The notes: generated by a model not told the origin, from the letters alone. A stretch of 64,000 bases of DNA from Gemmatimonadota bacterium (GCA_965116475.1 OZ220691.1:3296001-3360000); one strand, 5' to 3'. Counted from the first letter of the stretch, positions 1 to 64,000 are shown. A program made the numbers and translations.

Positions 1-176
1 TGATAACTACCAGTTATCGACCTCTATTTTTTCAAGATACGCGCTATTTAGTGAGCGGACTGTGACCCATCGGACGGAGCTCGTGGCCCGTTCGTGACTT
101 TTCCCGCAAATCGCGCTATCCTCCACTCCCCCCGGTCCGGCGAACCCTCGCCCGACCGACCGGCCGGAGCCTGGCT

Positions 177-2573
177 TTGCGGCTCCGCCTCACCTCTTGG
201 CAAGCGAGTGGAGCCTTGGGCGATTCGGACCCTGCGGCACGCGATGGCGGAGCGTCCTGGGACCGCGCATCGCGGCTGAGCGCGGCGATCCTGCGCATCA
301 GCCGGAGCCTCGACCTGGGCACCGTGCTCGAGGAGGTGGTCGAGAGCGCGCGGACTCTGACGGGAGCCCGCATCGGCGTGATCACGATGATCGACTCCTC
401 GGGCCGGGTCGAGGACTTCGTCATCTCCGGCCCGGCGCCGGAGGAGCGCCGGAAGATGGTGGAGTGGCCCGACGGGCCGCGGCTGTTCGCACTCCTTCGC
501 GACCTACCGGGGCCGGTGCGGGTGGCGGAGGTGGACGACTACCTGCGCGCGCTCGGCCTGTCGCCGAACCCCTGGGGCTCGAAGACGATGCAGGCCACAC
601 CGATGCACCGGCACGGCGAGCACCTGGGAAGCTTCTTTCTGGCCGACAAGGAGGACGGGCAGGCGTTCACGAGCGCCGACGAGGAGATCCTGGTGCTGTT
701 CGCCTCGCAGGCCGCCGCGGCGATCGCGAACGCACGGACGCACCGCGGCGTCGCGCGGGCGCGGGCCGACCTCGAGGCCCTGGTCGAGACGTCGCCGGTG
801 GGCGTGCTGGTGTTCGAGGCCGGCACCGGCCGCATGATGTCGGTCAACCGCGCGGCCGAGCGCATCGTCGAGCCGATCCGCACTCCGGGCTCCCCCCCGG
901 AGCAGCTGCTGGGGGTGTTGACGTGCCGGCGTGCCGACGGGCGGGAGTTCTCGCTGGCGAAACTCCCCATCGCCCGGCAGTTCGAGATCGACGGCGCCTC
1001 GCCGGTGCGCGCCGAGGAGGTCGAGCTGTCGGTGCCGGACGGGCGGAGCGTGCGGACGCTCCTCAACGCGACCCCGATCGTATCGGAGTCCGGCGAGCTC
1101 GTCTCGATCGTCGTCACCATGCAGGACCTCGAGCCGCTCGAGGAGCTGGAGCGGCAGCGGGCCGAGTTCCTCGGCATGGTGAGTCATGAGCTGCGCGCGC
1201 CGCTCACCTCGATCAAGGGCTCGGCCGCGACCGTGCTCGACGCCGAGCCGCTCCCCTCGCAGGCCGAGATGGTGCAGTTCTTCCGCATCATCGGCGGGCA
1301 GGCCGACCACATGAGGGGCCTGATCGCGGATCTGCTGGACGCGGGGAGCATCGCGGCGGGCACGCTCACCGTGCAGCCCGAGCCCTCGCACGTCGGCACG
1401 CTGCTGGACCGGGCCCGCAACACGTTCCTGAGCGGCGGAGGCCGGCAGGCCGTCCTGATCGACCTGCCGCCCGACCTGCCGCCGGCGATGGCCGACCGCG
1501 AGCGCTTCGTGCAGGTCTTGAACAACCTGCTGTCCAACGCCGCCCGGCACTCGCCTCCGACGTCGGAGATCCGCATCGAGGCCTCGCGCGAGGGCACCTG
1601 CGTCGCGGTCTCGGTCTCCGACCAGGGCCGGGGGATCCCGCCCGACCGGATTCCGCACCTCTTCCGCAAGCGCGCCAGCCCGGCGGAAGGCACCGGGCTC
1701 GGCCTCGCCATCTGCAAGGGACTCGTCGAGGCGCACGGCGGCCGCATCCGCGCCGAGAGCGGCGGGAGGGGCCGCGGCGCCCGCTTCACGTTCACGCTTC
1801 CCGCGGCCACCGACGCCCCGCCCGAGACGGGCGCGGACGCCGAGCCGCCCCACCGCCAGGGGTGCAAGACGCGCATCCTGGTGGTGGACGACGACCCGCA
1901 CACGCTGCGCTACGTGCGCGACACGCTCTCCGACGCCGGCTACGCCCCGGTCGTGACCGGCGAGCCCGACGAGATCTCGCGCATCATCCGCGCCGAGCGG
2001 CCCGACCTCGTGCTGCTCGACCTCATCCTCCCCGAAACCGACGGAATCGAGTTGATGAACAACGTCCCCGCGCTCGCCGACCTCCCGGTCATCTTCATCT
2101 CCGGCTACGGCCGCGACGAGACGATCGTCAAGGCGCTCGCGAGCGGCGCCGCCGACTACATCGTCAAGCCGTTCTCGCCGACCGAACTCGTCGCCCGCGT
2201 ACAGGCGGCGCTCCGCGCCCGCGCACGGCCCGAGACCTTCGCGCACGGACAACTGGTCGTCGACTACGGCCAGCGCCGCGTGAGCGTGGCCGGCCGCGAG
2301 GTCAGGCTCACCGCCAACGAGTTCGAACTGCTGCGCGTCCTGTCGGCCGGCGGCGGACGGCTCGTGACCACCGAGGCGCTGCTGCGGCAGGTGTGGGGAC
2401 GCCGGGGCTCCGACGACACCGACCGCGTCCGCACCGCCATCAAGAAGCTCCGCCGCAAGCTCGGCGACCGCGCGGCCGAACCGACCTACATCTTCAACGA
2501 GCGCGGCGTCGGCTACCGCTTCGCGAGGCCGGGACCGGTCGCATCCGCCGGGCATCCGCCGCGGCAGCGATAG
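177..2573 (+). CDS. Hybrid sensor kinase-response regulator: GAF-PAS-HisKA-HATPase-REC-OmpR wHTH
   Basis: H-box SHELRAPL, N-box QVLNNLLSNA, DQGRG, GTGLGL; receiver ILVVDDD/LLDLILP/KPF; C-terminal LTANEFELL...NERGVGYRF; no TM segment. TTG start uncertain. Confidence 0.9.
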   Translation: MRLRLTSWQASGALGDSDPAARDGGASWDRASRLSAAILRISRSLDLGTVLEEVVESARTLTGARIGVITMIDSSGRVEDFVISGPAPEERRKMVEWPDGPRLFALLRDLPGPVRVAEVDDYLRALGLSPNPWGSKTMQATPMHRHGEHLGSFFLADKEDGQAFTSADEEILVLFASQAAAAIANARTHRGVARARADLEALVETSPVGVLVFEAGTGRMMSVNRAAERIVEPIRTPGSPPEQLLGVLTCRRADGREFSLAKLPIARQFEIDGASPVRAEEVELSVPDGRSVRTLLNATPIVSESGELVSIVVTMQDLEPLEELERQRAEFLGMVSHELRAPLTSIKGSAATVLDAEPLPSQAEMVQFFRIIGGQADHMRGLIADLLDAGSIAAGTLTVQPEPSHVGTLLDRARNTFLSGGGRQAVLIDLPPDLPPAMADRERFVQVLNNLLSNAARHSPPTSEIRIEASREGTCVAVSVSDQGRGIPPDRIPHLFRKRASPAEGTGLGLAICKGLVEAHGGRIRAESGGRGRGARFTFTLPAATDAPPETGADAEPPHRQGCKTRILVVDDDPHTLRYVRDTLSDAGYAPVVTGEPDEISRIIRAERPDLVLLDLILPETDGIELMNNVPALADLPVIFISGYGRDETIVKALASGAADYIVKPFSPTELVARVQAALRARARPETFAHGQLVVDYGQRRVSVAGREVRLTANEFELLRVLSAGGGRLVTTEALLRQVWGRRGSDDTDRVRTAIKKLRRKLGDRAAEPTYIFNERGVGYRFARPGPVASAGHPPRQR

Positions 2574-2582
2574 CACCGGCCC

Positions 2583-2660
2583 GTGTGGTTGTGCCCGAAG
2601 TGCGGCGCGAAGTTCGTCCACAAGAACCCGTGGCACTCCTGTGGGCGGGGTTGCGCGCCC
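2583..2660 (+). pseudogene. N-terminal fragment resembling DUF5655-family proteins
   Basis: MWLCPKCGAKFVHKNPWHSCG, CxxC...HxC start typical of that family; similarity lost where the integrase fragment begins. Confidence 0.5.
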
Positions 2661-2669
2661 TGCGGGCCT

Positions 2670-2915
2670 TGCGGTTTCGTACCTGCTCCCCGACCGTCAC
2701 GACGGCCGGTGAATCGCGATCACCGTCTCCACGGCTTCGGCGAACGTGGGGATGCCGCCCGAGCGGGGATCGCGCCCCTGAGCAACCGTCCGGCGGTTCT
2801 TCAATGCCTTCTCCCGGGCCTCCGCCAGCGTCACGACCGGGTACGCGCCGAGCCCGACGTTGACGGGGTGGCCGTGGATCCGCAGTCTTTGGCTCCACGT
2901 TCTTGGACAAGCGCC
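2670..2915 (-). mobile_element. Degenerate P4-type tyrosine integrase fragment (arm-binding domain)
   Basis: Minus strand reads LSK/TWSQRLRIHGHPVNVGLGAYPVVTLAEAREKALKNRRTVAQGRDPRSGGIPTFAEAVETVIAIHRPS*; apparent +1 frameshift near 2902, TGA at 2697-2699 where Trp is expected; no catalytic domain. Confidence 0.85.
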
Positions 2916-3434
2916 GTCGTGAAGTTCAGTCGGATGGACGTTGAGACGATCAAGATGTTCCCCGCCGACGGGACACCGGGATTCGTCGTCGAGATGATAG
3001 GGCGGGGCCGACGAGCGTCCTTCGCCGGGGACGATGCCCGTCGTGTCGCCTCGGTGATCCTGCCGAAACTGAACCGGAACGGCGGGACGCGCCGGGCCGT
3101 TGAGGCCGCCGTAGCCGAAATCGAGACCCGGGGGCACCCGGAACGCTACCTGGCTCATGCCGTGCCGGATCACGCGAGTCGCAACAAGCGAGATGTTTCC
3201 GGTTACGTGAGGAACATGCCGAAGCCGACGCGGCTCGCCCTGGAGATGGCGCTGCACGAGGAGCAGGAACGCCGCGCGCTCGAAGGCGAGTTGTGGGTGT
3301 TGGAGCAGGCGTGGCGCGAGGCGGAGGAGATCGCGGCGATCGCGGACCGCCTGCTGCTCCCGGCCGGTACGGACGCCTTCTTCGAGAAGTACGGCGCCGA
3401 TCCGGAATCCGGGTCGAAGGTGCGGGATGTCTGA
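2915..3434 (+). pseudogene. C-terminal part of a hypothetical protein, 5' end apparently lost
   Basis: Protein-like helical sequence LALEMALHEEQERRALEGELWVLEQAWREAEEIAAIAD; stop overlaps next start. Confidence 0.6.
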
Positions 3435-5196
3435 CGCGCGGGCGGGGCTCCAGCGCCGGGTCTCGCTGGAGACGCCGGAGCACGTCAAGCTTGAGTATCA
3501 GCTTGCGGATCTGGGGTCGCGCGCGGCGGCGCTCGCCGTCGATCTGGTCATCATCGTGGCGGCCCTCCTTCTCGTGGCGCTGGTGCTCAGGTACACGGGC
3601 GGGTTCGGACAGGCCGTGCTCTACATCGTCGGCTTTTTCGCGATGTGGGGATATTTCCTCTTCTTCGAATCGGTGTGGGACGGACGCACGCCGGGGAAGC
3701 GGGCGCTGGGGCTGCGGGTGCTGCACGACGGCGGGGAGCCGCTCTCCTTCCAGGGGTCGGTGCTCCGCAACCTGATCCGGATCGTGGATCTGCAGCCGGG
3801 GTTTGCGGGGATGGCCGGGGCCGCGTCGATCCTGCTCAACCGCCGGGCGCAGCGCCTCGGCGACCTGGTCGCCGGCACGATCGTGGTCCGGGACACGGGG
3901 GGCGGCGAGTTGTTCGGGGATGAGCCGCGGACGACCGGCCGCGCGGGGCGCCCGCGACTCTCCGTCGAACAGTTCGCGCTCGTGTCGGGGTACGTCGCGC
4001 GCCGCGCCGGGCTCGAACCGGACGTCCGGCGCCGGGTGGCGGCCTCGGTCTGGGATGCGGTGGGAGCGGCGGTGGACCGGGAGGGCCTCGGCGGTCTGGA
4101 CCCGCAGGCGACTCCCGATACGCGCCTCGTCCGGCTGCACGACGAAGAGGCCCCGAGACACGCGGCGCGACAGGGCGGGGCGAGCCTGCAGGCCGCATCG
4201 ATGGCCCGCGAGCGGCGCGAGGCGTGGACCGCGTATACGGACCTCGTGGAGAAGGGGCGCGCCGCCGGGCTGGACCGGTTCAGCGAAGAGGAGGTGCGTG
4301 CGTTCGGGCGGCTGTACCGCGGCGTGACGGCGGACCTGGCCCGCGCGCGAACCTATGGCGCCTCGCCGGGGCTGCTGGAGGCGGTGGAACGGTGGGCCGG
4401 AGCGGGGCACAACCTCCTGTACCGGTCGAAGGGGAGGGCGGCGGTTCCCCTGGGCCGGTGGATCGCGCGCGAACTGCCGCGGGCGGTACGGCGCCACCAC
4501 CGGCCGGTGCTGCTGGCGGCCCTGCTTCTCTTCGGCCCCATGCTGGCGTCGTATGCGGCCGTCCGGGATCTTCCGGCGCGTGCGCGCGCGATCATGCCGG
4601 CCGAGATGCTGGCGAGAGCCGAGAGCACCGCCCGTGGGGATATCAACGCCTCCTACATCGAAGTCGACGGCGCCGGCCGGCCGGCCCTCTCCTCGTTCCT
4701 CGTGACGAACAACGTGCGCGTGAGCTTTCTCGCGTTCGCGGGTGGGCTGCTCGCCGGCGCGGGCACCGTGCTGATCCTCGTCTTCAATGGAGTAATGCTC
4801 GGGGCCGGGTTCGGTCTGTATGCGAACAACGACGTGCTGGGGGTGATCCTCGCCTTCGTCTTCCCGCACGGCGTGATGGAACTCACGGCCATCTGCCTGG
4901 CCGGCGGGGCGGGACTGGGGCTCGGGTCGGCGCTCCTCGTGCCCGGACGGCGCACGCGTCGGGAGGCGTTGCGGGAGCGGGGCCGCGCCTTCCTCTCGCT
5001 CGTCGGCGGGTCGGTGTTCCTGCTGGTCGTGGCCGGTCTGGTGGAGGGGTTCTATTCCCCGTCCGGGCTTCCCGCCGTGGCGAAATTCGCCTTCGGCGGC
5101 GTCACCGCGCTCCTGCTCGCGGCGTACTTCGGATTCGCCGGCCGCGGTTCCGAGGACGACCCGCGCGGGAAGGTCAGAGCAGCCCCCGCTCCTTGA
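3427..5196 (+). CDS. RDD-domain / SpoIIM (stage II sporulation protein M-like) fusion membrane protein
   Basis: ETPEHV..LADLGSRAAA, GRTPGKR, QRLGDLVAGT (RDD); TNNVRVSF, PHGVMEL, AGLVEGF (SpoIIM). Confidence 0.88.
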   Translation: MSDARAGLQRRVSLETPEHVKLEYQLADLGSRAAALAVDLVIIVAALLLVALVLRYTGGFGQAVLYIVGFFAMWGYFLFFESVWDGRTPGKRALGLRVLHDGGEPLSFQGSVLRNLIRIVDLQPGFAGMAGAASILLNRRAQRLGDLVAGTIVVRDTGGGELFGDEPRTTGRAGRPRLSVEQFALVSGYVARRAGLEPDVRRRVAASVWDAVGAAVDREGLGGLDPQATPDTRLVRLHDEEAPRHAARQGGASLQAASMARERREAWTAYTDLVEKGRAAGLDRFSEEEVRAFGRLYRGVTADLARARTYGASPGLLEAVERWAGAGHNLLYRSKGRAAVPLGRWIARELPRAVRRHHRPVLLAALLLFGPMLASYAAVRDLPARARAIMPAEMLARAESTARGDINASYIEVDGAGRPALSSFLVTNNVRVSFLAFAGGLLAGAGTVLILVFNGVMLGAGFGLYANNDVLGVILAFVFPHGVMELTAICLAGGAGLGLGSALLVPGRRTRREALRERGRAFLSLVGGSVFLLVVAGLVEGFYSPSGLPAVAKFAFGGVTALLLAAYFGFAGRGSEDDPRGKVRAAPAP

Positions 5197-6481
5197 TCTC
5201 GACGTACTTGTCCAGGGTGCGCACGAGCGCATCGCCGGGCGGCGTGTCCACGACGAGGATCCCGGACTGGCGCATGACCTGAAGCGTCGTGGCGCGCGCC
5301 TGCACGAGCTCCTCGGCGGCGGCGCGATGGAAGGCCGCGGCCTCATCCGCGGCGGGCCGCGCCGCGGCCGCTTCGAGCGCCGGGTTGCGGATGGCGACGG
5401 CGAGCGGAAGGTGCGCCCGCCCGATGCGGGCGAGCGAGGTCACGAGCGCCTGCGAGACGGCCTCGTCGATCACATCGCAGAAGAGGATGACGAGCGACCG
5501 CTTGCGGAACGTCCGGCCCAGCGTCGCAAGCGCGAGCGGGTAGTTGGGCTCGACCGGCCGGGTCTCCACGCCGGCGAAGATGCGGGCCAGCGCGGCCGGA
5601 TCGGACCGGCGGGGCGGCGAGAGATGCCGGATCTCGTCGTCGAACACCACGGTTCCGACGCGGTCCCCGAAGCTGCGCGCGCGGTTGGCGAGCATCATGC
5701 CCGCCGCCAGCGCGAAATCCACCCGCTCCCGGTCCCCGAGCCGCTCGCGCATGTGGCGGCCCGCATCGATCGCGAGGACGACGTTCTGGCTGCGTTCCGC
5801 CTCGTAGTTGCGGACGACGAAACGCTGGCGCCTGGCCGACGCCTTCCAGTCGACGATGCGGGGGTCGTCCCCCTCGGCGTAATCGCGCAGGCTCTCGAAC
5901 TCGCGGCCGTCGCCCCACTGCCGGCTGCGGCGCGAACCGGCCGTGCGGAGGCCGCGCCGGAGCGCGTGGCCGCTGCGGTCGCGCAGCAGGCTCCGGATTC
6001 CCGGCTGCACCTGCAGCGTGTGCGCCGCGTCCACGGTGGAACGCCGCCACGCGAACCCCCACGGCGAGCGGGTACGGAGGTGGATCGCGCCCATGGCGAG
6101 GAACCCGCGCACGCGGGGCCGCACCCTGTAGCGGGTGCGCACGACGGCCGCCGGGGGGATGTCCAGCCGCACGCCCGCCTCCCACGCTTCGGCGCCATCG
6201 CGTCCGGGCAGGCGGCGGAGGGACGGATCGAGGTCGTCCGTGAGGAGGATGGAGAGCCGACGGTTCGTCGGGTTCCGCAACTCGATCCCCACGTCGGCGA
6301 TCTCCCCGAGCGCCGCGATGCGCGGTGCCGTCCGGGAGGCCGACGGAGACCGCGTCCGCCGGCCGTCGACCCAGGCGAGGAGGAGGATGGCCGCATCCGC
6401 CGCCAGTGCGCCCGCCGCCGAGAACAGAAAGACGAACGACGTCAGCCCCAGCAACCACAACGTCCGCCCGCTCGGGATCAC
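5174..6481 (-). CDS. DUF58 (vWA-like) protein, MoxR partner
   Basis: EFESLRDYAEGDDPRIVDWKASAR; follows MoxR. Confidence 0.9.
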   Translation of the reverse strand: MIPSGRTLWLLGLTSFVFLFSAAGALAADAAILLLAWVDGRRTRSPSASRTAPRIAALGEIADVGIELRNPTNRRLSILLTDDLDPSLRRLPGRDGAEAWEAGVRLDIPPAAVVRTRYRVRPRVRGFLAMGAIHLRTRSPWGFAWRRSTVDAAHTLQVQPGIRSLLRDRSGHALRRGLRTAGSRRSRQWGDGREFESLRDYAEGDDPRIVDWKASARRQRFVVRNYEAERSQNVVLAIDAGRHMRERLGDRERVDFALAAGMMLANRARSFGDRVGTVVFDDEIRHLSPPRRSDPAALARIFAGVETRPVEPNYPLALATLGRTFRKRSLVILFCDVIDEAVSQALVTSLARIGRAHLPLAVAIRNPALEAAAARPAADEAAAFHRAAAEELVQARATTLQVMRQSGILVVDTPPGDALVRTLDKYVEIKERGLL

Positions 6482-6492
6482 GGCGATGCGGA

Positions 6493-7440
6493 CTATCGGG
6501 GCGCCTCCAGCGTCTCGAGGAGCGCACGCAGTTCGTCGTCGGAAGAGCGTCCTTCGACCTCCGCCTCGGCGGTCAGCACGACGCGATGCCGAAGCACGGG
6601 GAACGAGAGCGACTTCACGTCGTCCGGCGTGACGAAGTCCCGGCCGTGCAGAAACGCCTCCGCCCTCGCGGCCTGGAAGAGGGCCACGCCCGCGCGCGGA
6701 CTCGCCCCGAGCGCGAACGCCCGGTCGTGCCGCGTCGCTCGCACGATCCCGGTCACGTAGCGCCGGACCCTTTCGTCCACGTGGACGCCGTTCACCGCCT
6801 CGCGCGCCGCCAGGAGTGCCTCGCGCGTCAGCGGTGCGCCCATCGGATACGTAGCCTCGTCGTCCGCGCGGAACCCCGCCTCATGGCGGTCGAGGATCGC
6901 CCGCTCCGCCTCCTCCGGCGGATAGTCGATCACGACCTTCATCAGGAAGCGGTCGACCTGCGCTTCGGGCAGGGGATAGGTCCCCTCGTACTCGACCGGG
7001 TTCTGGGTCGCGAAGACGGTGAACGGCGCGGGCAGGGCGCGCGTGGCGCCGTCCACGGTGACCTGGCGCTCCTCCATGGCCTCCAGCAGCGCCGCCTGCG
7101 TCTTGGGCGGCGCGCGGTTGATCTCGTCGGCGAGGAGGAGGTCGGTGAACACGGGACCGGGCCGGTAGCGGAAGTTCCGCTGCGTCTCGTCCAGCACGCT
7201 CACGCCGACGAGATCCGTGGGCATGAGATCGGGCGTGAACTGGACGCGGCCGAAGTCGAGCCCCAGCCCGCGGGCGAGGGCACGGACGGAGAGCGTCTTG
7301 GCCGTCCCCGGCACGCCCTCGAGCAGCGCGTGGCCACGGGCGAGGAGGGTGACCATGAGCTGCCTGAGGACGGTCTCCTGGCCCAGGATCACCTTCTCGA
7401 TGTCGCCCAGCAGACGCAGCGCCGCGTCGTGCGTGGTCAT
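6493..7440 (-). CDS. moxR: MoxR family AAA+ ATPase
   Basis: GVPGTAKT Walker [54 protein letters not shown] at 7440. Confidence 0.95.
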
Positions 7441-8657
7441 GGCTCCGCCCTTCGTCCGAGGTGGTCGTCGATGCCGGCGGCGACCATCGTCAGGTCCACC
7501 GGATCGGCGCGCAAGCCGCGTCGAATCCGATCCAGCGCGGGCTGCTCCCCCCGCCGCGCCTCCAGCTCCCGGATCAGCGCCCGCGCCTCGGGGACGTCCC
7601 TCGGCGGCGGCTGCCGGACGCTGCGGGCCAGCGGCGCCATGAGGAGGAGGGCGCCCGTCCGCCGGGCGCGCGCCTTCTCGTACAGGTCGCCGAGCGCGGA
7701 GACGTGTTCGAGCGGCGACCTCCGTTCGCGGTCCTGCGGCGCGACCGCCGTCGTCGGGGCGCCGAAGCGCAGCCCCGCGCACGCGAGCGCGACGAACGCG
7801 GCGAGGAGGAGTTGAAGGAGCGTTCGCCCCTGTGCCGTGCCGAGGACGAACCCCGCCCAGCGCCTCGCCGTGCTCTCGTAGCCGCGGATGCCCTGGTGGA
7901 ACTCGGCGAAGAAGATCGTGTCGGCGGGCGTCGTGTGGCTGAGTACGGCCCGCATCACGACGAGCGCCAGCGGGTCGTCGGCGATGCGACCGTTCGAGAG
8001 CGGCTCGGCGTCGCTCAGGACGAGGATGTGTCCCTCCCCGAAGGGCATGAGCCCGGCGCCGGTCCACCGCGGGACCTCGCTCCCCCCCACGGTGAGCAGC
8101 GTTTCCACGGGGGGGACGGATCGCGCGCCTCCGCCGAGTTCACGCGACCTCATCCGCCGGAGCGCGCGGCGCGGCGCCATCGGCGCCGGCAGACCGTCGG
8201 TCAGCGAGTGGGCGGCCCACTCCGGCTGCTCCATGTCGCCCGGCCGCGGCACGCGGAACGCGATGCCCAGGGAATCCATCAGCGGCGTGATCCTCAGCGC
8301 GCTGGCAATGGCCGGAAAAAGTCGCGGCGCGTACACGAGGGTGCCTCCGCGGCGCACGCGCTCGAGGAGAGCCCCGACCTCGACGGGGCTCGGTACGACG
8401 GCGGGCGAGAGCAGCACGAGCGCCCCCGGCACCGGATCGGCGTCGGCCAGCGGCGTGAGCCGTGGCGCGGTCGCGCGGCCGAATCGCTCCAGCCCGCGAG
8501 CGAGCGCGGCCACTCCGTCCGGCGTCGTGCGGAAGGAGCTCCGATTCACGTCGAGCGCCGTGCGTCCCGCCGGCCGGGCGAGGTACGCGGCGAATCCCGC
8601 CCCCAGGGCGATCGCGCCGACCCAGGCGAACGTCCTCCACCTGCGGCGCCCGCTCAC
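7437..8657 (-). CDS. DUF4350-like protein of MoxR cluster
   Basis: N-terminal [39 protein letters not shown]; 4-bp overlaps both sides. Confidence 0.8.
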
Positions 8658-9358
8658 GATGAATCGGCCGCCTCGTTCGGCGCGGTTGTCGGGCACCCGG
8701 CGTCGCGCGCGAGATCCTCCAGGGCCGCGTAGCCTGCGGAGGTGGGCGTCTCCTGGCCGAACGAGAGCCCCTGGAAATGACGGATGAAGTTGCGGCCGGC
8801 GCCGGTTTCCATTTCGAGGGCATAGTCGCCCGGCGTCTTCGACGGGTGGAACCCCACCGCGCCCTTCCTGTCGAGCGTGAGGAGGAACCCCTCGTACAAC
8901 GCGCTCGCCGCCGGCCGGAACTCCCCTTCGCCCGCGCGCGTCCGCGCGAGGCCGAACCACTCGCGGGCGGAGGCGGGCGCGCTACCGTCTTCGGGACCCT
9001 CGTCCCGCCTCTTCCGCTCGCCTCGCACCCACTGCGGTCCATGACGCAGAGCCACCGCTCCCAGCGCGATGAGCGCGGCCAGGACGACGAGGACGGCCAG
9101 CACTTCCATCAGCCCGGCGCCCTCGTCGAACAGGAATCGCCGCAGCCAATCCCACGCATCGGAGAGCGTATTGGCGATCCATTCGTAGACGCGCTGGCGC
9201 GCGGGAAGGGGCGGGGAAACGAACTCGGGATCGGCGAGGATCTCCCGCAGCGCGTCGGACATCTCGTCCGGCGCCGGGAGGAGCGCAGGGAGGGGTTCGG
9301 CGGCAGGCGGCGGCTCCTGTCCGGCCGGGAAAGCGCCGGGACCGGGGAGTCGGGTCAC
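8654..9358 (-). CDS. DUF4129 domain membrane protein
   Basis: TM then SKTPGDY and F..LSFG tail; operon context. Confidence 0.8.
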   Translation of the reverse strand: MTRLPGPGAFPAGQEPPPAAEPLPALLPAPDEMSDALREILADPEFVSPPLPARQRVYEWIANTLSDAWDWLRRFLFDEGAGLMEVLAVLVVLAALIALGAVALRHGPQWVRGERKRRDEGPEDGSAPASAREWFGLARTRAGEGEFRPAASALYEGFLLTLDRKGAVGFHPSKTPGDYALEMETGAGRNFIRHFQGLSFGQETPTSAGYAALEDLARDAGCPTTAPNEAADSS

Positions 9359-10254
9359 CGTCCGTCCGTCGCCATCGCGGCCGCGGCGGTCTCCAGGTCT
9401 GCGGCTTCCATGCGCACGCGCCGGTCATGGTAGAGGAGGAACAGCGTGGCCACCGCGAACGGCGTCATCAGCGCCCCGATCAACAGGTCGAACGTATCCT
9501 GAACCGCCATGGCGCCGGCGCTGAGAGTGCCCGCCGTCGCCGGCGAGGTGAACATCTCGAAGCCTCCGAAGAGCGCAAAGAGGACGAAGGAGGGACCGTC
9601 GCGGATGATCAGCACGACGAGCATGATCCCGAGGATCCGGAGCCGGGCTCCCTTGCCGAGCTTCAGCGAGCGGCGTACCGCCTCCGCGGCGGTCCGACCC
9701 TCCAGGAGCACGGCCGGAAAGATCGCGAACGAAGTCCAGTACCAGAGCCCCAGGACCACGAGCGCGGCCGCGAGTCCGACGATGCCGAGGAGGACCGCCG
9801 CCGCGGTGGCGCTATCCGACACGGCGATCCCGATGCCCCCCAGCACGAAGACCGGGATCATGGCGATCGTGCCTCCGAGGAAGACGGCGAGCAGGGCGAG
9901 CAAGTGCCCTCCGGCGGCGCTCGGGAAGGGCCGGAGCACGCCCCGGTACGCGTGCTCCAGCGACGTCGGACGACCCTCCAGCCGCGCGCAGATGGCCACG
10001 GCGACGGCCAGCGCCGCGATCCACGAGATGGCCGTCGCCGGCAGCAGGATCGCCAACTCGAGTCCGATCTCGCCGAAGGCGGGGTTCCCCGAGGGGTCGA
10101 CTCCCGTGCTGGGCACCCCGACCGCGAGTCCCATGGCATAGCCGGGGAGCGAGCCCACGAGAGCGATGAGGAAGTAGAGTCCGAAGTCGCGCCGGTAGAA
10201 CTGGATGGCGCCGTCGAGTATCTCGCCGAACCCCAGGGGTCTCTGCGGTATCAC
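9355..10254 (-). CDS. Integral membrane protein of MoxR/RDD clusters (GDPD membrane-domain-like)
   Basis: RPLGFGEILDGA start, several TMs, AVRRSLKL, LLYHDRRVRMEAADL end. Confidence 0.8.
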   Translation of the reverse strand: MIPQRPLGFGEILDGAIQFYRRDFGLYFLIALVGSLPGYAMGLAVGVPSTGVDPSGNPAFGEIGLELAILLPATAISWIAALAVAVAICARLEGRPTSLEHAYRGVLRPFPSAAGGHLLALLAVFLGGTIAMIPVFVLGGIGIAVSDSATAAAVLLGIVGLAAALVVLGLWYWTSFAIFPAVLLEGRTAAEAVRRSLKLGKGARLRILGIMLVVLIIRDGPSFVLFALFGGFEMFTSPATAGTLSAGAMAVQDTFDLLIGALMTPFAVATLFLLYHDRRVRMEAADLETAAAAMATDGR

Positions 10255-10257
10255 GGT

Positions 10258-10755
10258 CTACTCCAGGATTCGGTCTTCGATGATGTGGGTGGCGGTCTCC
10301 CATTCGTCCAGCGGCGCGGACCACTCCCGGTCGCGGATGCGGCGCAGGTACGTGATCTGCGCCAGGTGGTAGAGGTAGTGCTGGGCGATATGGAGGACGG
10401 TCGCGCCCAGCCGCAAGGTCATCTTCCCGTCCGGAGACGTACGCTCGGCGGCGAGATCCGCGTCGCTTTCGCACGCCTCCACCTCCGATACGATCTGTTC
10501 CTGGATCGTGCGCATGCGCGCGGCGATCTCCTCCGCCGGACCCGGAGCATCTTCCTCGATCACGGGCGCGATGCCGAGTTGCTTCAGGAACCACACGTCC
10601 ACGCGGTACATGTGGCGGCAGATCTTCCCGATGCCGCGCATCCCGTCCGCGGGCTGCCAGTCGAGATCCTCGCGCGAGATTCCGTCGAGGACGGTGAACA
10701 GGGGTCTGCGCGCGGCCTCGAAGATCTCGATGGTGTGGGCGATCCGGGTCCTCAT
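10258..10755 (-). CDS. DinB family protein
   Basis: ICRHM..VD and LHIAQHYLYHLAQITYLRR His motifs. Confidence 0.85.
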   Translation of the reverse strand: MRTRIAHTIEIFEAARRPLFTVLDGISREDLDWQPADGMRGIGKICRHMYRVDVWFLKQLGIAPVIEEDAPGPAEEIAARMRTIQEQIVSEVEACESDADLAAERTSPDGKMTLRLGATVLHIAQHYLYHLAQITYLRRIRDREWSAPLDEWETATHIIEDRILE

Positions 10756-10757
10756 CC

Positions 10758-12155
10758 TTACGGGTTTCCTTTCGGTTGCAGCACCTGGGCGATGAACTCG
10801 ACCGCGCGGGGGATGGCCCCGGGCAGGGAGAGGAAATCGTGCCCGCCTCCCTCGTAGATGAACGTCTCGAACTCGGGAGCGGCGCGGCCCAGCGCCGCCA
10901 TCGTTCGCATCAGCGACTCCGCCTGGCTCACGGGCACGACGAAATCGGCCGTGCCGTGGTGCACTTGGACCGCGGGGAGGTCGGCCGCGAAGAGGACGGA
11001 CGATCGGCGCACGAGTTCGAGGCGCGCCTCGGGGGTGGACAGCGTACCGCGGACCAGCGGCTGCACGACGGTGGAGTCGAGATGGATGAGACCGGGCAGG
11101 TCCCAGGGGCCATCGAGCGCGGTCTTCCAGGCGATCACCCTGATCCAGTCGTCGAAGAAGTCCGTCGGCCCGAAGAACGCCACGATGCGCTCCACGCGCT
11201 CGTCCCGCGCTCCCGCGAGCAGGGCGACGCCGGCCCCCCGGCTGCCGCCGACGATATGGATGGCGCCCGGCCGGGCCTCCGGCGTCGTCTCGAACGCGAC
11301 GTTCGCGAGCGCGAGCGCGTCGTCGACGTCGTAGTCCCAGTGGCCCGAGGGGCCTTCCGACACCCAGCTCCGGCCTCCGTAGCGGAGCGGCTCGCTGCGG
11401 AACGAGGGGATCGCGTAGACGAACCGGCGGCTCCGCTCTCCGAGGGCCGTCGTCACGATCTCGATGTCGTCGACCGATACTCCGCCGTCGCCCCCGTGCG
11501 TGTACATCAGCAGGGGCAGCGTTTCGGGGGCCGCGCCGTCGGGCACGATGATGGCGCCGAAGTGGCGGACGCCGGCCACGACGTGGGAGACGATCCGCAG
11601 CGTGGCCGTCGATTCGCCCAGCGCCAGCTCCTCGGTCAGTTCGACCGAGACCCCCGCCGCCGAAACGTCGCGCCGGGCCCAGTTGGCCCGCACCGCCTCC
11701 ACCTCCATCGCCGAGGCCGGAGCGAACAGCGCAGCGAGTTCGGCATCGAGATCGATGGCCTCGGCCCGAACCGTGGCGCCGGCCGGCCCGGCGGAGACCT
11801 CGAGGCGCTGCGGACCGGGGGTGGCGCCGAGCGTCCACGACGTCGCCGCCTCGCCGCCGGCGTCGGCCGTGGTTGACGTCGGATCCGTGCTGCCGTGGCC
11901 GGGATCGGGCTGAAACGTGACGGTGGCGCCGGAAACGGGGCGTCCGTCGCCGTCGAGGACGCGGACCGCAATCGCTTCAGCCGGCGGGCGCGCCGGGACG
12001 CCGCGCTGGTCCGCGCCCGCCAGAACGACGATGGAGGCCGGGCCGGTCTCGACGGGGGCGATCGTGTCGGCTTCTCCGCAGGCGGCGGCCAACGCCGGGA
12101 CGAGCAGGGCCGCCCAGCGCCGGCTTCGGGCCCGGGAGCGTCCGGCCCGCGTCAT
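10758..12155 (-). CDS. Lipoprotein with Ig-like domain and alpha/beta-hydrolase domain
   Basis: Lipobox LAAAC; Ig-like VRVLDGDGRPVSGATVTF...WTLG; HGG, nucleophile GGSRG, HGTAD, GGGH. Confidence 0.8.
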   Translation of the reverse strand: MTRAGRSRARSRRWAALLVPALAAACGEADTIAPVETGPASIVVLAGADQRGVPARPPAEAIAVRVLDGDGRPVSGATVTFQPDPGHGSTDPTSTTADAGGEAATSWTLGATPGPQRLEVSAGPAGATVRAEAIDLDAELAALFAPASAMEVEAVRANWARRDVSAAGVSVELTEELALGESTATLRIVSHVVAGVRHFGAIIVPDGAAPETLPLLMYTHGGDGGVSVDDIEIVTTALGERSRRFVYAIPSFRSEPLRYGGRSWVSEGPSGHWDYDVDDALALANVAFETTPEARPGAIHIVGGSRGAGVALLAGARDERVERIVAFFGPTDFFDDWIRVIAWKTALDGPWDLPGLIHLDSTVVQPLVRGTLSTPEARLELVRRSSVLFAADLPAVQVHHGTADFVVPVSQAESLMRTMAALGRAAPEFETFIYEGGGHDFLSLPGAIPRAVEFIAQVLQPKGNP

Positions 12156-14158
12156 TCGGCGCCTCCGGCGGCGCCGGGGTCGCCCGCGGGGGCCAGGCGG
12201 ACGCGGGCACGCCCGGCTGCGGCAGGCCACGCGAGTTCGACGAGTTCCCCCTGGTCGATTTCCTCGAAGCCGCGCTCCGACCGCGCCAGCGTGACGATCC
12301 GCGTGCGCGACTCCCGAGACTCGCCCCCGAACGCCTCGGCCTCGACCCTCATGGGGTGCGCGAGCGGCAGCCGGGTGACGACCACGCTGTCGGCGGGGAG
12401 GTCGGCCGCGTTCCAGTCGAGTGTCGCTTCAACCGTGCCGTCGCCGTGAATCTCGAGCGTCTTCTCGAGGCGGGGTAGGCCGGGTTCGGACGTAAGACGG
12501 AGGCGGATCCGGTCGGGCTCGGCGCCGGGCTCGAAATCCGGGACGCCGCGCAGCCGAAACGGGTGCGGCCGCCAATCCGCGACGGACGTTCGTTCCCGAG
12601 CGCCCGCGCCGTCGCCCGGTGCGAAGGCGATCTCCTGCAGCAGCGCCAGAGGGACGCTGTCGGGGGGCGGTGCGATGGGAGGCTCGGAGTCACGGTCGTG
12701 GACCGAGGCGACGCCGTCGCTCCGGCTCCGCGCCGCGTGGGTGACGCCGTCCGCTCCCCCGCGCGTCGCGCCGGATGCCGCCGGATCCCGGTGGTAGGCC
12801 TCGAGGCGGCGGGAGAGGACGTTGGCGTAGTTCACGCCGTCCCTAAAGACCGTGAGGATTTCGATCGCGCCGCCGCGCGCGGGGCTGACCACGATGGAAC
12901 TCCGGGCCGAGTGGATCCAGATCTCGTCATGGCCGTCCAGGTCGAAGTCGAGAGCCTCGAACGCGATGCCTTCTTCCTCGCGCAACCGCCGTTCGGCCGC
13001 GGCGAGTTCGCGCCAGATCGCCCGGCGCAGGTGTGGAAGGTAGACCCCGCCGAACACCCCGTGCCAATACGCATCGTTGCACTGCCCCCGCGCGATCGCG
13101 CGCCGCGCCCCCTGCGGGTCGCCGCGCTCCCGACACAGACGAGACAGCCTCAGCGCCGTCTTGTGCATGCGGTTCGACTCCGGGTAGCGGCGCAGGAAGC
13201 CCTTCCAGTGCCCGCCGCGGATCAGCGGGCCGGCGTCGGCGTCGGCCCGCTCCGCGTCCGCAGTCGTCGCGGTGAGCCGGGCGAGGCGTCGCGCGGCGGG
13301 GCGGGGGAGCGTCCACGCCTCCATCTCGCGGTACGCACCCGCCGCGGGGTAGGCGAGCCCGCGGCCCGGGCCGGAGGCCGCCTCGCGGGTCGTGACCAGC
13401 TCCAGTTCGCCCCGCCCGCGCGCCGTGTTCAGCGCCTCGAGGAACGCCTCCAGCCAGCCGCCGGCGTACACCCATTCGCGGGTGTCGGGCCAGCCTCCGA
13501 ACTTCTCGCCGTCGTCGCCGAGCACGATCTGGCGCTGCCCGGCCCGCCGCCGCGCGGCGAAGAAGTCGACGATCTCCTGCACGGGCCGGAACGGGACGAG
13601 ATACCGGAGCCGCTCGTCGATCGGAAGGAGGCGGATCCGCTCTCCGCCGCTCTCCGTCGTGAAGACGCCGTCCAGTTCATCGCGCTCGAGCCCGCTGGCG
13701 AGGAAGTGACGGTCGTCGAGGAGCGTGTATTCGATGCCGGCGCGCGCCAGGCCGGCGGAGAGATCGGGTTCCCATACGCGTTCCGTGAGCCAGAGACCGG
13801 TGGCCTCGACCCCGAACCGGCCGCGGAGATCCGCACGCATCCACTCGATCTGTTCCACCCGGTCCGCCGGGGAGAGCGCTGCGAGGATGGGTTCGTAGCG
13901 TCCGGAGGCGAGGAACTCGATGTGGCCTTCCGCGGCCCGCGACCCGATGTCGTCGAGGAAGTCCGGGGCGTGGTCCTCCAGCCAGTCGAGGAGCGGGCCC
14001 GAGAGGTGCAGAGAGATCGGGGTTGTGCCGCGGGCGTGGAGGGCATCGAGGAGGGGTCGGTACACGCCCGTCAGGTGGTCCTCGAACACGTGGTCGAAGT
14101 TCCCCACCGGCTGGTGGAGGTGGATCGCGAAGGCGAAGCGGAGCGGGCCCTGGCTCAC
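12152..14158 (-). CDS. GH57 alpha-amylase / 4-alpha-glucanotransferase
   Basis: HLHQPVGNF, GLWLTERVWEP, GDDGEKFGGWP, QCNDAYWHGVFGGVYLPHLR. Confidence 0.92.
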   Translation of the reverse strand: MSQGPLRFAFAIHLHQPVGNFDHVFEDHLTGVYRPLLDALHARGTTPISLHLSGPLLDWLEDHAPDFLDDIGSRAAEGHIEFLASGRYEPILAALSPADRVEQIEWMRADLRGRFGVEATGLWLTERVWEPDLSAGLARAGIEYTLLDDRHFLASGLERDELDGVFTTESGGERIRLLPIDERLRYLVPFRPVQEIVDFFAARRRAGQRQIVLGDDGEKFGGWPDTREWVYAGGWLEAFLEALNTARGRGELELVTTREAASGPGRGLAYPAAGAYREMEAWTLPRPAARRLARLTATTADAERADADAGPLIRGGHWKGFLRRYPESNRMHKTALRLSRLCRERGDPQGARRAIARGQCNDAYWHGVFGGVYLPHLRRAIWRELAAAERRLREEEGIAFEALDFDLDGHDEIWIHSARSSIVVSPARGGAIEILTVFRDGVNYANVLSRRLEAYHRDPAASGATRGGADGVTHAARSRSDGVASVHDRDSEPPIAPPPDSVPLALLQEIAFAPGDGAGARERTSVADWRPHPFRLRGVPDFEPGAEPDRIRLRLTSEPGLPRLEKTLEIHGDGTVEATLDWNAADLPADSVVVTRLPLAHPMRVEAEAFGGESRESRTRIVTLARSERGFEEIDQGELVELAWPAAAGRARVRLAPAGDPGAAGGAE

Positions 14159-15579
14159 GCGTCCGTCCGGACGGGGACGCGGACTCTCGGGTTGAACTCG
14201 CGCCGGTACACGGCCGCGGCGTTCCCGACATCGGCGTCGTTCGCCGGCGCCTTTGCGAGGTCCGCGACGAAGGCGGCCTCCAGCCCCTCTGCGCGCTCCG
14301 GGGCGAGCCGACGCAAGCGGTCGAGGGCGTGCGCGGCGTAGCCCAGCACCTGTCTCGCTTCGAGGCCCGCGACATCGTCGAAGAACCAGGCGCAGGAGGT
14401 GAACATCGCGGCCCGGTCGCGGGCCACCTCGAGCAGCGCCAGCGCTTCGTCCCGGCGTTCTCCGCTACCGATCCCTCGGGCGGCTAGCGCGGCCAAGTCC
14501 TCCAGCCCGGACGGCGCGCCCAGCGCCTCGCCAAGCGTCTCGATGGCCCGCTCGGGTTCCGGCAACCGGCCTGGCGCCAACTCCGCGCCGGCCTCATCGA
14601 GTCCGGCGGCGAGCGATTCGAGCGCCGCGCGGAGCGGCGCCCGCCAGCGCTGCTGCGAATCGAGGTGAGGCGCCATCCGGCACCCGCACTCCGAGCGCCA
14701 GCGCTCCACGCCGTGCGCGCAACTCCACGACGTAGGTTCCTCGAGGGTCACGAACGGCACGTCGCCAGCGGCGGCGAGCGCCGAGGCGAAGTTCCCGATC
14801 TCCATTCCCCCGCGCTCGCGGACGCGGGAGATCACCCGCATGAGCGTGCGGTCGGCGCCCTGGTGGTGGTGTCCGAACGTCTCGCCATCCGTGGCCAGCG
14901 CGACGGCGGACCCGCCCCGGCCCGCGACCGACTGCAGTGCCTCGAACCACGCGTCGCGGCCGTCGAGCAGCGCTCCGAACGCCACGCCGTGCGAGAGATC
15001 GCCGTCGTAGATGAAGACCGCGATCTCGCGCCCCCCGCCGAGGCGGACCCGCCCCGCGCCGCCGGCCGGCACCTCGGCGACCTGGTGCGGGGCCACGACC
15101 GTGAAGGCCACGCCCTCCGCCGCCAGCACCTCGAGGGTCTCCATGTCGACGGCCGTCTCGGGAAGCCACATGCCCTCGGCGCAGCGCCCGAAACGCCGCT
15201 CGAAGTCCCGCAGCCCCCAGCGCACCTCCGTCTCCTTCTCCCGGCGCGAGGCCAGCGGAAGGATGACGTGGTGGTAGGGTTGGGCCAGCGCGTTGCCGTG
15301 TCCCAGCCGCTCGCGGCTCGCCCGATCCCCGCGCACGAACCCCTCGTGGACCTCCGGGCGCTCCCCCTCGAGCCAGCGCGCGAGCGTCGGGCCCAGGTCG
15401 AAGCTCAGCCAGTCGAACGCCCCCGCTCGCGCCAGGGGTTCGTAACATTCCGCCGTGATCCGTTCGTTCCAGTTCTCGAACGGGGCCGCACTCGGCTCGG
15501 GGCGAACCCGGTCCGTCCACGGGTCCTCGCGCGGCGGCTGGTAGAAGTGGCCGTGAAGGACAACCGTGGCGCGATCCAC
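14155..15579 (-). CDS. GH57 family / DUF3536 glycoside hydrolase
   Basis: HGHFYQPPRE, WLPETAVD, ATDGETFGHH, SWSCAHGVERW, MFTSCAWFFDD; start approximate. Confidence 0.9.
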   Translation of the reverse strand: MDRATVVLHGHFYQPPREDPWTDRVRPEPSAAPFENWNERITAECYEPLARAGAFDWLSFDLGPTLARWLEGERPEVHEGFVRGDRASRERLGHGNALAQPYHHVILPLASRREKETEVRWGLRDFERRFGRCAEGMWLPETAVDMETLEVLAAEGVAFTVVAPHQVAEVPAGGAGRVRLGGGREIAVFIYDGDLSHGVAFGALLDGRDAWFEALQSVAGRGGSAVALATDGETFGHHHQGADRTLMRVISRVRERGGMEIGNFASALAAAGDVPFVTLEEPTSWSCAHGVERWRSECGCRMAPHLDSQQRWRAPLRAALESLAAGLDEAGAELAPGRLPEPERAIETLGEALGAPSGLEDLAALAARGIGSGERRDEALALLEVARDRAAMFTSCAWFFDDVAGLEARQVLGYAAHALDRLRRLAPERAEGLEAAFVADLAKAPANDADVGNAAAVYRREFNPRVRVPVRTDA

Positions 15580-15593
15580 GGCCGGAGGGGGGG

Positions 15594-17114
15594 TCAGTCG
15601 CCCGGAGCGTGCGCGGCGAGCGCCCGCCGGTACACGTCCAGGTAGCGCTCCGCGCTGCTCGCCCAGCCGAAATCGCGGGTCATCGCCTGCACGGCGTGCT
15701 CGTTCCACGCTTCCGGTCCCCTCGCATACAGCGCGGCGGCCCGCCCGAGCGCGATCTCCAGATCTTCCGACGTGTACCCATCGAACAGGAAGCCCGTGAC
15801 CTGGTCTTCGATCGTGTCGGCCAGCCCCCCGACGCGCCGGGCCACCGGGAGCACGCCGTACAGCTGCGCCCGCATCTGCGTCAGACCGCACGGTTCGTAG
15901 AGCGACGGCATGAGGAGGAGGTCGGCGCCCGCCAGGAGCCGGTGCTCCTTTGGTTCGGCGAACTCGGTGTCCACGGCGATCCGGCCGGGAAAACGCCCGG
16001 CCAACTCGCGCAACGCCGTTTCGTATCGCTCCTCGCCCTGGCCGAGAAAGATGAACTGCCCCTCGGCCCGCTCCAGCGGTCCGCCGTCGATGAGGAGGTC
16101 GAGCCCCTTCTGCGCGACGAGCCGCGCGGTCATCCCGTACAGCGGTTCGCGCGGCGCCGCGGTGAGCGAGTACTCCCGCTGCAGCGCCCGCTTGCACGCG
16201 GCCTTCCCGGCCAGGTCCGCGCTCGAGAACGTCGCGGCGATCTCCCGGTCCGTCTCGGGATTCCAGACTTCGAGGTCGACGCCGTTCAGGATGCCGAGGA
16301 AGCGGTCGCCCATCTCGATGAACGAGCCGTGGAGGCCGAACCCTCCGTCGGCCGTGCGAAGCTCGTGCGCGTGCGTCGGACTCACGGTCGTCGCGTAGTC
16401 CGCGAACACGAGGCCGCCCTTGAGCAGGTTCAGGTGGCCGTAGAACTCCATGAGCCGCCAGTGGAACAGTTCGCGGGGCAGCCCGATCTCCTCCAGCGCC
16501 CCGGGGCCCTGAAGTCCCTGGTAGCCGGCGTTGTGAATGGAGAGGACGGCCGCCATGCGGTCGTGCGCCTCGCGTCCCTTGAACCGCGTACGCAGGAAGA
16601 CGGGGGCGAGGGCCGCATGCCAGTCGTGCGCGTGCACGACGACGGGCACGTTGGCGAGTTCCGGCAGAATCCGGAGCGCCGCGAGGTTGTAGAGCGCGAA
16701 GCGCAGCGGGTTGTCCGCGTAGTCCGCCCCGCCTTCCCCGTAGATCCCGTCCCGGTCGAAATACCCGGGGTGGTCGACGAAGAGCACGCGCGGGTTCCGG
16801 CGCGGACCCGGGTGCTGGAGAATCCGGACTTCCTCCATCCGGCGCCCCACGCGCACGCGGAAGCTGTCCGCGATCGGCTCCAGGTCGGGGAAGGCCTCGC
16901 GCACCGACCGGTAGAGCGGCATGAAGACCGTGACCGGGGTCCCCTGGGCGGCCTGGAAGGTGGCGATGCCGCGCACCGCCTCCGCGAGGCCGCCGGTGCG
17001 GGCGTACGGCCAGTACTCGGCGACGAGATGCACGACAGCGAGCTCCTCCGGGGGCTTGACCCCCGCCCGCGGCCGTGTCGGCGCTGGCTTGGCGATTGCA
17101 GGCATGCGGCTCAT
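15594..17114 (-). CDS. glgA: Glycogen synthase (GT5)
   Basis: RTGGL, HAHDWH, IHNAGYQG, ILNGVD, PSLYEPCGLTQM. Confidence 0.93.
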   Translation of the reverse strand: MSRMPAIAKPAPTRPRAGVKPPEELAVVHLVAEYWPYARTGGLAEAVRGIATFQAAQGTPVTVFMPLYRSVREAFPDLEPIADSFRVRVGRRMEEVRILQHPGPRRNPRVLFVDHPGYFDRDGIYGEGGADYADNPLRFALYNLAALRILPELANVPVVVHAHDWHAALAPVFLRTRFKGREAHDRMAAVLSIHNAGYQGLQGPGALEEIGLPRELFHWRLMEFYGHLNLLKGGLVFADYATTVSPTHAHELRTADGGFGLHGSFIEMGDRFLGILNGVDLEVWNPETDREIAATFSSADLAGKAACKRALQREYSLTAAPREPLYGMTARLVAQKGLDLLIDGGPLERAEGQFIFLGQGEERYETALRELAGRFPGRIAVDTEFAEPKEHRLLAGADLLLMPSLYEPCGLTQMRAQLYGVLPVARRVGGLADTIEDQVTGFLFDGYTSEDLEIALGRAAALYARGPEAWNEHAVQAMTRDFGWASSAERYLDVYRRALAAHAPGD

Positions 17115-17137
17115 ACTTCGTCGCGAAGTGGCGTAAT

Positions 17138-19188
<2,051 letters not shown>

Positions 19189-19192
<4 letters not shown>

Positions 19193-19941
19193 GAAGCGGG
19201 GAGCAGTTCGTCGAGGTAGCGGAGGAGCATGTGGCGCCACGTGGGCCAGTCGTGGTGCCACTCCTCGCCCCAGTCGTCCATCCGGTTCGGCACGCCCTTC
19301 CGCCCGAGGAGCGAGGCCGCCCGCCAGGACTCGCCGATGTCCTCCGCCCGCCCGCGCCCGGAGGCGAGGAGGACGAAGCGCTCGCGCAGGCGGTGGAGCG
19401 TCTCGCCCGCGAGCTGCGGCAGGTGGTGGACGGGCGATGCGCGGTAGAAGTCGCCCGTCGCCTTCGCTTCGGCCCCGGTGTCGTGCTTCAGAAAACGCTG
19501 GAGGTCGTACGTGCCGCTCATGCACACGGCGTGCGAGAAGGCGTCCGGGAACCGGCACAGCATGGCGAGCGCGTTGAACGCTCCGATCGATGAGCCCGCG
19601 ACGATGACCTCGATCCCGGGATCGTTGCAGTCCTCCCGGATCATGGGGACGAACTCGCTGTAGACGAACTCCTGAAACCGGTTGAGGACCGCCATGCGGT
19701 GTTCGGGCGTCCCCTCCCGGCCGAGCATGACGCGGCCCGCCACGCTGTCGCACGAATAGACCTTGATCCGGCCGTCCGTCAGGTAGTCCGCGACCGTGTC
19801 GATGACGAGGAAGCGCTCGATCTCCTCCGCGTCGCCTCCGGCGGTGGGGAACATGAGGAAGGGCACGCCGACCTCCCCCCAGCGCGCGACGTTGACCTCC
19901 TGGCCGAGGCGATCCGACCACCAGCTGGCGTTGAGTTTCAT
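19189..19941 (-). CDS. Esterase family alpha/beta hydrolase
   Basis: FPTAGG, nucleophile GSSIG, MSGTYD, HHDWPTW. Confidence 0.88.
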
Positions 19942-21215
19942 GAGGCGAGCATCGGCACGGCGCCGGGGGGTTCCTCCCGGCGGGCCGCCTGTATGCGGTC
20001 GAAGAAGAGCGCGGTGAACTCCTCGATCTCGTGATCGGGATAGAGCGAGGCCACCTTCGCGTGCACCGCGTCGCGGGCCGCCTCGCTGCCGAAGAAGTCG
20101 TCGGCCACCGCGTCGAGTTCCGCGAGGTGCGCATCGCAGAACTCCACGAAGCGGTCGGTCTCGAACCGCGCCTCCGCGATCGCGGCGCAGGCCCGAACTC
20201 TCTCCCCGACCGACATCCCGGGGCGGCAGGCATCGAAGAACGGCTGCCAGTCGAGGTTGACGCGCATCCGGCGCCGGGTCGCCGCGCAGAACAGGGACCA
20301 GCGGAGGTTCGCCTTGATGAGCCACGGGAAGTGGTAGTGGAGCGACGTGACCTGCGAGTCCGGACAGGGGTTCGCGAAGTCGATCGGCATCCACCGGCGG
20401 CCGCTGCGAAGCACCTCGCACGAGTTGAAGTCCCACCCGAAGAACGCGTTGATCGTGAGCGTGGTGTCCCGGATCGCGGCGGCGTCGGCGGGCTCGAGGC
20501 GGTCCCGTTCGACCGTGTAGCGGTCGTGCGCGGGGGCGCCGGGGTCGTAGAGGACGGCGCGCGTTTGCGGGCCCAGCCCGATGCAGCGGACGAAGCGGTC
20601 GTGTTCCACCCCTTGCTGGAGGTGCATGACGAACTTGCCGCTCTCGTCGTAGGCGGCGCCGAGCGCCTCGTCATCCTCGATCCGCGACACGCCGCGCCAT
20701 CCGCCGCCGTCGTACGGCTTCATGAACACGGGATATCCCAGGTCGTGCGCCACGGCGGGGAGGTCGAACAGCCGCGCGTAGCGTTTCAGGGTGACCGCCA
20801 GATCGTCCTGCGGATCGTAGGACTTGGGCGGGACGAGCCATGTCCGCGGAACCGGGAGACCCAGCCTCATCATCGCGCAGTAGGTGGAGTGCTTCTCCAT
20901 CGACTGGACGCTCCACGGATTGTTGAACACGTAGAGCCCGTCCATGATCACGGCCTTCTTGATCCACTCCCGCGTCGGGTAGAACCAGTGCGTGAGACGG
21001 TCGATGACGACGTCGTACTTCCCCCTCTGCTGCAGGTCGAAGGGCTCGATCGTGACGTCCTCGAGATGAAACCGGATCGGGCCGTCGGGCGAGGGGATCC
21101 GCGGGTTCAGGCGCTCAAGGATGGCGCGGTAGGCGATGGGCCAGCACAGGTCCGCCCCGAGCGAGAGGCCGATGCGGCGCGTGACCCCGCCCGCGGGGAC
21201 TGCCACGGCCGTCAT
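19938..21215 (-). CDS. ATP-grasp ligase (RimK/glutathione-synthetase-like)
   Basis: VIDRLTH, NNP..MEK, LGYPVFMKPYDGGGWRGV, LQQGV, FNSCE, IDFANP. Confidence 0.88.
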   Translation of the reverse strand: MTAVAVPAGGVTRRIGLSLGADLCWPIAYRAILERLNPRIPSPDGPIRFHLEDVTIEPFDLQQRGKYDVVIDRLTHWFYPTREWIKKAVIMDGLYVFNNPWSVQSMEKHSTYCAMMRLGLPVPRTWLVPPKSYDPQDDLAVTLKRYARLFDLPAVAHDLGYPVFMKPYDGGGWRGVSRIEDDEALGAAYDESGKFVMHLQQGVEHDRFVRCIGLGPQTRAVLYDPGAPAHDRYTVERDRLEPADAAAIRDTTLTINAFFGWDFNSCEVLRSGRRWMPIDFANPCPDSQVTSLHYHFPWLIKANLRWSLFCAATRRRMRVNLDWQPFFDACRPGMSVGERVRACAAIAEARFETDRFVEFCDAHLAELDAVADDFFGSEAARDAVHAKVASLYPDHEIEEFTALFFDRIQAARREEPPGAVPMLAS

Positions 21216-22417
21216 TCGTAGACCATCCACAGCGGGCCCGGGAAGAGCCACGACAGGCCCTCGCGCAGGCGGTCGCGCCAGTTCTCCCAGTTGTGGCCGT
21301 CGCGCGACTCGACGAAGCGCACCTCCGCGCCGCCGCGACGGAGGGCCGGGATCAGGGCCCGGTTCTCCGAGACCAGCGGTTCGTACACGCCCACGGAGAC
21401 GAACGCCTTCTCGGCGATGGCGGTCGGCGCGGCCCGGTAGGCGTTCATCATGTCGACGACGCGGTCGAAGACGGGGCCGCTCTCGTTGGCGCCGATATCC
21501 GTGAAGAGGAAGGAGCCCGACTGGAGGAGCAGGCGGCCGAACAGGCCGGGGTGTTCGAGCGCGGCGTGGAAGGAGGCGACGGCGCCCAGACTCGCGCCCA
21601 TCAAGCCGCGGGATGCGGGGTCGGGAAGGAGCGGATAGTCGCGCTCGAGGCGCGGGAGCAACTCCTCGGCGACGAACCGCGCGTGCGCCGGGTCCGCCGA
21701 GTATTCCGACATCCGGTCGGCCGGGTGCAGGAGGGCGACGATCATCCGGGGGATCTCGAAGCGATCGATCAGCCGGTCGAGCACGTGTCGCAGGCCGGCG
21801 TACTCGACGTAGTCTCCGCCGTCATGCACGACGAGCAGCGGGTAGCGCCGGTTGGCGCGGAACTCCGCCGGACGGTACACGGTCACGTGCCGCGCGGACT
21901 CGAGTGCCTCGCTCTCGACGGCGAGTTCGTCCACCTCCCCGCGCCGGACCTCCTCGTTCTCGCGGGCCCAGTCGGGGATCTCGTAGCCCCGCGCCTGCAC
22001 GACGGAGTTCGCGCCGAATGGATCCCGGGCGCGCTGGGGGTTCAGCGGGTCCTCGATCCACTCCGCGCGCCCGCCGCCGAGGACCTCGATCTTGTACTCC
22101 ACCCGCGATTCGTCGGGGAGTTCGAGCGTGTAGCACCACAGATCCGTGCCGTCGAGGCGGCGGAAGGGCGCCGAGGTCTGGAGGCCGTGCACCCAGTTCC
22201 GGAGCCGGACGGCGTCGGCATGGCCCCGGTACACGAAGGTGTAGAGGGGAGGCTCGGCCAGCGGGAACTCGTTCGCGTCCAGGAACGCGGCCACCGGGTC
22301 CACCGGATCCGCCCCGCCGGCGTGGGAGGCGAGCCGCTCCTCGAGCGCCGCGATCGCGCACGAACGCGGCATCGACGGCTCCTGCCGGTGGGCCCGGGCG
22401 TGGGGGTCGTATCGCAT
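21212..22417 (-). CDS. Enterochelin-esterase-like hydrolase with N-terminal CBM48/E-set-like domain
   Basis: TFVYRG...LW.YTLELP..SRVEYK...DPLNP...NSVV; HDGGDY, GASLG, GHNWENWRD. Confidence 0.85.
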   Translation of the reverse strand: MRYDPHARAHRQEPSMPRSCAIAALEERLASHAGGADPVDPVAAFLDANEFPLAEPPLYTFVYRGHADAVRLRNWVHGLQTSAPFRRLDGTDLWCYTLELPDESRVEYKIEVLGGGRAEWIEDPLNPQRARDPFGANSVVQARGYEIPDWARENEEVRRGEVDELAVESEALESARHVTVYRPAEFRANRRYPLLVVHDGGDYVEYAGLRHVLDRLIDRFEIPRMIVALLHPADRMSEYSADPAHARFVAEELLPRLERDYPLLPDPASRGLMGASLGAVASFHAALEHPGLFGRLLLQSGSFLFTDIGANESGPVFDRVVDMMNAYRAAPTAIAEKAFVSVGVYEPLVSENRALIPALRRGGAEVRFVESRDGHNWENWRDRLREGLSWLFPGPLWMVYE

Positions 22418-22425
22418 GGGCCGGA

Positions 22426-23430
22426 CTACGCGGCCGTACGGAAGGGGACGCGGCGGCCCGCCGCATCGAGGCGGTCGACGCCGTTCCCGCCGCTCCAGCC
22501 GCTCCGGCCATCCGCGGCCCGGTCGATGCGGTGGCCGGCGTCGAGGAGGACGCAGGGGTCGGGAGCGAAGCGGGCCGTGAGTCGCGCGCCGCGCGTCCGA
22601 TCGTCCAGCGCGAGCCGGGCGGAGGCGTGCGGCAGCGCGACGAGCCCCTCGGCAATCCCGAGCCCCGCGTCGAACACCTCGGGATGGCCCTCGCCCCACG
22701 GCGGCCGGTCGTGAAAGAGCACGACGCGCTCCGTCAGCACCATGGCGCCGGCCGACCGGCCGATCAGCGGGCGGCCGTCCAGGAGCTGCCGTCCGCCGAA
22801 CAGGCGCAGGCGGCTGAGCAGGTTCCCGACATGCCCGCCCTCGAGCACGATCGCCTCCGCGTCCTCGAGGCGCGCGTCCACCTCGCGTCGCTGCCATCGC
22901 ACGGCATCGCGCTCGGGGGGCGTCATGCGGCGCTCGAACTCCGACCGGATCTCGGTCACGCGGTCCAGGTGCCGCGCATCGAGGCGCCGAATGGCCTCGA
23001 GGGCTTCGCCGCGCTCGGCTCGAAGCACCGACTCGTCGCCCCGCAGTTCGGCCAGCCGCCGGTGCGTCTCGATGAGACCGTGGAGGCGCAGATTGTAGGC
23101 GCGTCGGAGCGTCCCGAGCCGGTCCCGCACCTCCCGGTGCGCACGCGCAAGTTCCGCGTCCGCTTCGGCGACCCTGTCCGAGCGCCGATAGAGTTCAAGA
23201 TCCACGACGCGGTCCGCGAGGCGGGGATCGATGAGCCCCTCGTTCGCTTCCCGGTCGCGCCACCCGGCGGTGATGGCCGCGATCCGCGCGCCGGGCGACA
23301 GCGCGCCCGAGGCCTCCAGTTCCCGCACCACGTCCGGGAGCGCAAGGCCGCCCCCTCGCGGACCGAGGAGGACGAGCGGCGGCCGGGACTCGGCGTCGGC
23401 AGTGGCCCGGCGCCTTCTCGCCACCCTCAT
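22426..23430 (-). CDS. Peptidase S51 (cyanophycinase / dipeptidase E-like) protein
   Basis: ITAGW, IVLEGGHV, nucleophile GRSAGAM, LPHA. Confidence 0.8.
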   Translation of the reverse strand: MRVARRRRATADAESRPPLVLLGPRGGGLALPDVVRELEASGALSPGARIAAITAGWRDREANEGLIDPRLADRVVDLELYRRSDRVAEADAELARAHREVRDRLGTLRRAYNLRLHGLIETHRRLAELRGDESVLRAERGEALEAIRRLDARHLDRVTEIRSEFERRMTPPERDAVRWQRREVDARLEDAEAIVLEGGHVGNLLSRLRLFGGRQLLDGRPLIGRSAGAMVLTERVVLFHDRPPWGEGHPEVFDAGLGIAEGLVALPHASARLALDDRTRGARLTARFAPDPCVLLDAGHRIDRAADGRSGWSGGNGVDRLDAAGRRVPFRTAA

Positions 23431-24650
23431 GCGGCGCGCACTCGCACCCAGCGCCCGACCGCGTCGAGCATGCGGCGCAGTTCGTCGTAGTCCGGGTGCC
23501 GCAGCCGGAGCCAGGCGTTCGCCATGTACCCGGCCTCCACCGGCTGGGTCGGCGTGCCGAGCGGCGGCAGATGCGTGTCGATGATCCACTCCCCGAAACG
23601 GGCTTCCACCTTTTCCAGGCCCTCATACCCCGCGATCCGCCCGTTGTTGTCGGGCCGCAGCGTCACGATCCCCGCGGAGTAGCGGCGCGACGCGTCCCGC
23701 AGCTTCCGGCCATGCACGATGCAGGCCGCCCATTCGCGGTACACATCGATCTCGTTCGCCGCGCCGTACAGATCCCAGGCCCGCACGCCGGGCGGGCGGC
23801 AACCGATCTCGGAGAACTTGAGTCCCTTCTCTCCGAAGAACCATTCCATGTGGGTGGCGGAGGTCCCGATGTCGAGCGCGTCGATGACCCGCTTGCCGAG
23901 TTCCCGAACCTCCGCGTAGGCGTCGGCGGTGTCGATCCGGTTCGTGGCGATGAACTGGGGCGACACCTCCCGCGTCCGCATCGCCTCGAGCACGTTCGGG
24001 TAGTAGTGGGTCATGAAATCGTGCACCACCGTGCCGGCCACCGTGAGCGTGTCGTAGAAGGCCTCGTGCCCGTCCACGAACTCCTCGACGGCGACTTCGG
24101 CGCCATGCCCCACGCCGAGGCGCGGGAGCAGCGCCGCGAGTTGCGCCTCATCTTCGACCCGATACGTGCCCGAGGCGCCGGCCCCGGCGCGAGGCTTGAC
24201 GATGAGCGGATAACCCACCTTCCGGCCGAACCCCGCGATCTCCTCCGCGTCGCCTCCACCCATGGACTGGGCGGTCGCGATTCCCGCCGCGCGAAGGGCG
24301 TCCTTCATCGCCGGCTTGTCCCGGCACAGGTGCGCGGTCCGCACCGAAGTCCCGGCCAGCCCCGCGCCCTCCCGGACGCGGGCGACCGGGAGGATGTGGG
24401 CTTCGACCGTGGCCTCGAGGCGATCCACGGGCCGCCGGCGGTGGATTTCGTGAACGGCGTGGGCGAGCGCGCCCTCGTCGCACACGGAGCCGACCTGCTC
24501 GTAGCAGGCGAGCCACCCGTGCAGGTCGGAGCCCAGCGCCTCCGGCGGCGCTTCGCCCACCGCAGACACTTCGGCGCCGACTTCGCGCAGGCCGCGCACG
24601 AAGTCCTTCTGGTTTCCGGGAAACAGGGGTTCGACGAATACGACGTGCAT
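23427..24650 (-). CDS. ATP-grasp ligase (L-amino-acid-ligase-like), paralog 1
   Basis: CRDKPAMK, GYPLIVKPRAGAGA, VEEFVDG, HMEWF, SEIGCRPPG. Confidence 0.9.
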   Translation of the reverse strand: MHVVFVEPLFPGNQKDFVRGLREVGAEVSAVGEAPPEALGSDLHGWLACYEQVGSVCDEGALAHAVHEIHRRRPVDRLEATVEAHILPVARVREGAGLAGTSVRTAHLCRDKPAMKDALRAAGIATAQSMGGGDAEEIAGFGRKVGYPLIVKPRAGAGASGTYRVEDEAQLAALLPRLGVGHGAEVAVEEFVDGHEAFYDTLTVAGTVVHDFMTHYYPNVLEAMRTREVSPQFIATNRIDTADAYAEVRELGKRVIDALDIGTSATHMEWFFGEKGLKFSEIGCRPPGVRAWDLYGAANEIDVYREWAACIVHGRKLRDASRRYSAGIVTLRPDNNGRIAGYEGLEKVEARFGEWIIDTHLPPLGTPTQPVEAGYMANAWLRLRHPDYDELRRMLDAVGRWVRVRAA

Positions 24651-24774
24651 TACTTCGCCAGCGACTCGGGGGAAAAACTTCACTTTGGGGGCCCGACATA
24701 GTACAGTCCCTGCTCTCGAACGCCAGCCCGTCCGGCGGCGGCCGTCCGGCCCGTCGCGGCAACCCGGAAGGTCC

Positions 24775-25998
24775 ATGCCCAACGTCGCATTCGTCGCCCC
24801 GTTCTATCTCCCTGCCACGCTGCGTTTTCTGGAAGCCGCCGCGGGGCTGGACGGGGTGCGCCTCGGGGTCGTGACGCAGGAACCGCTCGAACGCACGCCC
24901 CCCTCGCTGCGGCGGCGCATCGCCGCGCACGTCCGCGTCGACGATGCGCTGTCGCCGGAGGGCATCCACACGGGGCTCCGCCGGCTCTCCTCCGAACTCG
25001 GCGGGGTCGACCGCCTCCTGGGCGCGCTCGAGGAGCTTCAGGTGCCGCTCGGAGAACTGCGCGACGCCCTCGGCATCGAGGGAATGGGCGCGGAGGCCGC
25101 GCGCAACTTCCGCGACAAGTCCCGCATGAAGGACGTTCTCCGGGCGCACGGCCTGCCCTGTGCCCGGCACGCGCTGGTCCGGGACGGGGACGAGGCGGCG
25201 GCTTTCTCGGACGCGACGGGCTTTCCGCTCATCGTGAAGCCGCCGGCCGGCTCCGGCGCCCGCGGCACGTTCCGCGTCGAAACGCCGGAGCAGTTGCGCA
25301 CGGCGATCGCGATGTCGCGGCCGAGCGCCGAGCGGCCGACGCTCATCGAGGAGTTCGTCGTCGGCGAAGAACACTCCTTCGATGCGGTCTCGATCGGCGG
25401 ACGCCTCATCTGGCATTCGATCAACCACTACCTGCCGTCACCGCTCGAGGTGCTGCGCGAGCCGTGGATCCAGTGGTGCGTCCTCCTCCCGCGGGAGGTC
25501 GATTCGCCCCGGTACGAGGAGATCCGGCGCGTCGCCGGCCCCGCGCTCGATGCGCTCGGGATGGAGACGGGGCTGAGCCACATGGAGTGGTTCCGGCGGC
25601 CCGACGGCTCGGTCGCGATCTCCGAAGTCGGGGCGCGGCCGCCCGGCGCCCAGTTCGTCACGCTGATCTCGCAGGCGCACGATTTCGACCTCTACCGCGC
25701 CTGGGCCCGCCTCCTCGTCTTCGGCGAGTTCGACCCGCCGCCCCGCCCCTACGCGGCCGGCGCGGCCTATCTCCGGGGACAGGGCCGGGGCGCCGTGCGG
25801 CGGGTCGCCGGCATCGAGGAGATCGCAAACGAACTCGGGCCGCTCTGCGTCGAATGGCGCCTCCCCCGCGCGGGACAGGCACAGAGCGCGTCCTACGAGG
25901 GAGAGGGCTACATCATCGTCCGCCACCCGCGCTCGGAGGTCGTCGAGGAGGCGCTGGGGCGGATCATCACCCGCGTCCAGGTGGAACTCGCCACGTAA
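24775..25998 (+). CDS. ATP-grasp ligase, paralog 2
   Basis: FRDKSRMK, GFPLIVKPPAGSGA, IEEFVVG, HMEWF, SEVGARPPG. Confidence 0.9.
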   Translation: MPNVAFVAPFYLPATLRFLEAAAGLDGVRLGVVTQEPLERTPPSLRRRIAAHVRVDDALSPEGIHTGLRRLSSELGGVDRLLGALEELQVPLGELRDALGIEGMGAEAARNFRDKSRMKDVLRAHGLPCARHALVRDGDEAAAFSDATGFPLIVKPPAGSGARGTFRVETPEQLRTAIAMSRPSAERPTLIEEFVVGEEHSFDAVSIGGRLIWHSINHYLPSPLEVLREPWIQWCVLLPREVDSPRYEEIRRVAGPALDALGMETGLSHMEWFRRPDGSVAISEVGARPPGAQFVTLISQAHDFDLYRAWARLLVFGEFDPPPRPYAAGAAYLRGQGRGAVRRVAGIEEIANELGPLCVEWRLPRAGQAQSASYEGEGYIIVRHPRSEVVEEALGRIITRVQVELAT

Positions 25999-26029
25999 CG
26001 GCATAACCCAACGGCACCATGACGGAACC

Positions 26030-27247
26030 ATGAACGTATTGATGATTTCGCCGGGCTACCCGGCCGAGATGACGTATTTCACGCGCGGGCTCGCGCAGGT
26101 GGGCGCCACCGTCATCGGCCTGGGGGACCAGCCCGTGTCGGCGCTGCCCGAGATCGCCCGGGCGAGCGTGTCCCACCACCTCCAGGTGAGGTCGCTGGCG
26201 GATGAGGCGGACGTGATGCGGCAGGTTGCCGCGCTCGCCGCGAGCACCCGGATCGACCGCGTGGAGTGCCTGTGGGAACCCTTCATGATCCTCGCCGCGC
26301 GGCTGCGGGAGATGCTGGAGCTGCCGGGGCCGACCGTCGAGCAGACGCTCCCCTTCCGCGACAAGGAAGTGATGAAGGACGTGCTCGACGGCGCCGGTAT
26401 CCGGACGCCGCGTCACGGGAGGGCCACGAGCAGCGCCGAGTGCCGCGAGGTCGCCGAGCGCGTCGGCTTCCCGCTCATCGTGAAGCCGGTCGACGGCGCC
26501 GGCTCGGCAGACACGCACCGGGCCGATTCGGCGCGCGACCTCGAGCGGATCCTTCCCGCCCTCCGGCACGTCCCGCAGGTCACGGTCGAGGAGTTCATCG
26601 AGGGCGAGGACATGACCTTCGACACGGTCACGGTCGGAGGCGCCGTCGCGCACTACAACATCTGCCGCTACTGGCCCCGAGCGCTCGAGTCGAAGACGCA
26701 CGAGTGGCTCAGCCCCATCACGTACGCGCTGCGCGACGTGGAGGCGGATGATGTCGCCGCCGGTCGCGAGATGGGGTTCGCCGTGCTCGCCGCGCTCGGG
26801 TTCGAGACTGGCTACACGCACATGGAGTGGTACCGGACGGCGGACGGGGAGGCCGTGTTCGGCGAAATCGCCGCGCGGCCGCCCGGCGTGCGGACAGTCG
26901 ACCTCATCAACTTCGCGAGCGACATCGACACCTATCGCGGGTGGGCCGAAGGCGTGGTACACGCGACGTGGTCGCAGCCGGTGGAACGGAAATACAACGC
27001 CTGTTGGATCGTCAAGCGGGCGCGCGGGCATGGCCGGATCCAGCGCATCGAAGGACTCGCCCCCCTGCTCCAGGAGTACGGCGAGCGCGTGTGCAGCCTG
27101 GATCTGCTTCCGGTCGGGTCGCCCCGGCGGAACTGGCAGGCCACGCTCGTCTCCGACGGGATGATCTTCCTCCGCCACCCGGACCTCGACGCGCTGGAGA
27201 TGATCGCCGGCGAATTCGCGACCCGCCTGCAACTCTACGCCGCCTAG
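26030..27247 (+). CDS. ATP-grasp ligase, paralog 3
   Basis: FRDKEVMK, GFPLIVKPVDGAGS, VEEFIEG, HMEWY, GEIAARPPG. Confidence 0.9.
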   Translation: MNVLMISPGYPAEMTYFTRGLAQVGATVIGLGDQPVSALPEIARASVSHHLQVRSLADEADVMRQVAALAASTRIDRVECLWEPFMILAARLREMLELPGPTVEQTLPFRDKEVMKDVLDGAGIRTPRHGRATSSAECREVAERVGFPLIVKPVDGAGSADTHRADSARDLERILPALRHVPQVTVEEFIEGEDMTFDTVTVGGAVAHYNICRYWPRALESKTHEWLSPITYALRDVEADDVAAGREMGFAVLAALGFETGYTHMEWYRTADGEAVFGEIAARPPGVRTVDLINFASDIDTYRGWAEGVVHATWSQPVERKYNACWIVKRARGHGRIQRIEGLAPLLQEYGERVCSLDLLPVGSPRRNWQATLVSDGMIFLRHPDLDALEMIAGEFATRLQLYAA

Positions 27248-27306
27248 CGGTCCGCGCTCGGGGGCAGGCGCTCAACCGGCGGCGGCGTTCCGGGCGCCCG
27301 GGGGCG

Positions 27307-29463
27307 TCAGTCGTTGCCGCGCAGTGACGGGACGTAGTAGTCGCGCGCGTAGTCCCGCACCATGCGGGCCGCGGTGAATCGGGCGCCGGCGACCTCGATC
27401 GCCCGCCGCGCATGTGCGAGCCAGCCCGCCGGGACGTCATCCCCGGAACCCGCGCCGGAGCGGTCGTAGTAGCGGGGGACGACCTCCTCCTCCAGGAGCC
27501 GGAAGAGGTGCCCGGCGTCGTGTTCGTCCACCTCCTCCTCGCTCGCCGTGGCGGGGGCGGGCGGGATGATCCAGCCGTTGTCGCCCTCGAACCCCTCCTC
27601 CCACCAGCCGTCCGCGGTCGCGAGTTGGGGGACGCCGTTGAGGGCCGCCTTCATCCCGCTCGTCCCGCTCGCTTCCAGCGGGATCCGCGGGAGGTTGAGC
27701 CACAGGTCGACGCCCTCGACGAGGCCGTGCGCCGCATGGAGTCCGTAGTTCTCGACGAAGGCGACCCTGCCCTCGAACTCCGGATCGCGCGTATGCTCGT
27801 ACACGCGCTGGAGGACGCGCTTGCCGTCGTCGTCCCGCGGGTGCGCCTTCCCGGCGAAGATCAGCTGCACGGGGCGGGCGGGGTCGGAGAGAAGCGCGTG
27901 GAGGCGGTCGCGGTCGCGGAAGATGAGGTCCGCGCGCTTGTAGGTCGCGAAGCGCCGCGCGAACCCGATCGTGAGCGGCTCGGGGCTCATGAGCGTGCCG
28001 GCTCCGGCGAGGTGCGCCGATTCCGGCCAGTGGTCCGGCCACCGGCGGCGAGCCTCGTCCCGCATGAGATCGAGGAGCCGGAGTTTCAGCCGGCGCCGCA
28101 CGCGCCACAGCGCCTCGACAGGCACATCGCGCACCGCGCGCCACATGGCTTCATCGCCCGGACAGTGCCGCCACCCGGCGGGGAGCCATTCGTCCAGGAG
28201 ATCCGCGATGTCGTCGCTCATCCACGTGGCGAGGTGGACCCCGTTCGTCACGTGCCCGATCGGCACCTCCGCGGCCGCCCGGCCCTCCCACAGGCCGCGC
28301 CAGATTTCCCGGCTCACGCGCCCGTGCCGCGCGGAAACGCCGTTGACTCGCCGCGACAACCGGATCGCCGCCGCCGTCATGTGAAACCGGTCCTGCGCCT
28401 CGTCGTCCGGGTGGAGACCGAGTCCGAGCAACTCCTCGCGGTGCGCGATCTCCTCCCAGAACGTCTCGCCGATCCATTCCCGCATCTGCGCGTGGGAGAA
28501 CACGTCGTGGCCCGCGGAGACGGGCGTGTGCGTCGTGAAGACCGTCGACGCGCGGACCCGGGACACCGCGCCCGCGAAGGACAGGCCGTCGCGCATCAGC
28601 CGGCGCACGCGCTCCACCATCATGAACGCCGCGTGTCCCTCGTTCGCGTGCCACGCCCCGGGCTCGACCCCGAGCGCGGCGAGCACGCGCACGCCGCCGA
28701 CGCCGAGGATCGCCTCCTGCCGCAGCCGGTGATCCGCGCCGCCGGCGTAGAGCTGGTGGGAGAGGCCCCGGTCGGCGGGATCGTTCTCCTCGAGGTCCGT
28801 GTCGAGGAGGTACAGCGAGACGCTCCCGACCCGCAGTCTCCAGCCCCCGATATGGATGCGGCGCCCGCCGCCCTGGATCGAGGCGAGCCAGGGGACGCCG
28901 TCCGCGCCGCGCAGCCGCTCCAGCGGCGTCAGGTCGGGGTCGAGCGGGTCGTCCGCGTCTTCCTGCCAGCCGTCCGGCCCCAGCGTCTGGTCGAAGTAGC
29001 CGTGCGCGTACATCAACCCGACGCCGACGAGGGGGACGCCCAGTTCGGACGCCGCCTTGAGATGGTCCCCGGCGAGCACGCCGAGCCCCCCGGAGTAGAT
29101 CGGGATGGACTCGTGCAACGCGAATTCCGCGCAGAAGTACGCCACGGGGCGGCCGCGGAGCGCGGGATGGCGCGCTTCGAACCAGGTCGGGGCGGCGTCC
29201 GCCGCATCACGCCAGGCGTCAAGCGCCGCGTCGTACCTCCGCAGGAAGACGGCATCTTCGGCCAGGCTGTGAAGGCGCCCGTCTCCGACGGTCCGCAGCA
29301 GCGCCACGGGGTTGTGGCGGGTACGGCGCCAGAGCGGCGGGTCGATGGCCCGGAAGAGGGCCGGGGCCGCCGGGTTCCACGTCCACGAGAGGTCGTTGGC
29401 GAGTTCCCACAGCCGTCCGATCCGGCCGGGGATCTTGTTGTCTGGACCCACGTGCCGCTTCAT
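27307..29463 (-). CDS. glgP: Alpha-glucan (glycogen) phosphorylase
   Basis: YSGGLGVLAGDHLK, NEGHAAF, ARRFATYKR, EASGTSGMKAA PLP site. Confidence 0.95.
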   Translation of the reverse strand: MKRHVGPDNKIPGRIGRLWELANDLSWTWNPAAPALFRAIDPPLWRRTRHNPVALLRTVGDGRLHSLAEDAVFLRRYDAALDAWRDAADAAPTWFEARHPALRGRPVAYFCAEFALHESIPIYSGGLGVLAGDHLKAASELGVPLVGVGLMYAHGYFDQTLGPDGWQEDADDPLDPDLTPLERLRGADGVPWLASIQGGGRRIHIGGWRLRVGSVSLYLLDTDLEENDPADRGLSHQLYAGGADHRLRQEAILGVGGVRVLAALGVEPGAWHANEGHAAFMMVERVRRLMRDGLSFAGAVSRVRASTVFTTHTPVSAGHDVFSHAQMREWIGETFWEEIAHREELLGLGLHPDDEAQDRFHMTAAAIRLSRRVNGVSARHGRVSREIWRGLWEGRAAAEVPIGHVTNGVHLATWMSDDIADLLDEWLPAGWRHCPGDEAMWRAVRDVPVEALWRVRRRLKLRLLDLMRDEARRRWPDHWPESAHLAGAGTLMSPEPLTIGFARRFATYKRADLIFRDRDRLHALLSDPARPVQLIFAGKAHPRDDDGKRVLQRVYEHTRDPEFEGRVAFVENYGLHAAHGLVEGVDLWLNLPRIPLEASGTSGMKAALNGVPQLATADGWWEEGFEGDNGWIIPPAPATASEEEVDEHDAGHLFRLLEEEVVPRYYDRSGAGSGDDVPAGWLAHARRAIEVAGARFTAARMVRDYARDYYVPSLRGND

Positions 29464-29718
29464 CTCCTTGCTTCCAAGGGGTGCTCGTCGCTGCCGAAGG
29501 TTGGGCCGCAGCGGGCCCCCGGTGTCGATACCAGGCGCCCGGAGCGCGAACGAAGTTACCGTACCGTGACCCGCGCCACACACCCCGGCGCCGCCGCCTT
29601 TTGCGACCCCGACCGGCCCCGCCGCGTCCGGCCAACCGTTGCAGCCTCAGCGGCACGGGGCCAAACTCAGCCACCTCTCCGGGACACGACACTCACCCGC
29701 CGCTAACGGGGACAACGC

Positions 29719-31416
29719 ATGGACTTCGCCACAGTCGTAGACTGGCTCGACCGCAACATCGCGCAGTTCGGGATCACGATCGGAGGAGAGCGCCTGACGC
29801 TTCAGGTGCTGCTTCTCCTCGGCATCGGGACCTACCTCACCCTCCGGCTCGGCCTGCCGCAGATCCGCAAGTTCGCGCACGGCGTCGCGGTGGCCACGGG
29901 CCGGTACGACGACCCGAACGATCCGGGCGACGTGTCGCACTTCCAGGCGCTCACCACCGCGCTCAGCGCGACGGTGGGCATCGGGAACATCGCCGGCGCC
30001 GCGATCGCCATCCACCTCGGGGGTCCGGGGGCGCTGTTCTGGATGTGGATGACGGCCTTCCTCGGCATGGCGACGAAGTACAGCGAGGTCACGCTGGCGC
30101 AGAAGTACCGCGAGGTCGACGAGTCGTCGGCGAAGTACAGCGGGACAGTGTCGGGCGGACCGATGTACTACATCGAGAAGGGGCTGGGCCCGCGCTGGAA
30201 GCCCGTGGCGGCCTTCTTCGCCGTTATGCTGGGACTGACGGCGTTCATGACCGGCAACGCCAACCAGGCGAATACGGTGGCGGACGCGATGCTGGCCGAG
30301 TTCGGGATCGCCAAGTGGATCACCGGCCTCACGACCTCCACGATCGTCGCGCTCGTGATCCTGGGCGGCATCAAGCGCATCGGCCGCGTGACCAGTATCC
30401 TGGCTCCGTTCATGGCGATCGTCTACGTGACCGCCGCCATGATCATCATCATCCTGAACCTCGACCAGGTGCCGGGGACCTTCGCGATCATCTTCCGCGA
30501 GGCCTTCAATCCGACGGCCGGCGTGGCGGGCACCGGCGTCGGCGCCTTCCTCGTCACGCTCATGTGGGGCGTGCGGCGCGGGCTGTTCTCGAACGAGGCG
30601 GGGCAGGGCTCCGCGCCGATCGCGCACGCGGCGGCGAAGACGGACGAGCCGGTCTCCGAGGGCGTCGTCGCCCTGCTCGAGCCGTTCATCGACACGATCG
30701 TCATCGTCACGATGACCGCGCTCGTCGTGATCATGACCGGCGCCTGGAACTCGCAGGTCCTCACCGCGATCCAGCTCGAAGGCGGGGACATCAGCTACGT
30801 GGTCCTCGACGAGGGCGGCAGCTCGGTGCCGACGGATCCCACGGGAACGATCCGCTACACGCTGGGACGGCCCGGCGTGACGAGCGAGCCGCACCTCGCG
30901 TGGCACGAGGTCTCCGTGCCGCAGCTGTTCGAGGACGAGGCGCAGACGCAGCCGTTCAGCGGAGCCGTCGATCCGGCGCGGGCCGTCGCGATCGCCGACG
31001 ACGGGCGGGAACTTGCCGTCCTCTACGGGCAGGCCTACGAGACCGGCGCGCCGCTGACGCAGATGGGGTTCCAGCGCGGCCTGTCGCCGCTCGGCGACTG
31101 GGGCCACTACATCGTGATCTTCTCCGTCTTCCTGTTCGCGATCTCGACGGCGATCTCATGGAGCTACTACGGCGACCGCTGCGCCAACTACCTGTTCGGG
31201 CCGAACGCGATCATTCCGTACAAGCTCGTCTTCGTCGCGATGCACTTCGTGGGGGCCGTGCTGCCGCTCGCCGTGGTGTGGTCGCTCGGTGACATCTTCC
31301 TGGCCATCGTCATCATCCCGAACCTGATCGCGCTGATCTTCCTCGCGCCTCAGATCAAGGAGTTGACGGAGTCCTACTTCACCCGCAGCCCCTGGCAGCG
31401 GCACCGCAAGCACTAG
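29719..31416 (+). CDS. Alanine/glycine:cation symporter (AGCS)
   Basis: ATVGIGNIAG, GGPGALFWMW, GGPMYYI, GLFSNEAGQGS. Confidence 0.93.
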   Translation: MDFATVVDWLDRNIAQFGITIGGERLTLQVLLLLGIGTYLTLRLGLPQIRKFAHGVAVATGRYDDPNDPGDVSHFQALTTALSATVGIGNIAGAAIAIHLGGPGALFWMWMTAFLGMATKYSEVTLAQKYREVDESSAKYSGTVSGGPMYYIEKGLGPRWKPVAAFFAVMLGLTAFMTGNANQANTVADAMLAEFGIAKWITGLTTSTIVALVILGGIKRIGRVTSILAPFMAIVYVTAAMIIIILNLDQVPGTFAIIFREAFNPTAGVAGTGVGAFLVTLMWGVRRGLFSNEAGQGSAPIAHAAAKTDEPVSEGVVALLEPFIDTIVIVTMTALVVIMTGAWNSQVLTAIQLEGGDISYVVLDEGGSSVPTDPTGTIRYTLGRPGVTSEPHLAWHEVSVPQLFEDEAQTQPFSGAVDPARAVAIADDGRELAVLYGQAYETGAPLTQMGFQRGLSPLGDWGHYIVIFSVFLFAISTAISWSYYGDRCANYLFGPNAIIPYKLVFVAMHFVGAVLPLAVVWSLGDIFLAIVIIPNLIALIFLAPQIKELTESYFTRSPWQRHRKH

Positions 31417-31418
31417 CC

Positions 31419-31445
31419 GCCAGCCGCGCCCGATCGGCGGCTGGC
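31419..31445. terminator. GC-rich hairpin between convergent genes
   Basis: GCCAGCCGC ... GCGGCTGGC 9-bp stem, no U-tract. Confidence 0.4.
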
Positions 31446-31473
31446 GCTTCGCCGGGCTGGCGGCGCCGGGCGG

Positions 31474-31965
31474 TCAGCGCTCGGCCGCCAGCCTCCCGGG
31501 CTCGCCGTCCGGGCGCGGGGCGGTCGGGCGGCCAGGGCCCGGAGGCGCGGCGCCTTCGCCCCGGAGGCGCCGTACTCCCTCCACGTACTCGGAGAAGCCG
31601 ATCCGGCCCGACACGTAGCGGCGCTGGAGCCGGGAAAAGATCCGGCTCTCCGCTCCCGTCGCCGCTTCGGCCGGCGCGAAGGCCTCCGTCGTGGGCACTT
31701 CGAGGCGAGGAGGCCGGGTCCGGATGCCGCGCGGCCTCCGGATCCGGACGACGCCCGTCGCGTCGCGGACAAGGCTCTTCACATCGGCCGAGCACTGTCG
31801 CAGAAGATCGGGCCAGGACCTGGACACCGCGGCCATCGCGCGGCTCACCGCGCTGCCCAGGCCGACGAGCAAGCGGTGGAAATCTCCGCGACTCCAATCG
31901 CCGGCGCGCACGCGCCTGCGGTAGATCACGGCGGCGATGCCTCCCAGGAAGACGAGCTCGAACAT
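31474..31965 (-). CDS. Hypothetical protein with N-terminal TM anchor, downstream of PadR
   Basis: MFELVFLGGIAAVIY; SHOCT-like LQRRYVSGRIGFSEY; 3 bp after PadR stop. Confidence 0.65.
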   Translation of the reverse strand: MFELVFLGGIAAVIYRRRVRAGDWSRGDFHRLLVGLGSAVSRAMAAVSRSWPDLLRQCSADVKSLVRDATGVVRIRRPRGIRTRPPRLEVPTTEAFAPAEAATGAESRIFSRLQRRYVSGRIGFSEYVEGVRRLRGEGAAPPGPGRPTAPRPDGEPGRLAAER

Positions 31966-31968
31966 GGC

Positions 31969-32547
31969 TCAACCCTCCCGCGAGGCCGCGGCCCCGGGCT
32001 CCGGCCACGCGGTCTCGATCTCGCGCGCCGCGCGGTCCAGGATCGACTTCACCCTTGCGAGCGTCTCCGGATCGCCCTGTCCGCCCGTCGCCCGCTCGAA
32101 ACTCACCTGGGCGAGGTGGATGAACGAGCGCGTCACGTCGCGCATCGCGGACCCGGCGAAGCGCTCGCCCATGTTGACGAAGCGGCCGAAGATGTCGCGG
32201 GTGCGGGACCGGTGCTCCTCGAGGAAGTCGCGGCCCGATGACGTCAGCCGGTAGACGCGCTTCCCGTCCTCCTGCGTCGACGACACGTACCCCTGGTCCT
32301 CGAGCAGCTGCAGGGTGGGGTAGACGGAGCCCGGGCTGGGCGTGTAGAGGCCGCCGGACTCCTCCTCCAGCCGCCGCATCAGTTCGTAGCCGTGCATGGG
32401 TTCGTCCGAGAGGAGGCGGAGGAGGACGAACTTCAGCTCCCCCTTCCGGACCACGCGCCGGTTCCCGCCGACCCCCCCGCCGAAACGAAACACGCCGGGG
32501 CCGCAACAGTTTGCCCAGGCGCCGAATCCATCCTTGCTGGTGAACAT
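31969..32547 (-). CDS. PadR family transcriptional regulator
   Basis: PMHGYELM, YTPSPGSVYPTLQLLEDQG, KRVYRLT. Confidence 0.95.
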   Translation of the reverse strand: MFTSKDGFGAWANCCGPGVFRFGGGVGGNRRVVRKGELKFVLLRLLSDEPMHGYELMRRLEEESGGLYTPSPGSVYPTLQLLEDQGYVSSTQEDGKRVYRLTSSGRDFLEEHRSRTRDIFGRFVNMGERFAGSAMRDVTRSFIHLAQVSFERATGGQGDPETLARVKSILDRAAREIETAWPEPGAAASREG

Positions 32548-32573
32548 GTATCCCCTCTCGCTTCCGACCGGTC

Positions 32574-32606
32574 TCGATATATCGAAATACTATCCGATAT
32601 ATCGGA
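32574..32606. promoter_or_regulatory. Tandem palindromic operator (CGATATATCG x2), probable PadR site
   Basis: TCGATATATCGA 32574-32585 and TCCGATATATCGGA 32593-32606, just upstream of PadR start. Confidence 0.8.
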
Positions 32607-32647
32607 ACGATGCAAGGGGAAGACGCGCGAGGACGGGCGTACGACGG

Positions 32648-32677
32648 GGTCAGCTTGTGGCGGTCAGCTTGTGGCGG
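32648..32677. repeat. 14-bp tandem duplication over the VOC gene stop codon
   Basis: GGTCAGCTTGTGGC x2. Confidence 0.85.
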
Positions 32678-33401
32678 AAGGGGGCTCCCAAAGCTCGACC
32701 CAGGCTCCGAGCGGGTCGAGGATCCAGGCGAACTTCCCGTACTCGTACGCTTCCCGCTTCGGGTCGACCCAGACGCCCCGCGCCTCCAGCGACTCGACGA
32801 GTGCGTCGAGGCTCCTGACCCGCAGGTTGAGCATGAAGGGGTGGGGACTGCTCTCGCCCCGCGAATCGAAGTAGGTCGAATCCGCCGGAAAGACCTCCCA
32901 CACCGTGAGGGTCTCCGAATCGTCCACCGTGCGGGCCGGAAAGGTCACGTAACCGTCGGCGCCCGGCCGGATCCCGACCTTCTCGTACCACGCCTTGCTG
33001 GCGCCCGGGTCGGGGGAACGGAAGAAGACGCCCCCGATGCCCTCGACGGCACGGTGATCGGCCGCTGGCTCGGCGGAGGGCGTCAACTCCGCGAATTCCG
33101 CCTTCCATCCGTCGGGGTCCAGGATCCAGTCGCGCCCCTCGAGCGGATCGGCCCCCGGGTCGCGGTCGCGCACGAGGTAACGGATCACGAACGGCTGCGA
33201 GCCGGGCTCGAAGCGGGCCGAGGCCTCATCGAGAAAATCGAGTTCGCTGGCGGCGACGGTTCCGCTGTCGGGGTGCGTCCACGCGAACCGGGCGCCGCCC
33301 TCATCGGGGAAGCGGAGGTCGAGGTGGCGGCGGTACCAGTCGCGGACCCGGCCGGGCTCGGAGCAGGCGACGTAGAGCCCGCCGATGCCGGCGACGTTCA
33401 T
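32664..33401 (-). CDS. Two-domain VOC/glyoxalase family protein
   Basis: Repeated GIGG(L/V)..; FMLNLRVRSLD, EYGKFAWILDPLGAWVELWEP. Confidence 0.88.
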   Translation of the reverse strand: MNVAGIGGLYVACSEPGRVRDWYRRHLDLRFPDEGGARFAWTHPDSGTVAASELDFLDEASARFEPGSQPFVIRYLVRDRDPGADPLEGRDWILDPDGWKAEFAELTPSAEPAADHRAVEGIGGVFFRSPDPGASKAWYEKVGIRPGADGYVTFPARTVDDSETLTVWEVFPADSTYFDSRGESSPHPFMLNLRVRSLDALVESLEARGVWVDPKREAYEYGKFAWILDPLGAWVELWEPPSATS

Positions 33402-34177
33402 CCGCCGTCGCGGTGGAAGTGGTGTACGCTCCCCTGGGATTTCCCGAACACGACGACGTCGGCCAGGTTGACGTGGGGCGGGGCGTTCACGACGTAGGAC
33501 ACGACCTCGGCGACATCCGCCGGAGTGAGCGGCTCGACCCCCTCGTACACGGCGCGCGCCCGGTCCTCGTCGCCCTTGAAACGCACGAGCGAGAACTCCG
33601 TCTCGACGAGCCCGGGGTGGACGCCCGACACGCGGACGCCGGTGCCGAGGACATCGAGGTTCGTCCCCTCGGTGATCGCCTGCACGGCGTACTTCGTGGC
33701 GGCGTAGACGCTCCCGCCGGGATAGACCTGTCGCCCCGTGATGCTGCCGATGTTGACGACCTGTCCCGAGTCGCGTTCGACCATGGCGGGGAGGAAGGCG
33801 CGCGTCACGTAGAGGAGCCCCTTCACGTTCGTGTCGATCATCCGGTCCCAGTCGTCGACCTCGGCGTCGTGCACGAGCGCCATGCCCGCGGCGAGGCCGG
33901 CGTTGTTGACGAGGATGTCGGGGGCTCCGAGCCGGGCGGCGAGCCCTTCCGCCGCGCCCCGGACCGCGTCACGGTCGCGGATGTCGACGACGCCGGTGTC
34001 CACCGCGACCCCGCTCCCCGCCGCGATCTCTTCCGCGAGGCGGGTGAGCCGCTCCTCCCGGCGCGCCCAGAGCACGAGGTTCGCGCCGTCGGCGGCCAGG
34101 CGGCGGGCGATGGCCTCGCCGATCCCCGAACTCGCCCCCGTGACGAGCGCACGCTGTCCCGCGATGCGGGCGGTCAC
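33398..34177 (-). CDS. Short-chain dehydrogenase (YdfG-like)
   Basis: TGASSGIG, NNAG, YAATK, PGLVETEFS. Confidence 0.92.
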   Translation of the reverse strand: MTARIAGQRALVTGASSGIGEAIARRLAADGANLVLWARREERLTRLAEEIAAGSGVAVDTGVVDIRDRDAVRGAAEGLAARLGAPDILVNNAGLAAGMALVHDAEVDDWDRMIDTNVKGLLYVTRAFLPAMVERDSGQVVNIGSITGRQVYPGGSVYAATKYAVQAITEGTNLDVLGTGVRVSGVHPGLVETEFSLVRFKGDEDRARAVYEGVEPLTPADVAEVVSYVVNAPPHVNLADVVVFGKSQGSVHHFHRDGG

Positions 34178-36300
34178 GGCTTCGCGCCGCCCGCGGCCGG
34201 AGCCCGTCGCAGGTGTGCGTCCATGAACTCGGCGGACCGCTCGAAGGCGGTGACCCAGTTCCGGTGCAGGAGGAAGCCGTGGACCTCGTCCGGGAAGACG
34301 AGCTGCTCGACCTCGACGCCCCGCTTCCGAAGCGACTCGATCAGGTCCACGGACTCCGAGAACGGCACGTTGCGGTCGTCGTCGCCATGGATCAGCAGCA
34401 CCGGGGAACGCCAGCCGTCGATCCACGCCATCGGCGAGGACTCGAACGCGAGCCGGGCGAAGGCCTCGCGCGTCTCCGGCTGGTAGGACGGGACGAAATT
34501 CCGGATGACCATGTTCCAGTCGTGGACGCCGTGGATATCCACGCCCGCGGCGAAGAGATCCGAATTCCGCGCGAGGCCGAGCGCCGTGAGGAAGCCGCCG
34601 TATGAGCCGCCCCACAGCCCGACCCGGGAGGCGTCCACGTCGTCCCGCTCCGCGAGGAAGCGGGCCGCGGCGACGACGTCACGGTACTCGCTCGCGCCCC
34701 GGGCGCCGTAGTTCAGCGCCTCCCTGAACTCCAGCCCGTAGCCGGTGCCGCTGCGATAGTTCACGGAGAGCACGACGTAGCCGCGGCTCGCCAGGTACTG
34801 GTTGAGGGCGTACGCGTTGTGGTAGTAGCGCATGTAGTGCCAGCCGAGGAGCATCTGCCGCCGCGACCCGCCGTGGAAGAAGACCGCCGCCGGGTGGCGT
34901 CCGCCCTCCACCGACAGGGGCGGAAGGAAGAGTTGCCCATGGATCAGGATCCCATCCTCGGACTCGAACGTCACCTGCCGCGGCTCCACGAGGCTTTCGA
35001 ACGGGAAGGCGTCGGGCATGAACCCGTCGACCAGCGGACGCCGCTCTCCCCCTGCGTCCAACTCGGCGTGGGCCGGCGTGCGACCGTCGGTGGCGAGGTA
35101 GGCGAGCGCCCCGTCGGGAGTGACCGCGGGGTTCCACTCGATGCCGTTCCCCGATGTCAGCGCCTCGGGCTCGCCATCGGCCGTGACCCGCCAGACGTGC
35201 CGGCGATCGATGTCGTCCGCATTCGAGACGTAGTAGACGGACGCCCCATCCGGCGCCGGGAGCACGGACTCGACTTCGAACTCTCCCGGCGTGAGGTGCG
35301 TGGCGGCGCCTCCCGCGACGGGAACGGAATAGAGCTGGTGCCAGCCTTCGCGTTCCCACGGAAATACGAGCCGGTCCGACGCGAGCCAGATCAGCGAGGG
35401 TCCGGTCATGGCCTGGAAGGCGCTCCCGCGGCCGGGCGCAGCCCGCCACACCTCCCGCGCCTCCCCGGTGGCGGCATCCGCGAGCCGGATCGACCACGGC
35501 AGGGCGCTGCGGAGCGGCGTGAAGGGCAGCTGCGCCCCCTCGTTGGGGACGCGGATGAACGCGAGGGCCGTCCCGTCCGGCGACCATGTGGGGCTGCCGT
35601 CGCGATCCAGGCTCGGATCGAGGTAGCGGACCTCCCCCTCGTCCAGCGAGAAGACGCCCACGAAGGTGTGATCTCCGCGGTTGCTGACGAAGGCGAGCCG
35701 GCCCCCGTCCGGGGACCACGCCAGCGACCCCGCGCTCCCGCGGATGCGGAGCAGCGGACCGGGGGGCGCCGAGCCATCGAGCGTGAGCGTGAAGATCTGA
35801 CCGCGGTTCAGAAAGGCGATCGTGCGTCCGTCCGGAGAGATGGCCGGGGAACCCCCCTCGGCGAGAGGCCGCGAGGCGCCGTCGAGCCCCGCGACCCACA
35901 CCATCTGCGTCGCCGGCTCGGGGTCGGAGCGCGGGTTCGGAATCTCGCCCGCCCGGTTCGGCCCGCCTCCGCGCACGAAGAGAACCTGACGGCCGTCGGG
36001 CGTGAACCGCAGCTGGGACAGGTCCTGGCCGTCGTCCTCGGTCCAGTTGGTGAGCTGGCGGCCCACGTACTCCGGGCCCTCGGCGATCCAGATGTTGCGG
36101 ACGCCCCGATCGTACCGAACCCAGGCGAACGCGGCGCCGGTCGGGGCGGCGATCAGGTCCGTGGCGAAAGGCGCGGAGAGGATGTCTTCGACCGAATACG
36201 GGCTCTGCGCCGAGGCCGCGGCCGGAGCGAGGGGGGCGAGGAGCCCCAGGAGGCCGGCCGCCCACATCCGTCCGCGCCCCGCCACGGCCGGCGGGCTCAC
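34174..36300 (-). CDS. Secreted S9 family peptidase with beta-propeller
   Basis: Signal peptide, SPDG repeats, GGSYGG, HGDDDRNV, DEVHGF. Confidence 0.92.
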   Translation of the reverse strand: MSPPAVAGRGRMWAAGLLGLLAPLAPAAASAQSPYSVEDILSAPFATDLIAAPTGAAFAWVRYDRGVRNIWIAEGPEYVGRQLTNWTEDDGQDLSQLRFTPDGRQVLFVRGGGPNRAGEIPNPRSDPEPATQMVWVAGLDGASRPLAEGGSPAISPDGRTIAFLNRGQIFTLTLDGSAPPGPLLRIRGSAGSLAWSPDGGRLAFVSNRGDHTFVGVFSLDEGEVRYLDPSLDRDGSPTWSPDGTALAFIRVPNEGAQLPFTPLRSALPWSIRLADAATGEAREVWRAAPGRGSAFQAMTGPSLIWLASDRLVFPWEREGWHQLYSVPVAGGAATHLTPGEFEVESVLPAPDGASVYYVSNADDIDRRHVWRVTADGEPEALTSGNGIEWNPAVTPDGALAYLATDGRTPAHAELDAGGERRPLVDGFMPDAFPFESLVEPRQVTFESEDGILIHGQLFLPPLSVEGGRHPAAVFFHGGSRRQMLLGWHYMRYYHNAYALNQYLASRGYVVLSVNYRSGTGYGLEFREALNYGARGASEYRDVVAAARFLAERDDVDASRVGLWGGSYGGFLTALGLARNSDLFAAGVDIHGVHDWNMVIRNFVPSYQPETREAFARLAFESSPMAWIDGWRSPVLLIHGDDDRNVPFSESVDLIESLRKRGVEVEQLVFPDEVHGFLLHRNWVTAFERSAEFMDAHLRRAPAAGGAKP

Positions 36301-36301
36301 G

Positions 36302-37117
36302 TCACCGGTTCCGGCGCAGTACATAGAAGCACCGGTTCGCCGAGGGATTTCTGACAAGGCTCTCCACCGCATATCCCCTCCTGAGATAGGCCAGGAACGC
36401 GTCCCGCACCGTTTCGCGCCACCGTACGAGCGACCCGTCGGGCGGCAGCGATTCGACATCCGCCGGAACTTCGACGAAGACCTCGTCGCCCCCGGGCAGT
36501 CCGCCGTCCGCCGCGCCGTGTCCTCCCGGCCGGGGCACGACACGCGCCGGCTCCGGAAGCGGCGCGTGGAGCCGGCGGGCCGAGCGCCGGGGCCCCGCGT
36601 CGAGGGCCCGGCGGGTCTCCGGGCCGTCGAGATCCCAGCGCACGATGAAGCGGTCGGTTTCGCCGCCGCCATGCAAGGGGCTCCCCGTATCGGCGCCGTA
36701 CATGTTCGGTGCGTAGCGAAGCACCGTCGCGCCGAGCCGGTTCAGGTTCAAGTGCGCGTTGCGCGCCACCATCGGGTCGAACGTCCAGAAGATGGTGCGG
36801 ATGCCGCCGGACCGGACAGACTCCCGCTGGAAGAGTTTCAGGTCGCGGCCCAGGCCCCGTCCGCGCGCGGAGGGTTCGACCGCCAGCATGTGGGACCAGT
36901 GAGACGGGATGCCCTCGAACCGCCCGAGAAGGGAATAGACGAAGCCGATCATGCGCCCATCCTCGAAGGCCCCCCCGGTGAAGCCGCCGATCTTCCGCGA
37001 GACCTGGAGGACGGAAGCGGGAACGATGTCGGAGAACCCTTTCCCCCACGTCATCTCCTGGAGCCGTACGCACGTGCGCCACTCGTCGAGCGTCTCGAGG
37101 GCGCGAAACGCCATCAC
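36302..37117 (-). CDS. GNAT acyltransferase, probable D-amino-acid N-succinyltransferase
   Basis: WSHMLAV, RGRGLG..LK, WTFDP, NAHLNLNRLG, TDRF; coupled to NSAR/OSBS. Confidence 0.82.
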   Translation of the reverse strand: MMAFRALETLDEWRTCVRLQEMTWGKGFSDIVPASVLQVSRKIGGFTGGAFEDGRMIGFVYSLLGRFEGIPSHWSHMLAVEPSARGRGLGRDLKLFQRESVRSGGIRTIFWTFDPMVARNAHLNLNRLGATVLRYAPNMYGADTGSPLHGGGETDRFIVRWDLDGPETRRALDAGPRRSARRLHAPLPEPARVVPRPGGHGAADGGLPGGDEVFVEVPADVESLPPDGSLVRWRETVRDAFLAYLRRGYAVESLVRNPSANRCFYVLRRNR

Positions 37118-38271
37118 GCCGGGACGCGGGCGTCACCGGCGGCGACCGTCTCGCTCCGCCGCGTGAGCGCCTCCACGCGCTCGATGTCCACCTCCACGCC
37201 CAGCCCCGGCCGGTCGCGCGGTACCGTCACCAGGCCGTCCGCGCTCATCGTCCACTCGGGAGTGACGATGTCGCGTTCCCAGTAGCGGGCGCTCGGCGAC
37301 AGGTCGCCGGGAAGCCGGAAGTTCGGCATCGAAGCCAGCGCGACGTTGTAGGCCCGCCCGATCCCGCTCTCGAGCATCCCCCCGCACCACACCGGCACCC
37401 CGGCCCGCGCCGAGATGTCGTGGATCTCGCGGGAGTTCCGGAACCCGCCGACCCGGCCCGGCTTGATGTTCACGATCCGCCCGCTGCCGAGCGCCAGCAT
37501 GTCCTCGCACGACGCCGGGTCCACGATCGACTCGTCAAGGCAGACGGGGGTGGCGAGCCGCTCCTGGAGCCGGGCGTGGCGCACGAGGTCGCCCGCCGCC
37601 AGCGGCTGCTCGATCATGATGAGACCGAACGCGTCGAGTTCCGCGAGGCGGTCCGCGTCTTCCAGCGTGTAGGCCGCGTTCGCGTCGACCGCGAGCGCCC
37701 GGTCGGGCCCGAGCGCCTCGCGCACCGCCGCGACGTACTCGACGTCCTTTGCGGGGCTGATCTTGAGCTTGATCTTGCCGTAACCCTGCTCGACCGCCTG
37801 CCGCGCCTTCTCGACGAGCGCGGCGGGCGAGGGCTGGAGGCCGAGGGAGATGCCTGTCGCCACGCGGTCGCGCGTCCCTCCGACGAGTTCGGACAGGGAG
37901 ATGCCGCCGACCTCGGCGCTCAGGCCCCAGATCCCCATCTCGATCGCGGCCTTGGCCATGGGGTGACCCTGAACGCCCTCATCCAGCAGCGGCCTCACGG
38001 CCCCCGGGCTCTCGATCGTGCGCCCCAGCACCCGCGGCAGGAGCCAGCGCCGCAGCGCCAGCCGCGCCGTGTCCACGGTCTCGGGAGAATAGTTCGGCTG
38101 CTCCCCGCACACGCACTCCGACCAGGCCGTGGCGCCGCTCTCGTCGCGGAGTTCGAGGAGGAGGATCCGGCGATTCTCGACCCATCCGGATGAGATGATG
38201 AACCGCTCCCGGAGCGGAAGTTCGATCTCCCGAAGCGTCACTTCGACCAGGTTCAGGGGGCTTGTCGGCAA
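37114..38271 (-). CDS. menC: NSAR/OSBS family enolase-superfamily enzyme (N-succinylamino acid racemase / o-succinylbenzoate synthase)
   Basis: KLKI, DANAAY, IEQP, LDES, NIKPGRVGG, WCGGMLESGIGRA; start uncertain. Confidence 0.9.
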   Translation of the reverse strand: MPTSPLNLVEVTLREIELPLRERFIISSGWVENRRILLLELRDESGATAWSECVCGEQPNYSPETVDTARLALRRWLLPRVLGRTIESPGAVRPLLDEGVQGHPMAKAAIEMGIWGLSAEVGGISLSELVGGTRDRVATGISLGLQPSPAALVEKARQAVEQGYGKIKLKISPAKDVEYVAAVREALGPDRALAVDANAAYTLEDADRLAELDAFGLIMIEQPLAAGDLVRHARLQERLATPVCLDESIVDPASCEDMLALGSGRIVNIKPGRVGGFRNSREIHDISARAGVPVWCGGMLESGIGRAYNVALASMPNFRLPGDLSPSARYWERDIVTPEWTMSADGLVTVPRDRPGLGVEVDIERVEALTRRSETVAAGDARVPA

Positions 38272-38376
38272 GGCGTTCGTCTCCGCGCGGCAGGGGAGGC
38301 GGGACGTTAGCCGTTGCGACACCGGTCGCGCCAGAATCCGGGCCGGGCGCGACCGGTCGAACCGGGAGGCGCCCGG

Positions 38377-41175
38377 TCAGATGGAGAGGTAGTGGCTCAC
38401 CTTGACGATGAAGACGTTCTCCGCCGGCGCCATCCACAGCCCCTCGAGATCCCGGTTGAGATCGAAGTTGCCGAGCAGCACGCTCTCCCGGCGCGCGTGC
38501 TGCCACACGAGGAAGAGTTCGGAACCCGGGCGATATTCCCAGCGGAACACCGCGTTGCCTCGCAGCGAGCGGATGTTGAAATCGCGATCCCGGGTCGAGT
38601 AGTCCAGTTCGCCGTCGCCGTTGAAGTCGAAGTAGCGTACGCCGTCGAAGGCGCACGTCGCTCCGTCCGTGCATCCGGTGACGACGCCGTCGAAGCGGTA
38701 GGCCCGCCCTTCGGCATAGTCCACGAAATCGAACGTCCCGGCGGCCGCGAGTTGCCGGTAGCCCCGGTAGTCGCCCGACGTGAGCAGCGGCTGCGCGTAG
38801 AGCTGCAGGCTGAGATCGGGCGTGAACGACACGTTGAGGCGCGTTTCCATCGAGAACCCGGTCCGCTGGAGATCGCCGAACAGGTACCGGTCGCCGTACG
38901 TCGGCGCGTACGCCAGCGCGGTCGACCGGGTCACGTACTGGGCTCCGTCCCGCCTGTCGTTGTAGTTGGGACTCAGCGACACCCGCCAGTTCGGAAGCGG
39001 ACGGTAGGAGATGTTCACGCCCGTGCTCATGTCGTGACCGCGCCCCTGCGCCGCGACCCGGTACGAGAAACGCGGCGACACGTGGAACGACCGGCTCCGG
39101 TCCGTGTTCGCGTCCACCCGGACATTGAACTCCGCGGGCTCGGTCATGAGCGGGCCGCCGCGGGTCTGCGTATCGGACTGGGATTCCGGCGAGTACGAGA
39201 AGTTGAGGTTGAAGGCCCAGTTGTTGAGGAAGGTGAACCGGCCGCTCATCCACGCGGCGCCCGTGTCGTAGGAGCGGCGCAGGTGGTCCGGCCCCCACTC
39301 CTTCTCGAGCAGCGAATGACGGAAGTTGTGGTAGGTGAAGAGGCTGATGTTGTAGTTGCGGAAAAGGCTGCCCGGTCTGATCTCCCGGTACCCAATGCGA
39401 CCTCCCACGTCGAGCCGTTCACCGGTGGTCAGGAAGCCGAAGTCGTTGACCTCGAAGCCGGGGGTCTGCTGGCCCGCCCAGGTGCCCCACGTCCAGTGTT
39501 CGCCCTCCTTCTCGAGCTGCACCCGCCAGTCGCTCCCGAACATGGAGGTGGCCGTGGAGTCGACGGCCAGGTACGTGGCGTCGGGGCGCTGGAAATAGTG
39601 GGTCGGATTGCGTTGCAGCCGCATGAGCGCATCGCTCGAACCCTGGACCAGGCTGCCCGAGTAGAACCCCCACAGGCGGTAGTCGCGGCCGCGGCGTCCG
39701 CCCCACTGGTGCTCGAAATCGAGGCCGAAACTGAACGCCTCCGAGGGGAGGAAGTCGAACGATCCGTCGCCCGGCAGTTCCCGCTTCAGCCCGGTGCCGA
39801 TGACGCCGACCTTGCTCGCGCCGCCGCGGAAGTCCTGCTGGAGCCTCACGACCGCATGCTCCGCCTGGGGCTCGGCGACGAACCGTCCGAGGGAATCCGC
39901 CTGCGAAAAATACGCCTGCCCCATCTCCTGTCCGGTGACGGCCGCCAGCGCCCCGACGGAGAGACCGCTCTGCGTCCGGCCGGTGAGCTTCGCCGCCCCC
40001 AGGATCGACGTCAGGTGGGGTTCGGCGTGAAAGTCCGCGTCGTAGGGTCCGGATCCCCGCGGTTCCCGCCCGATCCGGCGACTGAAGAAGAGCGCCTTCC
40101 CACCGCCGAAGCGGCCGCCGCGCGAGCCGGCGAAGGTGAAGATCTGCGCGTCGCGCACGAAGAAGGGGCGCTTCTCCGGGAAGAAGGTCTCGAACGCCGT
40201 CAGGTTGATGACCTCCGGGTCTACCTCGACCTGGCCGAAGTCGGGGTAGATCGTCGCATCGAGGCTGAACGCGGAGCCGATCCCCATGCTCATGTCGAGG
40301 CCGCCGCGGGGCTCCATCTCGGTGCCGTCGAACAGCGGGTTCCCCGGCGTCGCGGGCGCCGTGTGATACTGGGACACGGCGAAGGGCCGGACCTCGAACC
40401 TCCGGCTCGACCGCGGGAGCTGCAGCCCGTCGATCGTGCCGAACTGGCTGACCCGCCCCCGGGCCGTGCGCGACTGCAGCGCGAAGTAGTCCGTCTCGTT
40501 CGTCTCGAGCCGCCGGCGCTCGAAGTTGATGCCCCAGGTCTGCATGCCGGGGCGCGCTTCGTAGCGGATCTGGGAGAGCGGGATCCGCATCTCCACCGTC
40601 CACCCCCGGTCGTCGACCTGCACGGCGGAGTCCCAGATCGCGTCCCAGTTCGTGTCTTCCTGGGTATCGCCGAACAGGTACCGGTCCGTCTCCGCCCCCG
40701 CGGCGCTGACCTCGAACTCGTAGCCGGTCAGCCCGTCCCGGTTGGGATCGAGCGAGAGCTTGAAGGAATCGAAGGAACCGCGTTCATCCCGGCGGGTGAG
40801 GCGCGCCCGGATCACACCCGGGTCGCTCTCGTACATGCGGGCGGCGACATATATCGCGCCGTCGTCGAACACGACCCGCACCTCGGTCGGTTCGGAGGGC
40901 TCGGCGCCCTCCAGCGGCACGCCCTGGACGAAGTCGGTGATGATGGGGGCCGGCTGCCACGCCGGGTCGTCGAGCCGGCCGTCGATCGAGAGCGCGCCCT
41001 CTCGGCGCACCGCGTCCACGGCCGCCGGCGCCACGCCGCCCCGGAAGACGGTCGCCGCGGGTCCTTCGGGCGGCGAGAGCCCCTCCTGTTGCCCGTGAAG
41101 CCCCCACCCCGTCCCGCTTATCGCAAGAGCCGCGAGGGCGATCGCCGCGCGGCCCGCTCCATGTCTGAATCTCAT
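38377..41175 (-). CDS. CBM9-like / DUF5916 outer-membrane protein
   Basis: Signal peptide, IDGRLDD, PDFGQVEVD, FPEKRPFF, FFSRRIG, FRWEYRPGS, beta-signal-like C-terminus. Confidence 0.88.
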   Translation of the reverse strand: MRFRHGAGRAAIALAALAISGTGWGLHGQQEGLSPPEGPAATVFRGGVAPAAVDAVRREGALSIDGRLDDPAWQPAPIITDFVQGVPLEGAEPSEPTEVRVVFDDGAIYVAARMYESDPGVIRARLTRRDERGSFDSFKLSLDPNRDGLTGYEFEVSAAGAETDRYLFGDTQEDTNWDAIWDSAVQVDDRGWTVEMRIPLSQIRYEARPGMQTWGINFERRRLETNETDYFALQSRTARGRVSQFGTIDGLQLPRSSRRFEVRPFAVSQYHTAPATPGNPLFDGTEMEPRGGLDMSMGIGSAFSLDATIYPDFGQVEVDPEVINLTAFETFFPEKRPFFVRDAQIFTFAGSRGGRFGGGKALFFSRRIGREPRGSGPYDADFHAEPHLTSILGAAKLTGRTQSGLSVGALAAVTGQEMGQAYFSQADSLGRFVAEPQAEHAVVRLQQDFRGGASKVGVIGTGLKRELPGDGSFDFLPSEAFSFGLDFEHQWGGRRGRDYRLWGFYSGSLVQGSSDALMRLQRNPTHYFQRPDATYLAVDSTATSMFGSDWRVQLEKEGEHWTWGTWAGQQTPGFEVNDFGFLTTGERLDVGGRIGYREIRPGSLFRNYNISLFTYHNFRHSLLEKEWGPDHLRRSYDTGAAWMSGRFTFLNNWAFNLNFSYSPESQSDTQTRGGPLMTEPAEFNVRVDANTDRSRSFHVSPRFSYRVAAQGRGHDMSTGVNISYRPLPNWRVSLSPNYNDRRDGAQYVTRSTALAYAPTYGDRYLFGDLQRTGFSMETRLNVSFTPDLSLQLYAQPLLTSGDYRGYRQLAAAGTFDFVDYAEGRAYRFDGVVTGCTDGATCAFDGVRYFDFNGDGELDYSTRDRDFNIRSLRGNAVFRWEYRPGSELFLVWQHARRESVLLGNFDLNRDLEGLWMAPAENVFIVKVSHYLSI

Positions 41176-41299
41176 ACCAGCCGAAACACGTCCCGCCGTC
41201 CTGTTGTTTAAGCCCGCGCGTCAGCCCGCGCGAAGCTTGCGCGCGCAAAGTTTCCCATCCGCGGCGCGCGCGCTAGTTTTGCTCCGCCGGCGTGGGCCG

Positions 41300-41353
41300 G
41301 ACGTGGTGATTTGAGGCGGATTGCAACCACGTAAAACAATCGCTAAAGAGCCA
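41300..41353 (+). ncRNA. SAM-II (SAM-alpha) riboswitch aptamer
   Basis: CGTGGTGATTTG...TTGCAACCACGTAAAACAATCGCTAAAG matches SAM-II consensus; P1 ACGTGGT/ACCACGT; pseudoknot GATTG/CAATC; directly upstream of metH. Confidence 0.9.
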
Positions 41354-41354
41354 C

Positions 41355-41393
41355 GCCCCGGGCGCGACTCTTTGGCGACCGGGGTCTTTTTTT
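41355..41393 (+). terminator. Intrinsic terminator in the riboswitch expression platform
   Basis: GCCCCGG/CCGGGGT stem extended by CGC/GCG, then 7 T. Confidence 0.8.
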
Positions 41394-41406
41394 CGGGGTG
41401 AACGCC

Positions 41407-44400
41407 GTGTCCGAAGGCCGAAGCAAGCGCGTCGCACAGATTCGGGAGGCGCTCGAACGGCGCATCCTCCTGATGGACGGCGGCTCGGGAACGATGATCC
41501 AGCGGCTGGGCCTCGATGAGGCGGCCTATCGCGCGGGTCCGCTCGCGGATCATCCGCAGCCCCTGTCCGGGAACCACGATGTGCTGTGCCTCACCCGCCC
41601 GCGCGAGATCGCGTCCCTCTACCGCTCCTACCTGGAGGCGGGGGCCGACTTCATCACGACGAACACGTTCAACGCCCAGGCCATCTCCCAGGCGGACTAC
41701 GGCATCTCCGCCGAGGCGGGTAACGCCCACCTCATCCACGACATCAACGCCGCGGCGGCACGGCTCGCCCGGCACGAGGCCGACGAGGTGACGCGGGCGG
41801 ATCCCTCGCGGCCGCGCTTCGTGCTCGGGAGCATGGGGCCGACCAACCGGACGGCCTCTCTGTCGCCGGACGTCGAGAACCCCGCGTTTCGCGCCGTTTC
41901 CTTCGATGAACTCGCGCGCGCGTATCGGCAGCAGGCGGAGGGACTCGTCGAGGGCGGCGCCGACGTGCTGCTCATCGAGACCGTGTTCGACACGCTCAAC
42001 GCGAAGGCGGCGATCTTCGCCATCCTCGAACTCGAGGAGGATCTCGGCGAGCCGCTGCCGGTCGCGGTCTCCGGCACGATCACCGACCTCTCCGGGCGCA
42101 CGCTGTCGGGTCAGACCGTGGAGGCGTTCTGGCTCTCGGTTCAGCATGCGGACCCCCTCTTCGTCGGTCTCAACTGCGCGCTCGGCGCCGAGGAACTCGA
42201 GCCCTACGTGGCGGAACTCTCCGCCGTGGCCGATGTCCCCGTGAGCTGCCACCCCAACGCGGGCCTCCCGAACGAGTTCGGGGGTTACGACGACACGCCC
42301 GCCCACATGTCCGACCTGCTGGGGGACTTCGCGGACCGTAGGCTCCTGAATCTCGTCGGCGGCTGCTGCGGAACGGAGCCCGACCACATCCGGGCCATCG
42401 CGGAGCGCATGGAAGGCGTGCCGCCGCGACAGGTTTCCGCGATCGAGCCGCTGCCCCGGTTCGCGGGCATCGAGCCGCTCGCGATCCGGCCGGACACGCT
42501 GTTCGTGAACATCGGCGAGCGCACGAACGTCACGGGCTCGGCCCGCTTCGCGCGTCTGATCCGGGAGGATGATTTCGACACGGCGGTCGAGGTCGCGCGC
42601 GACCAGGTCGCGAACGGGGCGCAGCTTCTCGACGTGAACATGGACGAAGGCCTCCTCGACTCCGAGGCCGCCATGACCCGTTTCCTGAACCTGATCGCGG
42701 CGGAACCCGACATCGCCCGCGTCCCGACCGTCATCGACTCGTCACGCTGGGAAGTCATCGAGGCGGGGCTGAAGTGTACGCAGGGGAGGGCCGTCGTGAA
42801 CTCGATCTCCCTCAAGGAGGGGGAGGAGGCGTTTCTCGCGCAGGCGGCCCTCATCCGCCGCTACGGCGCCGGCGTCATCGTCATGGCCTTCGACGAGCGG
42901 GGGCAGGCGGACACGGTGGACCGCAAGCTCGAGATCTGCGCCCGCGCCTACCGCCTCCTGCTCGGCGCCGGCTTCCGGCCCGGAGAGATCATCTTCGATC
43001 CCAACGTCTTCGCCGTGGGGACGGGAATCGCGGAACACGACGGGTACGGGGTCGCCTTCATCGAGGCCGTGCGCCGGATCAAGCGCGAACTCCCCGGCGC
43101 GATGACGAGCGGCGGGATCAGCAACATCTCCTTCTCCTATCGGGGTAATGACGCCGTGCGGGAGGCGATGCACACGGCCTTCCTGTACCACGCGATCGCG
43201 GCCGGACTCGACATGGGGATCGTGAACGCGGGGCGGCTGCCGCTCTACGACGACATCGACCCGGAACTGCTGGAAGCGGTGGAGGATGTCCTGCTCGCCC
43301 GCCGGCCCGACGCGACGGAGCGGCTGACGGACCTGGCGGGCCGGATCCGGGACGAGGGGATCGAGACGCGGGTGGACGATGCGTGGCGCTCGGAGGGCGT
43401 CGAGGCGCGGCTCGAGCACGCGCTCGTGGAAGGGATCGTCGAGCACATCGAGGAAGACGCCGAGGAGGCCCGGCTCCTGTACGGCAGGGCGCTCGAGGTC
43501 ATCGAGGGCCCGCTCATGGCCGGCATGAACCGGGTCGGCGATCTGTTCGGGAGCGGGCGCATGTTCCTGCCGCAGGTCGTGAAGTCGGCGCGCGTGATGA
43601 AGCGGGCCGTCGCCTTCCTCGTCCCCCACCTGGAGGCCGAGAAGGCGGAGAAGGCAGAGGGAAACGCGGCGGGAAAGGCCGCGGGGAAGGGGACGATTCT
43701 CCTCGCGACCGTGAAGGGGGATGTCCACGACATCGGGAAGAACATCGTCGGCGTCGTGCTGCAGTGTAACGGCTACGACACCGTGGACCTCGGCGTCATG
43801 GTGCCCCCGGACCGCATCCTCGCGGAGGCCCGGGCCCACGGCGCCGACGCGATCGGGCTCAGCGGCCTGATCACGCCGTCGCTGGACGAGATGGTGCGCG
43901 TGGCGAGCGAGATGGAACGGCAGGCGTTCGAGGTGCCGCTGCTCATCGGGGGCGCGACGACATCGCGCAAGCACACGGCGGTCAAGATCGAGGAACGGTA
44001 CTCGGGGGCGACCGTGCACGTGCTCGATGCCTCGCGCGCGGTCGGGGTCGTGGGGAAGCTCCTCGGCGACGACGGCGGGGCGGACTTCGTGGAGCGGACG
44101 CGCGCCGAGTACCGGCGCGTGCGCGAGGAGTACCGGGGCGGGAGGCGCCCGCTCGCGACGCTGGAGAAGGCGCGGGCGAACCGGCTCGGGATCGACGCGA
44201 CCTTGCCGGTGCCGGCCCCGCGTCGACCCGGCGTGCACGTGTACGATCCGTTCCCGCTGGAAGACCTGGTCGATTACATTGACTGGACGCCCTTCTTCCG
44301 GACCTGGGAGATGAAGGGACGCTTCCCCCAGTTGCTCGATCATCCGGAGCGGGGGAAAGCGGCCCGGTCCCTGTACGACGATGCCCGCGGGCTGCTCGAA

Positions 44401-45195
44401 GAGATCATCCGCGACGGATCTCTGACGGCCCGCGCGATCGCGGGACTGTATCCGGCGAACGCGCGCGGGGACGACATCGTCCTCTTCGCGCCGGGGGCTG
44501 GGGCGCCGGAGGCTGGGGCGCCGGAGGCTGGGGCGTCGGAGGCTGAGCGTCGCGAGTTGCTGCGCGTGCCCCACCTCCGCCAGCAGATGGACCGTTCCTC
44601 GGGCGCGAACGTCAGTCTGGCCGACTTCGTCCTGCCCGAGGCGGCGGGCGCCACCGACTGGAGCGGCGCCTTCGCCGTGACGGCCGGGATCGGCCTGGAA
44701 GCGCTCTGCGCCCGCTTCGAGGCCGCCGTCGACGACTACCGGAGCCTGCTCGCGAAGTCGCTCGCCGACCGGCTGGCGGAGGCCCTGGCCGAGCGCCTGC
44801 ACGAGATCGTCCGCACCGACCTGTGGGGCTATGCGCCCGACGAGGCGCTCGACAACGACGCGCGGATCGCCGAGCGCTACGCCGGGATCCGTCCGGCGCC
44901 CGGCTATCCGGCGTGTCCCGACCACTCGCAGAAGGCGCTCCTCTTCGACCTGCTCGACGTCGAGCGTCGTCTCGGCATCCGCCTCACGGAGAACTACGCC
45001 ATGCATCCCGCCGCGTCGGTGTCCGGCTGGTACTTCGCGCGGCCGGAAGCCCGCTACTTCGGTCTGGGGCGGATCGGACTCGACCAGGTGGAGGACTACG
45101 CCGCGCGCAGCGGAATCTCCCTCGCCGCGGCGGAGCGCCGCCTCTCGCCCAACCTGGGATACGACCCGGATCCGGTGCTGGAGGCGACGGCGTGA
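41407..45195 (+). CDS. metH: Cobalamin-dependent methionine synthase
   Basis: [32 protein letters not shown]12 motif, [17 protein letters not shown] 41407 after GGGGTG (or 41398). Confidence 0.97.
44488..44547 (+). repeat. In-frame 15-bp tandem repeat x4 in metH
   Basis: GCGCCGGAGGCTGGG-like units encoding [20 protein letters not shown]. Confidence 0.9.
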
Positions 45196-47036
45196 GCGCG
45201 CGGCTGCGGGAGTGGATCGAGGGGGACGGCATCCACCTCATCGATGGCGCCATGGGGACGGTGCTGTACGAGAGCGGCGTGTTCGTGAACCAGTGCTACG
45301 ACGAACTGAACCTCACGGAGCCCGACCGGGTGCTGGGCGTCCACGCCGACTATGTGCGGGCGGGGGCGCAACTCATCGAGACCAACACCTTCGGCGCGAA
45401 CCCCGTCAAGCTCGAGCCGTTCGGCCTCGAACCCTCCGTTCACGAGATCAACGTGGCGGCCGCGCGCCTGGCCCGGCAGGCCGCCGGCGGGCGCGCCGAG
45501 GTGCTCGGGGCCATGGGCCCGCTCGGCATCCGCATCGAACCCTGGGGCCCCACGTCGGTGGACGAGGCCGCGGACCTCTTCGGGCGACAGGTCGCCGGGC
45601 TCGCCGAAGGCGGCGTCGACGGCTTCATGCTCGAGACCTTCTCCGATCTCGACGAGCTGCTGCAGGCGGTGCGGGCGGTGCGGAGGGTCGCGGGGGAGGC
45701 GCCGGTCTTCGCGCAGATGACGTTCGGAGACGCGGGCCACACGGAGTACGGGGCCACGATCGAGGCCGCGGCGGCGGCGCTGGAGCGGGCGGGGGCGGAC
45801 GTCATCGGCCTCAACTGCTCGGTCGGCCCGTCCTCCATGCTGTTCGGTGTCGAGCGCATGGTGGCGGCCACGTCGCGGCCGGTGTCCGCGCTGCCCAACG
45901 CGGGGTTGCCGCGCGACATCGGCGACCGGAAGATCTATCTCGCGAGTCCGGAGTACATGGCCCGGTACGCCCGGCGCATGGCGGCGGCGGGCGCCCGCTT
46001 CCTGGGCGGGTGCTGCGGCACGTCGCCCGACCACACGCGCCTGACGGCGAACCTGCTCGGAACCGACGGCCCCGGGCCCGCCCGCGTGTCTGTCTCTGTC
46101 CCGGGCGAGACCGACGGCCGCGCGGCGACCGAGCCGCCGCCGCTGGCGGGCCGCTCGGAGCTCGGGCGGCGCCTCGCGCGCGGCGAGTTCGTCGGCGCGG
46201 TGGAGTTGACGCCGCCGCACGGGTGGGACCCCGGCGAACTGCTGGCGGGGGCCGGCCGCCTCCACGACGCCGGCGTGCACACGGTCCACATCGTCGACGG
46301 CCCCGCGCACCGGAGCCGCATCGCCTCGCTCCCGGCCGCGATCGTCATCGAACGCGAACTCGGCATGGAAGCGGTCCCGCACTACAGCTGTCGCGACCGC
46401 AACATGCTCGGCATGCTGAGCGACCTCCTCGGCGCCGCCGCGGCCGGCCTGCGCAACGTCTTCCTCATCACCGGAGATCCGCCGCGCGGCGGCCCCTACG
46501 ACACCGGCGGCGTGTACGACATCGACAGCATCGGACTCACCAACGTCGTCCAGCAGCTCAACCTCGGTCTCGACCCGGGGGGAAGCTCGATCGGCGCGCC
46601 GACCTCGTTCGTGAAGGGCGTCGCCGCGAATCCCGGCGCCGTCGATCCGGAGGAGGAGATCCGGCGCTTCGCCTGGAAGGCCGAGGCGGGCGCGGATTTC
46701 GCCGTCACGCAGCCCATCTTCGACCCGGAGAAGTTCCTCGCCTTCGCACGCGAGGTCGAGGACTTCGGCGTGCCGCTCCTCGTGGGCCTGTGGCCCCCGC
46801 TGTCACTGGAGAACGCGGAGTTCCTGGCGCACGAGGTGCCCGGCGTCGACGTGCCGCTCGAGGTGCTGGAGCGAATGGCGCGCGCCCGGCCGCGTGGCGC
46901 CGCAGCGGCCGCGCGGGAGGGGGTCGCCGTGGCTCGCGAGGTACTGGAAGCCGTGCGGCCCCGCATCGCGGGTGCCCTGGTCAGCACGCCCGGAAACGAT
47001 GTCGACCGCGCCGCCGCGGTGCTACGCGATCCCTGA
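45192..47036 (+). CDS. yitJ: Bifunctional homocysteine S-methyltransferase / methylenetetrahydrofolate reductase
   Basis: [51 protein letters not shown] overlap with metH. Confidence 0.92.
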
Positions 47037-47039
47037 TTA

Positions 47040-49334
47040 TCAGCCGCTGAGGTTGGCCAGCTTCGCGCGCGCGTCGCGGACGGGTTCGAACGCTTCGTCG
47101 GCGGGTTCCCAGGCAGAGAGGGCGCTCCTCACGTGGTCCACCGCCCCCGACATGTCGCCGCGCGCCTCAAGGACGCGCGCCATCTCCAAGTGGGCGCGCG
47201 GATCCGCGGGACGCAGGCGAAGTGCTTCCCTCAGCTCCGCTTCGGCTTCCTCGAGCCGCCCCGCCTTTCGGAGCGCGGATCCGGCCTGGCGGTGCATGTT
47301 CCGGTCGCCATCCAGGGCCATCGATTCCCGGTAGTTGAGGACGGCCGATTCGTAGTCGCCGGCGAGTTCGTCGATCCGGCCCAGATCGCCGATCAGCCTG
47401 GCGCGCTGCACCCCGATGTCCAGGGTCTCCATCGCCTCGAGAGCGGCGTCGTAGGCGACCCGGGCCCGGTTCACGTCTTCCGCGCCGAGCGCGACGTGAA
47501 TCCTGGAGTGGGGGATCGAGAAGTCGGCGAGGGGCGGCTGAAGCGTGGCTGCCAGTTCCTCGAACAGAGCCTCGGCGTCGTCCTGCCGCCCGGCTTCCAC
47601 GTAGAGGTCGACGAGTTCCAACCGATCCTCCGCCATCAGCGCGGGCGTCGTCACGGCACCGAGCGCCTCGAACCCGGCGACCGCCGTCCGGATCGCGTCT
47701 TCCATCTGCCCGCGGAAGCGGTAGTACGCGACCATCCCCTCCAGCGCCTCGGCCCGTTGCAGCGCGCTGCGCGCCAGGTCGAGCGCCCGCTCGTGTCCCG
47801 CCAGGGCCTCATCAAACCGCCCCACAACGAGATCGAGCGACGCGAGTTGACTCGCCAGTTCCGGTCGGACCGGTTCGATGATGATCGCCCGCTCCAGGTA
47901 TTCCCGAGCGGCATCGTGCGCCCCCCGACGCCGCTCGAGCCCGGCCAGGGCCACGTAGCCCGTGTGATCCTCCGGGAACCGTTCCAAGTATCGCGCGAGC
48001 GTCTCCCGCGCCTCGTCCTGCCTACCGAGTTCGAGTTGAGCGTCGGCGATCTGTCTGAGAAGCGAGTGCTCGGCGGGGCTCACTCGGTACAGCCTTTCCA
48101 GCGTCCGGATCAGCCCCTCGAGGTCGCCGCGCAGCAGTTGAACAAAGCTGTAGTTGCGGAGTGCGCTTGGATCTTCCGGATGAAGTTCGACCCACATCTC
48201 GACGACAGCCCACGCCTTCTCCGGCTGCTGCGTGAGGAAGTAGTAGTCAGATTTCACGGGGAAGTGGAAGCGTTCCGGAAGTCGGTACAGGTGGTCGACG
48301 GCCGCCTGGATCGCGGGAGCAGCCTCTGCGGGACGGTTGCTGGCCAGCAGCATGGCGGCGAGCTGGTGCTGAGCCAGCGTGAACGTCGGATCGAGTTCGG
48401 TCGCGGCGCGCACTTCCTCGATCGCGGCTCCCAGGTCCGGCGGCTCCACGAGTACCGCCGCCGTGCCTCGCCCATAGGCTTCCCATGCGGCGTCGGTCGC
48501 GGTCAGCCGCTCACGCACGGGGAGGTCTTCGACGCCGTCCCGATCCGGAATACCGAGACCCTCGGCGAGCGCGACGGACATCTCGTCGACGAGCGCCAGG
48601 ATATCCGGCCCCTGGTGCACCGTCTCGCTGATCTGCGCGCCGCTCCCCGTCTCGTGCAGGGTCAGCGTGATGCGGTAGCCTCCTTCGCCGCGCTCGATCC
48701 CGCCGCCGGCGATGAAGGCCGCGTACACCTCCTCCGAGACCTCGCGCTTGAGCGCCAGCGGTACGTCGAGCAGGCTGGGGAAGCCGCGTTCCCACAGGCG
48801 CGTGGCGAAAAGGGCGGCGGGAATCGGTTCGAAGAACTCGTCCGCGCTCAGGTCTACCTGCATGGCCATGGGGGCCATATAGGCGAGCCATGTTTCGGCC
48901 TCGTCCAGCCCGGGGCCGGTATCGAAGGGGAAGATGGCCGTCCGCTTCCGAAACTCGGCCTTCGGCATGACGCGCTCGAGGGTCTCTCCCTCCTCCGTCT
49001 CGACGGTCACGGACGTGGTCGCCGCCCCGAGGTCCCGTCCCCCGAAGACGAGCACGAGGACGACGAGCGCGACTGCCAGATTGGCGGGGATCCCGATCTT
49101 CTCGAGCAGCGGAACCTCGTTCCGCCCCTGCCGGCCGTGGAACCAGGCGAGCAGGAGCACGCTCGGGAAGAGGAGCAGCACCAGGAGCAGCGCCACGCGC
49201 GTCCAGTGCGGCGAGAGGAGGAATTCGTCGACCAGGAAGTTGACGACCTCCACGAATCCCCACGAGGCACCGGCGTAGATGGCGAGCACATGGGGAACGC
49301 GACGTTCGAAGAGGTCCTTCGCCAGACCCACCAT
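47040..49334 (-). CDS. Membrane-anchored tetratricopeptide-repeat protein
   Basis: ERRVPHVLAIY + 3 TMs, TolB_N-like domain, multiple TPR-like helices. Confidence 0.85.
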   Translation of the reverse strand: MVGLAKDLFERRVPHVLAIYAGASWGFVEVVNFLVDEFLLSPHWTRVALLLVLLLFPSVLLLAWFHGRQGRNEVPLLEKIGIPANLAVALVVLVLVFGGRDLGAATTSVTVETEEGETLERVMPKAEFRKRTAIFPFDTGPGLDEAETWLAYMAPMAMQVDLSADEFFEPIPAALFATRLWERGFPSLLDVPLALKREVSEEVYAAFIAGGGIERGEGGYRITLTLHETGSGAQISETVHQGPDILALVDEMSVALAEGLGIPDRDGVEDLPVRERLTATDAAWEAYGRGTAAVLVEPPDLGAAIEEVRAATELDPTFTLAQHQLAAMLLASNRPAEAAPAIQAAVDHLYRLPERFHFPVKSDYYFLTQQPEKAWAVVEMWVELHPEDPSALRNYSFVQLLRGDLEGLIRTLERLYRVSPAEHSLLRQIADAQLELGRQDEARETLARYLERFPEDHTGYVALAGLERRRGAHDAAREYLERAIIIEPVRPELASQLASLDLVVGRFDEALAGHERALDLARSALQRAEALEGMVAYYRFRGQMEDAIRTAVAGFEALGAVTTPALMAEDRLELVDLYVEAGRQDDAEALFEELAATLQPPLADFSIPHSRIHVALGAEDVNRARVAYDAALEAMETLDIGVQRARLIGDLGRIDELAGDYESAVLNYRESMALDGDRNMHRQAGSALRKAGRLEEAEAELREALRLRPADPRAHLEMARVLEARGDMSGAVDHVRSALSAWEPADEAFEPVRDARAKLANLSG

Positions 49335-49541
49335 GGACAGTCTCCTCGCGGAGGATACTCGGCCGGGAGCTGCCGTCCGAGGTTCTGCAGTTTGTGTACT
49401 CGATCGGTGGCACGCAAACTTGCGGCGCCCCCGACCTTCGGAGGCCTCGGTATGCCCTGCGGTTGGACAGGGGAACGGAATGGATATGCTGCCTGAAGTA
49501 CGTCCGCTGGCGGCGCGCCGCGTGCCCGGGCTGGCGGCGTC

Positions 49542-50933
49542 GTGAACCGGCCGTCGCTTCAAGAGATCGCGGCGCAGGTGCGGCGCGGCGAAGGGTGCGC
49601 GGGCCGCGAGGCGGACGACGCGATCCGTCGCCACGAGGCCAGCGATCTGGGCGCGTACGTCGCGTTCGACGCCGACGGGCTGATGCGGCAAGCGGACGCC
49701 ATCGACAGCGCCGCCGGCCGCGGCGAGGATCCGGGCCCTCTCGCCGGCGTCACGGTCTCCGTCAAGGACCTCTACGCGCTCGACGGAACCCCGCTGTACG
49801 CCGGCACGAAGCGGGCGCTCCCCGCTTGGCCCGAAGGGTTCCTCGTGAGGTCGCTGCGCCGGCTGGGGGCGGTATTCACCGGCAAGACCCACACGGTGGA
49901 GTTCGCCTTCGGCGCCGTGGGTCTCAACCCCAACACGGGGACGCCCGTCAATCCGTGGGACCCGGCCGAGCACCGGGCCCCCGGAGGCTCATCCGCCGGT
50001 GCCGGCGTGAGCCTATGGGAGGGTTCGGCGCGCATCGCCCTCGGCTCCGACACGGGTGGCTCCATCCGCATCCCAGCCTCGGCCACCGGCGTGGTCGGCA
50101 TGCGGCCGACGACCGGCCGGTGGCCGACCACGGGCGTCGTCCCCCTCAGCACGACGCTCGACACGGTCGGGTTGCTCACCCATACCGTGGAGGACCTTCG
50201 GCATGCCTTCCTCGCCCTCGACCCTCCGGCGAAATCCGACCGCGAGCCCGTGAGATCCCTGCCCGAGGGGATATCCGGACTACGGATCGGAGTCCCGGCA
50301 TCCCGGCTGTGGACCGACGCGGAGCCCGACATCGCGTCCGTCGTTCAGGGCGCGCTCGCCGAGCTCGAGGCCGCCGGTGCGACGCTCCTCGACGTCGACG
50401 TGCCCGAACTCGACGAAGCAGGGGAGCGCTACTTCGACGGCCGGATCGTGCAGCCGGAGTTCCTGGGGTTTCTGGAACGTGAACTGCCGGAGTGGATTCC
50501 GTTGCTGCACTCGATCATCGGCAAGCGGCTGGAGGCGGCGCGCGACGTGCGGGCGGTCGACTATCTGGCCGCCCTTGCCGCGCGCCGCCGCCTGTCGGCA
50601 CGGGCCCACGCCCGACTGACCGCGGGACGCGTGGACCTCCTGGCGACGCCCACCCTGCCGGTCGCCCCGCCGCCGCTGGCCGCCCTCGCCCGGCTCCATG
50701 CCTACCGGAAGGCCAACCGCGCCATGCTCTCCGGCACGTGCCCGGCCAGCATGCTCGACATGTGCGCGATCTCGCTCCCCGCCGGGCTGGACGGAGAAGG
50801 CATGCCCGTCGGCCTGCAGTTGATGGGACCCTCCGGCGCGGATCTCGAACTCCTGGCCCGAGCGGCCGCCGTGGAAACAGTCCTCGGGACGAACCGAACG
50901 CGGCTGGGAACGCCGCCGAGGCTCGCCCGATAA
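49542..50933 (+). CDS. Amidase signature family protein
   Basis: SVKDL, PGGSSAG, GSDTGGSIRIPAS, PVGLQL. Confidence 0.93.
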   Translation: MNRPSLQEIAAQVRRGEGCAGREADDAIRRHEASDLGAYVAFDADGLMRQADAIDSAAGRGEDPGPLAGVTVSVKDLYALDGTPLYAGTKRALPAWPEGFLVRSLRRLGAVFTGKTHTVEFAFGAVGLNPNTGTPVNPWDPAEHRAPGGSSAGAGVSLWEGSARIALGSDTGGSIRIPASATGVVGMRPTTGRWPTTGVVPLSTTLDTVGLLTHTVEDLRHAFLALDPPAKSDREPVRSLPEGISGLRIGVPASRLWTDAEPDIASVVQGALAELEAAGATLLDVDVPELDEAGERYFDGRIVQPEFLGFLERELPEWIPLLHSIIGKRLEAARDVRAVDYLAALAARRRLSARAHARLTAGRVDLLATPTLPVAPPPLAALARLHAYRKANRAMLSGTCPASMLDMCAISLPAGLDGEGMPVGLQLMGPSGADLELLARAAAVETVLGTNRTRLGTPPRLAR

Positions 50934-50943
50934 CGAGCCGGGC

Positions 50944-51792
50944 CTATTGGGCGTGGAGTGGCGGCGCCTTGGGGTAGGACCCCAGGATCTTGAAGGACAA
51001 CGCGCGCTCCCTGATTCGGTCCAGAGCTTCCGCTACGAAGGGGTCGGTGCGGTGCCCCTCGAAATCGATGAGGAAGATGTACCGTCCGAGGCTGCTCTTC
51101 TCGGGGCGCGATTCGATCTTCAGCATGTTGATCCGCCGGTTCGCCAGCTCGCCGAGCGCCTGGTAGAGCGTGCCCGGACCGTCCGTCGCGAAGTCGAAGC
51201 AGATCGAGGTCTTGTCCCTCCCCGTCGGCGCGTGGTCCCTGGGCGCGAGCACGACGAAACGGGTGCTGTTCCCCGGGACGTCCTCGATGTGATCTTCGCG
51301 CACGAAGGCGTAGCGAACCCTGGCCGCCCACGCGCTCGATATGGCCGCCGTCCCCGGGCCGAAGACCCGCATGTCCTCCAGGGCCCTCACCGTGCTCAGC
51401 GAGGCCACGGTTTCCGCCTTCGGGAGTCTGCGCGCCAGATAGTCCCGGCACTGGGCGAGCGCCTGCGGGTGGGAGTAGACGACCCGTATTTCGTCGAAAT
51501 CGACGCCGCCCTCCGTCACCAGACTGTGGTGTATCGGAAGGATGACTTCATGCCGGATCCGGAGGTCCGTCCGGTGGACGAGGATGTCGGTCGTCAGCGT
51601 GACGGGGCCCTCCGTGCTGTTCTCCAGCGGGACGAGCGCCTCGTCGACCTTCTCCTCCTCCGCCGCGCGCACGACGCTCTCGATGTCCCCGAACGGCACG
51701 AGTTTCGCCCTCGGATCGTAACTCCGCACCGCCTGCTCGCTGAACGTCCCGGGAGGGCCGAGGTAGCCGACCCTGGTCCGTCCGCTCCCCAT
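50944..51792 (-). CDS. pheA: Prephenate dehydratase (PDT-ACT)
   Basis: YLGPPGTFS, ENSTEG, SHPQALAQC, NSTRF, KIESRP, LGSYP; start approximate. Confidence 0.93.
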   Translation of the reverse strand: MGSGRTRVGYLGPPGTFSEQAVRSYDPRAKLVPFGDIESVVRAAEEEKVDEALVPLENSTEGPVTLTTDILVHRTDLRIRHEVILPIHHSLVTEGGVDFDEIRVVYSHPQALAQCRDYLARRLPKAETVASLSTVRALEDMRVFGPGTAAISSAWAARVRYAFVREDHIEDVPGNSTRFVVLAPRDHAPTGRDKTSICFDFATDGPGTLYQALGELANRRINMLKIESRPEKSSLGRYIFLIDFEGHRTDPFVAEALDRIRERALSFKILGSYPKAPPLHAQ

Positions 51793-51966
51793 CCCCCACG
51801 TCCACTCCGCAAACTTCCGCGCACTACTCCGCATCGCGTTCATTCGGCAAAGTACTCCGTCTGCACGCGTCGCGCGCCGCGAGGGTCGCGGAACTTCCGG
51901 TCCTCGCGGGACGTACGTCAAGACAACGGCTTTGACCCTGACCGCTCAGCTATTGGGATCCATGAC

Positions 51967-53193
51967 ATGATCTTGCGACCTGAACGGCTGCTGCTGACGC
52001 TCGGCGTGCTGGCGGCGGCTTGCGGTAAGGAGAACGCCGGCTCCAGCGCCACGTTGGTCGTCGATAGCGCCGGGGTCGCCATCGTGACGAACGATGCGCT
52101 GTATTCGAACCGGAGCTGCACGGTCAGCGACGAGCCGAGCTTCGCCGTGGGGGAGGTCTCCGGCGATGACCGGTATGAATTCTATGGTATTCGCGGTCTG
52201 GTACGACTCTCTGACGGCTCCGTGGCGGTGGCCGACCGAACGACATCGAGCGTCCGCGTTTTCAGCGCGACGGGAGAGTATGTCCGCTCAATGGGACGAC
52301 AGGGCGAGGGTCCCGGCGAGTTCCGCGACCCGTTTCTCATGTGGGCCCTCCCGGGGGACACGATCTGGGTGGGCAACCTGCGGCCGTGGTACTTCAACGT
52401 ATTCACGGCCGGAGGCGAGTTCGTTCGGACCGTCCGAATAAGCCCGGCATACGCGAATCCAAGCCGGGGCGGCGGGGTGCTGTCCAACGGCTCCTCGATC
52501 AACGTGCGCGTCGAAGGGGGAGGGGAAGATTATCGCACGCCCCAGGATGTCTTCGTTGACGCCCACACGCGGGATGGGGGGCTCGTCAGTACTCTGATGA
52601 TTCTCGAAGGACGCCGCTACGGTCCTCCGAGCGGTCCGATCAATCTGGTTCTCGACCCCCTCTTCGAAGCCGCGCCGTCCGTCGATGCAGGCGGTACGAC
52701 GATCGCCGTGGCCAGCGGCCGCGAGCCGGAGGTGCGGCTGCTGAACGAGGAGTTTCGGTTGCGGCGGATCGTTCGCTGGCTTGACGACGACCGGGACGTA
52801 ACCGCCGCGCACGCGAGCGCTTGGCGAGAGGATTTTCTGGAACGGCGGCGGCGGGAAGGGAGGGAACCAAGCCCCATCGCCGATCTCATGGCGAGCGAGG
52901 ATCGTCCCGTCGCCAACCGCTTCCCCGCATCGAGCGGAGTAACCGTCGGGCGGGACGGCCGCGTCTGGGTCGGCCGCTACCCGAAGCCACGGGAGTCGGC
53001 CGGCTGGATCGTATTCGAGGGAGATGGCGAGTTTCTCTGCCATTTGGAGTCGGTTCCCGGCCTGGAGGTCTGGGAGTTCGGCGCCGATTACCTCCTCGGA
53101 ACCCGCGAAGACGCGCTCGGGGTGGAGTCCGTCGCGATCTTCCCGTTTCAGTCTCCGGACGATTCCGACGCGGGGATCCCCAACGAGGACTGA
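51967..53193 (+). CDS. 6-bladed beta-propeller (NHL-like) lipoprotein
   Basis: Lipobox LAAAC, DSAGVAIVTN, GRQGEGPGEF, GDTIWV, D.LGVE. Confidence 0.85.
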   Translation: MILRPERLLLTLGVLAAACGKENAGSSATLVVDSAGVAIVTNDALYSNRSCTVSDEPSFAVGEVSGDDRYEFYGIRGLVRLSDGSVAVADRTTSSVRVFSATGEYVRSMGRQGEGPGEFRDPFLMWALPGDTIWVGNLRPWYFNVFTAGGEFVRTVRISPAYANPSRGGGVLSNGSSINVRVEGGGEDYRTPQDVFVDAHTRDGGLVSTLMILEGRRYGPPSGPINLVLDPLFEAAPSVDAGGTTIAVASGREPEVRLLNEEFRLRRIVRWLDDDRDVTAAHASAWREDFLERRRREGREPSPIADLMASEDRPVANRFPASSGVTVGRDGRVWVGRYPKPRESAGWIVFEGDGEFLCHLESVPGLEVWEFGADYLLGTREDALGVESVAIFPFQSPDDSDAGIPNED

Positions 53194-53359
53194 CCATTCT
53201 TCCCGTCTCTGCGGAAGCTGTGGAGGGTGCCGAACCGGTCGGCGGCACGACTTGGGTGGGCAACCTGCGGCTGTGGTTGATCGTCTATGGGGCGATTGGG
53301 AGGGGAGTGGGTTCCCGTGAGGGGAGCGTGACTCGAACCGCAGGAAAGGTACCGTCACC

Positions 53360-53776
53360 ATGAACCGACTCAGCGCGGCGCTCGTCGCCGTCTCGTTGTC
53401 CTCGGGCTGCGCCAGTTACCATACGGTCGTGAAGACCGGCGTCGAACCCGGGCCTCGACAGGTCGAAGACAAGTGGGCGGACAGCTGGGTCGGCGGCCTC
53501 GTGCCGCCGGACTCCGTAGACGCCGAGCCCGGGTGCGGCGATGGCGGCGTGGCCGTCGTCGAGACCAAAATCTCCTTTCTGAACGCGCTGGTTTCGACGC
53601 TCACGCTCGGCATCTACTCACCCATGGAGATCATTGTGACGTGCGGGAGCGCCGAAGAGACGGGCGAGACGCAGCCGGACCATGACGAAGCCTCCCCGTC
53701 ACCTTCGTCGAATCCCCACGGACCGTCGACGCCCGACGGACCGAAGCAGGGCTCCAACCGCTCCGGTGGAGGCTGA
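53360..53776 (+). CDS. Bor/Iss family lipoprotein
   Basis: Lipobox SSGC, C..GGVAVVET..SFLN..V..LTLGIYSP...VTC. Confidence 0.85.
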   Translation: MNRLSAALVAVSLSSGCASYHTVVKTGVEPGPRQVEDKWADSWVGGLVPPDSVDAEPGCGDGGVAVVETKISFLNALVSTLTLGIYSPMEIIVTCGSAEETGETQPDHDEASPSPSSNPHGPSTPDGPKQGSNRSGGG

Positions 53777-53861
53777 CGAGCCGCCTTCCCCCGCCCCGGA
53801 AGCGGCGTCTATCTTCGGCGGACAATCATCCGTCGTCCTCGACTACGCCCGGAGCCAGGCC

Positions 53862-56800
53862 ATGAATCGCATCCCGCGTCTGTTCGTTTCGCTGCTGGCG
53901 CTCTCCCTCTTCGCGCCATTCGCCGGTCCCGACCGCTCACGCCCCCTGGAGGCGCAGGAAGTCGCCCCGGGAGCGGTGACGCTCGACTCCGCGTTCCTGG
54001 CGGGTTACCGCTGGCGGAACCTGGGACCCGACCGGGGCGGACGTTCGATCGCCACGAGCGGCGTCGTGGGGCGTCCGCTGGAGGGCTACTTCGGGGCCAC
54101 CGGCGGGGGGCTGTGGAAGACGACGGACGGGGGCGAGAACTGGTTCCCCGTCACCGACTTCAAGATCACGTCCGCCTCGGTCGGGGCCGTCGCCGTCTCC
54201 GAGACCGAGCCGGACCTCGTCTTCATCGGCATGGGCGAAACCTGCATCCGCGGCAACATCATGCCGGGGGACGGCGTATACCGGAGCCGGGACGCGGGCG
54301 AGACGTGGGAGCATGTCGGGTTCTCCGAATCCGACGCCATCGCCACGATCCGCATCCATCCCACGGATCCGAACATCGTCTATGTCGCGTCGTTCGGGAA
54401 ATACAGCGTGCCGAGCGAGGAGCGGGGCCTCTTCCGGAGCACGGACGGGGGGGATACGTGGGAGCGCATCCTCTTCCGCGATGAGCGCACGGGCGCCGTG
54501 GACATCGCGCTCGACCGCAACAACCCCGATGTGATCTACGTGGCGCTGTGGGAGGCCTTCCGCAAGGAATACACCATGTCCTCCGGCGGCCCCGGAAGCG
54601 GGATGTTCAAGAGCACCGACGGGGGCGACACGTGGACGGAGATCACGCGGAACCCCGGCATGCCGGAGTCGGGGGTCGTGGGGAAGATCGGACTGGCCGT
54701 CTCGAGCGCGGATTCGGAGCGCGTGTACGCCCTGTTCGAGCACGCGGACGGAGGCCTCTTCCGCAGCGATGACGGCGGCGACACGTGGGAACTGGTGAAC
54801 GACGAGCGCCGCATCCGGCAGCGCGCCTTCTACTACACGCACGTCTATGCCGACCACCACGATCCCGACGTCGTGTACGTGCAGAACACTTCGCTCTTCC
54901 ACTCGACGGACGGTGGTGAGACGTACGAGGTGATCAACAACGGGACGCACGGGGACTTCCACGACTTCTGGATCAGCCCTGAGGATCCCGCGCACCTCAT
55001 CGTGGCGAACGACGGCGGCGGGGCGGTCAGCTTCGACACGGGGCAGCACTGGACGGACCAGGAGTTCTCGACCGCGCAGTTCTACCACGGCGTGACGACG
55101 GCCCACGTGCCCTTCCACGTCTGCGGTTCGCAGCAGGACAACTCGACGCTCTGCCTGCCGTCTGCCTGGAACGCGAGCCGGTTCGGCTTCGGCGAGGCGC
55201 CCCGGTTCGGCGGGGGCCAGCCCGCGAGCATCACCGAGGGTTCGATGGAGGTCGCGTACCGCGCCGGGGGCGGGGAACCGGGCTACATCGCGCCGGACCC
55301 GAAGGATATCGACGTCTTCTTCTCGGGGACGAACAACGGACGCTACCTCGACCGCTACAACCGCCGCCTCGGCACGTCGCGCGAGGTGAACCCCTATCCC
55401 TGGTTCTACTCCGGCGAGCCGGCGAGCGAGATGGTGGAGCGCTGGCAGTGGACGTTCCCCATCATCTTCTCCCCCATCGACCCGAACGTCCTCTACACCT
55501 CCTCGAACCGGCTCTGGAAGACGACGAACGGGGGCGACGACTGGGAGGCGATCAGCGGCGACCTGACGCGCGCGGACCCGATGACGCTGGGCCATTCCGG
55601 CGGGCCGATCACCGGGGACATGAACGGGCCGGAGGTCTACGCGACGATCTTCTCGGTCGGGCCGGGCAAGGTGGACATCGACGTGATCTGGGCGGGGTCG
55701 GACGACGGCCTCGTGCACGTGACGCGCGACGGCGGCGCGACGTGGACGAACGTGACGCCGCCGGACATGCCCGACTTCGGGCGCGTGAGCCAGATCGACG
55801 CGTCGGCGTTCGAGGCGGGCCGCGCCTACATCTCCGTGCGGAAGCCGCTCCTCAACGATCGCTCGCCCTACATCTGGAAGACGGACGACTACGGGGCGAC
55901 GTGGACGAAGATCGTGGACGGAATCCGGGACGTGGCCTACGTGCACGCGGTGCGCGAGGACCCGAACCGGGAGGGGCTGCTCTACGCCGGGACGCAGCAC
56001 GGCATGTACGTGTCGTACGACGACGGGGCGAACTGGCAGGAGTTGAACCCGGGGTTCCCGGACCTGCCGGTCTCGGACGTCATCGTGGAGCACAACGAAC
56101 TGGCGATCGCGAGCCACGGCCGCGGGTTCTGGGTGCTCGACAACCTGGCGCCGCTGCGACAGGCGCGCCCCGGGCTGACGGAGGAGGCGGTGGCGCTGTT
56201 CGATCCGGCCACCGCGTACCGCTCCGCCAACGGCGCGACGCTCTCGTGGTGGTTCCGGGAGGCGCCGGAGGAGGCGCGGCTCGAGATTCTCGACGCGTCG
56301 GGCGCCGTGCTGCGCACCTACGAGCCGGCCGCGCGCCCGGACCCGACGGCCGAAGGAGACTCGACGGCGGCGGAGGGCGAGGCGGCGCCGACCCCCGCCC
56401 GCGACCGCTGGGCCGGCCCCGCGATGCCGGCCGAGGCGGGGCTCAACATGCTGCAGTGGGACCTTCGCACCGCGCCCGCCGCGACCTTCCCCGGCATGAT
56501 CCTGTGGGGCGTGCGCACGATGTCGCCGGCCGTGCCGCCGGGGACGTACACGGTGCGGCTGACGGCGGATGGCGAGGTGCAAACGACGGAGATCGAGGTC
56601 GCCCGGCATCCGTGGATCGAGGATGTGACGGACGAGGACCTGCAGGAGCAGTTCGAGTTCGGGATGCGGATCCGGGCGCGGGTGAACGAGGCCAACTCGG
56701 CCGTGATCGCCATCCGGCGCGTGAAGTCGCAACTCGACGACCGGCTCGAAGCCTCGGACGACGCCGCGCTTGCGGAGGCCGCGGACGCCCTGCGGACGGC

Positions 56801-57104
56801 GGCTTCCGCGGTCGAGGGCGACATCTACCAGGTGCGGAACCGCAGCAACCAGGACCCGCTGAACTTCCCGATCCGCGTGAACAACCGGCTCGCGAACCTG
56901 CTCTCGATGTCGGAGCGGGGCGACGGCCGGCCCGGGAGCGGGATGTACGACGTGTTCGAGATCATGGTGGCCGAACTGGAGGGCTACACGACCCGCCTCG
57001 ACGAGGTGTGGCGCGTGGAGCTGGCCGCCGTGAACCGCGAGTTGGAGCGGCTGGGACTCGCCCCGGTGGATCCGGCCGACGAATCGGTCGAACTCGTCTC
57101 CTGA
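53862..57104 (+). CDS. Secreted VPS10/BNR (Asp-box) repeat glycosyl-hydrolase-like protein
   Basis: Signal peptide, WRNLGPDRGGR, many S/T-x-D-G-G-x-T-W boxes. Confidence 0.9.
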   Translation: MNRIPRLFVSLLALSLFAPFAGPDRSRPLEAQEVAPGAVTLDSAFLAGYRWRNLGPDRGGRSIATSGVVGRPLEGYFGATGGGLWKTTDGGENWFPVTDFKITSASVGAVAVSETEPDLVFIGMGETCIRGNIMPGDGVYRSRDAGETWEHVGFSESDAIATIRIHPTDPNIVYVASFGKYSVPSEERGLFRSTDGGDTWERILFRDERTGAVDIALDRNNPDVIYVALWEAFRKEYTMSSGGPGSGMFKSTDGGDTWTEITRNPGMPESGVVGKIGLAVSSADSERVYALFEHADGGLFRSDDGGDTWELVNDERRIRQRAFYYTHVYADHHDPDVVYVQNTSLFHSTDGGETYEVINNGTHGDFHDFWISPEDPAHLIVANDGGGAVSFDTGQHWTDQEFSTAQFYHGVTTAHVPFHVCGSQQDNSTLCLPSAWNASRFGFGEAPRFGGGQPASITEGSMEVAYRAGGGEPGYIAPDPKDIDVFFSGTNNGRYLDRYNRRLGTSREVNPYPWFYSGEPASEMVERWQWTFPIIFSPIDPNVLYTSSNRLWKTTNGGDDWEAISGDLTRADPMTLGHSGGPITGDMNGPEVYATIFSVGPGKVDIDVIWAGSDDGLVHVTRDGGATWTNVTPPDMPDFGRVSQIDASAFEAGRAYISVRKPLLNDRSPYIWKTDDYGATWTKIVDGIRDVAYVHAVREDPNREGLLYAGTQHGMYVSYDDGANWQELNPGFPDLPVSDVIVEHNELAIASHGRGFWVLDNLAPLRQARPGLTEEAVALFDPATAYRSANGATLSWWFREAPEEARLEILDASGAVLRTYEPAARPDPTAEGDSTAAEGEAAPTPARDRWAGPAMPAEAGLNMLQWDLRTAPAATFPGMILWGVRTMSPAVPPGTYTVRLTADGEVQTTEIEVARHPWIEDVTDEDLQEQFEFGMRIRARVNEANSAVIAIRRVKSQLDDRLEASDDAALAEAADALRTAASAVEGDIYQVRNRSNQDPLNFPIRVNNRLANLLSMSERGDGRPGSGMYDVFEIMVAELEGYTTRLDEVWRVELAAVNRELERLGLAPVDPADESVELVS

Positions 57105-57112
57105 ACGGCTGA

Positions 57113-57180
57113 AGGCCCGGGCCGACGTTCCTGCGGGAACGTCCTCCCGGGCCTCCGCTCAAGCTCCGGCTAGCCGGAGC
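57113..57180. terminator. Two hairpins between convergent genes
   Basis: AGGCCCGGG..GACGTTCC/GGAACGTC..CCCGGGCCT and palindrome GCTCCGGCTAGCCGGAGC. Confidence 0.55.
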
Positions 57181-57187
57181 GGGCTGC

Positions 57188-58147
57188 TCAGCCGGCTTCG
57201 GGGAGCTGGCTCACGAACTCGATCATGCGCTGCTGCTGGTCGTCGTCCGGGAGTCGGCCCATCCCGCCGCCCAGGTTGTCCACCATGTGTTCCGCGCGGC
57301 TCGTGGCCGGCGTTACGACGGTCACGGCGGGGTGCGCGGCCGCGAACTTGATGAAGAACTGGGCCCAGGAATGGGCGTCGAACTCGCTTGCCCACTCCGG
57401 CACCTCGCGGTCGCCCACGCGGGACCACAGGCGGGTGCGGCCGAACGGGACGTAGACGAGCACGCCGATGTTCAGCTCGGCCGCGAGCGGCAGGATCTCG
57501 TCGGCCGCGCTCACATTGTCGACCGCGTAGTCGATCCCGATGAAGTCGAGCGGGTAGTCCCGCATGGCCTGGATGAGCGCCGGGTACTGCCGCTTGCTCG
57601 TGCTCGTGATCCCGATGTAGCGCACGCGCTCCGCGGCCTTCAGCTCCTCGAGGATCCCCACCTGCACGGGAGGATCGCCCAGGTTGTGGACCTGAATGCA
57701 GTCGATGACGGGGACGCCGAAGTAGTCGAACGAGCGCTCGATCTGGGCCCGGGCCGCGTCCGGATCCGCGGACCCGCCGCCCCGCCCGGCCACGTTCACC
57801 TTGGTCGCCCAGAAGATGCGGTCGGAGATGCCGAGCCGCCGGCAGATGTCTCCCGCCGCCCTCTCGGACGCCCCACGCCCGTAGCTGGGTGCGGTGTCGA
57901 ACACCGAGCCGCCGCCGTCCACCAGTGCCTGCATGACGCCTTCGATCCGCGTGTGGTCGTCGCTGAGCGCCACGCGCTGGAAGGTTGCCGAACTCCCGAG
58001 GCCGACGATCGGCAGTTCCTCCCCGGTGGAGGGGATCGGCCGCGTGATCATCTCCTGTCCCGCGAACGCGCGCAGGATGCGGGGGTTGAGGGAGAGGGCC
58101 GCGCCCGCGGCGGCGGTGGAACGGAGCCAGTCGCGTCGAGTGAACAT
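57188..58147 (-). CDS. Aldo/keto reductase with twin-arginine signal peptide
   Basis: MFTRRDWL..AFA; DTAPSY, ATK, QVHNL tetrad motifs. Confidence 0.92.
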   Translation of the reverse strand: MFTRRDWLRSTAAAGAALSLNPRILRAFAGQEMITRPIPSTGEELPIVGLGSSATFQRVALSDDHTRIEGVMQALVDGGGSVFDTAPSYGRGASERAAGDICRRLGISDRIFWATKVNVAGRGGGSADPDAARAQIERSFDYFGVPVIDCIQVHNLGDPPVQVGILEELKAAERVRYIGITSTSKRQYPALIQAMRDYPLDFIGIDYAVDNVSAADEILPLAAELNIGVLVYVPFGRTRLWSRVGDREVPEWASEFDAHSWAQFFIKFAAAHPAVTVVTPATSRAEHMVDNLGGGMGRLPDDDQQQRMIEFVSQLPEAG

Positions 58148-58330
58148 CTTCGGATCGTCCTCGTGCTGGGGTTGTGACCGGGGCACCAGGCGTGCCTGTG
58201 CCGCGCCGCCGGTCGGGTAACACTGAGTAACACTTCACGCGGCCCAACCGCTGTACCGCCTTCGCTTCCCGCTCGCGTGCGGCCCCGGCGCGCGGGCCCG
58301 TGCCGGCCGGGACGCGCGGCCGGAGGTCTG

Positions 58331-58359
58331 TTGACCATGGTCATGACCATGGTTCTATT
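58331..58359 (+). promoter_or_regulatory. Probable TA promoter/operator
   Basis: 20-bp palindrome ACCATGGTCATGACCATGGT (58334-58353) overlapping TTGACC-N17-TCTATT. Confidence 0.7.
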
Positions 58360-58411
58360 GATGGTGCGTTGAGAGCAGGTGACAGACTTCGGAGCGGACG
58401 GTTGGCAACGG

Positions 58412-58696
58412 ATGGAATCGGATCACAAGCGGCCGGCGGGCGCCCCGCGGACCATCAAGGCCTCGGAGTTCAAGGCGAAATGTCTCAAGCTCATGGATGA
58501 AGTCGCCGAGACCGGCGAGGAAATCACCATCACGAAGCACGGTCGCCCCGTGTCGAAGCTCGTCCCCTGCCGCAAGAAGCCGGAGAGCTGGTTCGGACGG
58601 GACCGCGACATCATCCGTATCCACGGAGACATCGTGGCTCCGATCGATGTCGAGTGGGAGGCCACGACCGACAGGGGTCTGGATCTCGATCCGTGA
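58412..58696 (+). CDS. Phd/YefM family antitoxin
   Basis: IKASEFKAKCLKLMDEVAETGEEITITKHGRPVSKLVP. Confidence 0.93.
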   Translation: MESDHKRPAGAPRTIKASEFKAKCLKLMDEVAETGEEITITKHGRPVSKLVPCRKKPESWFGRDRDIIRIHGDIVAPIDVEWEATTDRGLDLDP

Positions 58697-59091
58697 TCCT
58701 GCTCGATACACAGATCGTCGTTTGGATCCGTACGGGCGACGGACGGCTTGGCAAGCGAGCCCGCCGTCGTATCGACAGGGCGCTCCAAGAGGGCGATCTG
58801 GCCGTATCCGCGATCTCGTTCTGGGAGATCGCCATGTTGCAGGAGAAAGCACGGCTCGAAATACGGCTGGACGTTGCCGCGTGGAGGCGCAGTCTCCTCC
58901 GGGACGGTCTGGTCGAAATCCCGGTGGACGGTGCGACTGGCATTCGGGCTACGCGCTTGCCCGACTTCCATTCCGATCCGGCGGACAGGCTCATCGTCGC
59001 CACGGCGATCGAGGGACACCAGTTGCTCACCGCCGACCGGCGCATCCTCGACTGGTCCGGCAGGCTGAGCCGGATCGATGCCTCGGAATAG
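58693..59091 (+). CDS. vapC: PIN-domain toxin
   Basis: ILLDT, SAISFWEI, HSDPADRLIVATA, LLTAD; GTGA overlap. Confidence 0.93.
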   Translation: MILLDTQIVVWIRTGDGRLGKRARRRIDRALQEGDLAVSAISFWEIAMLQEKARLEIRLDVAAWRRSLLRDGLVEIPVDGATGIRATRLPDFHSDPADRLIVATAIEGHQLLTADRRILDWSGRLSRIDASE

Positions 59092-59111
59092 GGCCGGGCG
59101 CAGCGCGAGGA

Positions 59112-60023
59112 TCAGCCCGCGCCAGCCTCCAGGGCGGCGACCTCGGTCATGATGCGGTCGAACTGGGTGGCGGCCCGGTTCGGGGCGAGGTTGCACAGGT
59201 AGGCGTGCGGGGCCCCGAGACGCCGGAGGGCGACGATCGTCTCCGCGCAGTGCCGCTCCGGCGTGACTCCGGCTTCGAAGGCCGACGCCACCGCTTCGAC
59301 CGGCACGGGGAAGAAGCGGGACAGCCGTTCCAGTACCGGCCGGCGGCCGTTCCGGTAGTAGAAGACGCCGAATGAGCCCGGTATCTCCAGCCGCGCGCGT
59401 CCGGCGTCTTCCAGCCAGCGCTCCGCCCGCGCCAGGTCGTGGTGGGACACGACTTGCGTGAGGTAGTAGTCCGCCTCGAACTCGGGGTCCGTGGCGAAGT
59501 CGATCTGCTCGGCGATGGGGCGGTGGAGGTTGACCCACCCGCCGAGTGACAGGCTCCGTGTCCGCTCACGGAACTTCCGCCGGAGCTGATATCCGTGGGG
59601 CACGCACCGTTCGGCCCCTCGCACCCTGTCTCCGCCCGTAACCGTGACGCTCTCGACGCCGCGCGCTCGTGCGCGGTCGACGTAGCGCAGGCAGTAGTCG
59701 AGGGGGTGGAGGCAGGTCAGGAAGGGGACGACCCGCCACGGTTCGACTTCGTTCGCGAGGTTGGCCGTCAGGTGCTGGAGGTTCTCCTCCTCCTCCTCGC
59801 CCACGGCGCTGTCCGTGAGCATGAGGAAGGCCTCGCGCGCCGCGAGACCGCGGATGGCATGAGAGAGGTCGATCCACATGTCCATCGCGCCGCCGCGCGT
59901 GAGTCCGCTCCGCGGCGGCCGGAGCTCGACCGTCATCGTCGGCGTCGCTCCACGCAGCCGCTCCACGAACCGGCTGGAGCCCGGTTCCCGGGAGGTGTGC
60001 CGGGGAGGTGTCGTGTCGTTCAC
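59112..60023 (-). CDS. Divergent MTHFR (MetF)-like protein
   Basis: TVELRPP, LTD, PFLTC, VTGGD, YYLTQ follow the MetF barrel motif order. Confidence 0.7.
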   Translation of the reverse strand: MNDTTPPRHTSREPGSSRFVERLRGATPTMTVELRPPRSGLTRGGAMDMWIDLSHAIRGLAAREAFLMLTDSAVGEEEEENLQHLTANLANEVEPWRVVPFLTCLHPLDYCLRYVDRARARGVESVTVTGGDRVRGAERCVPHGYQLRRKFRERTRSLSLGGWVNLHRPIAEQIDFATDPEFEADYYLTQVVSHHDLARAERWLEDAGRARLEIPGSFGVFYYRNGRRPVLERLSRFFPVPVEAVASAFEAGVTPERHCAETIVALRRLGAPHAYLCNLAPNRAATQFDRIMTEVAALEAGAG

Positions 60024-60189
60024 GCCGGAGGATCTCGCCTGGTTCGTCGCCTGACAGCCCGTGGCAAGGGCCCCGCGGGGCGGGGCTTCGGATCGAAGGA
60101 GGATGCGGTCCCGGAGTTCCGTTGCAAAGCCGGCGGTCGACGGTTCCGTTCCGAGGGGTCTCATGCACCGCGACCGGAGGAGAGTGCGG

Positions 60190-60756
60190 GTGAGGGAGGA
60201 AACGGCGAACGAAACGATCATCGAGGACGAGGCGCTGGCGGAGGACATCCTCACGCTCCTCGCCCGCACGCCCGGGACCGTGCGCGTGCTGCTCGAGGAC
60301 CTGCCGCCCGACCTCCTGCACGCCGACGAGGGCGAAGGGACGTTCAGCCCCTTCAGCGTGCTCGGACATCTTGTCCAGGGCGAGATCGACGACTGGATAC
60401 CGCGGGCGCGCTGGATCCTGGAACACGGGCGCGAACAAGCGTTTCCGCCGTTCGACCGGTTCGCGCATATCGAACGCACACGGGACCGCTCGCTGGATGA
60501 ACTGCTTACGGAGTTCGAGACCCTGCGCGAGACCGGACTCGCGGCGCTGAGGGAAGTGTTCGAAGGCGAGGCCGATCTGGACGCGGGCGGACTGCACCCG
60601 GAACTGGGCGAGGTCACGCTGCGGCAACTGCTCACCACCTGGGCCGTCCACGACCTGAACCACATCGCGCAGATCGCGCGCGTCGTCGCCCACCAGTTCG
60701 AGGACGAGGTCGGGCCGTGGAAGGCGTACCTCCCGATTCTCCACCACGACCGGTAA
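60190..60756 (+). CDS. DinB family protein
   Basis: LARTP, VLGHL..GEIDDWIPR, TWAVHDLNHIAQI; GGAGG RBS. Confidence 0.9.
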   Translation: MREETANETIIEDEALAEDILTLLARTPGTVRVLLEDLPPDLLHADEGEGTFSPFSVLGHLVQGEIDDWIPRARWILEHGREQAFPPFDRFAHIERTRDRSLDELLTEFETLRETGLAALREVFEGEADLDAGGLHPELGEVTLRQLLTTWAVHDLNHIAQIARVVAHQFEDEVGPWKAYLPILHHDR

Positions 60757-60767
60757 CGGCACGTTCG

Positions 60768-61862
60768 CTACGGTTTGCGGCGTCGCTCCGCTTCGGCCGC
60801 GCGGACGGCGGCGGCGAGGGAATCGGTGTACGGCGGGCGGTGGATGCCGCGCTCGGTGACGATGCCCGTCACGAGTTCGTGTGGCGTGATGTCGAAGGCG
60901 GGGCTGTAGACGCCGGCCTCCTCGGGGGCGAGTAGGGGGCCGAAGCCGCGGCGGACCTCGTCCGGGTCGCGGTGTTCGATCGGGATGTCGGCGCCGGTGG
61001 GCGTCCCGAGGTCCACCGTCGAGGTCGGCGCGAGCACGTAAAACGGCACGCCGTGGCGATGCGCCAGCACGGCCAGCGGGTAGGTGCCGATCTTGTTCGC
61101 CACGTCACCGTTGGCGGCGATGCGGTCGGAGCCCACGAAGGCGATGTCCGGCGGGTTCGAGGCGAAGAGCGACCCCGCCATGTTGTCGGCCAGCACGGTG
61201 ACCTCGATGCCGGCGCGGGCAAGCTCCCAGGCGGTGAGGCGGCTCCCCTGCAGGAGCGGGCGGGTCTCGTCGGCGAACACGCGCACCCGGCGGCCGGCCT
61301 CCGCCGCGACGTAGACCGGGGCGAGGGCCGTCCCGATGCCGCCTGTCGCGAGCGACCCCGCGTTGCAATGCGTGATCACGGACTCGCCGCCCGCAAGCAG
61401 CGCTGCCGCGTGCCCGCCGATCGCGCGGCACATGCGGCGGTCCTCCGCGTGGATGGCGTCGGCCTCGGCCGCCAGCGCCGCGGCCAGCTCTCCCGCGTCG
61501 CCGGGGGCTGCCTCCAGCCGGGCCCGCTGGCGGCGGACCGCCCACGCGAGGTTGACCGCCGTCGGCCGGGCGTTCGCGAGCCCCTCGGCCCAGCCGGCGA
61601 AGCGCTCCCGCAGCCCGTCCGCCGAGATGCCTTCGGCGGCGGACTGCCGCGCCAGGGCCGCGAGCCCGATGGCGGCCGTGATCCCGATGAGCGGCGCCCC
61701 CCGCACGCGCAGGCTGACGATCGCCTCGATGAAGTCCTCGAGGGTCGAGAGTTCCTTCTCCTCATGGACCGCGGGAAGGAGCGTCTGGTCGAGAATCAGC
61801 GCGCTCCGGCCCCCGGGAGCCCAGCGGATCGTCTCCGGCACCGAAAACTCACGATCGTTCAT
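60768..61862 (-). CDS. mtnA: S-methyl-5-thioribose-1-phosphate isomerase
   Basis: VRGAPLIG, RPTAVNL, THCNAG, DETRP, DRIAANGDVANKIGT. Confidence 0.95.
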   Translation of the reverse strand: MNDREFSVPETIRWAPGGRSALILDQTLLPAVHEEKELSTLEDFIEAIVSLRVRGAPLIGITAAIGLAALARQSAAEGISADGLRERFAGWAEGLANARPTAVNLAWAVRRQRARLEAAPGDAGELAAALAAEADAIHAEDRRMCRAIGGHAAALLAGGESVITHCNAGSLATGGIGTALAPVYVAAEAGRRVRVFADETRPLLQGSRLTAWELARAGIEVTVLADNMAGSLFASNPPDIAFVGSDRIAANGDVANKIGTYPLAVLAHRHGVPFYVLAPTSTVDLGTPTGADIPIEHRDPDEVRRGFGPLLAPEEAGVYSPAFDITPHELVTGIVTERGIHRPPYTDSLAAAVRAAEAERRRKP

Positions 61863-61950
61863 GCCGGGCAACCTATCCGGCGGCGGGAAAGGCGCTACCT
61901 TGACTGCCACGGGACGTCCCGCAGGGATCGAATGCAGTCCAGGAGGAATC

Positions 61951-64000
61951 ATGACGTCGTCACGAGAACACAGGGTCGTCAGCTCCGCGATCGCCTTCCG
62001 GGTGGCCGCCGGCGCGCTCGCGCTCGCCATCCTCGCCCCCGCCGGTCCGCTCGCCGGACAGGAGCGGGACCCGGACCACTTCGGCCCGGCGGACGTGTTC
62101 GAACTCGAGATCGCCGGCGATCCGCGGATCTCGCCCGATGGTTCCCGGGTCGTCTACGTGCGGTCCTCGATGGACATCATGACCGACCGTCAGCGCAGCA
62201 ACCTGTGGATCGTCGACTACGACGGTTCGAACCACCGTCCGCTCCTCACCGGACAGAAGAACTTCTCGTCCCCGCGCTGGTCGCCGGACGGCACGAAACT
62301 CCTTTACGTCGCGAGCGACGAGCACGGGAAGGCGCAGCTCTATCTGCGCTGGATGGACACCGGACAGACGGCCCTCCTCACGCAGCTGGAGCGCGGCCCT
62401 GGCGGTCTCGCCTGGTCCCCCGACGGGAGCATGATCGCCTTCAGCATGTTCGTCCCGGACACGCCGCCGCCCTTCGCGCAGATGCCGGCCAAGCCCGAAG
62501 GCGCGACGTGGGCGCCGCCCGCCACGACGTACGAGCGGCTCTACTACCGCTCCGACAGCCAGGGCTTCCTGCCGGTCGGCTACTCCCACGTCTTCGTCCT
62601 CCCCGCGGAGGGAGGGACGCCGCGCCAGGTCACGCACGGCCCCTACAACCACGGCGGGACGCCCGAGTGGACGCCCGATTCGCAGCACCTGCTGATCTCG
62701 GCCACCCGGCGCGACGACTGGGAGTACGTACGGGACTCCGAGGTCTTCGAGTTCTCCGTGGCGGATGGGGCGGTCCGGCAGCTCACGGACCGGCGCGGAC
62801 CGGACTCCGGCCCCGTCGTGTCGCCGGACGGCGGCATGATCGCCTACACCGGCTACGATGACCGTTTCCTCGGACACCAGGTGTCGAAGCTGTACGTGAT
62901 GAACCGCGACGGGTCCGGCTCGCGCCTCATCGCCGACGACCTCGACCGCTCGATCGGAAACGTGCACTGGGCGAGCGATGGGGCGGGGCTCTTCTTCCAG
63001 TACGACACCGAGGGGAACACGCGGCTGGCCCACGTCGACCTCGACGGGAACGTGACGGACATCGTCTCCAGCGTGCAGGGTCTGTCGATCGGCCGTCCCT
63101 ATGGGGGCGGTACCTTCTCCACCTCCGGCAACGACCGTTTCGCCTACACCTACGGGACGCCCGACCACCCGGCGGATCTCGCGGTGACGAATCGCGGCGG
63201 CGACTGGCAGCGGCTCACGCACCTGAACGAGGACCTCTTCGCGCAGAAGGCGATCGGGGAGACGGAGGAGGTCTGGTACAAGTCCTCGCACGACGGACTC
63301 GACATCCAGGGCTGGATCGTGAAGCCGCCGGACTTCGACCCGGGCCGCAAGTATCCGCTCCTGCTCGAGATCCACGGCGGGCCGTTCGCCAACTACGGTG
63401 ACCGCTTCAGCGCCGAGGTCCAGTTGTTCGCCTCGGCAGGGTACGTCGTCCTCTACACGAACCCGCGCGGGAGTACGAGCTATGGCGAGGATTTCGGGAA
63501 CGAGATCCACCACGCGTATCCGAGTTACGACTTCGACGACCTCATGTCCGGCGTCGATGAAGTGATCTCGCGCGGATACATCGACGAGGACCAGCTGTTC
63601 GTCACCGGCGGCTCGGGCGGCGGCGTGCTGACGGCCTGGATCGTGACGCACACGGACCGTTTCGCGGCGGCCGCGTCGCAGAAGCCCGTCATCAACTGGT
63701 ATTCGTGGGTCCTGACCGCGGACATGGGAGGCAGCGGCGGGATCAACTACTGGTTCCCGGGCGCGCCGTGGGACAACCTCGAGCACTACATGGAGCGGTC
63801 GCCGGTGCACCACATCGCGAACGTGACCACGCCGACCATGCTCATCACCGGAGAGGTCGACTGGCGCACGCCGATGTCGGAGTCGGAGCAGTTCTACCAG
63901 GCGCTGAGGATCCGGAAGGTGCCGTCGGTGCTCGTGCGGATTCCCGAGGCGAACCACAGCATCGGCGCGCGTCCGAGCGGCCTCATCAGCAAGGTGCAGC
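61951..64000 (+). CDS. Secreted S9 family peptidase, 3'-partial (runs off window, absent from ORF track)
   Basis: AGGAGG RBS, ATG 61951, signal peptide, SPDG repeats, IHGGP, NPRGS, TGGSGGG, GEVDWR. Confidence 0.92.
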   Translation, partial: MTSSREHRVVSSAIAFRVAAGALALAILAPAGPLAGQERDPDHFGPADVFELEIAGDPRISPDGSRVVYVRSSMDIMTDRQRSNLWIVDYDGSNHRPLLTGQKNFSSPRWSPDGTKLLYVASDEHGKAQLYLRWMDTGQTALLTQLERGPGGLAWSPDGSMIAFSMFVPDTPPPFAQMPAKPEGATWAPPATTYERLYYRSDSQGFLPVGYSHVFVLPAEGGTPRQVTHGPYNHGGTPEWTPDSQHLLISATRRDDWEYVRDSEVFEFSVADGAVRQLTDRRGPDSGPVVSPDGGMIAYTGYDDRFLGHQVSKLYVMNRDGSGSRLIADDLDRSIGNVHWASDGAGLFFQYDTEGNTRLAHVDLDGNVTDIVSSVQGLSIGRPYGGGTFSTSGNDRFAYTYGTPDHPADLAVTNRGGDWQRLTHLNEDLFAQKAIGETEEVWYKSSHDGLDIQGWIVKPPDFDPGRKYPLLLEIHGGPFANYGDRFSAEVQLFASAGYVVLYTNPRGSTSYGEDFGNEIHHAYPSYDFDDLMSGVDEVISRGYIDEDQLFVTGGSGGGVLTAWIVTHTDRFAAAASQKPVINWYSWVLTADMGGSGGINYWFPGAPWDNLEHYMERSPVHHIANVTTPTMLITGEVDWRTPMSESEQFYQALRIRKVPSVLVRIPEANHSIGARPSGLISKVQ

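Follow-up and report, generated by a model that had tools for sequence, protein, structure and literature searches.

Several described systems can be set beside the one considered here. In cyanophycin metabolism (CphA with CphB, an S51 peptidase), a cytoplasmic reserve is built by an ATP-grasp ligase and broken down by an S51-type hydrolase. Known L-amino acid ligases, such as 4wd3, BL00235 (3vot) and BacD (3vmm/3wnz), are found in antibiotic pathways or stand alone, and are not known to lie beside glgA. The RimK/LysX/ArgX/D-Ala-D-Ala ligase branch of the ATP-grasp enzymes includes members that add amino acids to carboxylates of proteins, as RimK does on ribosomal protein S6 and LysX/ArgX on LysW. 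The CBM48-CE1 esterases (8bf3, 6rzn, 7b6b and 6ne9) and the enterochelin esterase Fes (2b20, 3c8h and 3mga) join an Ig-like N-domain to a PF00756 serine hydrolase. Polymers can also be modified: starch is phosphorylated by glucan-water dikinase and dephosphorylated by the SEX4 phosphatase, and teichoic acids carry D-alanyl esters.

Here we compare with these systems a module of seven genes, A to G, from the glycogen locus of a Gemmatimonadota bacterium. The module resembles the cyanophycin system in its ATP-grasp ligases and S51-type hydrolase and in a cytoplasmic logic of building and breaking a reserve, and A, F and G weakly match the ATP-grasp domain of cyanophycin synthetase models. However, its S51-type protein, B, lacks the conserved S51 His, and the module has two esterases, four separate ligases and a coupling to glycogen synthase. 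A cyanophycin system proper was rejected, as A, F and G score 24-38 bits with TIGR02068 and NF010623 (cut-offs 850-877) and none of the seven proteins has a Mur-ligase-like domain. The best solved relatives of A, F and G are the L-amino acid ligases, and G has an ATPgrasp_N domain, but in this module three such paralogues stand together with hydrolases and a fourth, unrelated ATP-grasp protein. That fourth protein, D, gives fold matches to the RimK/LysX/ArgX/D-Ala-D-Ala ligase branch (Foldseek E about 1e-7; Z 12.5-13.6) and weak sequence matches to it, yet falls in no Pfam family and has about 120 additional residues that make up a helical domain. The esterase C has the two-domain build of the CBM48-CE1 enzymes and Fes at only 19-23% identity; it is apparently cytoplasmic, which is atypical of CBM48-CE1 polysaccharide esterases, and lies among ligases and glycogen genes, with no xylan or siderophore genes near the module. 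Starch phosphorylation and D-alanylation of teichoic acids offer a parallel, in that a charged group is put onto a polymer at the expense of ATP and hydrolases remove it, although the enzyme families and the chemistry differ. A published polymer-modifying system using amino acids or peptides, itself a prediction only, differs in being secreted and eukaryotic and in drawing its esterases from the SGNH-like superfamily. A graspetide or other RiPP cluster was also considered and rejected, because no precursor gene fits beside the ATP-grasp ligases. As the original prediction had supposed, no characterised pathway matching the module, and no published account of such a system or of such a modification of bacterial glycogen, was found in the literature searched.

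Gene organization of the locus

Genes in the window, a stretch of 64,000 nucleotides (GCA_965116475.1, OZ220691.1:3296001-3360000), were called by mapping start codons and plotting GC3 by frame, and were annotated with Pfam and NCBIfam domains. On the left of the locus, on the minus strand, lie a GH57 gene of the alpha-amylase/4-alpha-glucanotransferase type (12152..14158; Pfam Glyco_hydro_57, 124 bits, with AmyA middle and C-terminal domains), a second GH57 gene with DUF3536 (14155..15579, start from the frame plot; DUF3536, 111 bits; Glyco_hydro_57, 50 bits) and glgA (15594..17114; Glyco_transf_5, 211 bits), which encodes a GT5 glycogen synthase and is the sole PF08323 match in its genome. 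The branching enzyme gene glgB follows on the plus strand (17075..19192; NCBIfam GlgB, 831 bits, cut-off 741). To the right of the module are a glgP-type alpha-glucan phosphorylase gene on the minus strand (27307..29583, or 29463 with an inner start; TIGR02094, 747 bits) and, on the plus strand, a gene mapped as a Na:Ala symporter (29719..31416).

Between glgB and glgP, seven tightly packed genes occupy positions 19189-27247. Gene A (23427..24683), a predicted L-amino-acid-ligase-type ATP-grasp protein, is the first gene of a leftward, minus-strand operon that continues with B (22426..23430), an S51-like hydrolase, C (21212..22417), an esterase with an E-set/CBM48-like N-domain and a PF00756 catalytic domain, D (19938..21215), a putative ATP-grasp ligase of divergent sequence that ends in a helical domain, and E (19189..19941), a small PF00756 serine esterase of 250 aa. 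Two further predicted L-amino-acid-ligase-type genes, F (24775..25998) and G (26030..27247), lie on the plus strand. Starts and stops overlap by 4 bp at A/B, C/D and D/E, and one CTAG at 19189-19192 is common to the stops of glgB and E. B and C are 8 bp apart, F and G 31 bp, and the divergent A-F intergenic region (24684..24774), which presumably holds promoters, is the largest gap at 91 bp; it yielded no sigma-70-like site and no Rfam match. Gaps of this size leave no space for a precursor-peptide gene between the genes of the block, and no transporter lies within it.

The original prediction had described a seven-gene block between glgB and glgP, with 4-bp overlaps, a stop overlapping glgB, glgA and two GH57 genes immediately to the left, and no precursor peptide or exporter, and on all these points the gene map and the domain searches agree with it. 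Its four ATP-grasp ligases, two serine hydrolases and one S51 peptidase fared less evenly: both hydrolases and three of the ligases (A, F and G) were recovered by Pfam, whereas D was recognised only through weak NCBIfam matches, a PDB profile and its predicted fold, and B can be called S51-like only.

The flanking genes do not represent a classical glgC-glgA pathway, with GlgC present, in this genome (one contig, 96% complete), where the best match to GlgC (ADP-glucose pyrophosphorylase; TIGR02091) reached 35.6 bits and the cut-off is 424.9. Of the other genomes, G005 gave the same result, G001 and G002 scored above the cut-off, and G003 and G004 scored near it.

Predicted functions of the seven proteins

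The match of B to Peptidase_S51 (PF03575) exceeds the Pfam gathering score (28.7 bits, cut-off 23.9) but spans residues 180-270 only; its orthologue in another locus (L023) scores 31.4 bits. We take the S51 triad to be Ser-His-Glu. Of 24 orthologues, at least 90% retain the catalytic Ser (S226), whereas the canonical His, aligned to Deinococcus peptidase E (6iru/6a4t), is unconserved. B is marginal as an S51 peptidase. H200 and H240 are invariant instead, and a stretch of about 100 residues rich in Arg and Glu looks, on visual inspection, like a helical insertion.

Both esterases keep their Ser and His. Ser276 and His375 of C (Pfam, 84 bits) do not vary among 25 sequences, nor do the GxSxG Ser and a C-terminal His of E (Pfam Esterase, 35.9 bits) among 73. 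No signal peptide was evident in C by eye, and the protein appears to be cytoplasmic. For the predicted structure of C (pLDDT 90.7), the best Foldseek matches by E-value (about 1e-23) are the CBM48-CE1 feruloyl/acetyl-xylan esterases 8bf3, 6rzn and 7b6b, and the best by TM-score (0.68-0.70) is Fes. C was rejected as a Fes equivalog: its best NCBIfam match, the enterochelin esterase model NF007758, gives 116 bits, far under the equivalog cut-off of 222, and Enterochelin_N gives 25 bits versus 27.1 in the window's protein (24 of the 25 orthologues match, with E up to 0.1). CBM_48 and CBM_20 each matched the N-domain weakly, in four of the 25 orthologues.

Pfam recognises A, F and G as the ATP-grasp proteins of the block. 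In a PDB profile search the nearest solved relative of A was the L-amino acid ligase 4wd3 (E 6e-22), followed by BacD and BL00235; that of F was again 4wd3 (E 1.4e-19); and those of G, which carries the ATPgrasp_N domain (PF18130, 32 bits), were 3vot and 4wd3 (E 1e-10). Judged by these nearest characterised relatives, all three are ATP-grasp proteins of a predicted L-amino-acid-ligase type.

There was no Pfam match to D. Its NCBIfam matches to RimK/LysX are weak (E 2e-5 to 2e-6; 24-27 bits against cut-offs of 143-276), and the PDB profile search gave Ddl (E 3e-4). For the predicted model (pLDDT 73), the top Foldseek matches were ArgX, LysX and RimK, protein complexes included, Ddl was matched too, and a second structure comparison left synapsin, RimK (Z 13.6), PurK, Ddl and LysX tied at Z 12.5-14.4. 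Taken together, these matches point to an ATP-grasp fold, possibly of the RimK/LysX/Ddl-like kind. An alignment of 14 sequences shows no variation at K166, a Gly-rich loop, D279 or N282, and among 75 sequences these positions are still highly conserved; K166, D279 and N282 are presumably ATP- and Mg-site residues. D is 60-65% identical across phyla (60-67% when A is included) and 10-18% identical to known ATP-grasp branches, and we regard it as the signature gene of the module. A paralogue, 33% identical, is found beside a CP_ATPgrasp_2-like gene, GCS2 and Peptidase_C26.

Linkage to glycogen genes and distribution

A survey of gene neighbourhoods, which the original prediction had proposed as one of its checks, revealed strong linkage to alpha-glucan genes, recurring in several phyla with different gene orders; this is clearly the opposite of the outcome that would have refuted the prediction. 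A glg gene is present in 39 of 80 related loci; by our rough estimate, about 1% of random 21-kb stretches would be expected to hold one. Among the 55 loci that bear A, glgA lies directly upstream of it on the same strand in 28, drawn from Myxococcota, Gammaproteobacteria, Eisenbacteria, Binatia, Planctomycetota and Gemmatimonadota, and in 13 of 23 pairs A starts between -4 and +30 bp from the glgA stop. Acidimicrobiia have other orders, C-D-E-glgA and D-E-glgA, beside glgB-GH57-glgP. Linkage with differing gene orders recurs in at least seven lineages, and is not due to chance. In the first locus set, eight alphaproteobacterial and four actinobacterial loci have the module away from glg genes.

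Across the 80 loci, D is present in 78, E in 72 and C in 68; the two esterases are core genes, and no partner of D is better conserved. Single sequences contain fusions of GlgA with A (P0124), of A with C (P0125 and P0128) and of D with E (P0038, 723 aa), any of which may be frameshift artefacts of overlapping genes. Accessory genes at other loci include GCS2-CBS (24 of the 80), AstE/AspA (8), FGase (8) and RLAN-RimK (3), and in one locus (L076) the module adjoins an apparent compatible-solute synthesis set (GT20, S6PP and G3P dehydrogenase).

GT5 glycogen synthase was found in every D-carrying genome tested. In the class Acidimicrobiia (201 genomes, 54 with GT5), GT5 is present in 15/15 D carriers and in 39/186 genomes without D, with a hypergeometric probability of 5e-10, which overstates the significance since the genomes are kin. 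In Gemmatimonadota (301 genomes) the figures, uncorrected for kinship, are 14/14 and 164/287. The genomes G000-G010 are all GT5-positive, and the linked gene is the sole GT5 in G000, G001, G002 and G005. Within the genus, the block also behaves as a unit at the glycogen locus: positions 19188-27245 are inverted relative to four related loci (L001-L004), and the block is absent from the same glgB/glgP junction in a closed genome of the same genus (G261). These results show the module to be a discrete, conserved unit with a genetic link to GT5 glycogen synthase and, among the genomes tested, to be confined to those that bear this enzyme.

Discussion

We regard the seven genes as an accessory module of glycogen metabolism. 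The original prediction offered two functional readings, a decoration of glycogen and a peptide reserve; its link to glycogen stood, and we retain both readings. We tentatively propose, as a possibility short of an even chance, that the module decorates alpha-glucan reversibly with aminoacyl or peptidyl groups in ester linkage. A, F and G, with D, would activate carboxylates as acyl-phosphates to give a short amino-acid unit, probably rich in Asp or Glu, which would be bonded by an ester to hydroxyls of an alpha-glucan in the cytoplasm, either glycogen itself or the malto-oligosaccharides from which it is made. The ester-linked unit would be removed or moved by E and by C, the latter directed by its CBM48/E-set-like N-domain, and B would trim the peptide part of the unit. 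Glycogen would in this way carry charge or nitrogen in a form that can be put on and taken off. The likeness of C to polysaccharide-deacylating CBM48-CE1 enzymes and to Fes favours an ester substrate, and the likeness of A, F and G to enzymes that join free amino acids favours a peptide. ATP-grasp enzymes are able to make esters, as do D-Ala-D-lactate ligase and the graspetide ligases; to our knowledge, none esterifies a sugar.

Other observations touch on this proposal. For an esterase in which no signal peptide is evident, glycogen is a cytoplasmic polysaccharide at hand, which speaks for decoration, as do the linkage to glg genes, the one-way dependence of D on GT5, the unit behaviour of the block, the core standing of the esterases and the single fused proteins. 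Against it, the overall fold of C is nearer to Fes, which cleaves a small-molecule seryl ester, the N-domain of C rarely matches CBM_48 or CBM_20, and the enzymes most like D are ones that extend a carboxylate on a peptide or protein.

Rather doubtful, but to be taken seriously as the main rival, is a reading in which glycogen itself is unmodified and the product is a free cytoplasmic oligopeptide, depsipeptide or poly-amino-acid, probably Asp/Glu-rich, that is made and recycled as a nitrogen reserve or compatible solute and co-expressed with glycogen genes to balance carbon and nitrogen storage. Several features that weigh against decoration would fit such a product: the nearest relatives of A, F and G are ligases of free amino acids (4wd3, 3vot and BacD), the accessory families (GCS2/GCS2-CBS, AstE/AspA, FGase and RLAN-RimK) are all named for Asp/Glu amide chemistry, and the module stands apart from glg genes in Alphaproteobacteria and some Actinomycetota. 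The RimK/LysX/Ddl-like character of D, the kinship of B to the family of cyanophycinase and Asp-dipeptidase, and the compatible-solute neighbours at L076 also agree with it. It leaves unexplained, however, why two esterases should be the most conserved partners of D, as a pure peptide needs none unless it contains esters, why glgA and A are translationally coupled across phyla, and why all D carriers tested have GT5 even in a class where a minority of genomes do. We consider it improbable that D, and perhaps other ligases, instead act on an enzyme of glycogen metabolism, glycogen synthase or another, and add amino acids to one of its carboxylates as a regulatory mark that the hydrolases reverse. 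Such protein modification would suit the top Foldseek matches of D and the position of glgA next to A, but RimK is only one of several tied matches, A, F and G resemble ligases of free amino acids, no carrier-protein gene or small ORF fits the gaps of the block, and esterases have no part in removing an amide-linked tail.

A glutathione-like thiol peptide, built by a GCS2-type ligase and a glutathione-synthetase-like D, with C and E as thioesterases of the S-formylglutathione-hydrolase kind, seems marginally less likely. Esterase D/FrmB does belong to PF00756, GCS2/GCS2-CBS genes accompany the module in 24 of the 80 loci and also in alphaproteobacterial ones, the D paralogue has a GCS2 neighbour, and a protein atlas cluster has been named automatically 'Glutathione synthase family protein' at a score of 0.97. 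Yet GCS2 is missing from the block in this window and occurs once in the genome, at about 0.78 Mb, C resembles Fes and CE1 and not FrmB among the matches listed, and the coupling to glycogen synthase is given no reason. Least likely, and very improbable, is that the genes form a cluster of the secondary-metabolite or siderophore type, comprising a Fes-like esterase and peptide ligases, and lie among the glycogen genes for no functional reason. The enterochelin esterase match and the Fes-like fold of C point that way, as does the presence, inversion or absence of the block as a unit within one genus, which is common in accessory islands. Against this, the Fes match is well under its cut-off, the block has no NRPS, exporter, receptor or precursor gene, the identity of D and A across phyla is unusual for secondary metabolism, and linkage to glg genes recurs in different orders, with GT5 in every carrier tested.

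Returning to the decoration of alpha-glucan, its broadest form, which we regard as somewhat unlikely, is that reversible decoration of bacterial glycogen occurs in many phyla: dedicated ATP-grasp ligases would attach amino acids or short acidic peptides through ester bonds, and two esterases, one of them CBM48-like, together with the S51-like hydrolase would take them off. Classical hot-alkali preparation of glycogen would destroy ester substituents. If the proposal were true, this destruction of esters would be why the modification has been overlooked so far, and nitrogen or charge would be coupled to the carbon store. Bacterial glycogen may thus carry an undescribed amino-acid decoration, or have an undescribed partner compound.

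Results

A seven-gene block within the glycogen locus

The G+C content around the module is 70–73%, so that false frames crowd the ORF lists of the window, and genes were called from a third-position GC frame plot together with start-codon mapping. A leftward glycogen set on the reverse strand, comprising a GH57 gene (12152–14158), a GH57/DUF3536 gene (14155–15579) and glgA (15594–17114), is followed by glgB on the forward strand (17075–19192). Genes A (23427–24683), B (22426–23430), C (21212–22417), D (19938–21215) and E (19189–19941) form a leftward operon on the reverse strand, in that order and with E last, while F (24775–25998) and G (26030–27247) are a rightward pair on the forward strand, divergent from A–E. 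Beyond G lie glgP (27307–29583, reverse strand) and then a Na:Ala symporter gene (29719–31416, forward strand). Genes overlap by 4 bp at A/B, C/D and D/E, and a single CTAG is common to the stop codons of glgB and E.

The original prediction, that a block of ligases and hydrolases sits inside a glycogen locus, was correct by frame plot, Pfam and NCBIfam. The family searches confirmed the flanking glycogen genes and assigned ATP-grasp domains to A, F and G, PF00756 esterase domains to C and E, and a marginal Peptidase_S51 domain to B. The predicted count of four ATP-grasp ligases also holds, with the refinement that the fourth, D, is a very divergent one.

Rfam searches at the gathering threshold gave no match between 11000 and 33000, and a scan for promoters and terminators between 18900 and 27500 found none exceeding shuffled expectation. 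Contigs of a public sequencing run (X3; library recorded as metatranscriptomic, tool label 'sponge metagenome') covered 30 of 30 bins between 12001 and 32000 at 95–99% likeness. Because contigs are no evidence of transcription and DNA may have been carried over, we draw no conclusion about expression, and this coverage is proof of neither transcription nor habitat. Directly left of the GH57 genes (10758–12230, reverse strand), a protein of 444–490 residues has weak matches to Big_1, CarboxypepD_reg and an extracellular PHA-depolymerase-type and S9/DLH hydrolase domain; from these sequence matches, it could be another storage-polymer hydrolase.

The block behaves as a unit within the genus

The 8.06-kb block (19188–27245) is inverted relative to loci L001–L004, which belong to three relatives of the same genus (88–90% DNA identity) and one 70% relative. 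The inverted segment extends precisely between the glgB/E and G stops, its breakpoints being the two convergent stop regions. An inverted-repeat search found no terminal inverted repeats at the ends of the inverted block; the long inverted repeats that it did find reflect the paralogy of A, F and G. The other orientation is represented by an X3 contig in which 19202 abuts 27307, the two on opposite strands.

Another genome of the genus, G261 (one contig), has no detectable D, and its genes run Na:Ala symporter-glgP-glgB-glgA-GH57-GH57 (L084, G261:C1:1303000-1322999), with a gap of only ~144 bp between glgP and glgB. Together, the inversion and this absence indicate that the seven genes are gained, lost and flipped together at the glgB/glgP junction. 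The Na:Ala symporter, which remains beside glgP in this module-free genome, was rejected as a module member. Short tandem repeats are present at the glgP/glgB junction of L084.

The ligases

A, F and G are paralogues, as judged by ORF clustering and DNA similarity. Their best solved relative is the L-amino acid ligase 4wd3 (profile E-values: A, 6e-22; F, 1.4e-19; G, 1e-10), with 3vot and BacD next. D matched no Pfam family, but weak RimK/LysX matches in NCBIfam, a PDB profile search that recovered Ddl (E 3e-4) and the predicted model (pLDDT 73, pTM 0.78), whose fold matches ArgX, LysX, RimK and Ddl, identify it as an ATP-grasp protein. The model also has an additional helical domain from about residue 296. 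D is 60–65% identical across phyla. Its putative ATP/Mg-site residues, namely a Lys to bind ATP, the Gly-rich loop, and an Asp and an Asn to bind Mg by analogy with the fold, do not vary among 14 sequences and are highly conserved among 75. A second structural comparison (VIA) left synapsin, RimK, PurK, Ddl and LysX tied (Z 12.5–14.4). Placing D in one ATP-grasp branch by structure was abandoned, since Foldseek and VIA concur on 'ATP-grasp' alone.

The hydrolases

The model of C (pLDDT 90.7) has two domains. Ranked by E-value (~1e-23 to 1e-21), its best solved matches are the CBM48-CE1 feruloyl/acetyl-xylan esterases 8bf3, 6rzn, 7b6b and 6ne9 (TM 0.53–0.64); ranked by TM-score, the best is the enterobactin esterase Fes (0.65–0.70). 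Among 25 orthologues, Ser276 and His375 are invariant, and the N-terminal domain matched Enterochelin_N in 24 and, weakly, CBM_20 and CBM_48 in four each. E is a minimal PF00756 hydrolase of 250 residues with invariant Ser and His.

B had been predicted to be an S51 peptidase, a description that we narrow to S51-like. Its Peptidase_S51 score is marginal (28.7 bits; cut-off, 23.9). Across 24 orthologues the nucleophile Ser is kept in at least 90% and H200 and H240 are invariant, but there is no conservation where the catalytic His of Deinococcus peptidase E aligns. B also contains an Arg/Glu-rich stretch of about 100 residues, which, read by eye from the sequence, is probably a helical insertion. 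Inspection by eye revealed no signal peptide in any of the seven module proteins.

Linkage to glycogen genes across phyla

A scan with the D profile, taking one genome per species, confirmed 554 places. The best 80 loci, of which many are truncated at contig ends, were compared by mapping the window proteins with tblastn and clustering all called ORFs. Among these best 80 of 554, D was found in 78, E in 72, C in 68, A in 55, B in 53, G in 37–39 and F in 22–23, and the GT5 glycogen synthase gene glgA in 32–35. Searching with the window's proteins detected a glg gene in 39 of the 80. By lineage, as labelled in record titles, such genes occurred in 9/12 loci from Gemmatimonadota, 4/6 from Eisenbacteria, 9/15 from Gammaproteobacteria, 1/1 from Binatia, 13/25 from Myxococcota, 2/7 from Planctomycetota and 1/1 unclassified, and in none from Actinomycetota (0/4), Alphaproteobacteria (0/8) or Acidobacteriota (0/1).

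Of the 55 among these 80 that bear A, 28 have glgA immediately before it in the same direction. The 23 co-directional pairs include 13 in which A starts -4 to +30 bp from the glgA stop, most other distances being artefacts of automatic start choice. Gene order varies: glgB-G-F-glgA-A-B-C-D-E in L036, L037 and L048; B-C-D-E...G-glgA-A-malQ-GH57, with glgC just beyond, in Steroidobacteraceae; and C-D-E-glgA, or F-G-B-C / glgA-E-D, beside glgB-GH57-glgP in two genomes of the Acidimicrobiia class. In the window's own genome (G000) and in G001, G002 and G005, the module-linked GT5 is the sole PF08323 match, and is thus the cell's glycogen synthase with no spare paralogue. The GlgA of the window has Arg for the consensus Lys of other linked GlgAs in the N-terminal K-T-G-G-L stretch.

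In the window's own genome (one contig, 96% complete), searches found neither GlgC (best 35.6 bits, cut-off 424.9) nor GalU (best 47 bits, cut-off 326.8), and turned up just one generic nucleotidyltransferase, near 2.571 Mb. Absence of glgC was rejected as a correlate of the module: it is missing in G000 and G005, but present or nearly so in G001–G004.

Carriers of the module possess glycogen synthase

Were the module to act on or together with glycogen, glycogen synthase would be expected in every carrier, and this prediction was tested in two groups. Among 201 genomes of the Acidimicrobiia class (that of G009), D was found in 15 (E <=1e-80) and GT5 in 54; GT5 is present in all 15 D carriers but in 39 of the 186 that lack D (hypergeometric chance 5e-10, a figure that makes the association look too strong, since these genomes are kin). 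Among 301 Gemmatimonadota, a true D orthologue (E <=1e-117, identity at least 66%) was found in 14, and GT5 was present in 14/14 of these carriers vs 164/287 others (chance 5e-4). Five carriers in which the module is unlinked to glg genes (G006–G010) all have GT5. The converse fails, as G261 and G081 have GT5 without D.

The Gemmatimonadota tallies of 69/301 and 178/301 each include one genome flagged as unpublished (G163 and G063, respectively), G163 being one of 55 with a distant D paralogue only. None of the 14 Gemmatimonadota or 15 Acidimicrobiia-class D carriers is so flagged, and the dependence result is thus independent of unpublished genomes.

Companion genes, fusions and a related gene set

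Directly after E, 24 of the best 80 of 554 loci (e.g. L013, L022, L020, L050 and L061) encode a protein of ~650 residues that combines part of a GCS2 (carboxylate-amine ligase) domain with two CBS domains at its C-terminus. This gene is absent from the window's block, and G000 has a single plain GCS2 gene, at ~0.777 Mb (L083). An AstE/AspA-type deacylase and an N-formylglutamate-amidohydrolase-type gene each occur in 8 of the same 80 loci, a plain GCS2 lies upstream of C in Alphaproteobacteria, and an RLAN-RimK ligase accompanies the module in some Gammaproteobacteria. Judged by family names, these companions all handle Asp/Glu carboxylates or amides, and on that ground our guess is that the unit built by the module is acidic.

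Single database sequences include fused proteins, namely GlgA-A (P0124), A-C (P0125, from Actinoplanes digitatis by its source name, and P0128) and D-E (P0038), which could be natural or could be frameshift artefacts of overlapping genes. In the record of cultured Oceanibium sediminis (L076, 3641–7087), a few genes upstream of a C-D-E core are those for a glycerol-3-phosphate dehydrogenase, an S6PP-type phosphatase and a GT20 glycosyltransferase, a set that looks like compatible-solute synthesis of glucosylglycerol or trehalose type.

Other Gemmatimonadota without D have a shorter paralogue, 33% identical to D, in a four-gene set of ATP-grasp, CP_ATPgrasp_2-like, GCS2 and Peptidase_C26 genes (L081, L082). 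In L082 (G222:C1:532500-549500) the set lies between GH57 genes, ~9 kb from glgA, with agmatine deiminase and N-carbamoylputrescine amidase genes upstream. By listed coordinates, GT5 is within 7–14 kb on the same contig in 14 of the 55 paralogue genomes. This is a second set of ligases and hydrolases close to glycogen genes, though its linkage may stem from one ancestral arrangement; we therefore set it aside as independent support for glgA linkage and treat it as a lead only.

Discussion

The module is real, conserved and cytoplasmic in appearance. It is coupled genetically to the GT5 glycogen synthase, is restricted to genomes that have one, and brings together four ligases that activate carboxylates, two ester hydrolases and one amidase-like hydrolase. 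All that we say of its product is inferred. Tentatively, we favour an ester-linked aminoacyl or peptidyl decoration of alpha-glucan. Such a decoration would employ every part of the module, as both ester and amide bonds would be required; it would explain the CBM48/E-set esterase C, whose nearest solved look-alikes by E-value remove acyl groups from polysaccharides; and it would explain both the coupling to GlgA and the dependence on it. Against decoration, the closest relatives of the ligases act on free amino acids or peptide carboxylates, glucan binding by the module proteins is a prediction only, and in some lineages the module lies away from glg genes.

The main rival, nearly as likely in our estimate, is a free peptide or depsipeptide produced beside glycogen as a reserve or protectant. 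The module is neither a cyanophycin system, as it lacks CphA and B does not keep the S51 triad, nor a graspetide cluster, as the block has no space for a precursor gene. Ranked below both decoration and a free peptide, as less likely, are protein modification, a glutathione-like thiol system and a siderophore-like cluster; C scores 116 bits as Fes, below the equivalog score of 222.

In the literature outside subscription journals, we found no description of such a system. The closest idea in print that we found is that of PMC2824669, in which a metazoan fusion of an esterase with an ATP-grasp enzyme is predicted and is proposed to attach amino acids to surface polymers, a conceptual parallel only. 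New here are the test of GT5 dependence, the presence, absence and inversion of the block at genus level, the typing of A, F and G as L-amino-acid ligases, the non-conservation of the S51 His in B, and the Acidimicrobiia gene orders.

In summary, the module occurs in Gemmatimonadota, Myxococcota, Gamma- and Alphaproteobacteria, Actinomycetota, Planctomycetota, Eisenbacteria and other lineages, and a conserved module that is wired to GT5 and restricted to its genomes implies unrecognized chemistry tied to carbon storage. Record titles point to cultured carriers (Oceanibium sediminis, L076; an Actinoplanes digitatis protein, P0125), so the question is directly testable. Bacterial glycogen has so far been regarded as a plain glucose polymer. 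Should the product prove to be on glycogen, polysaccharide modification would gain a new class and ATP-grasp enzymes a new use; a free compound would be a new and widespread reserve or protective metabolite.

Follow-up and report, generated by a model that had tools for sequence, protein, structure and literature searches.

Does the leader of metH and yitJ in a genome of the phylum Gemmatimonadota carry a SAM-II riboswitch, and does that riboswitch act through a transcription terminator? We examined a stretch of 64 kb from this genome, called the window below. The genes concerned, which encode the final steps of methionine synthesis, and the site that probably serves their translation are the following:

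41394..41399, plus strand, probable ribosome-binding site (G-rich, GGGGT), inferred from its spacing, 7–8 nt upstream of the conserved GTG, and its conservation within the genus
41407..45195, plus strand, metH, cobalamin-dependent methionine synthase (Pfam, NCBIfam, ORF list, genus comparison)
45192..47036, plus strand, yitJ-type gene for a bifunctional homocysteine S-methyltransferase / methylenetetrahydrofolate reductase (Pfam, NCBIfam)

The MetH product contains five Pfam domains and matched NCBIfam model NF007024 with 1888.6 bits (cut-off 1497), and the yitJ-type product contains the Pfam domains S-methyl_trans and MTHFR and matched NF006396 with 622 bits (cut-off 453). The GTG start of yitJ overlaps the TGA stop of metH (GTGA, 45192-45195); together with the two matches, this upholds the metH-yitJ operon of the original prediction. 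The longest metH open reading frame opens at GTG 41398, but this earlier GTG is absent in some relatives and the start was therefore set at the conserved GTG 41407. The upstream gene (38377-41175, minus strand; DUF5916 and CBM9 in Pfam) is divergent, so a terminator on the plus strand cannot be its own. A simple scan of 40800-41800 found no sigma-70-like promoter; a TTTCCC-17-TAGTTT pair (41251-41279) can be read as one by eye only.

A SAM-II aptamer precedes metH-yitJ

The window was searched with Infernal cmscan against Rfam 15, and the sole family above its own cut-off was SAM_alpha, the Rfam model of SAM-II. The aptamer and its parts are:

41293..41366, plus strand, SAM-II aptamer (Rfam SAM_alpha, RF00521; Infernal), with the conserved core at about 41302-41350
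41302..41331, plus strand, P1 helix, CGTGGT (41302-07) pairing with ACCACG (41326-31), from the sequence, the Rfam structure line and the fold
41337..41350, plus strand, aptamer 3' strand, comprising the pseudoknot P2 strand and the conserved GCTAAAG core, from the sequence and the fold

The match scored 44.3 bits, above the gathering score of 36 (E-value 1e-6), and covered the full model (1-79), so that the clear SAM-II aptamer of the original prediction came through the search which that prediction had itself proposed. All highly conserved consensus letters were matched in the cmscan alignment (GAUUUG, UUGCA, AAAcAA and UCGCUAAAG). When the whole genome (3.62 Mb) was searched with SAM_alpha, one match only was obtained, at the same site. 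The Rfam match ends 41 nt before metH-yitJ, which places it in the 5' leader of a methionine gene.

The P1 loop is 18 nt long (the range of the class is about 18–23 nt) and bears the pseudoknot partner GATTTG...TTGCA. In relatives the P1 helix is preserved with altered pairs, for example CGTGGC/GCCACG and GGTGG/CCACC. The pseudoknot P2 can be built from GATT (41308-11) with its Watson-Crick complement AATC (41338-41), and these pairs include the G-A / U-C positions that were disrupted and rescued by Corbino et al. (2005; PMC1273637). Among the 115 distinct leaders described below, at least five P2 pairs could be formed in 46, compared with 11 of 115 when the tails were shuffled, as measured by a crude test. 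On these sequence features, the window element was confirmed as a SAM-II aptamer and is a predicted sensor of SAM.

Two exclusive hairpins, one of them sharing the aptamer 3' strand

The region from the aptamer 3' strand to the ribosome-binding site can adopt two alternative structures, the second of which is followed by a run of seven T residues:

41340..41378, plus strand, antiterminator hairpin, 41340-50 pairing with 41368-78 over 11 bp (minimum free energy structure, distal covariation)
41355..41385, plus strand, terminator hairpin, with a lower stem of 41355-61 and 41379-85 and an upper 3-bp stem of 41363-65 and 41375-77
41387..41393, plus strand, T7 tract of the intrinsic terminator (sequence)

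The original prediction had described a GC hairpin followed by T7, an 11-bp alternative pairing with one G-U, and the mutual exclusion of the two helices, and we found all three in the sequence exactly as described. The antiterminator strands are TCGCTAAAGAG (41340-41350) and CTCTTTGGCGA (41368-41378), the single G-U being T41344-G41374. The first of them doubles as part of the aptamer 3' strand and as the 5' arm of the antiterminator, so that this helix takes up the aptamer 3' strand as well as the terminator's upper 3' half. When the antiterminator forms, the 5' arm of the terminator lies in its loop and the 3' arm abuts the helix; the lower stem of the terminator is then barred, as only a pseudoknot with a connecting loop of zero length would accommodate it. 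Neither of the helices nor the aptamer includes the probable ribosome-binding site, which is situated about 45 nt past the 3' strand, as had been claimed, and the start codon is 57 nt past the end of that strand.

Folded alone, the antiterminator hairpin had an energy of -22.8 kcal/mol and the terminator hairpin -19.5 kcal/mol. The unconstrained minimum free energy (MFE) structure of the leader (-39.3 kcal/mol) was the antiterminator form, and when 41336-50 and the P1 loop were blocked, as a mimic of the bound pseudoknot, the terminator became the MFE structure (-30.2 kcal/mol). The 59 nt from 41338 to 41396, whose MFE structure was likewise the antiterminator hairpin, folded with -27.7 kcal/mol compared with -17.7 ± 2.8 kcal/mol for 200 shuffles (z -3.5; none of the 200 was equal). 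The full leader of 117 nt was not unusually stable (z -0.84; 33 of 200 shuffles were equally good). The T7 tract is the single run of at least seven T residues on the plus strand of the window, which has a GC content of 70.6 %. A simple terminator scanner reported one site, with 0.5 ± 0.8 expected, and chose the smaller sub-hairpin 41370-41384.

We also noticed contigs matching the locus in the sponge metatranscriptome X1, where an 88-nt contig lies on 41296-41383 (k-mer depth 44.9), separate metH contigs begin at 41511 (depth 11.6 for the longest) and none covers 41384-41510. These are assembled contigs, which cannot show RNA ends or levels, from one study, a related strain and a library that may contain DNA, and they were therefore not counted as evidence.

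Conservation and covariation of the leader

The layout of aptamer and platform before metH recurs in 22 of the 24 other genomes of the genus. For a wider comparison 118 leaders were assembled, 58 of them from loci of the relative and phylum searches and 60 further ones, with the locus of one unpublished genome left out; after removal of one leader that was too short and two duplicates, 115 distinct leaders were available. As a terminator we counted a hairpin of -8 kcal/mol or lower with a U-rich tract directly after it, within 75 nt of the aptamer core. Such a hairpin and tract followed the aptamer in 83 of the 115 leaders, compared with 179 of 1150 dinucleotide shuffles (16 %). By downstream gene, they were present in 48/63 leaders of metH, 6/17 of yitJ-like genes and 29/35 of other genes. 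The 32 leaders in which they were not clear include one member of the genus that has no T tract, and a group in which an interrupted U tract and GGAG come after the hairpin. Where both the antiterminator partner and the terminator hairpin were found (64 leaders), the partner lay inside the hairpin in 56.

Covariation was examined in a MAFFT alignment of the 63 metH leaders. In the terminator stem 52 cells were changed on both sides, compared with 29.6 ± 3.6 in shuffles, and its score was 0.195 against 0.115, a value that no shuffle out of 500 reached and that exceeded all slid controls. In its proximal half the antiterminator was 83.1 % paired and nearly invariant, and covariation there did not reach significance in this alignment (0.080 against 0.073, a score attained by 39 of 500 shuffles). 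Little covariation is found there because that half is the conserved strand of the aptamer. RNAalifold gave no consensus structure for the same 63 leaders, likely due to the two exclusive folds and the gappy loops.

For the distal half of the antiterminator an anchored count was used, since MAFFT had put the partner in differing columns for each type of strand. Gapless columns were anchored on CTAAA and on the partner giving the best duplex, permuted partners were anchored likewise, and five of the 63 metH leaders, which had no anchor, were left out. Among the 58 leaders counted, the fifth position after the C of CTAAA was A-T in 31, G-C in 17, G-T in three and unpaired in seven, and the sixth was A-T in 24, C-G in 22 and unpaired in 12. 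Over positions 5-7 the paired fraction was 0.833 with the leaders' own partners and 0.651 ± 0.027 with permuted ones; none of 2000 permutations was as high, a figure that is not a probability, since related sequences inflate permutation tests. The strand and its partner changed together as AAAGAG with (C/T)TCTTT in this genus, AAAACGC with GCGTTTT, and AAAAA with TTTTT, and further as AAAACGGC with GCCGTTTT and AAAGCGCC with GGCGCTTT. These compensatory changes represent few independent events, because the strand types (AAAGAG, AAAAAG, AAAACGC) are largely specific to clades. The covariation of the antiterminator in relatives, which the original prediction had put forward as a check, is thus seen in the distal pairs and not in the proximal half.

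SAM-II is widespread in Gemmatimonadota

The best matches to the MetH N-terminus among named public genomes (tblastn) were metagenome-assembled genomes (MAGs) labelled Gemmatimonadetes, Gemmatimonadota or Gemmatimonadales, with identities of 86, 72, 64 % and so on. From 80 named metH loci 20 were picked for the Rfam run, 11 with a Gemmatimonad label and nine others. SAM_alpha was over the cut-off just upstream of metH in ten of the 11 Gemmatimonad-labelled loci; before metH in the nine others it was found once, in a Candidatus Neomarinimicrobiota MAG, and a Hymenobacter locus carried SAM-I in place of SAM-II. A cruder regular expression run over all 80 loci matched the same ten.

At the level of genomes, SAM_alpha was found in 34 of 41 relatives (24 over the cut-off) and in 11 of 16 genomes of a sister family, there mostly below the cut-off. 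In an even draw across the phylum 107 of 151 genomes had it, 101 of them over the cut-off; when two unpublished genomes are omitted the numbers are 105 of 149 and 99. The families sampled differed greatly, with 65/71 genomes in f3, 31/31 in f4, 1/16 in f6 and 0/13 in f10. Many genomes of the phylum carry 2–5 copies.

Gemmatimonadota lie outside the groups named in the SAM-II literature covered, and to that extent the lineage is unexpected, as had been claimed; within the phylum itself the element is ordinary. A full-text literature search found no report of SAM-II in Gemmatimonadota, and since supplements and the Rfam taxonomy listing were outside this search, its presence there may already be recorded by automatic annotation. 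As a host of the element this phylum has been little documented, and so has the breadth of its occurrence there.

We also looked for other SAM riboswitches. The same genome contains two SAM-I riboswitches, back to back, with 77.8 and 73.2 bits (cut-off 44.4), one preceding an aspartate-kinase-like gene and asd, the other a MetX-like gene. Neither SAM-IV nor SAM-V had a match in this genome, but the SAM-V control matched in no genome either, so that the blank for SAM-V carries no information. SAM-I was present in 20 of the 151 genomes of the phylum sample, mostly in family f6 (12/16), where SAM-II was almost unseen, and both classes occurred in all four sampled genomes of the genus. Barrick and Breaker (2007) found no species carrying SAM-I together with SAM-II, and our search of the later literature for the two in one organism found nothing relevant.

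It is possible, though in our estimation rather doubtful, that most Gemmatimonadota sense SAM mainly through SAM-II, on one phylum-wide platform whose antiterminator arm is the ligand-contacting 3' strand itself. SAM-I (aspartate kinase-asd, MetX-like gene) and SAM-II (metH-yitJ) might then divide the pathway between them in this genus, early and late steps being shut off at different SAM thresholds, and the terminated leader may persist as an abundant small RNA.

Proposed mechanism and its alternatives

It seems likely, with a probability that we put at roughly 85 %, that this SAM-II element is a transcriptional OFF switch of metH-yitJ. With SAM bound, the H-type pseudoknot would retain the aptamer 3' strand (41337-41350), the nascent RNA would form the GC hairpin at 41355-41385, and RNA polymerase would stop in the U7 tract (41387-41393), ahead of the ribosome-binding site and metH. 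Without SAM, the freed 3' strand would pair with 41368-41378, and the 11-bp helix would occupy the upper 3' half of the terminator and loop out its 5' arm, giving read-through.

What the analysis shows is the identity of the aptamer, the gene content, and two helices that exclude each other, are conserved and co-vary; SAM binding and SAM-dependent termination are what we infer. Attenuation of transcription by SAM is the best reading because the antiterminator is the more stable hairpin, blocking the aptamer strand yields the terminator, the two helices exclude each other and the ribosome-binding site lies outside them. The mechanism is thus supported by anatomy, energetics, conservation and covariation.

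The alternative that survives best, which we nevertheless consider unlikely, is that the terminator is largely constitutive and mainly yields a short leader RNA, and that SAM exerts its effect elsewhere, or elsewhere as well, through translation or the stability of the RNA. Such an arrangement would be akin to the incoherent dual control that has been reported for metA and metZ of S. meliloti. Scheuer et al. (2022; PMC9373788) describe a terminator after SAM-II that lacks a predictable SAM-driven antiterminator, as well as SAM-dependent stabilisation of leader sRNAs and mRNAs, and in the window the probable ribosome-binding site lies a few bases past the U tract. However, that site (41394-41399) is outside both helices and the aptamer, and the window has a strong, co-varying antiterminator with letters in common with the aptamer, a feature for which a constitutive terminator would have no use.

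It is far less probable that SAM controls translation only, the hairpin and T7 being incidental. In the crystallised metX SAM-II the 3' end of the aptamer sequesters the Shine-Dalgarno sequence, according to structural work (PMC3326309), and the same letters, AAAGAG, are present in the window. On the other hand, the start codon of metH lies well beyond the strand and has its own G-rich site before it, the T7 tract is unique on the plus strand of the window, and a hairpin with a U tract is several times as frequent in leaders as in shuffles. Chance complementarity beside a decayed aptamer is disfavoured most strongly of all: GC-rich DNA folds easily and the z value of the whole leader is unremarkable, but SAM_alpha scored over the Rfam cut-off, the element is present in most genomes of the genus and the phylum, and terminator and antiterminator helices both co-vary.

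Read as a SAM-dependent attenuator, the element allows the regulation of methionine synthesis to be annotated reliably in an uncultured Gemmatimonadota lineage. SAM-II is also far from an alpha-proteobacterial speciality, given its presence in 107 of 151 sampled Gemmatimonadota genomes, and a large natural collection of terminator and antiterminator platforms that co-vary is available in the phylum for the transcriptional mode of SAM-II, which has been very little studied. The occurrence of SAM-I and SAM-II in one genome runs against the generalisation made in 2007, and two classes for one ligand in one genome would permit a direct test of staged control. For the locus itself, we consider this a sound annotation of modest interest.

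Comparison with known SAM riboswitches

The original prediction took the combination of SAM-II with a terminator to be unusual, a premise that is contradicted by earlier work. SAM-II had already been tied to terminators by Corbino et al. (2005; PMC1273637) and by Barrick and Breaker (2007), and the terminator of the S. meliloti metZ SAM-II has been studied by Scheuer et al. (2022; PMC9373788); the same OFF logic is described for SAM-II in Proteobacteria in these three sources. The window element resembles the metA-motif SAM-II of Corbino et al. in P1, the pseudoknot, the letters GAUUUG, UUGCA and GCUAAAG and the methionine-gene context, and also in having its terminator between P2 and the open reading frame. 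It differs in its host, which belongs to Gemmatimonadota and not to Proteobacteria or Bacteroidetes, and in the regulated unit, metH-yitJ. Compared with the SAM_alpha consensus, three loop bases and two single bases are missing from the window copy.

The S. meliloti metZ SAM-II, which gives the RZ sRNA, likewise has a Rho-independent terminator after the aptamer; once SAM is bound, this terminator is predicted to fold and a leader RNA of about 100 nt to be set free, as in the window. That system (PMC9373788) concerns another gene and another phylum, is backed by Northern and half-life data and showed SAM-dependent stabilisation of RNA. The metX SAM-II from the Sargasso Sea shares the aptamer fold and the letters of the 3' strand with the window according to its crystal structure (described in PMC3326309), but there the Shine-Dalgarno sequence lies within the 3' strand and control is translational, whereas in the window the ribosome-binding site lies further on, with the terminator and antiterminator in between.

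The mechanism proposed here is therefore not new; all that is added is a further lineage in which a known design occurs. In the SAM-I (S box) terminator riboswitches of Firmicutes, SAM binding frees the terminator by withholding the antiterminator strand. The working principle is alike in the window element, although the aptamer fold is unrelated, that of SAM-I being a four-way junction.

The metH-yitJ leader and a possible short leader RNA

In the metH-yitJ leader, P1 of the SAM-II aptamer is preceded by a small hairpin, and the positions of these elements in the window are as follows:

41287-41300: small hairpin CCGG-N6-CCGG, directly 5' of P1
41293-41366, plus strand: SAM-II (SAM_alpha) aptamer match
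41302-41331: P1, the aptamer hairpin
41355-41385: terminator hairpin, with its 3' arm at 41379-41385

Among relatives in the genus the CCGG arms of the small hairpin are kept and the loops differ. When the RNA was folded without constraints, the 3' arm of this hairpin (41297-41300) paired with the terminator 3' arm (41379-41382) instead. In one sponge metatranscriptome, we found an 88-nt contig which corresponds to 41296-41383, that is, to the riboswitch leader only, and ends at the terminator 3' arm. Its k-mer depth was approximately four times that of the metH contig of the same metatranscriptome, as judged from assembled contigs of one study and a related strain. This suggests a short leader RNA from 41296-41383, although, given that origin, it was not counted as evidence.

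At the other end of metH, the stop codon overlaps the start codon of yitJ as GTGA (45192-45195), and this overlap in the sequence suggests that the two genes are translationally coupled.

In a subgroup of metH leaders from other genomes (L127, L145, L148, L154, L155, L164, L168, L170 and L186), the U tract behind the post-aptamer hairpin is interrupted, and GGAG comes next, within about 10 nt. These hairpins may be weak terminators, or the leaders may act by translation control instead.

Distribution of SAM-I and SAM-II

In the sample of 151 Gemmatimonadota genomes, SAM-I and SAM-II were largely complementary between families: family f6 carried SAM-I in 12 of 16 genomes and SAM-II in one, whereas in families f3 and f4 together SAM-II was found in 96 of 102 genomes and SAM-I in three. 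Both classes occurred together in all four sampled genomes of the window's genus. The window's own genome contains, outside the window, two SAM-I riboswitches (RF00162; 73.2 and 77.8 bits) arranged back-to-back at G000:C1:1940786-1941127 (L200:3287-3628); an aspartate-kinase-like gene and asd lie downstream of one, and a MetX-like gene downstream of the other.

Downstream genes and a further phylum

In other Gemmatimonadota genomes (L112, L136, L117, L119 and L113), a SAM-II aptamer with a terminator also stands upstream of genes that are not commonly listed for SAM-II, namely those for ketopantoate hydroxymethyltransferase (panB), a GHMP kinase, which is probably homoserine kinase, a response-regulator receiver protein, a class I/II aminotransferase and a PLP-dependent enzyme. 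In addition, a SAM_alpha match of 40.6 bits with metH downstream was observed at L034:490-564, in a public MAG labelled Candidatus Neomarinimicrobiota, a further phylum unnamed in the SAM-II papers examined.
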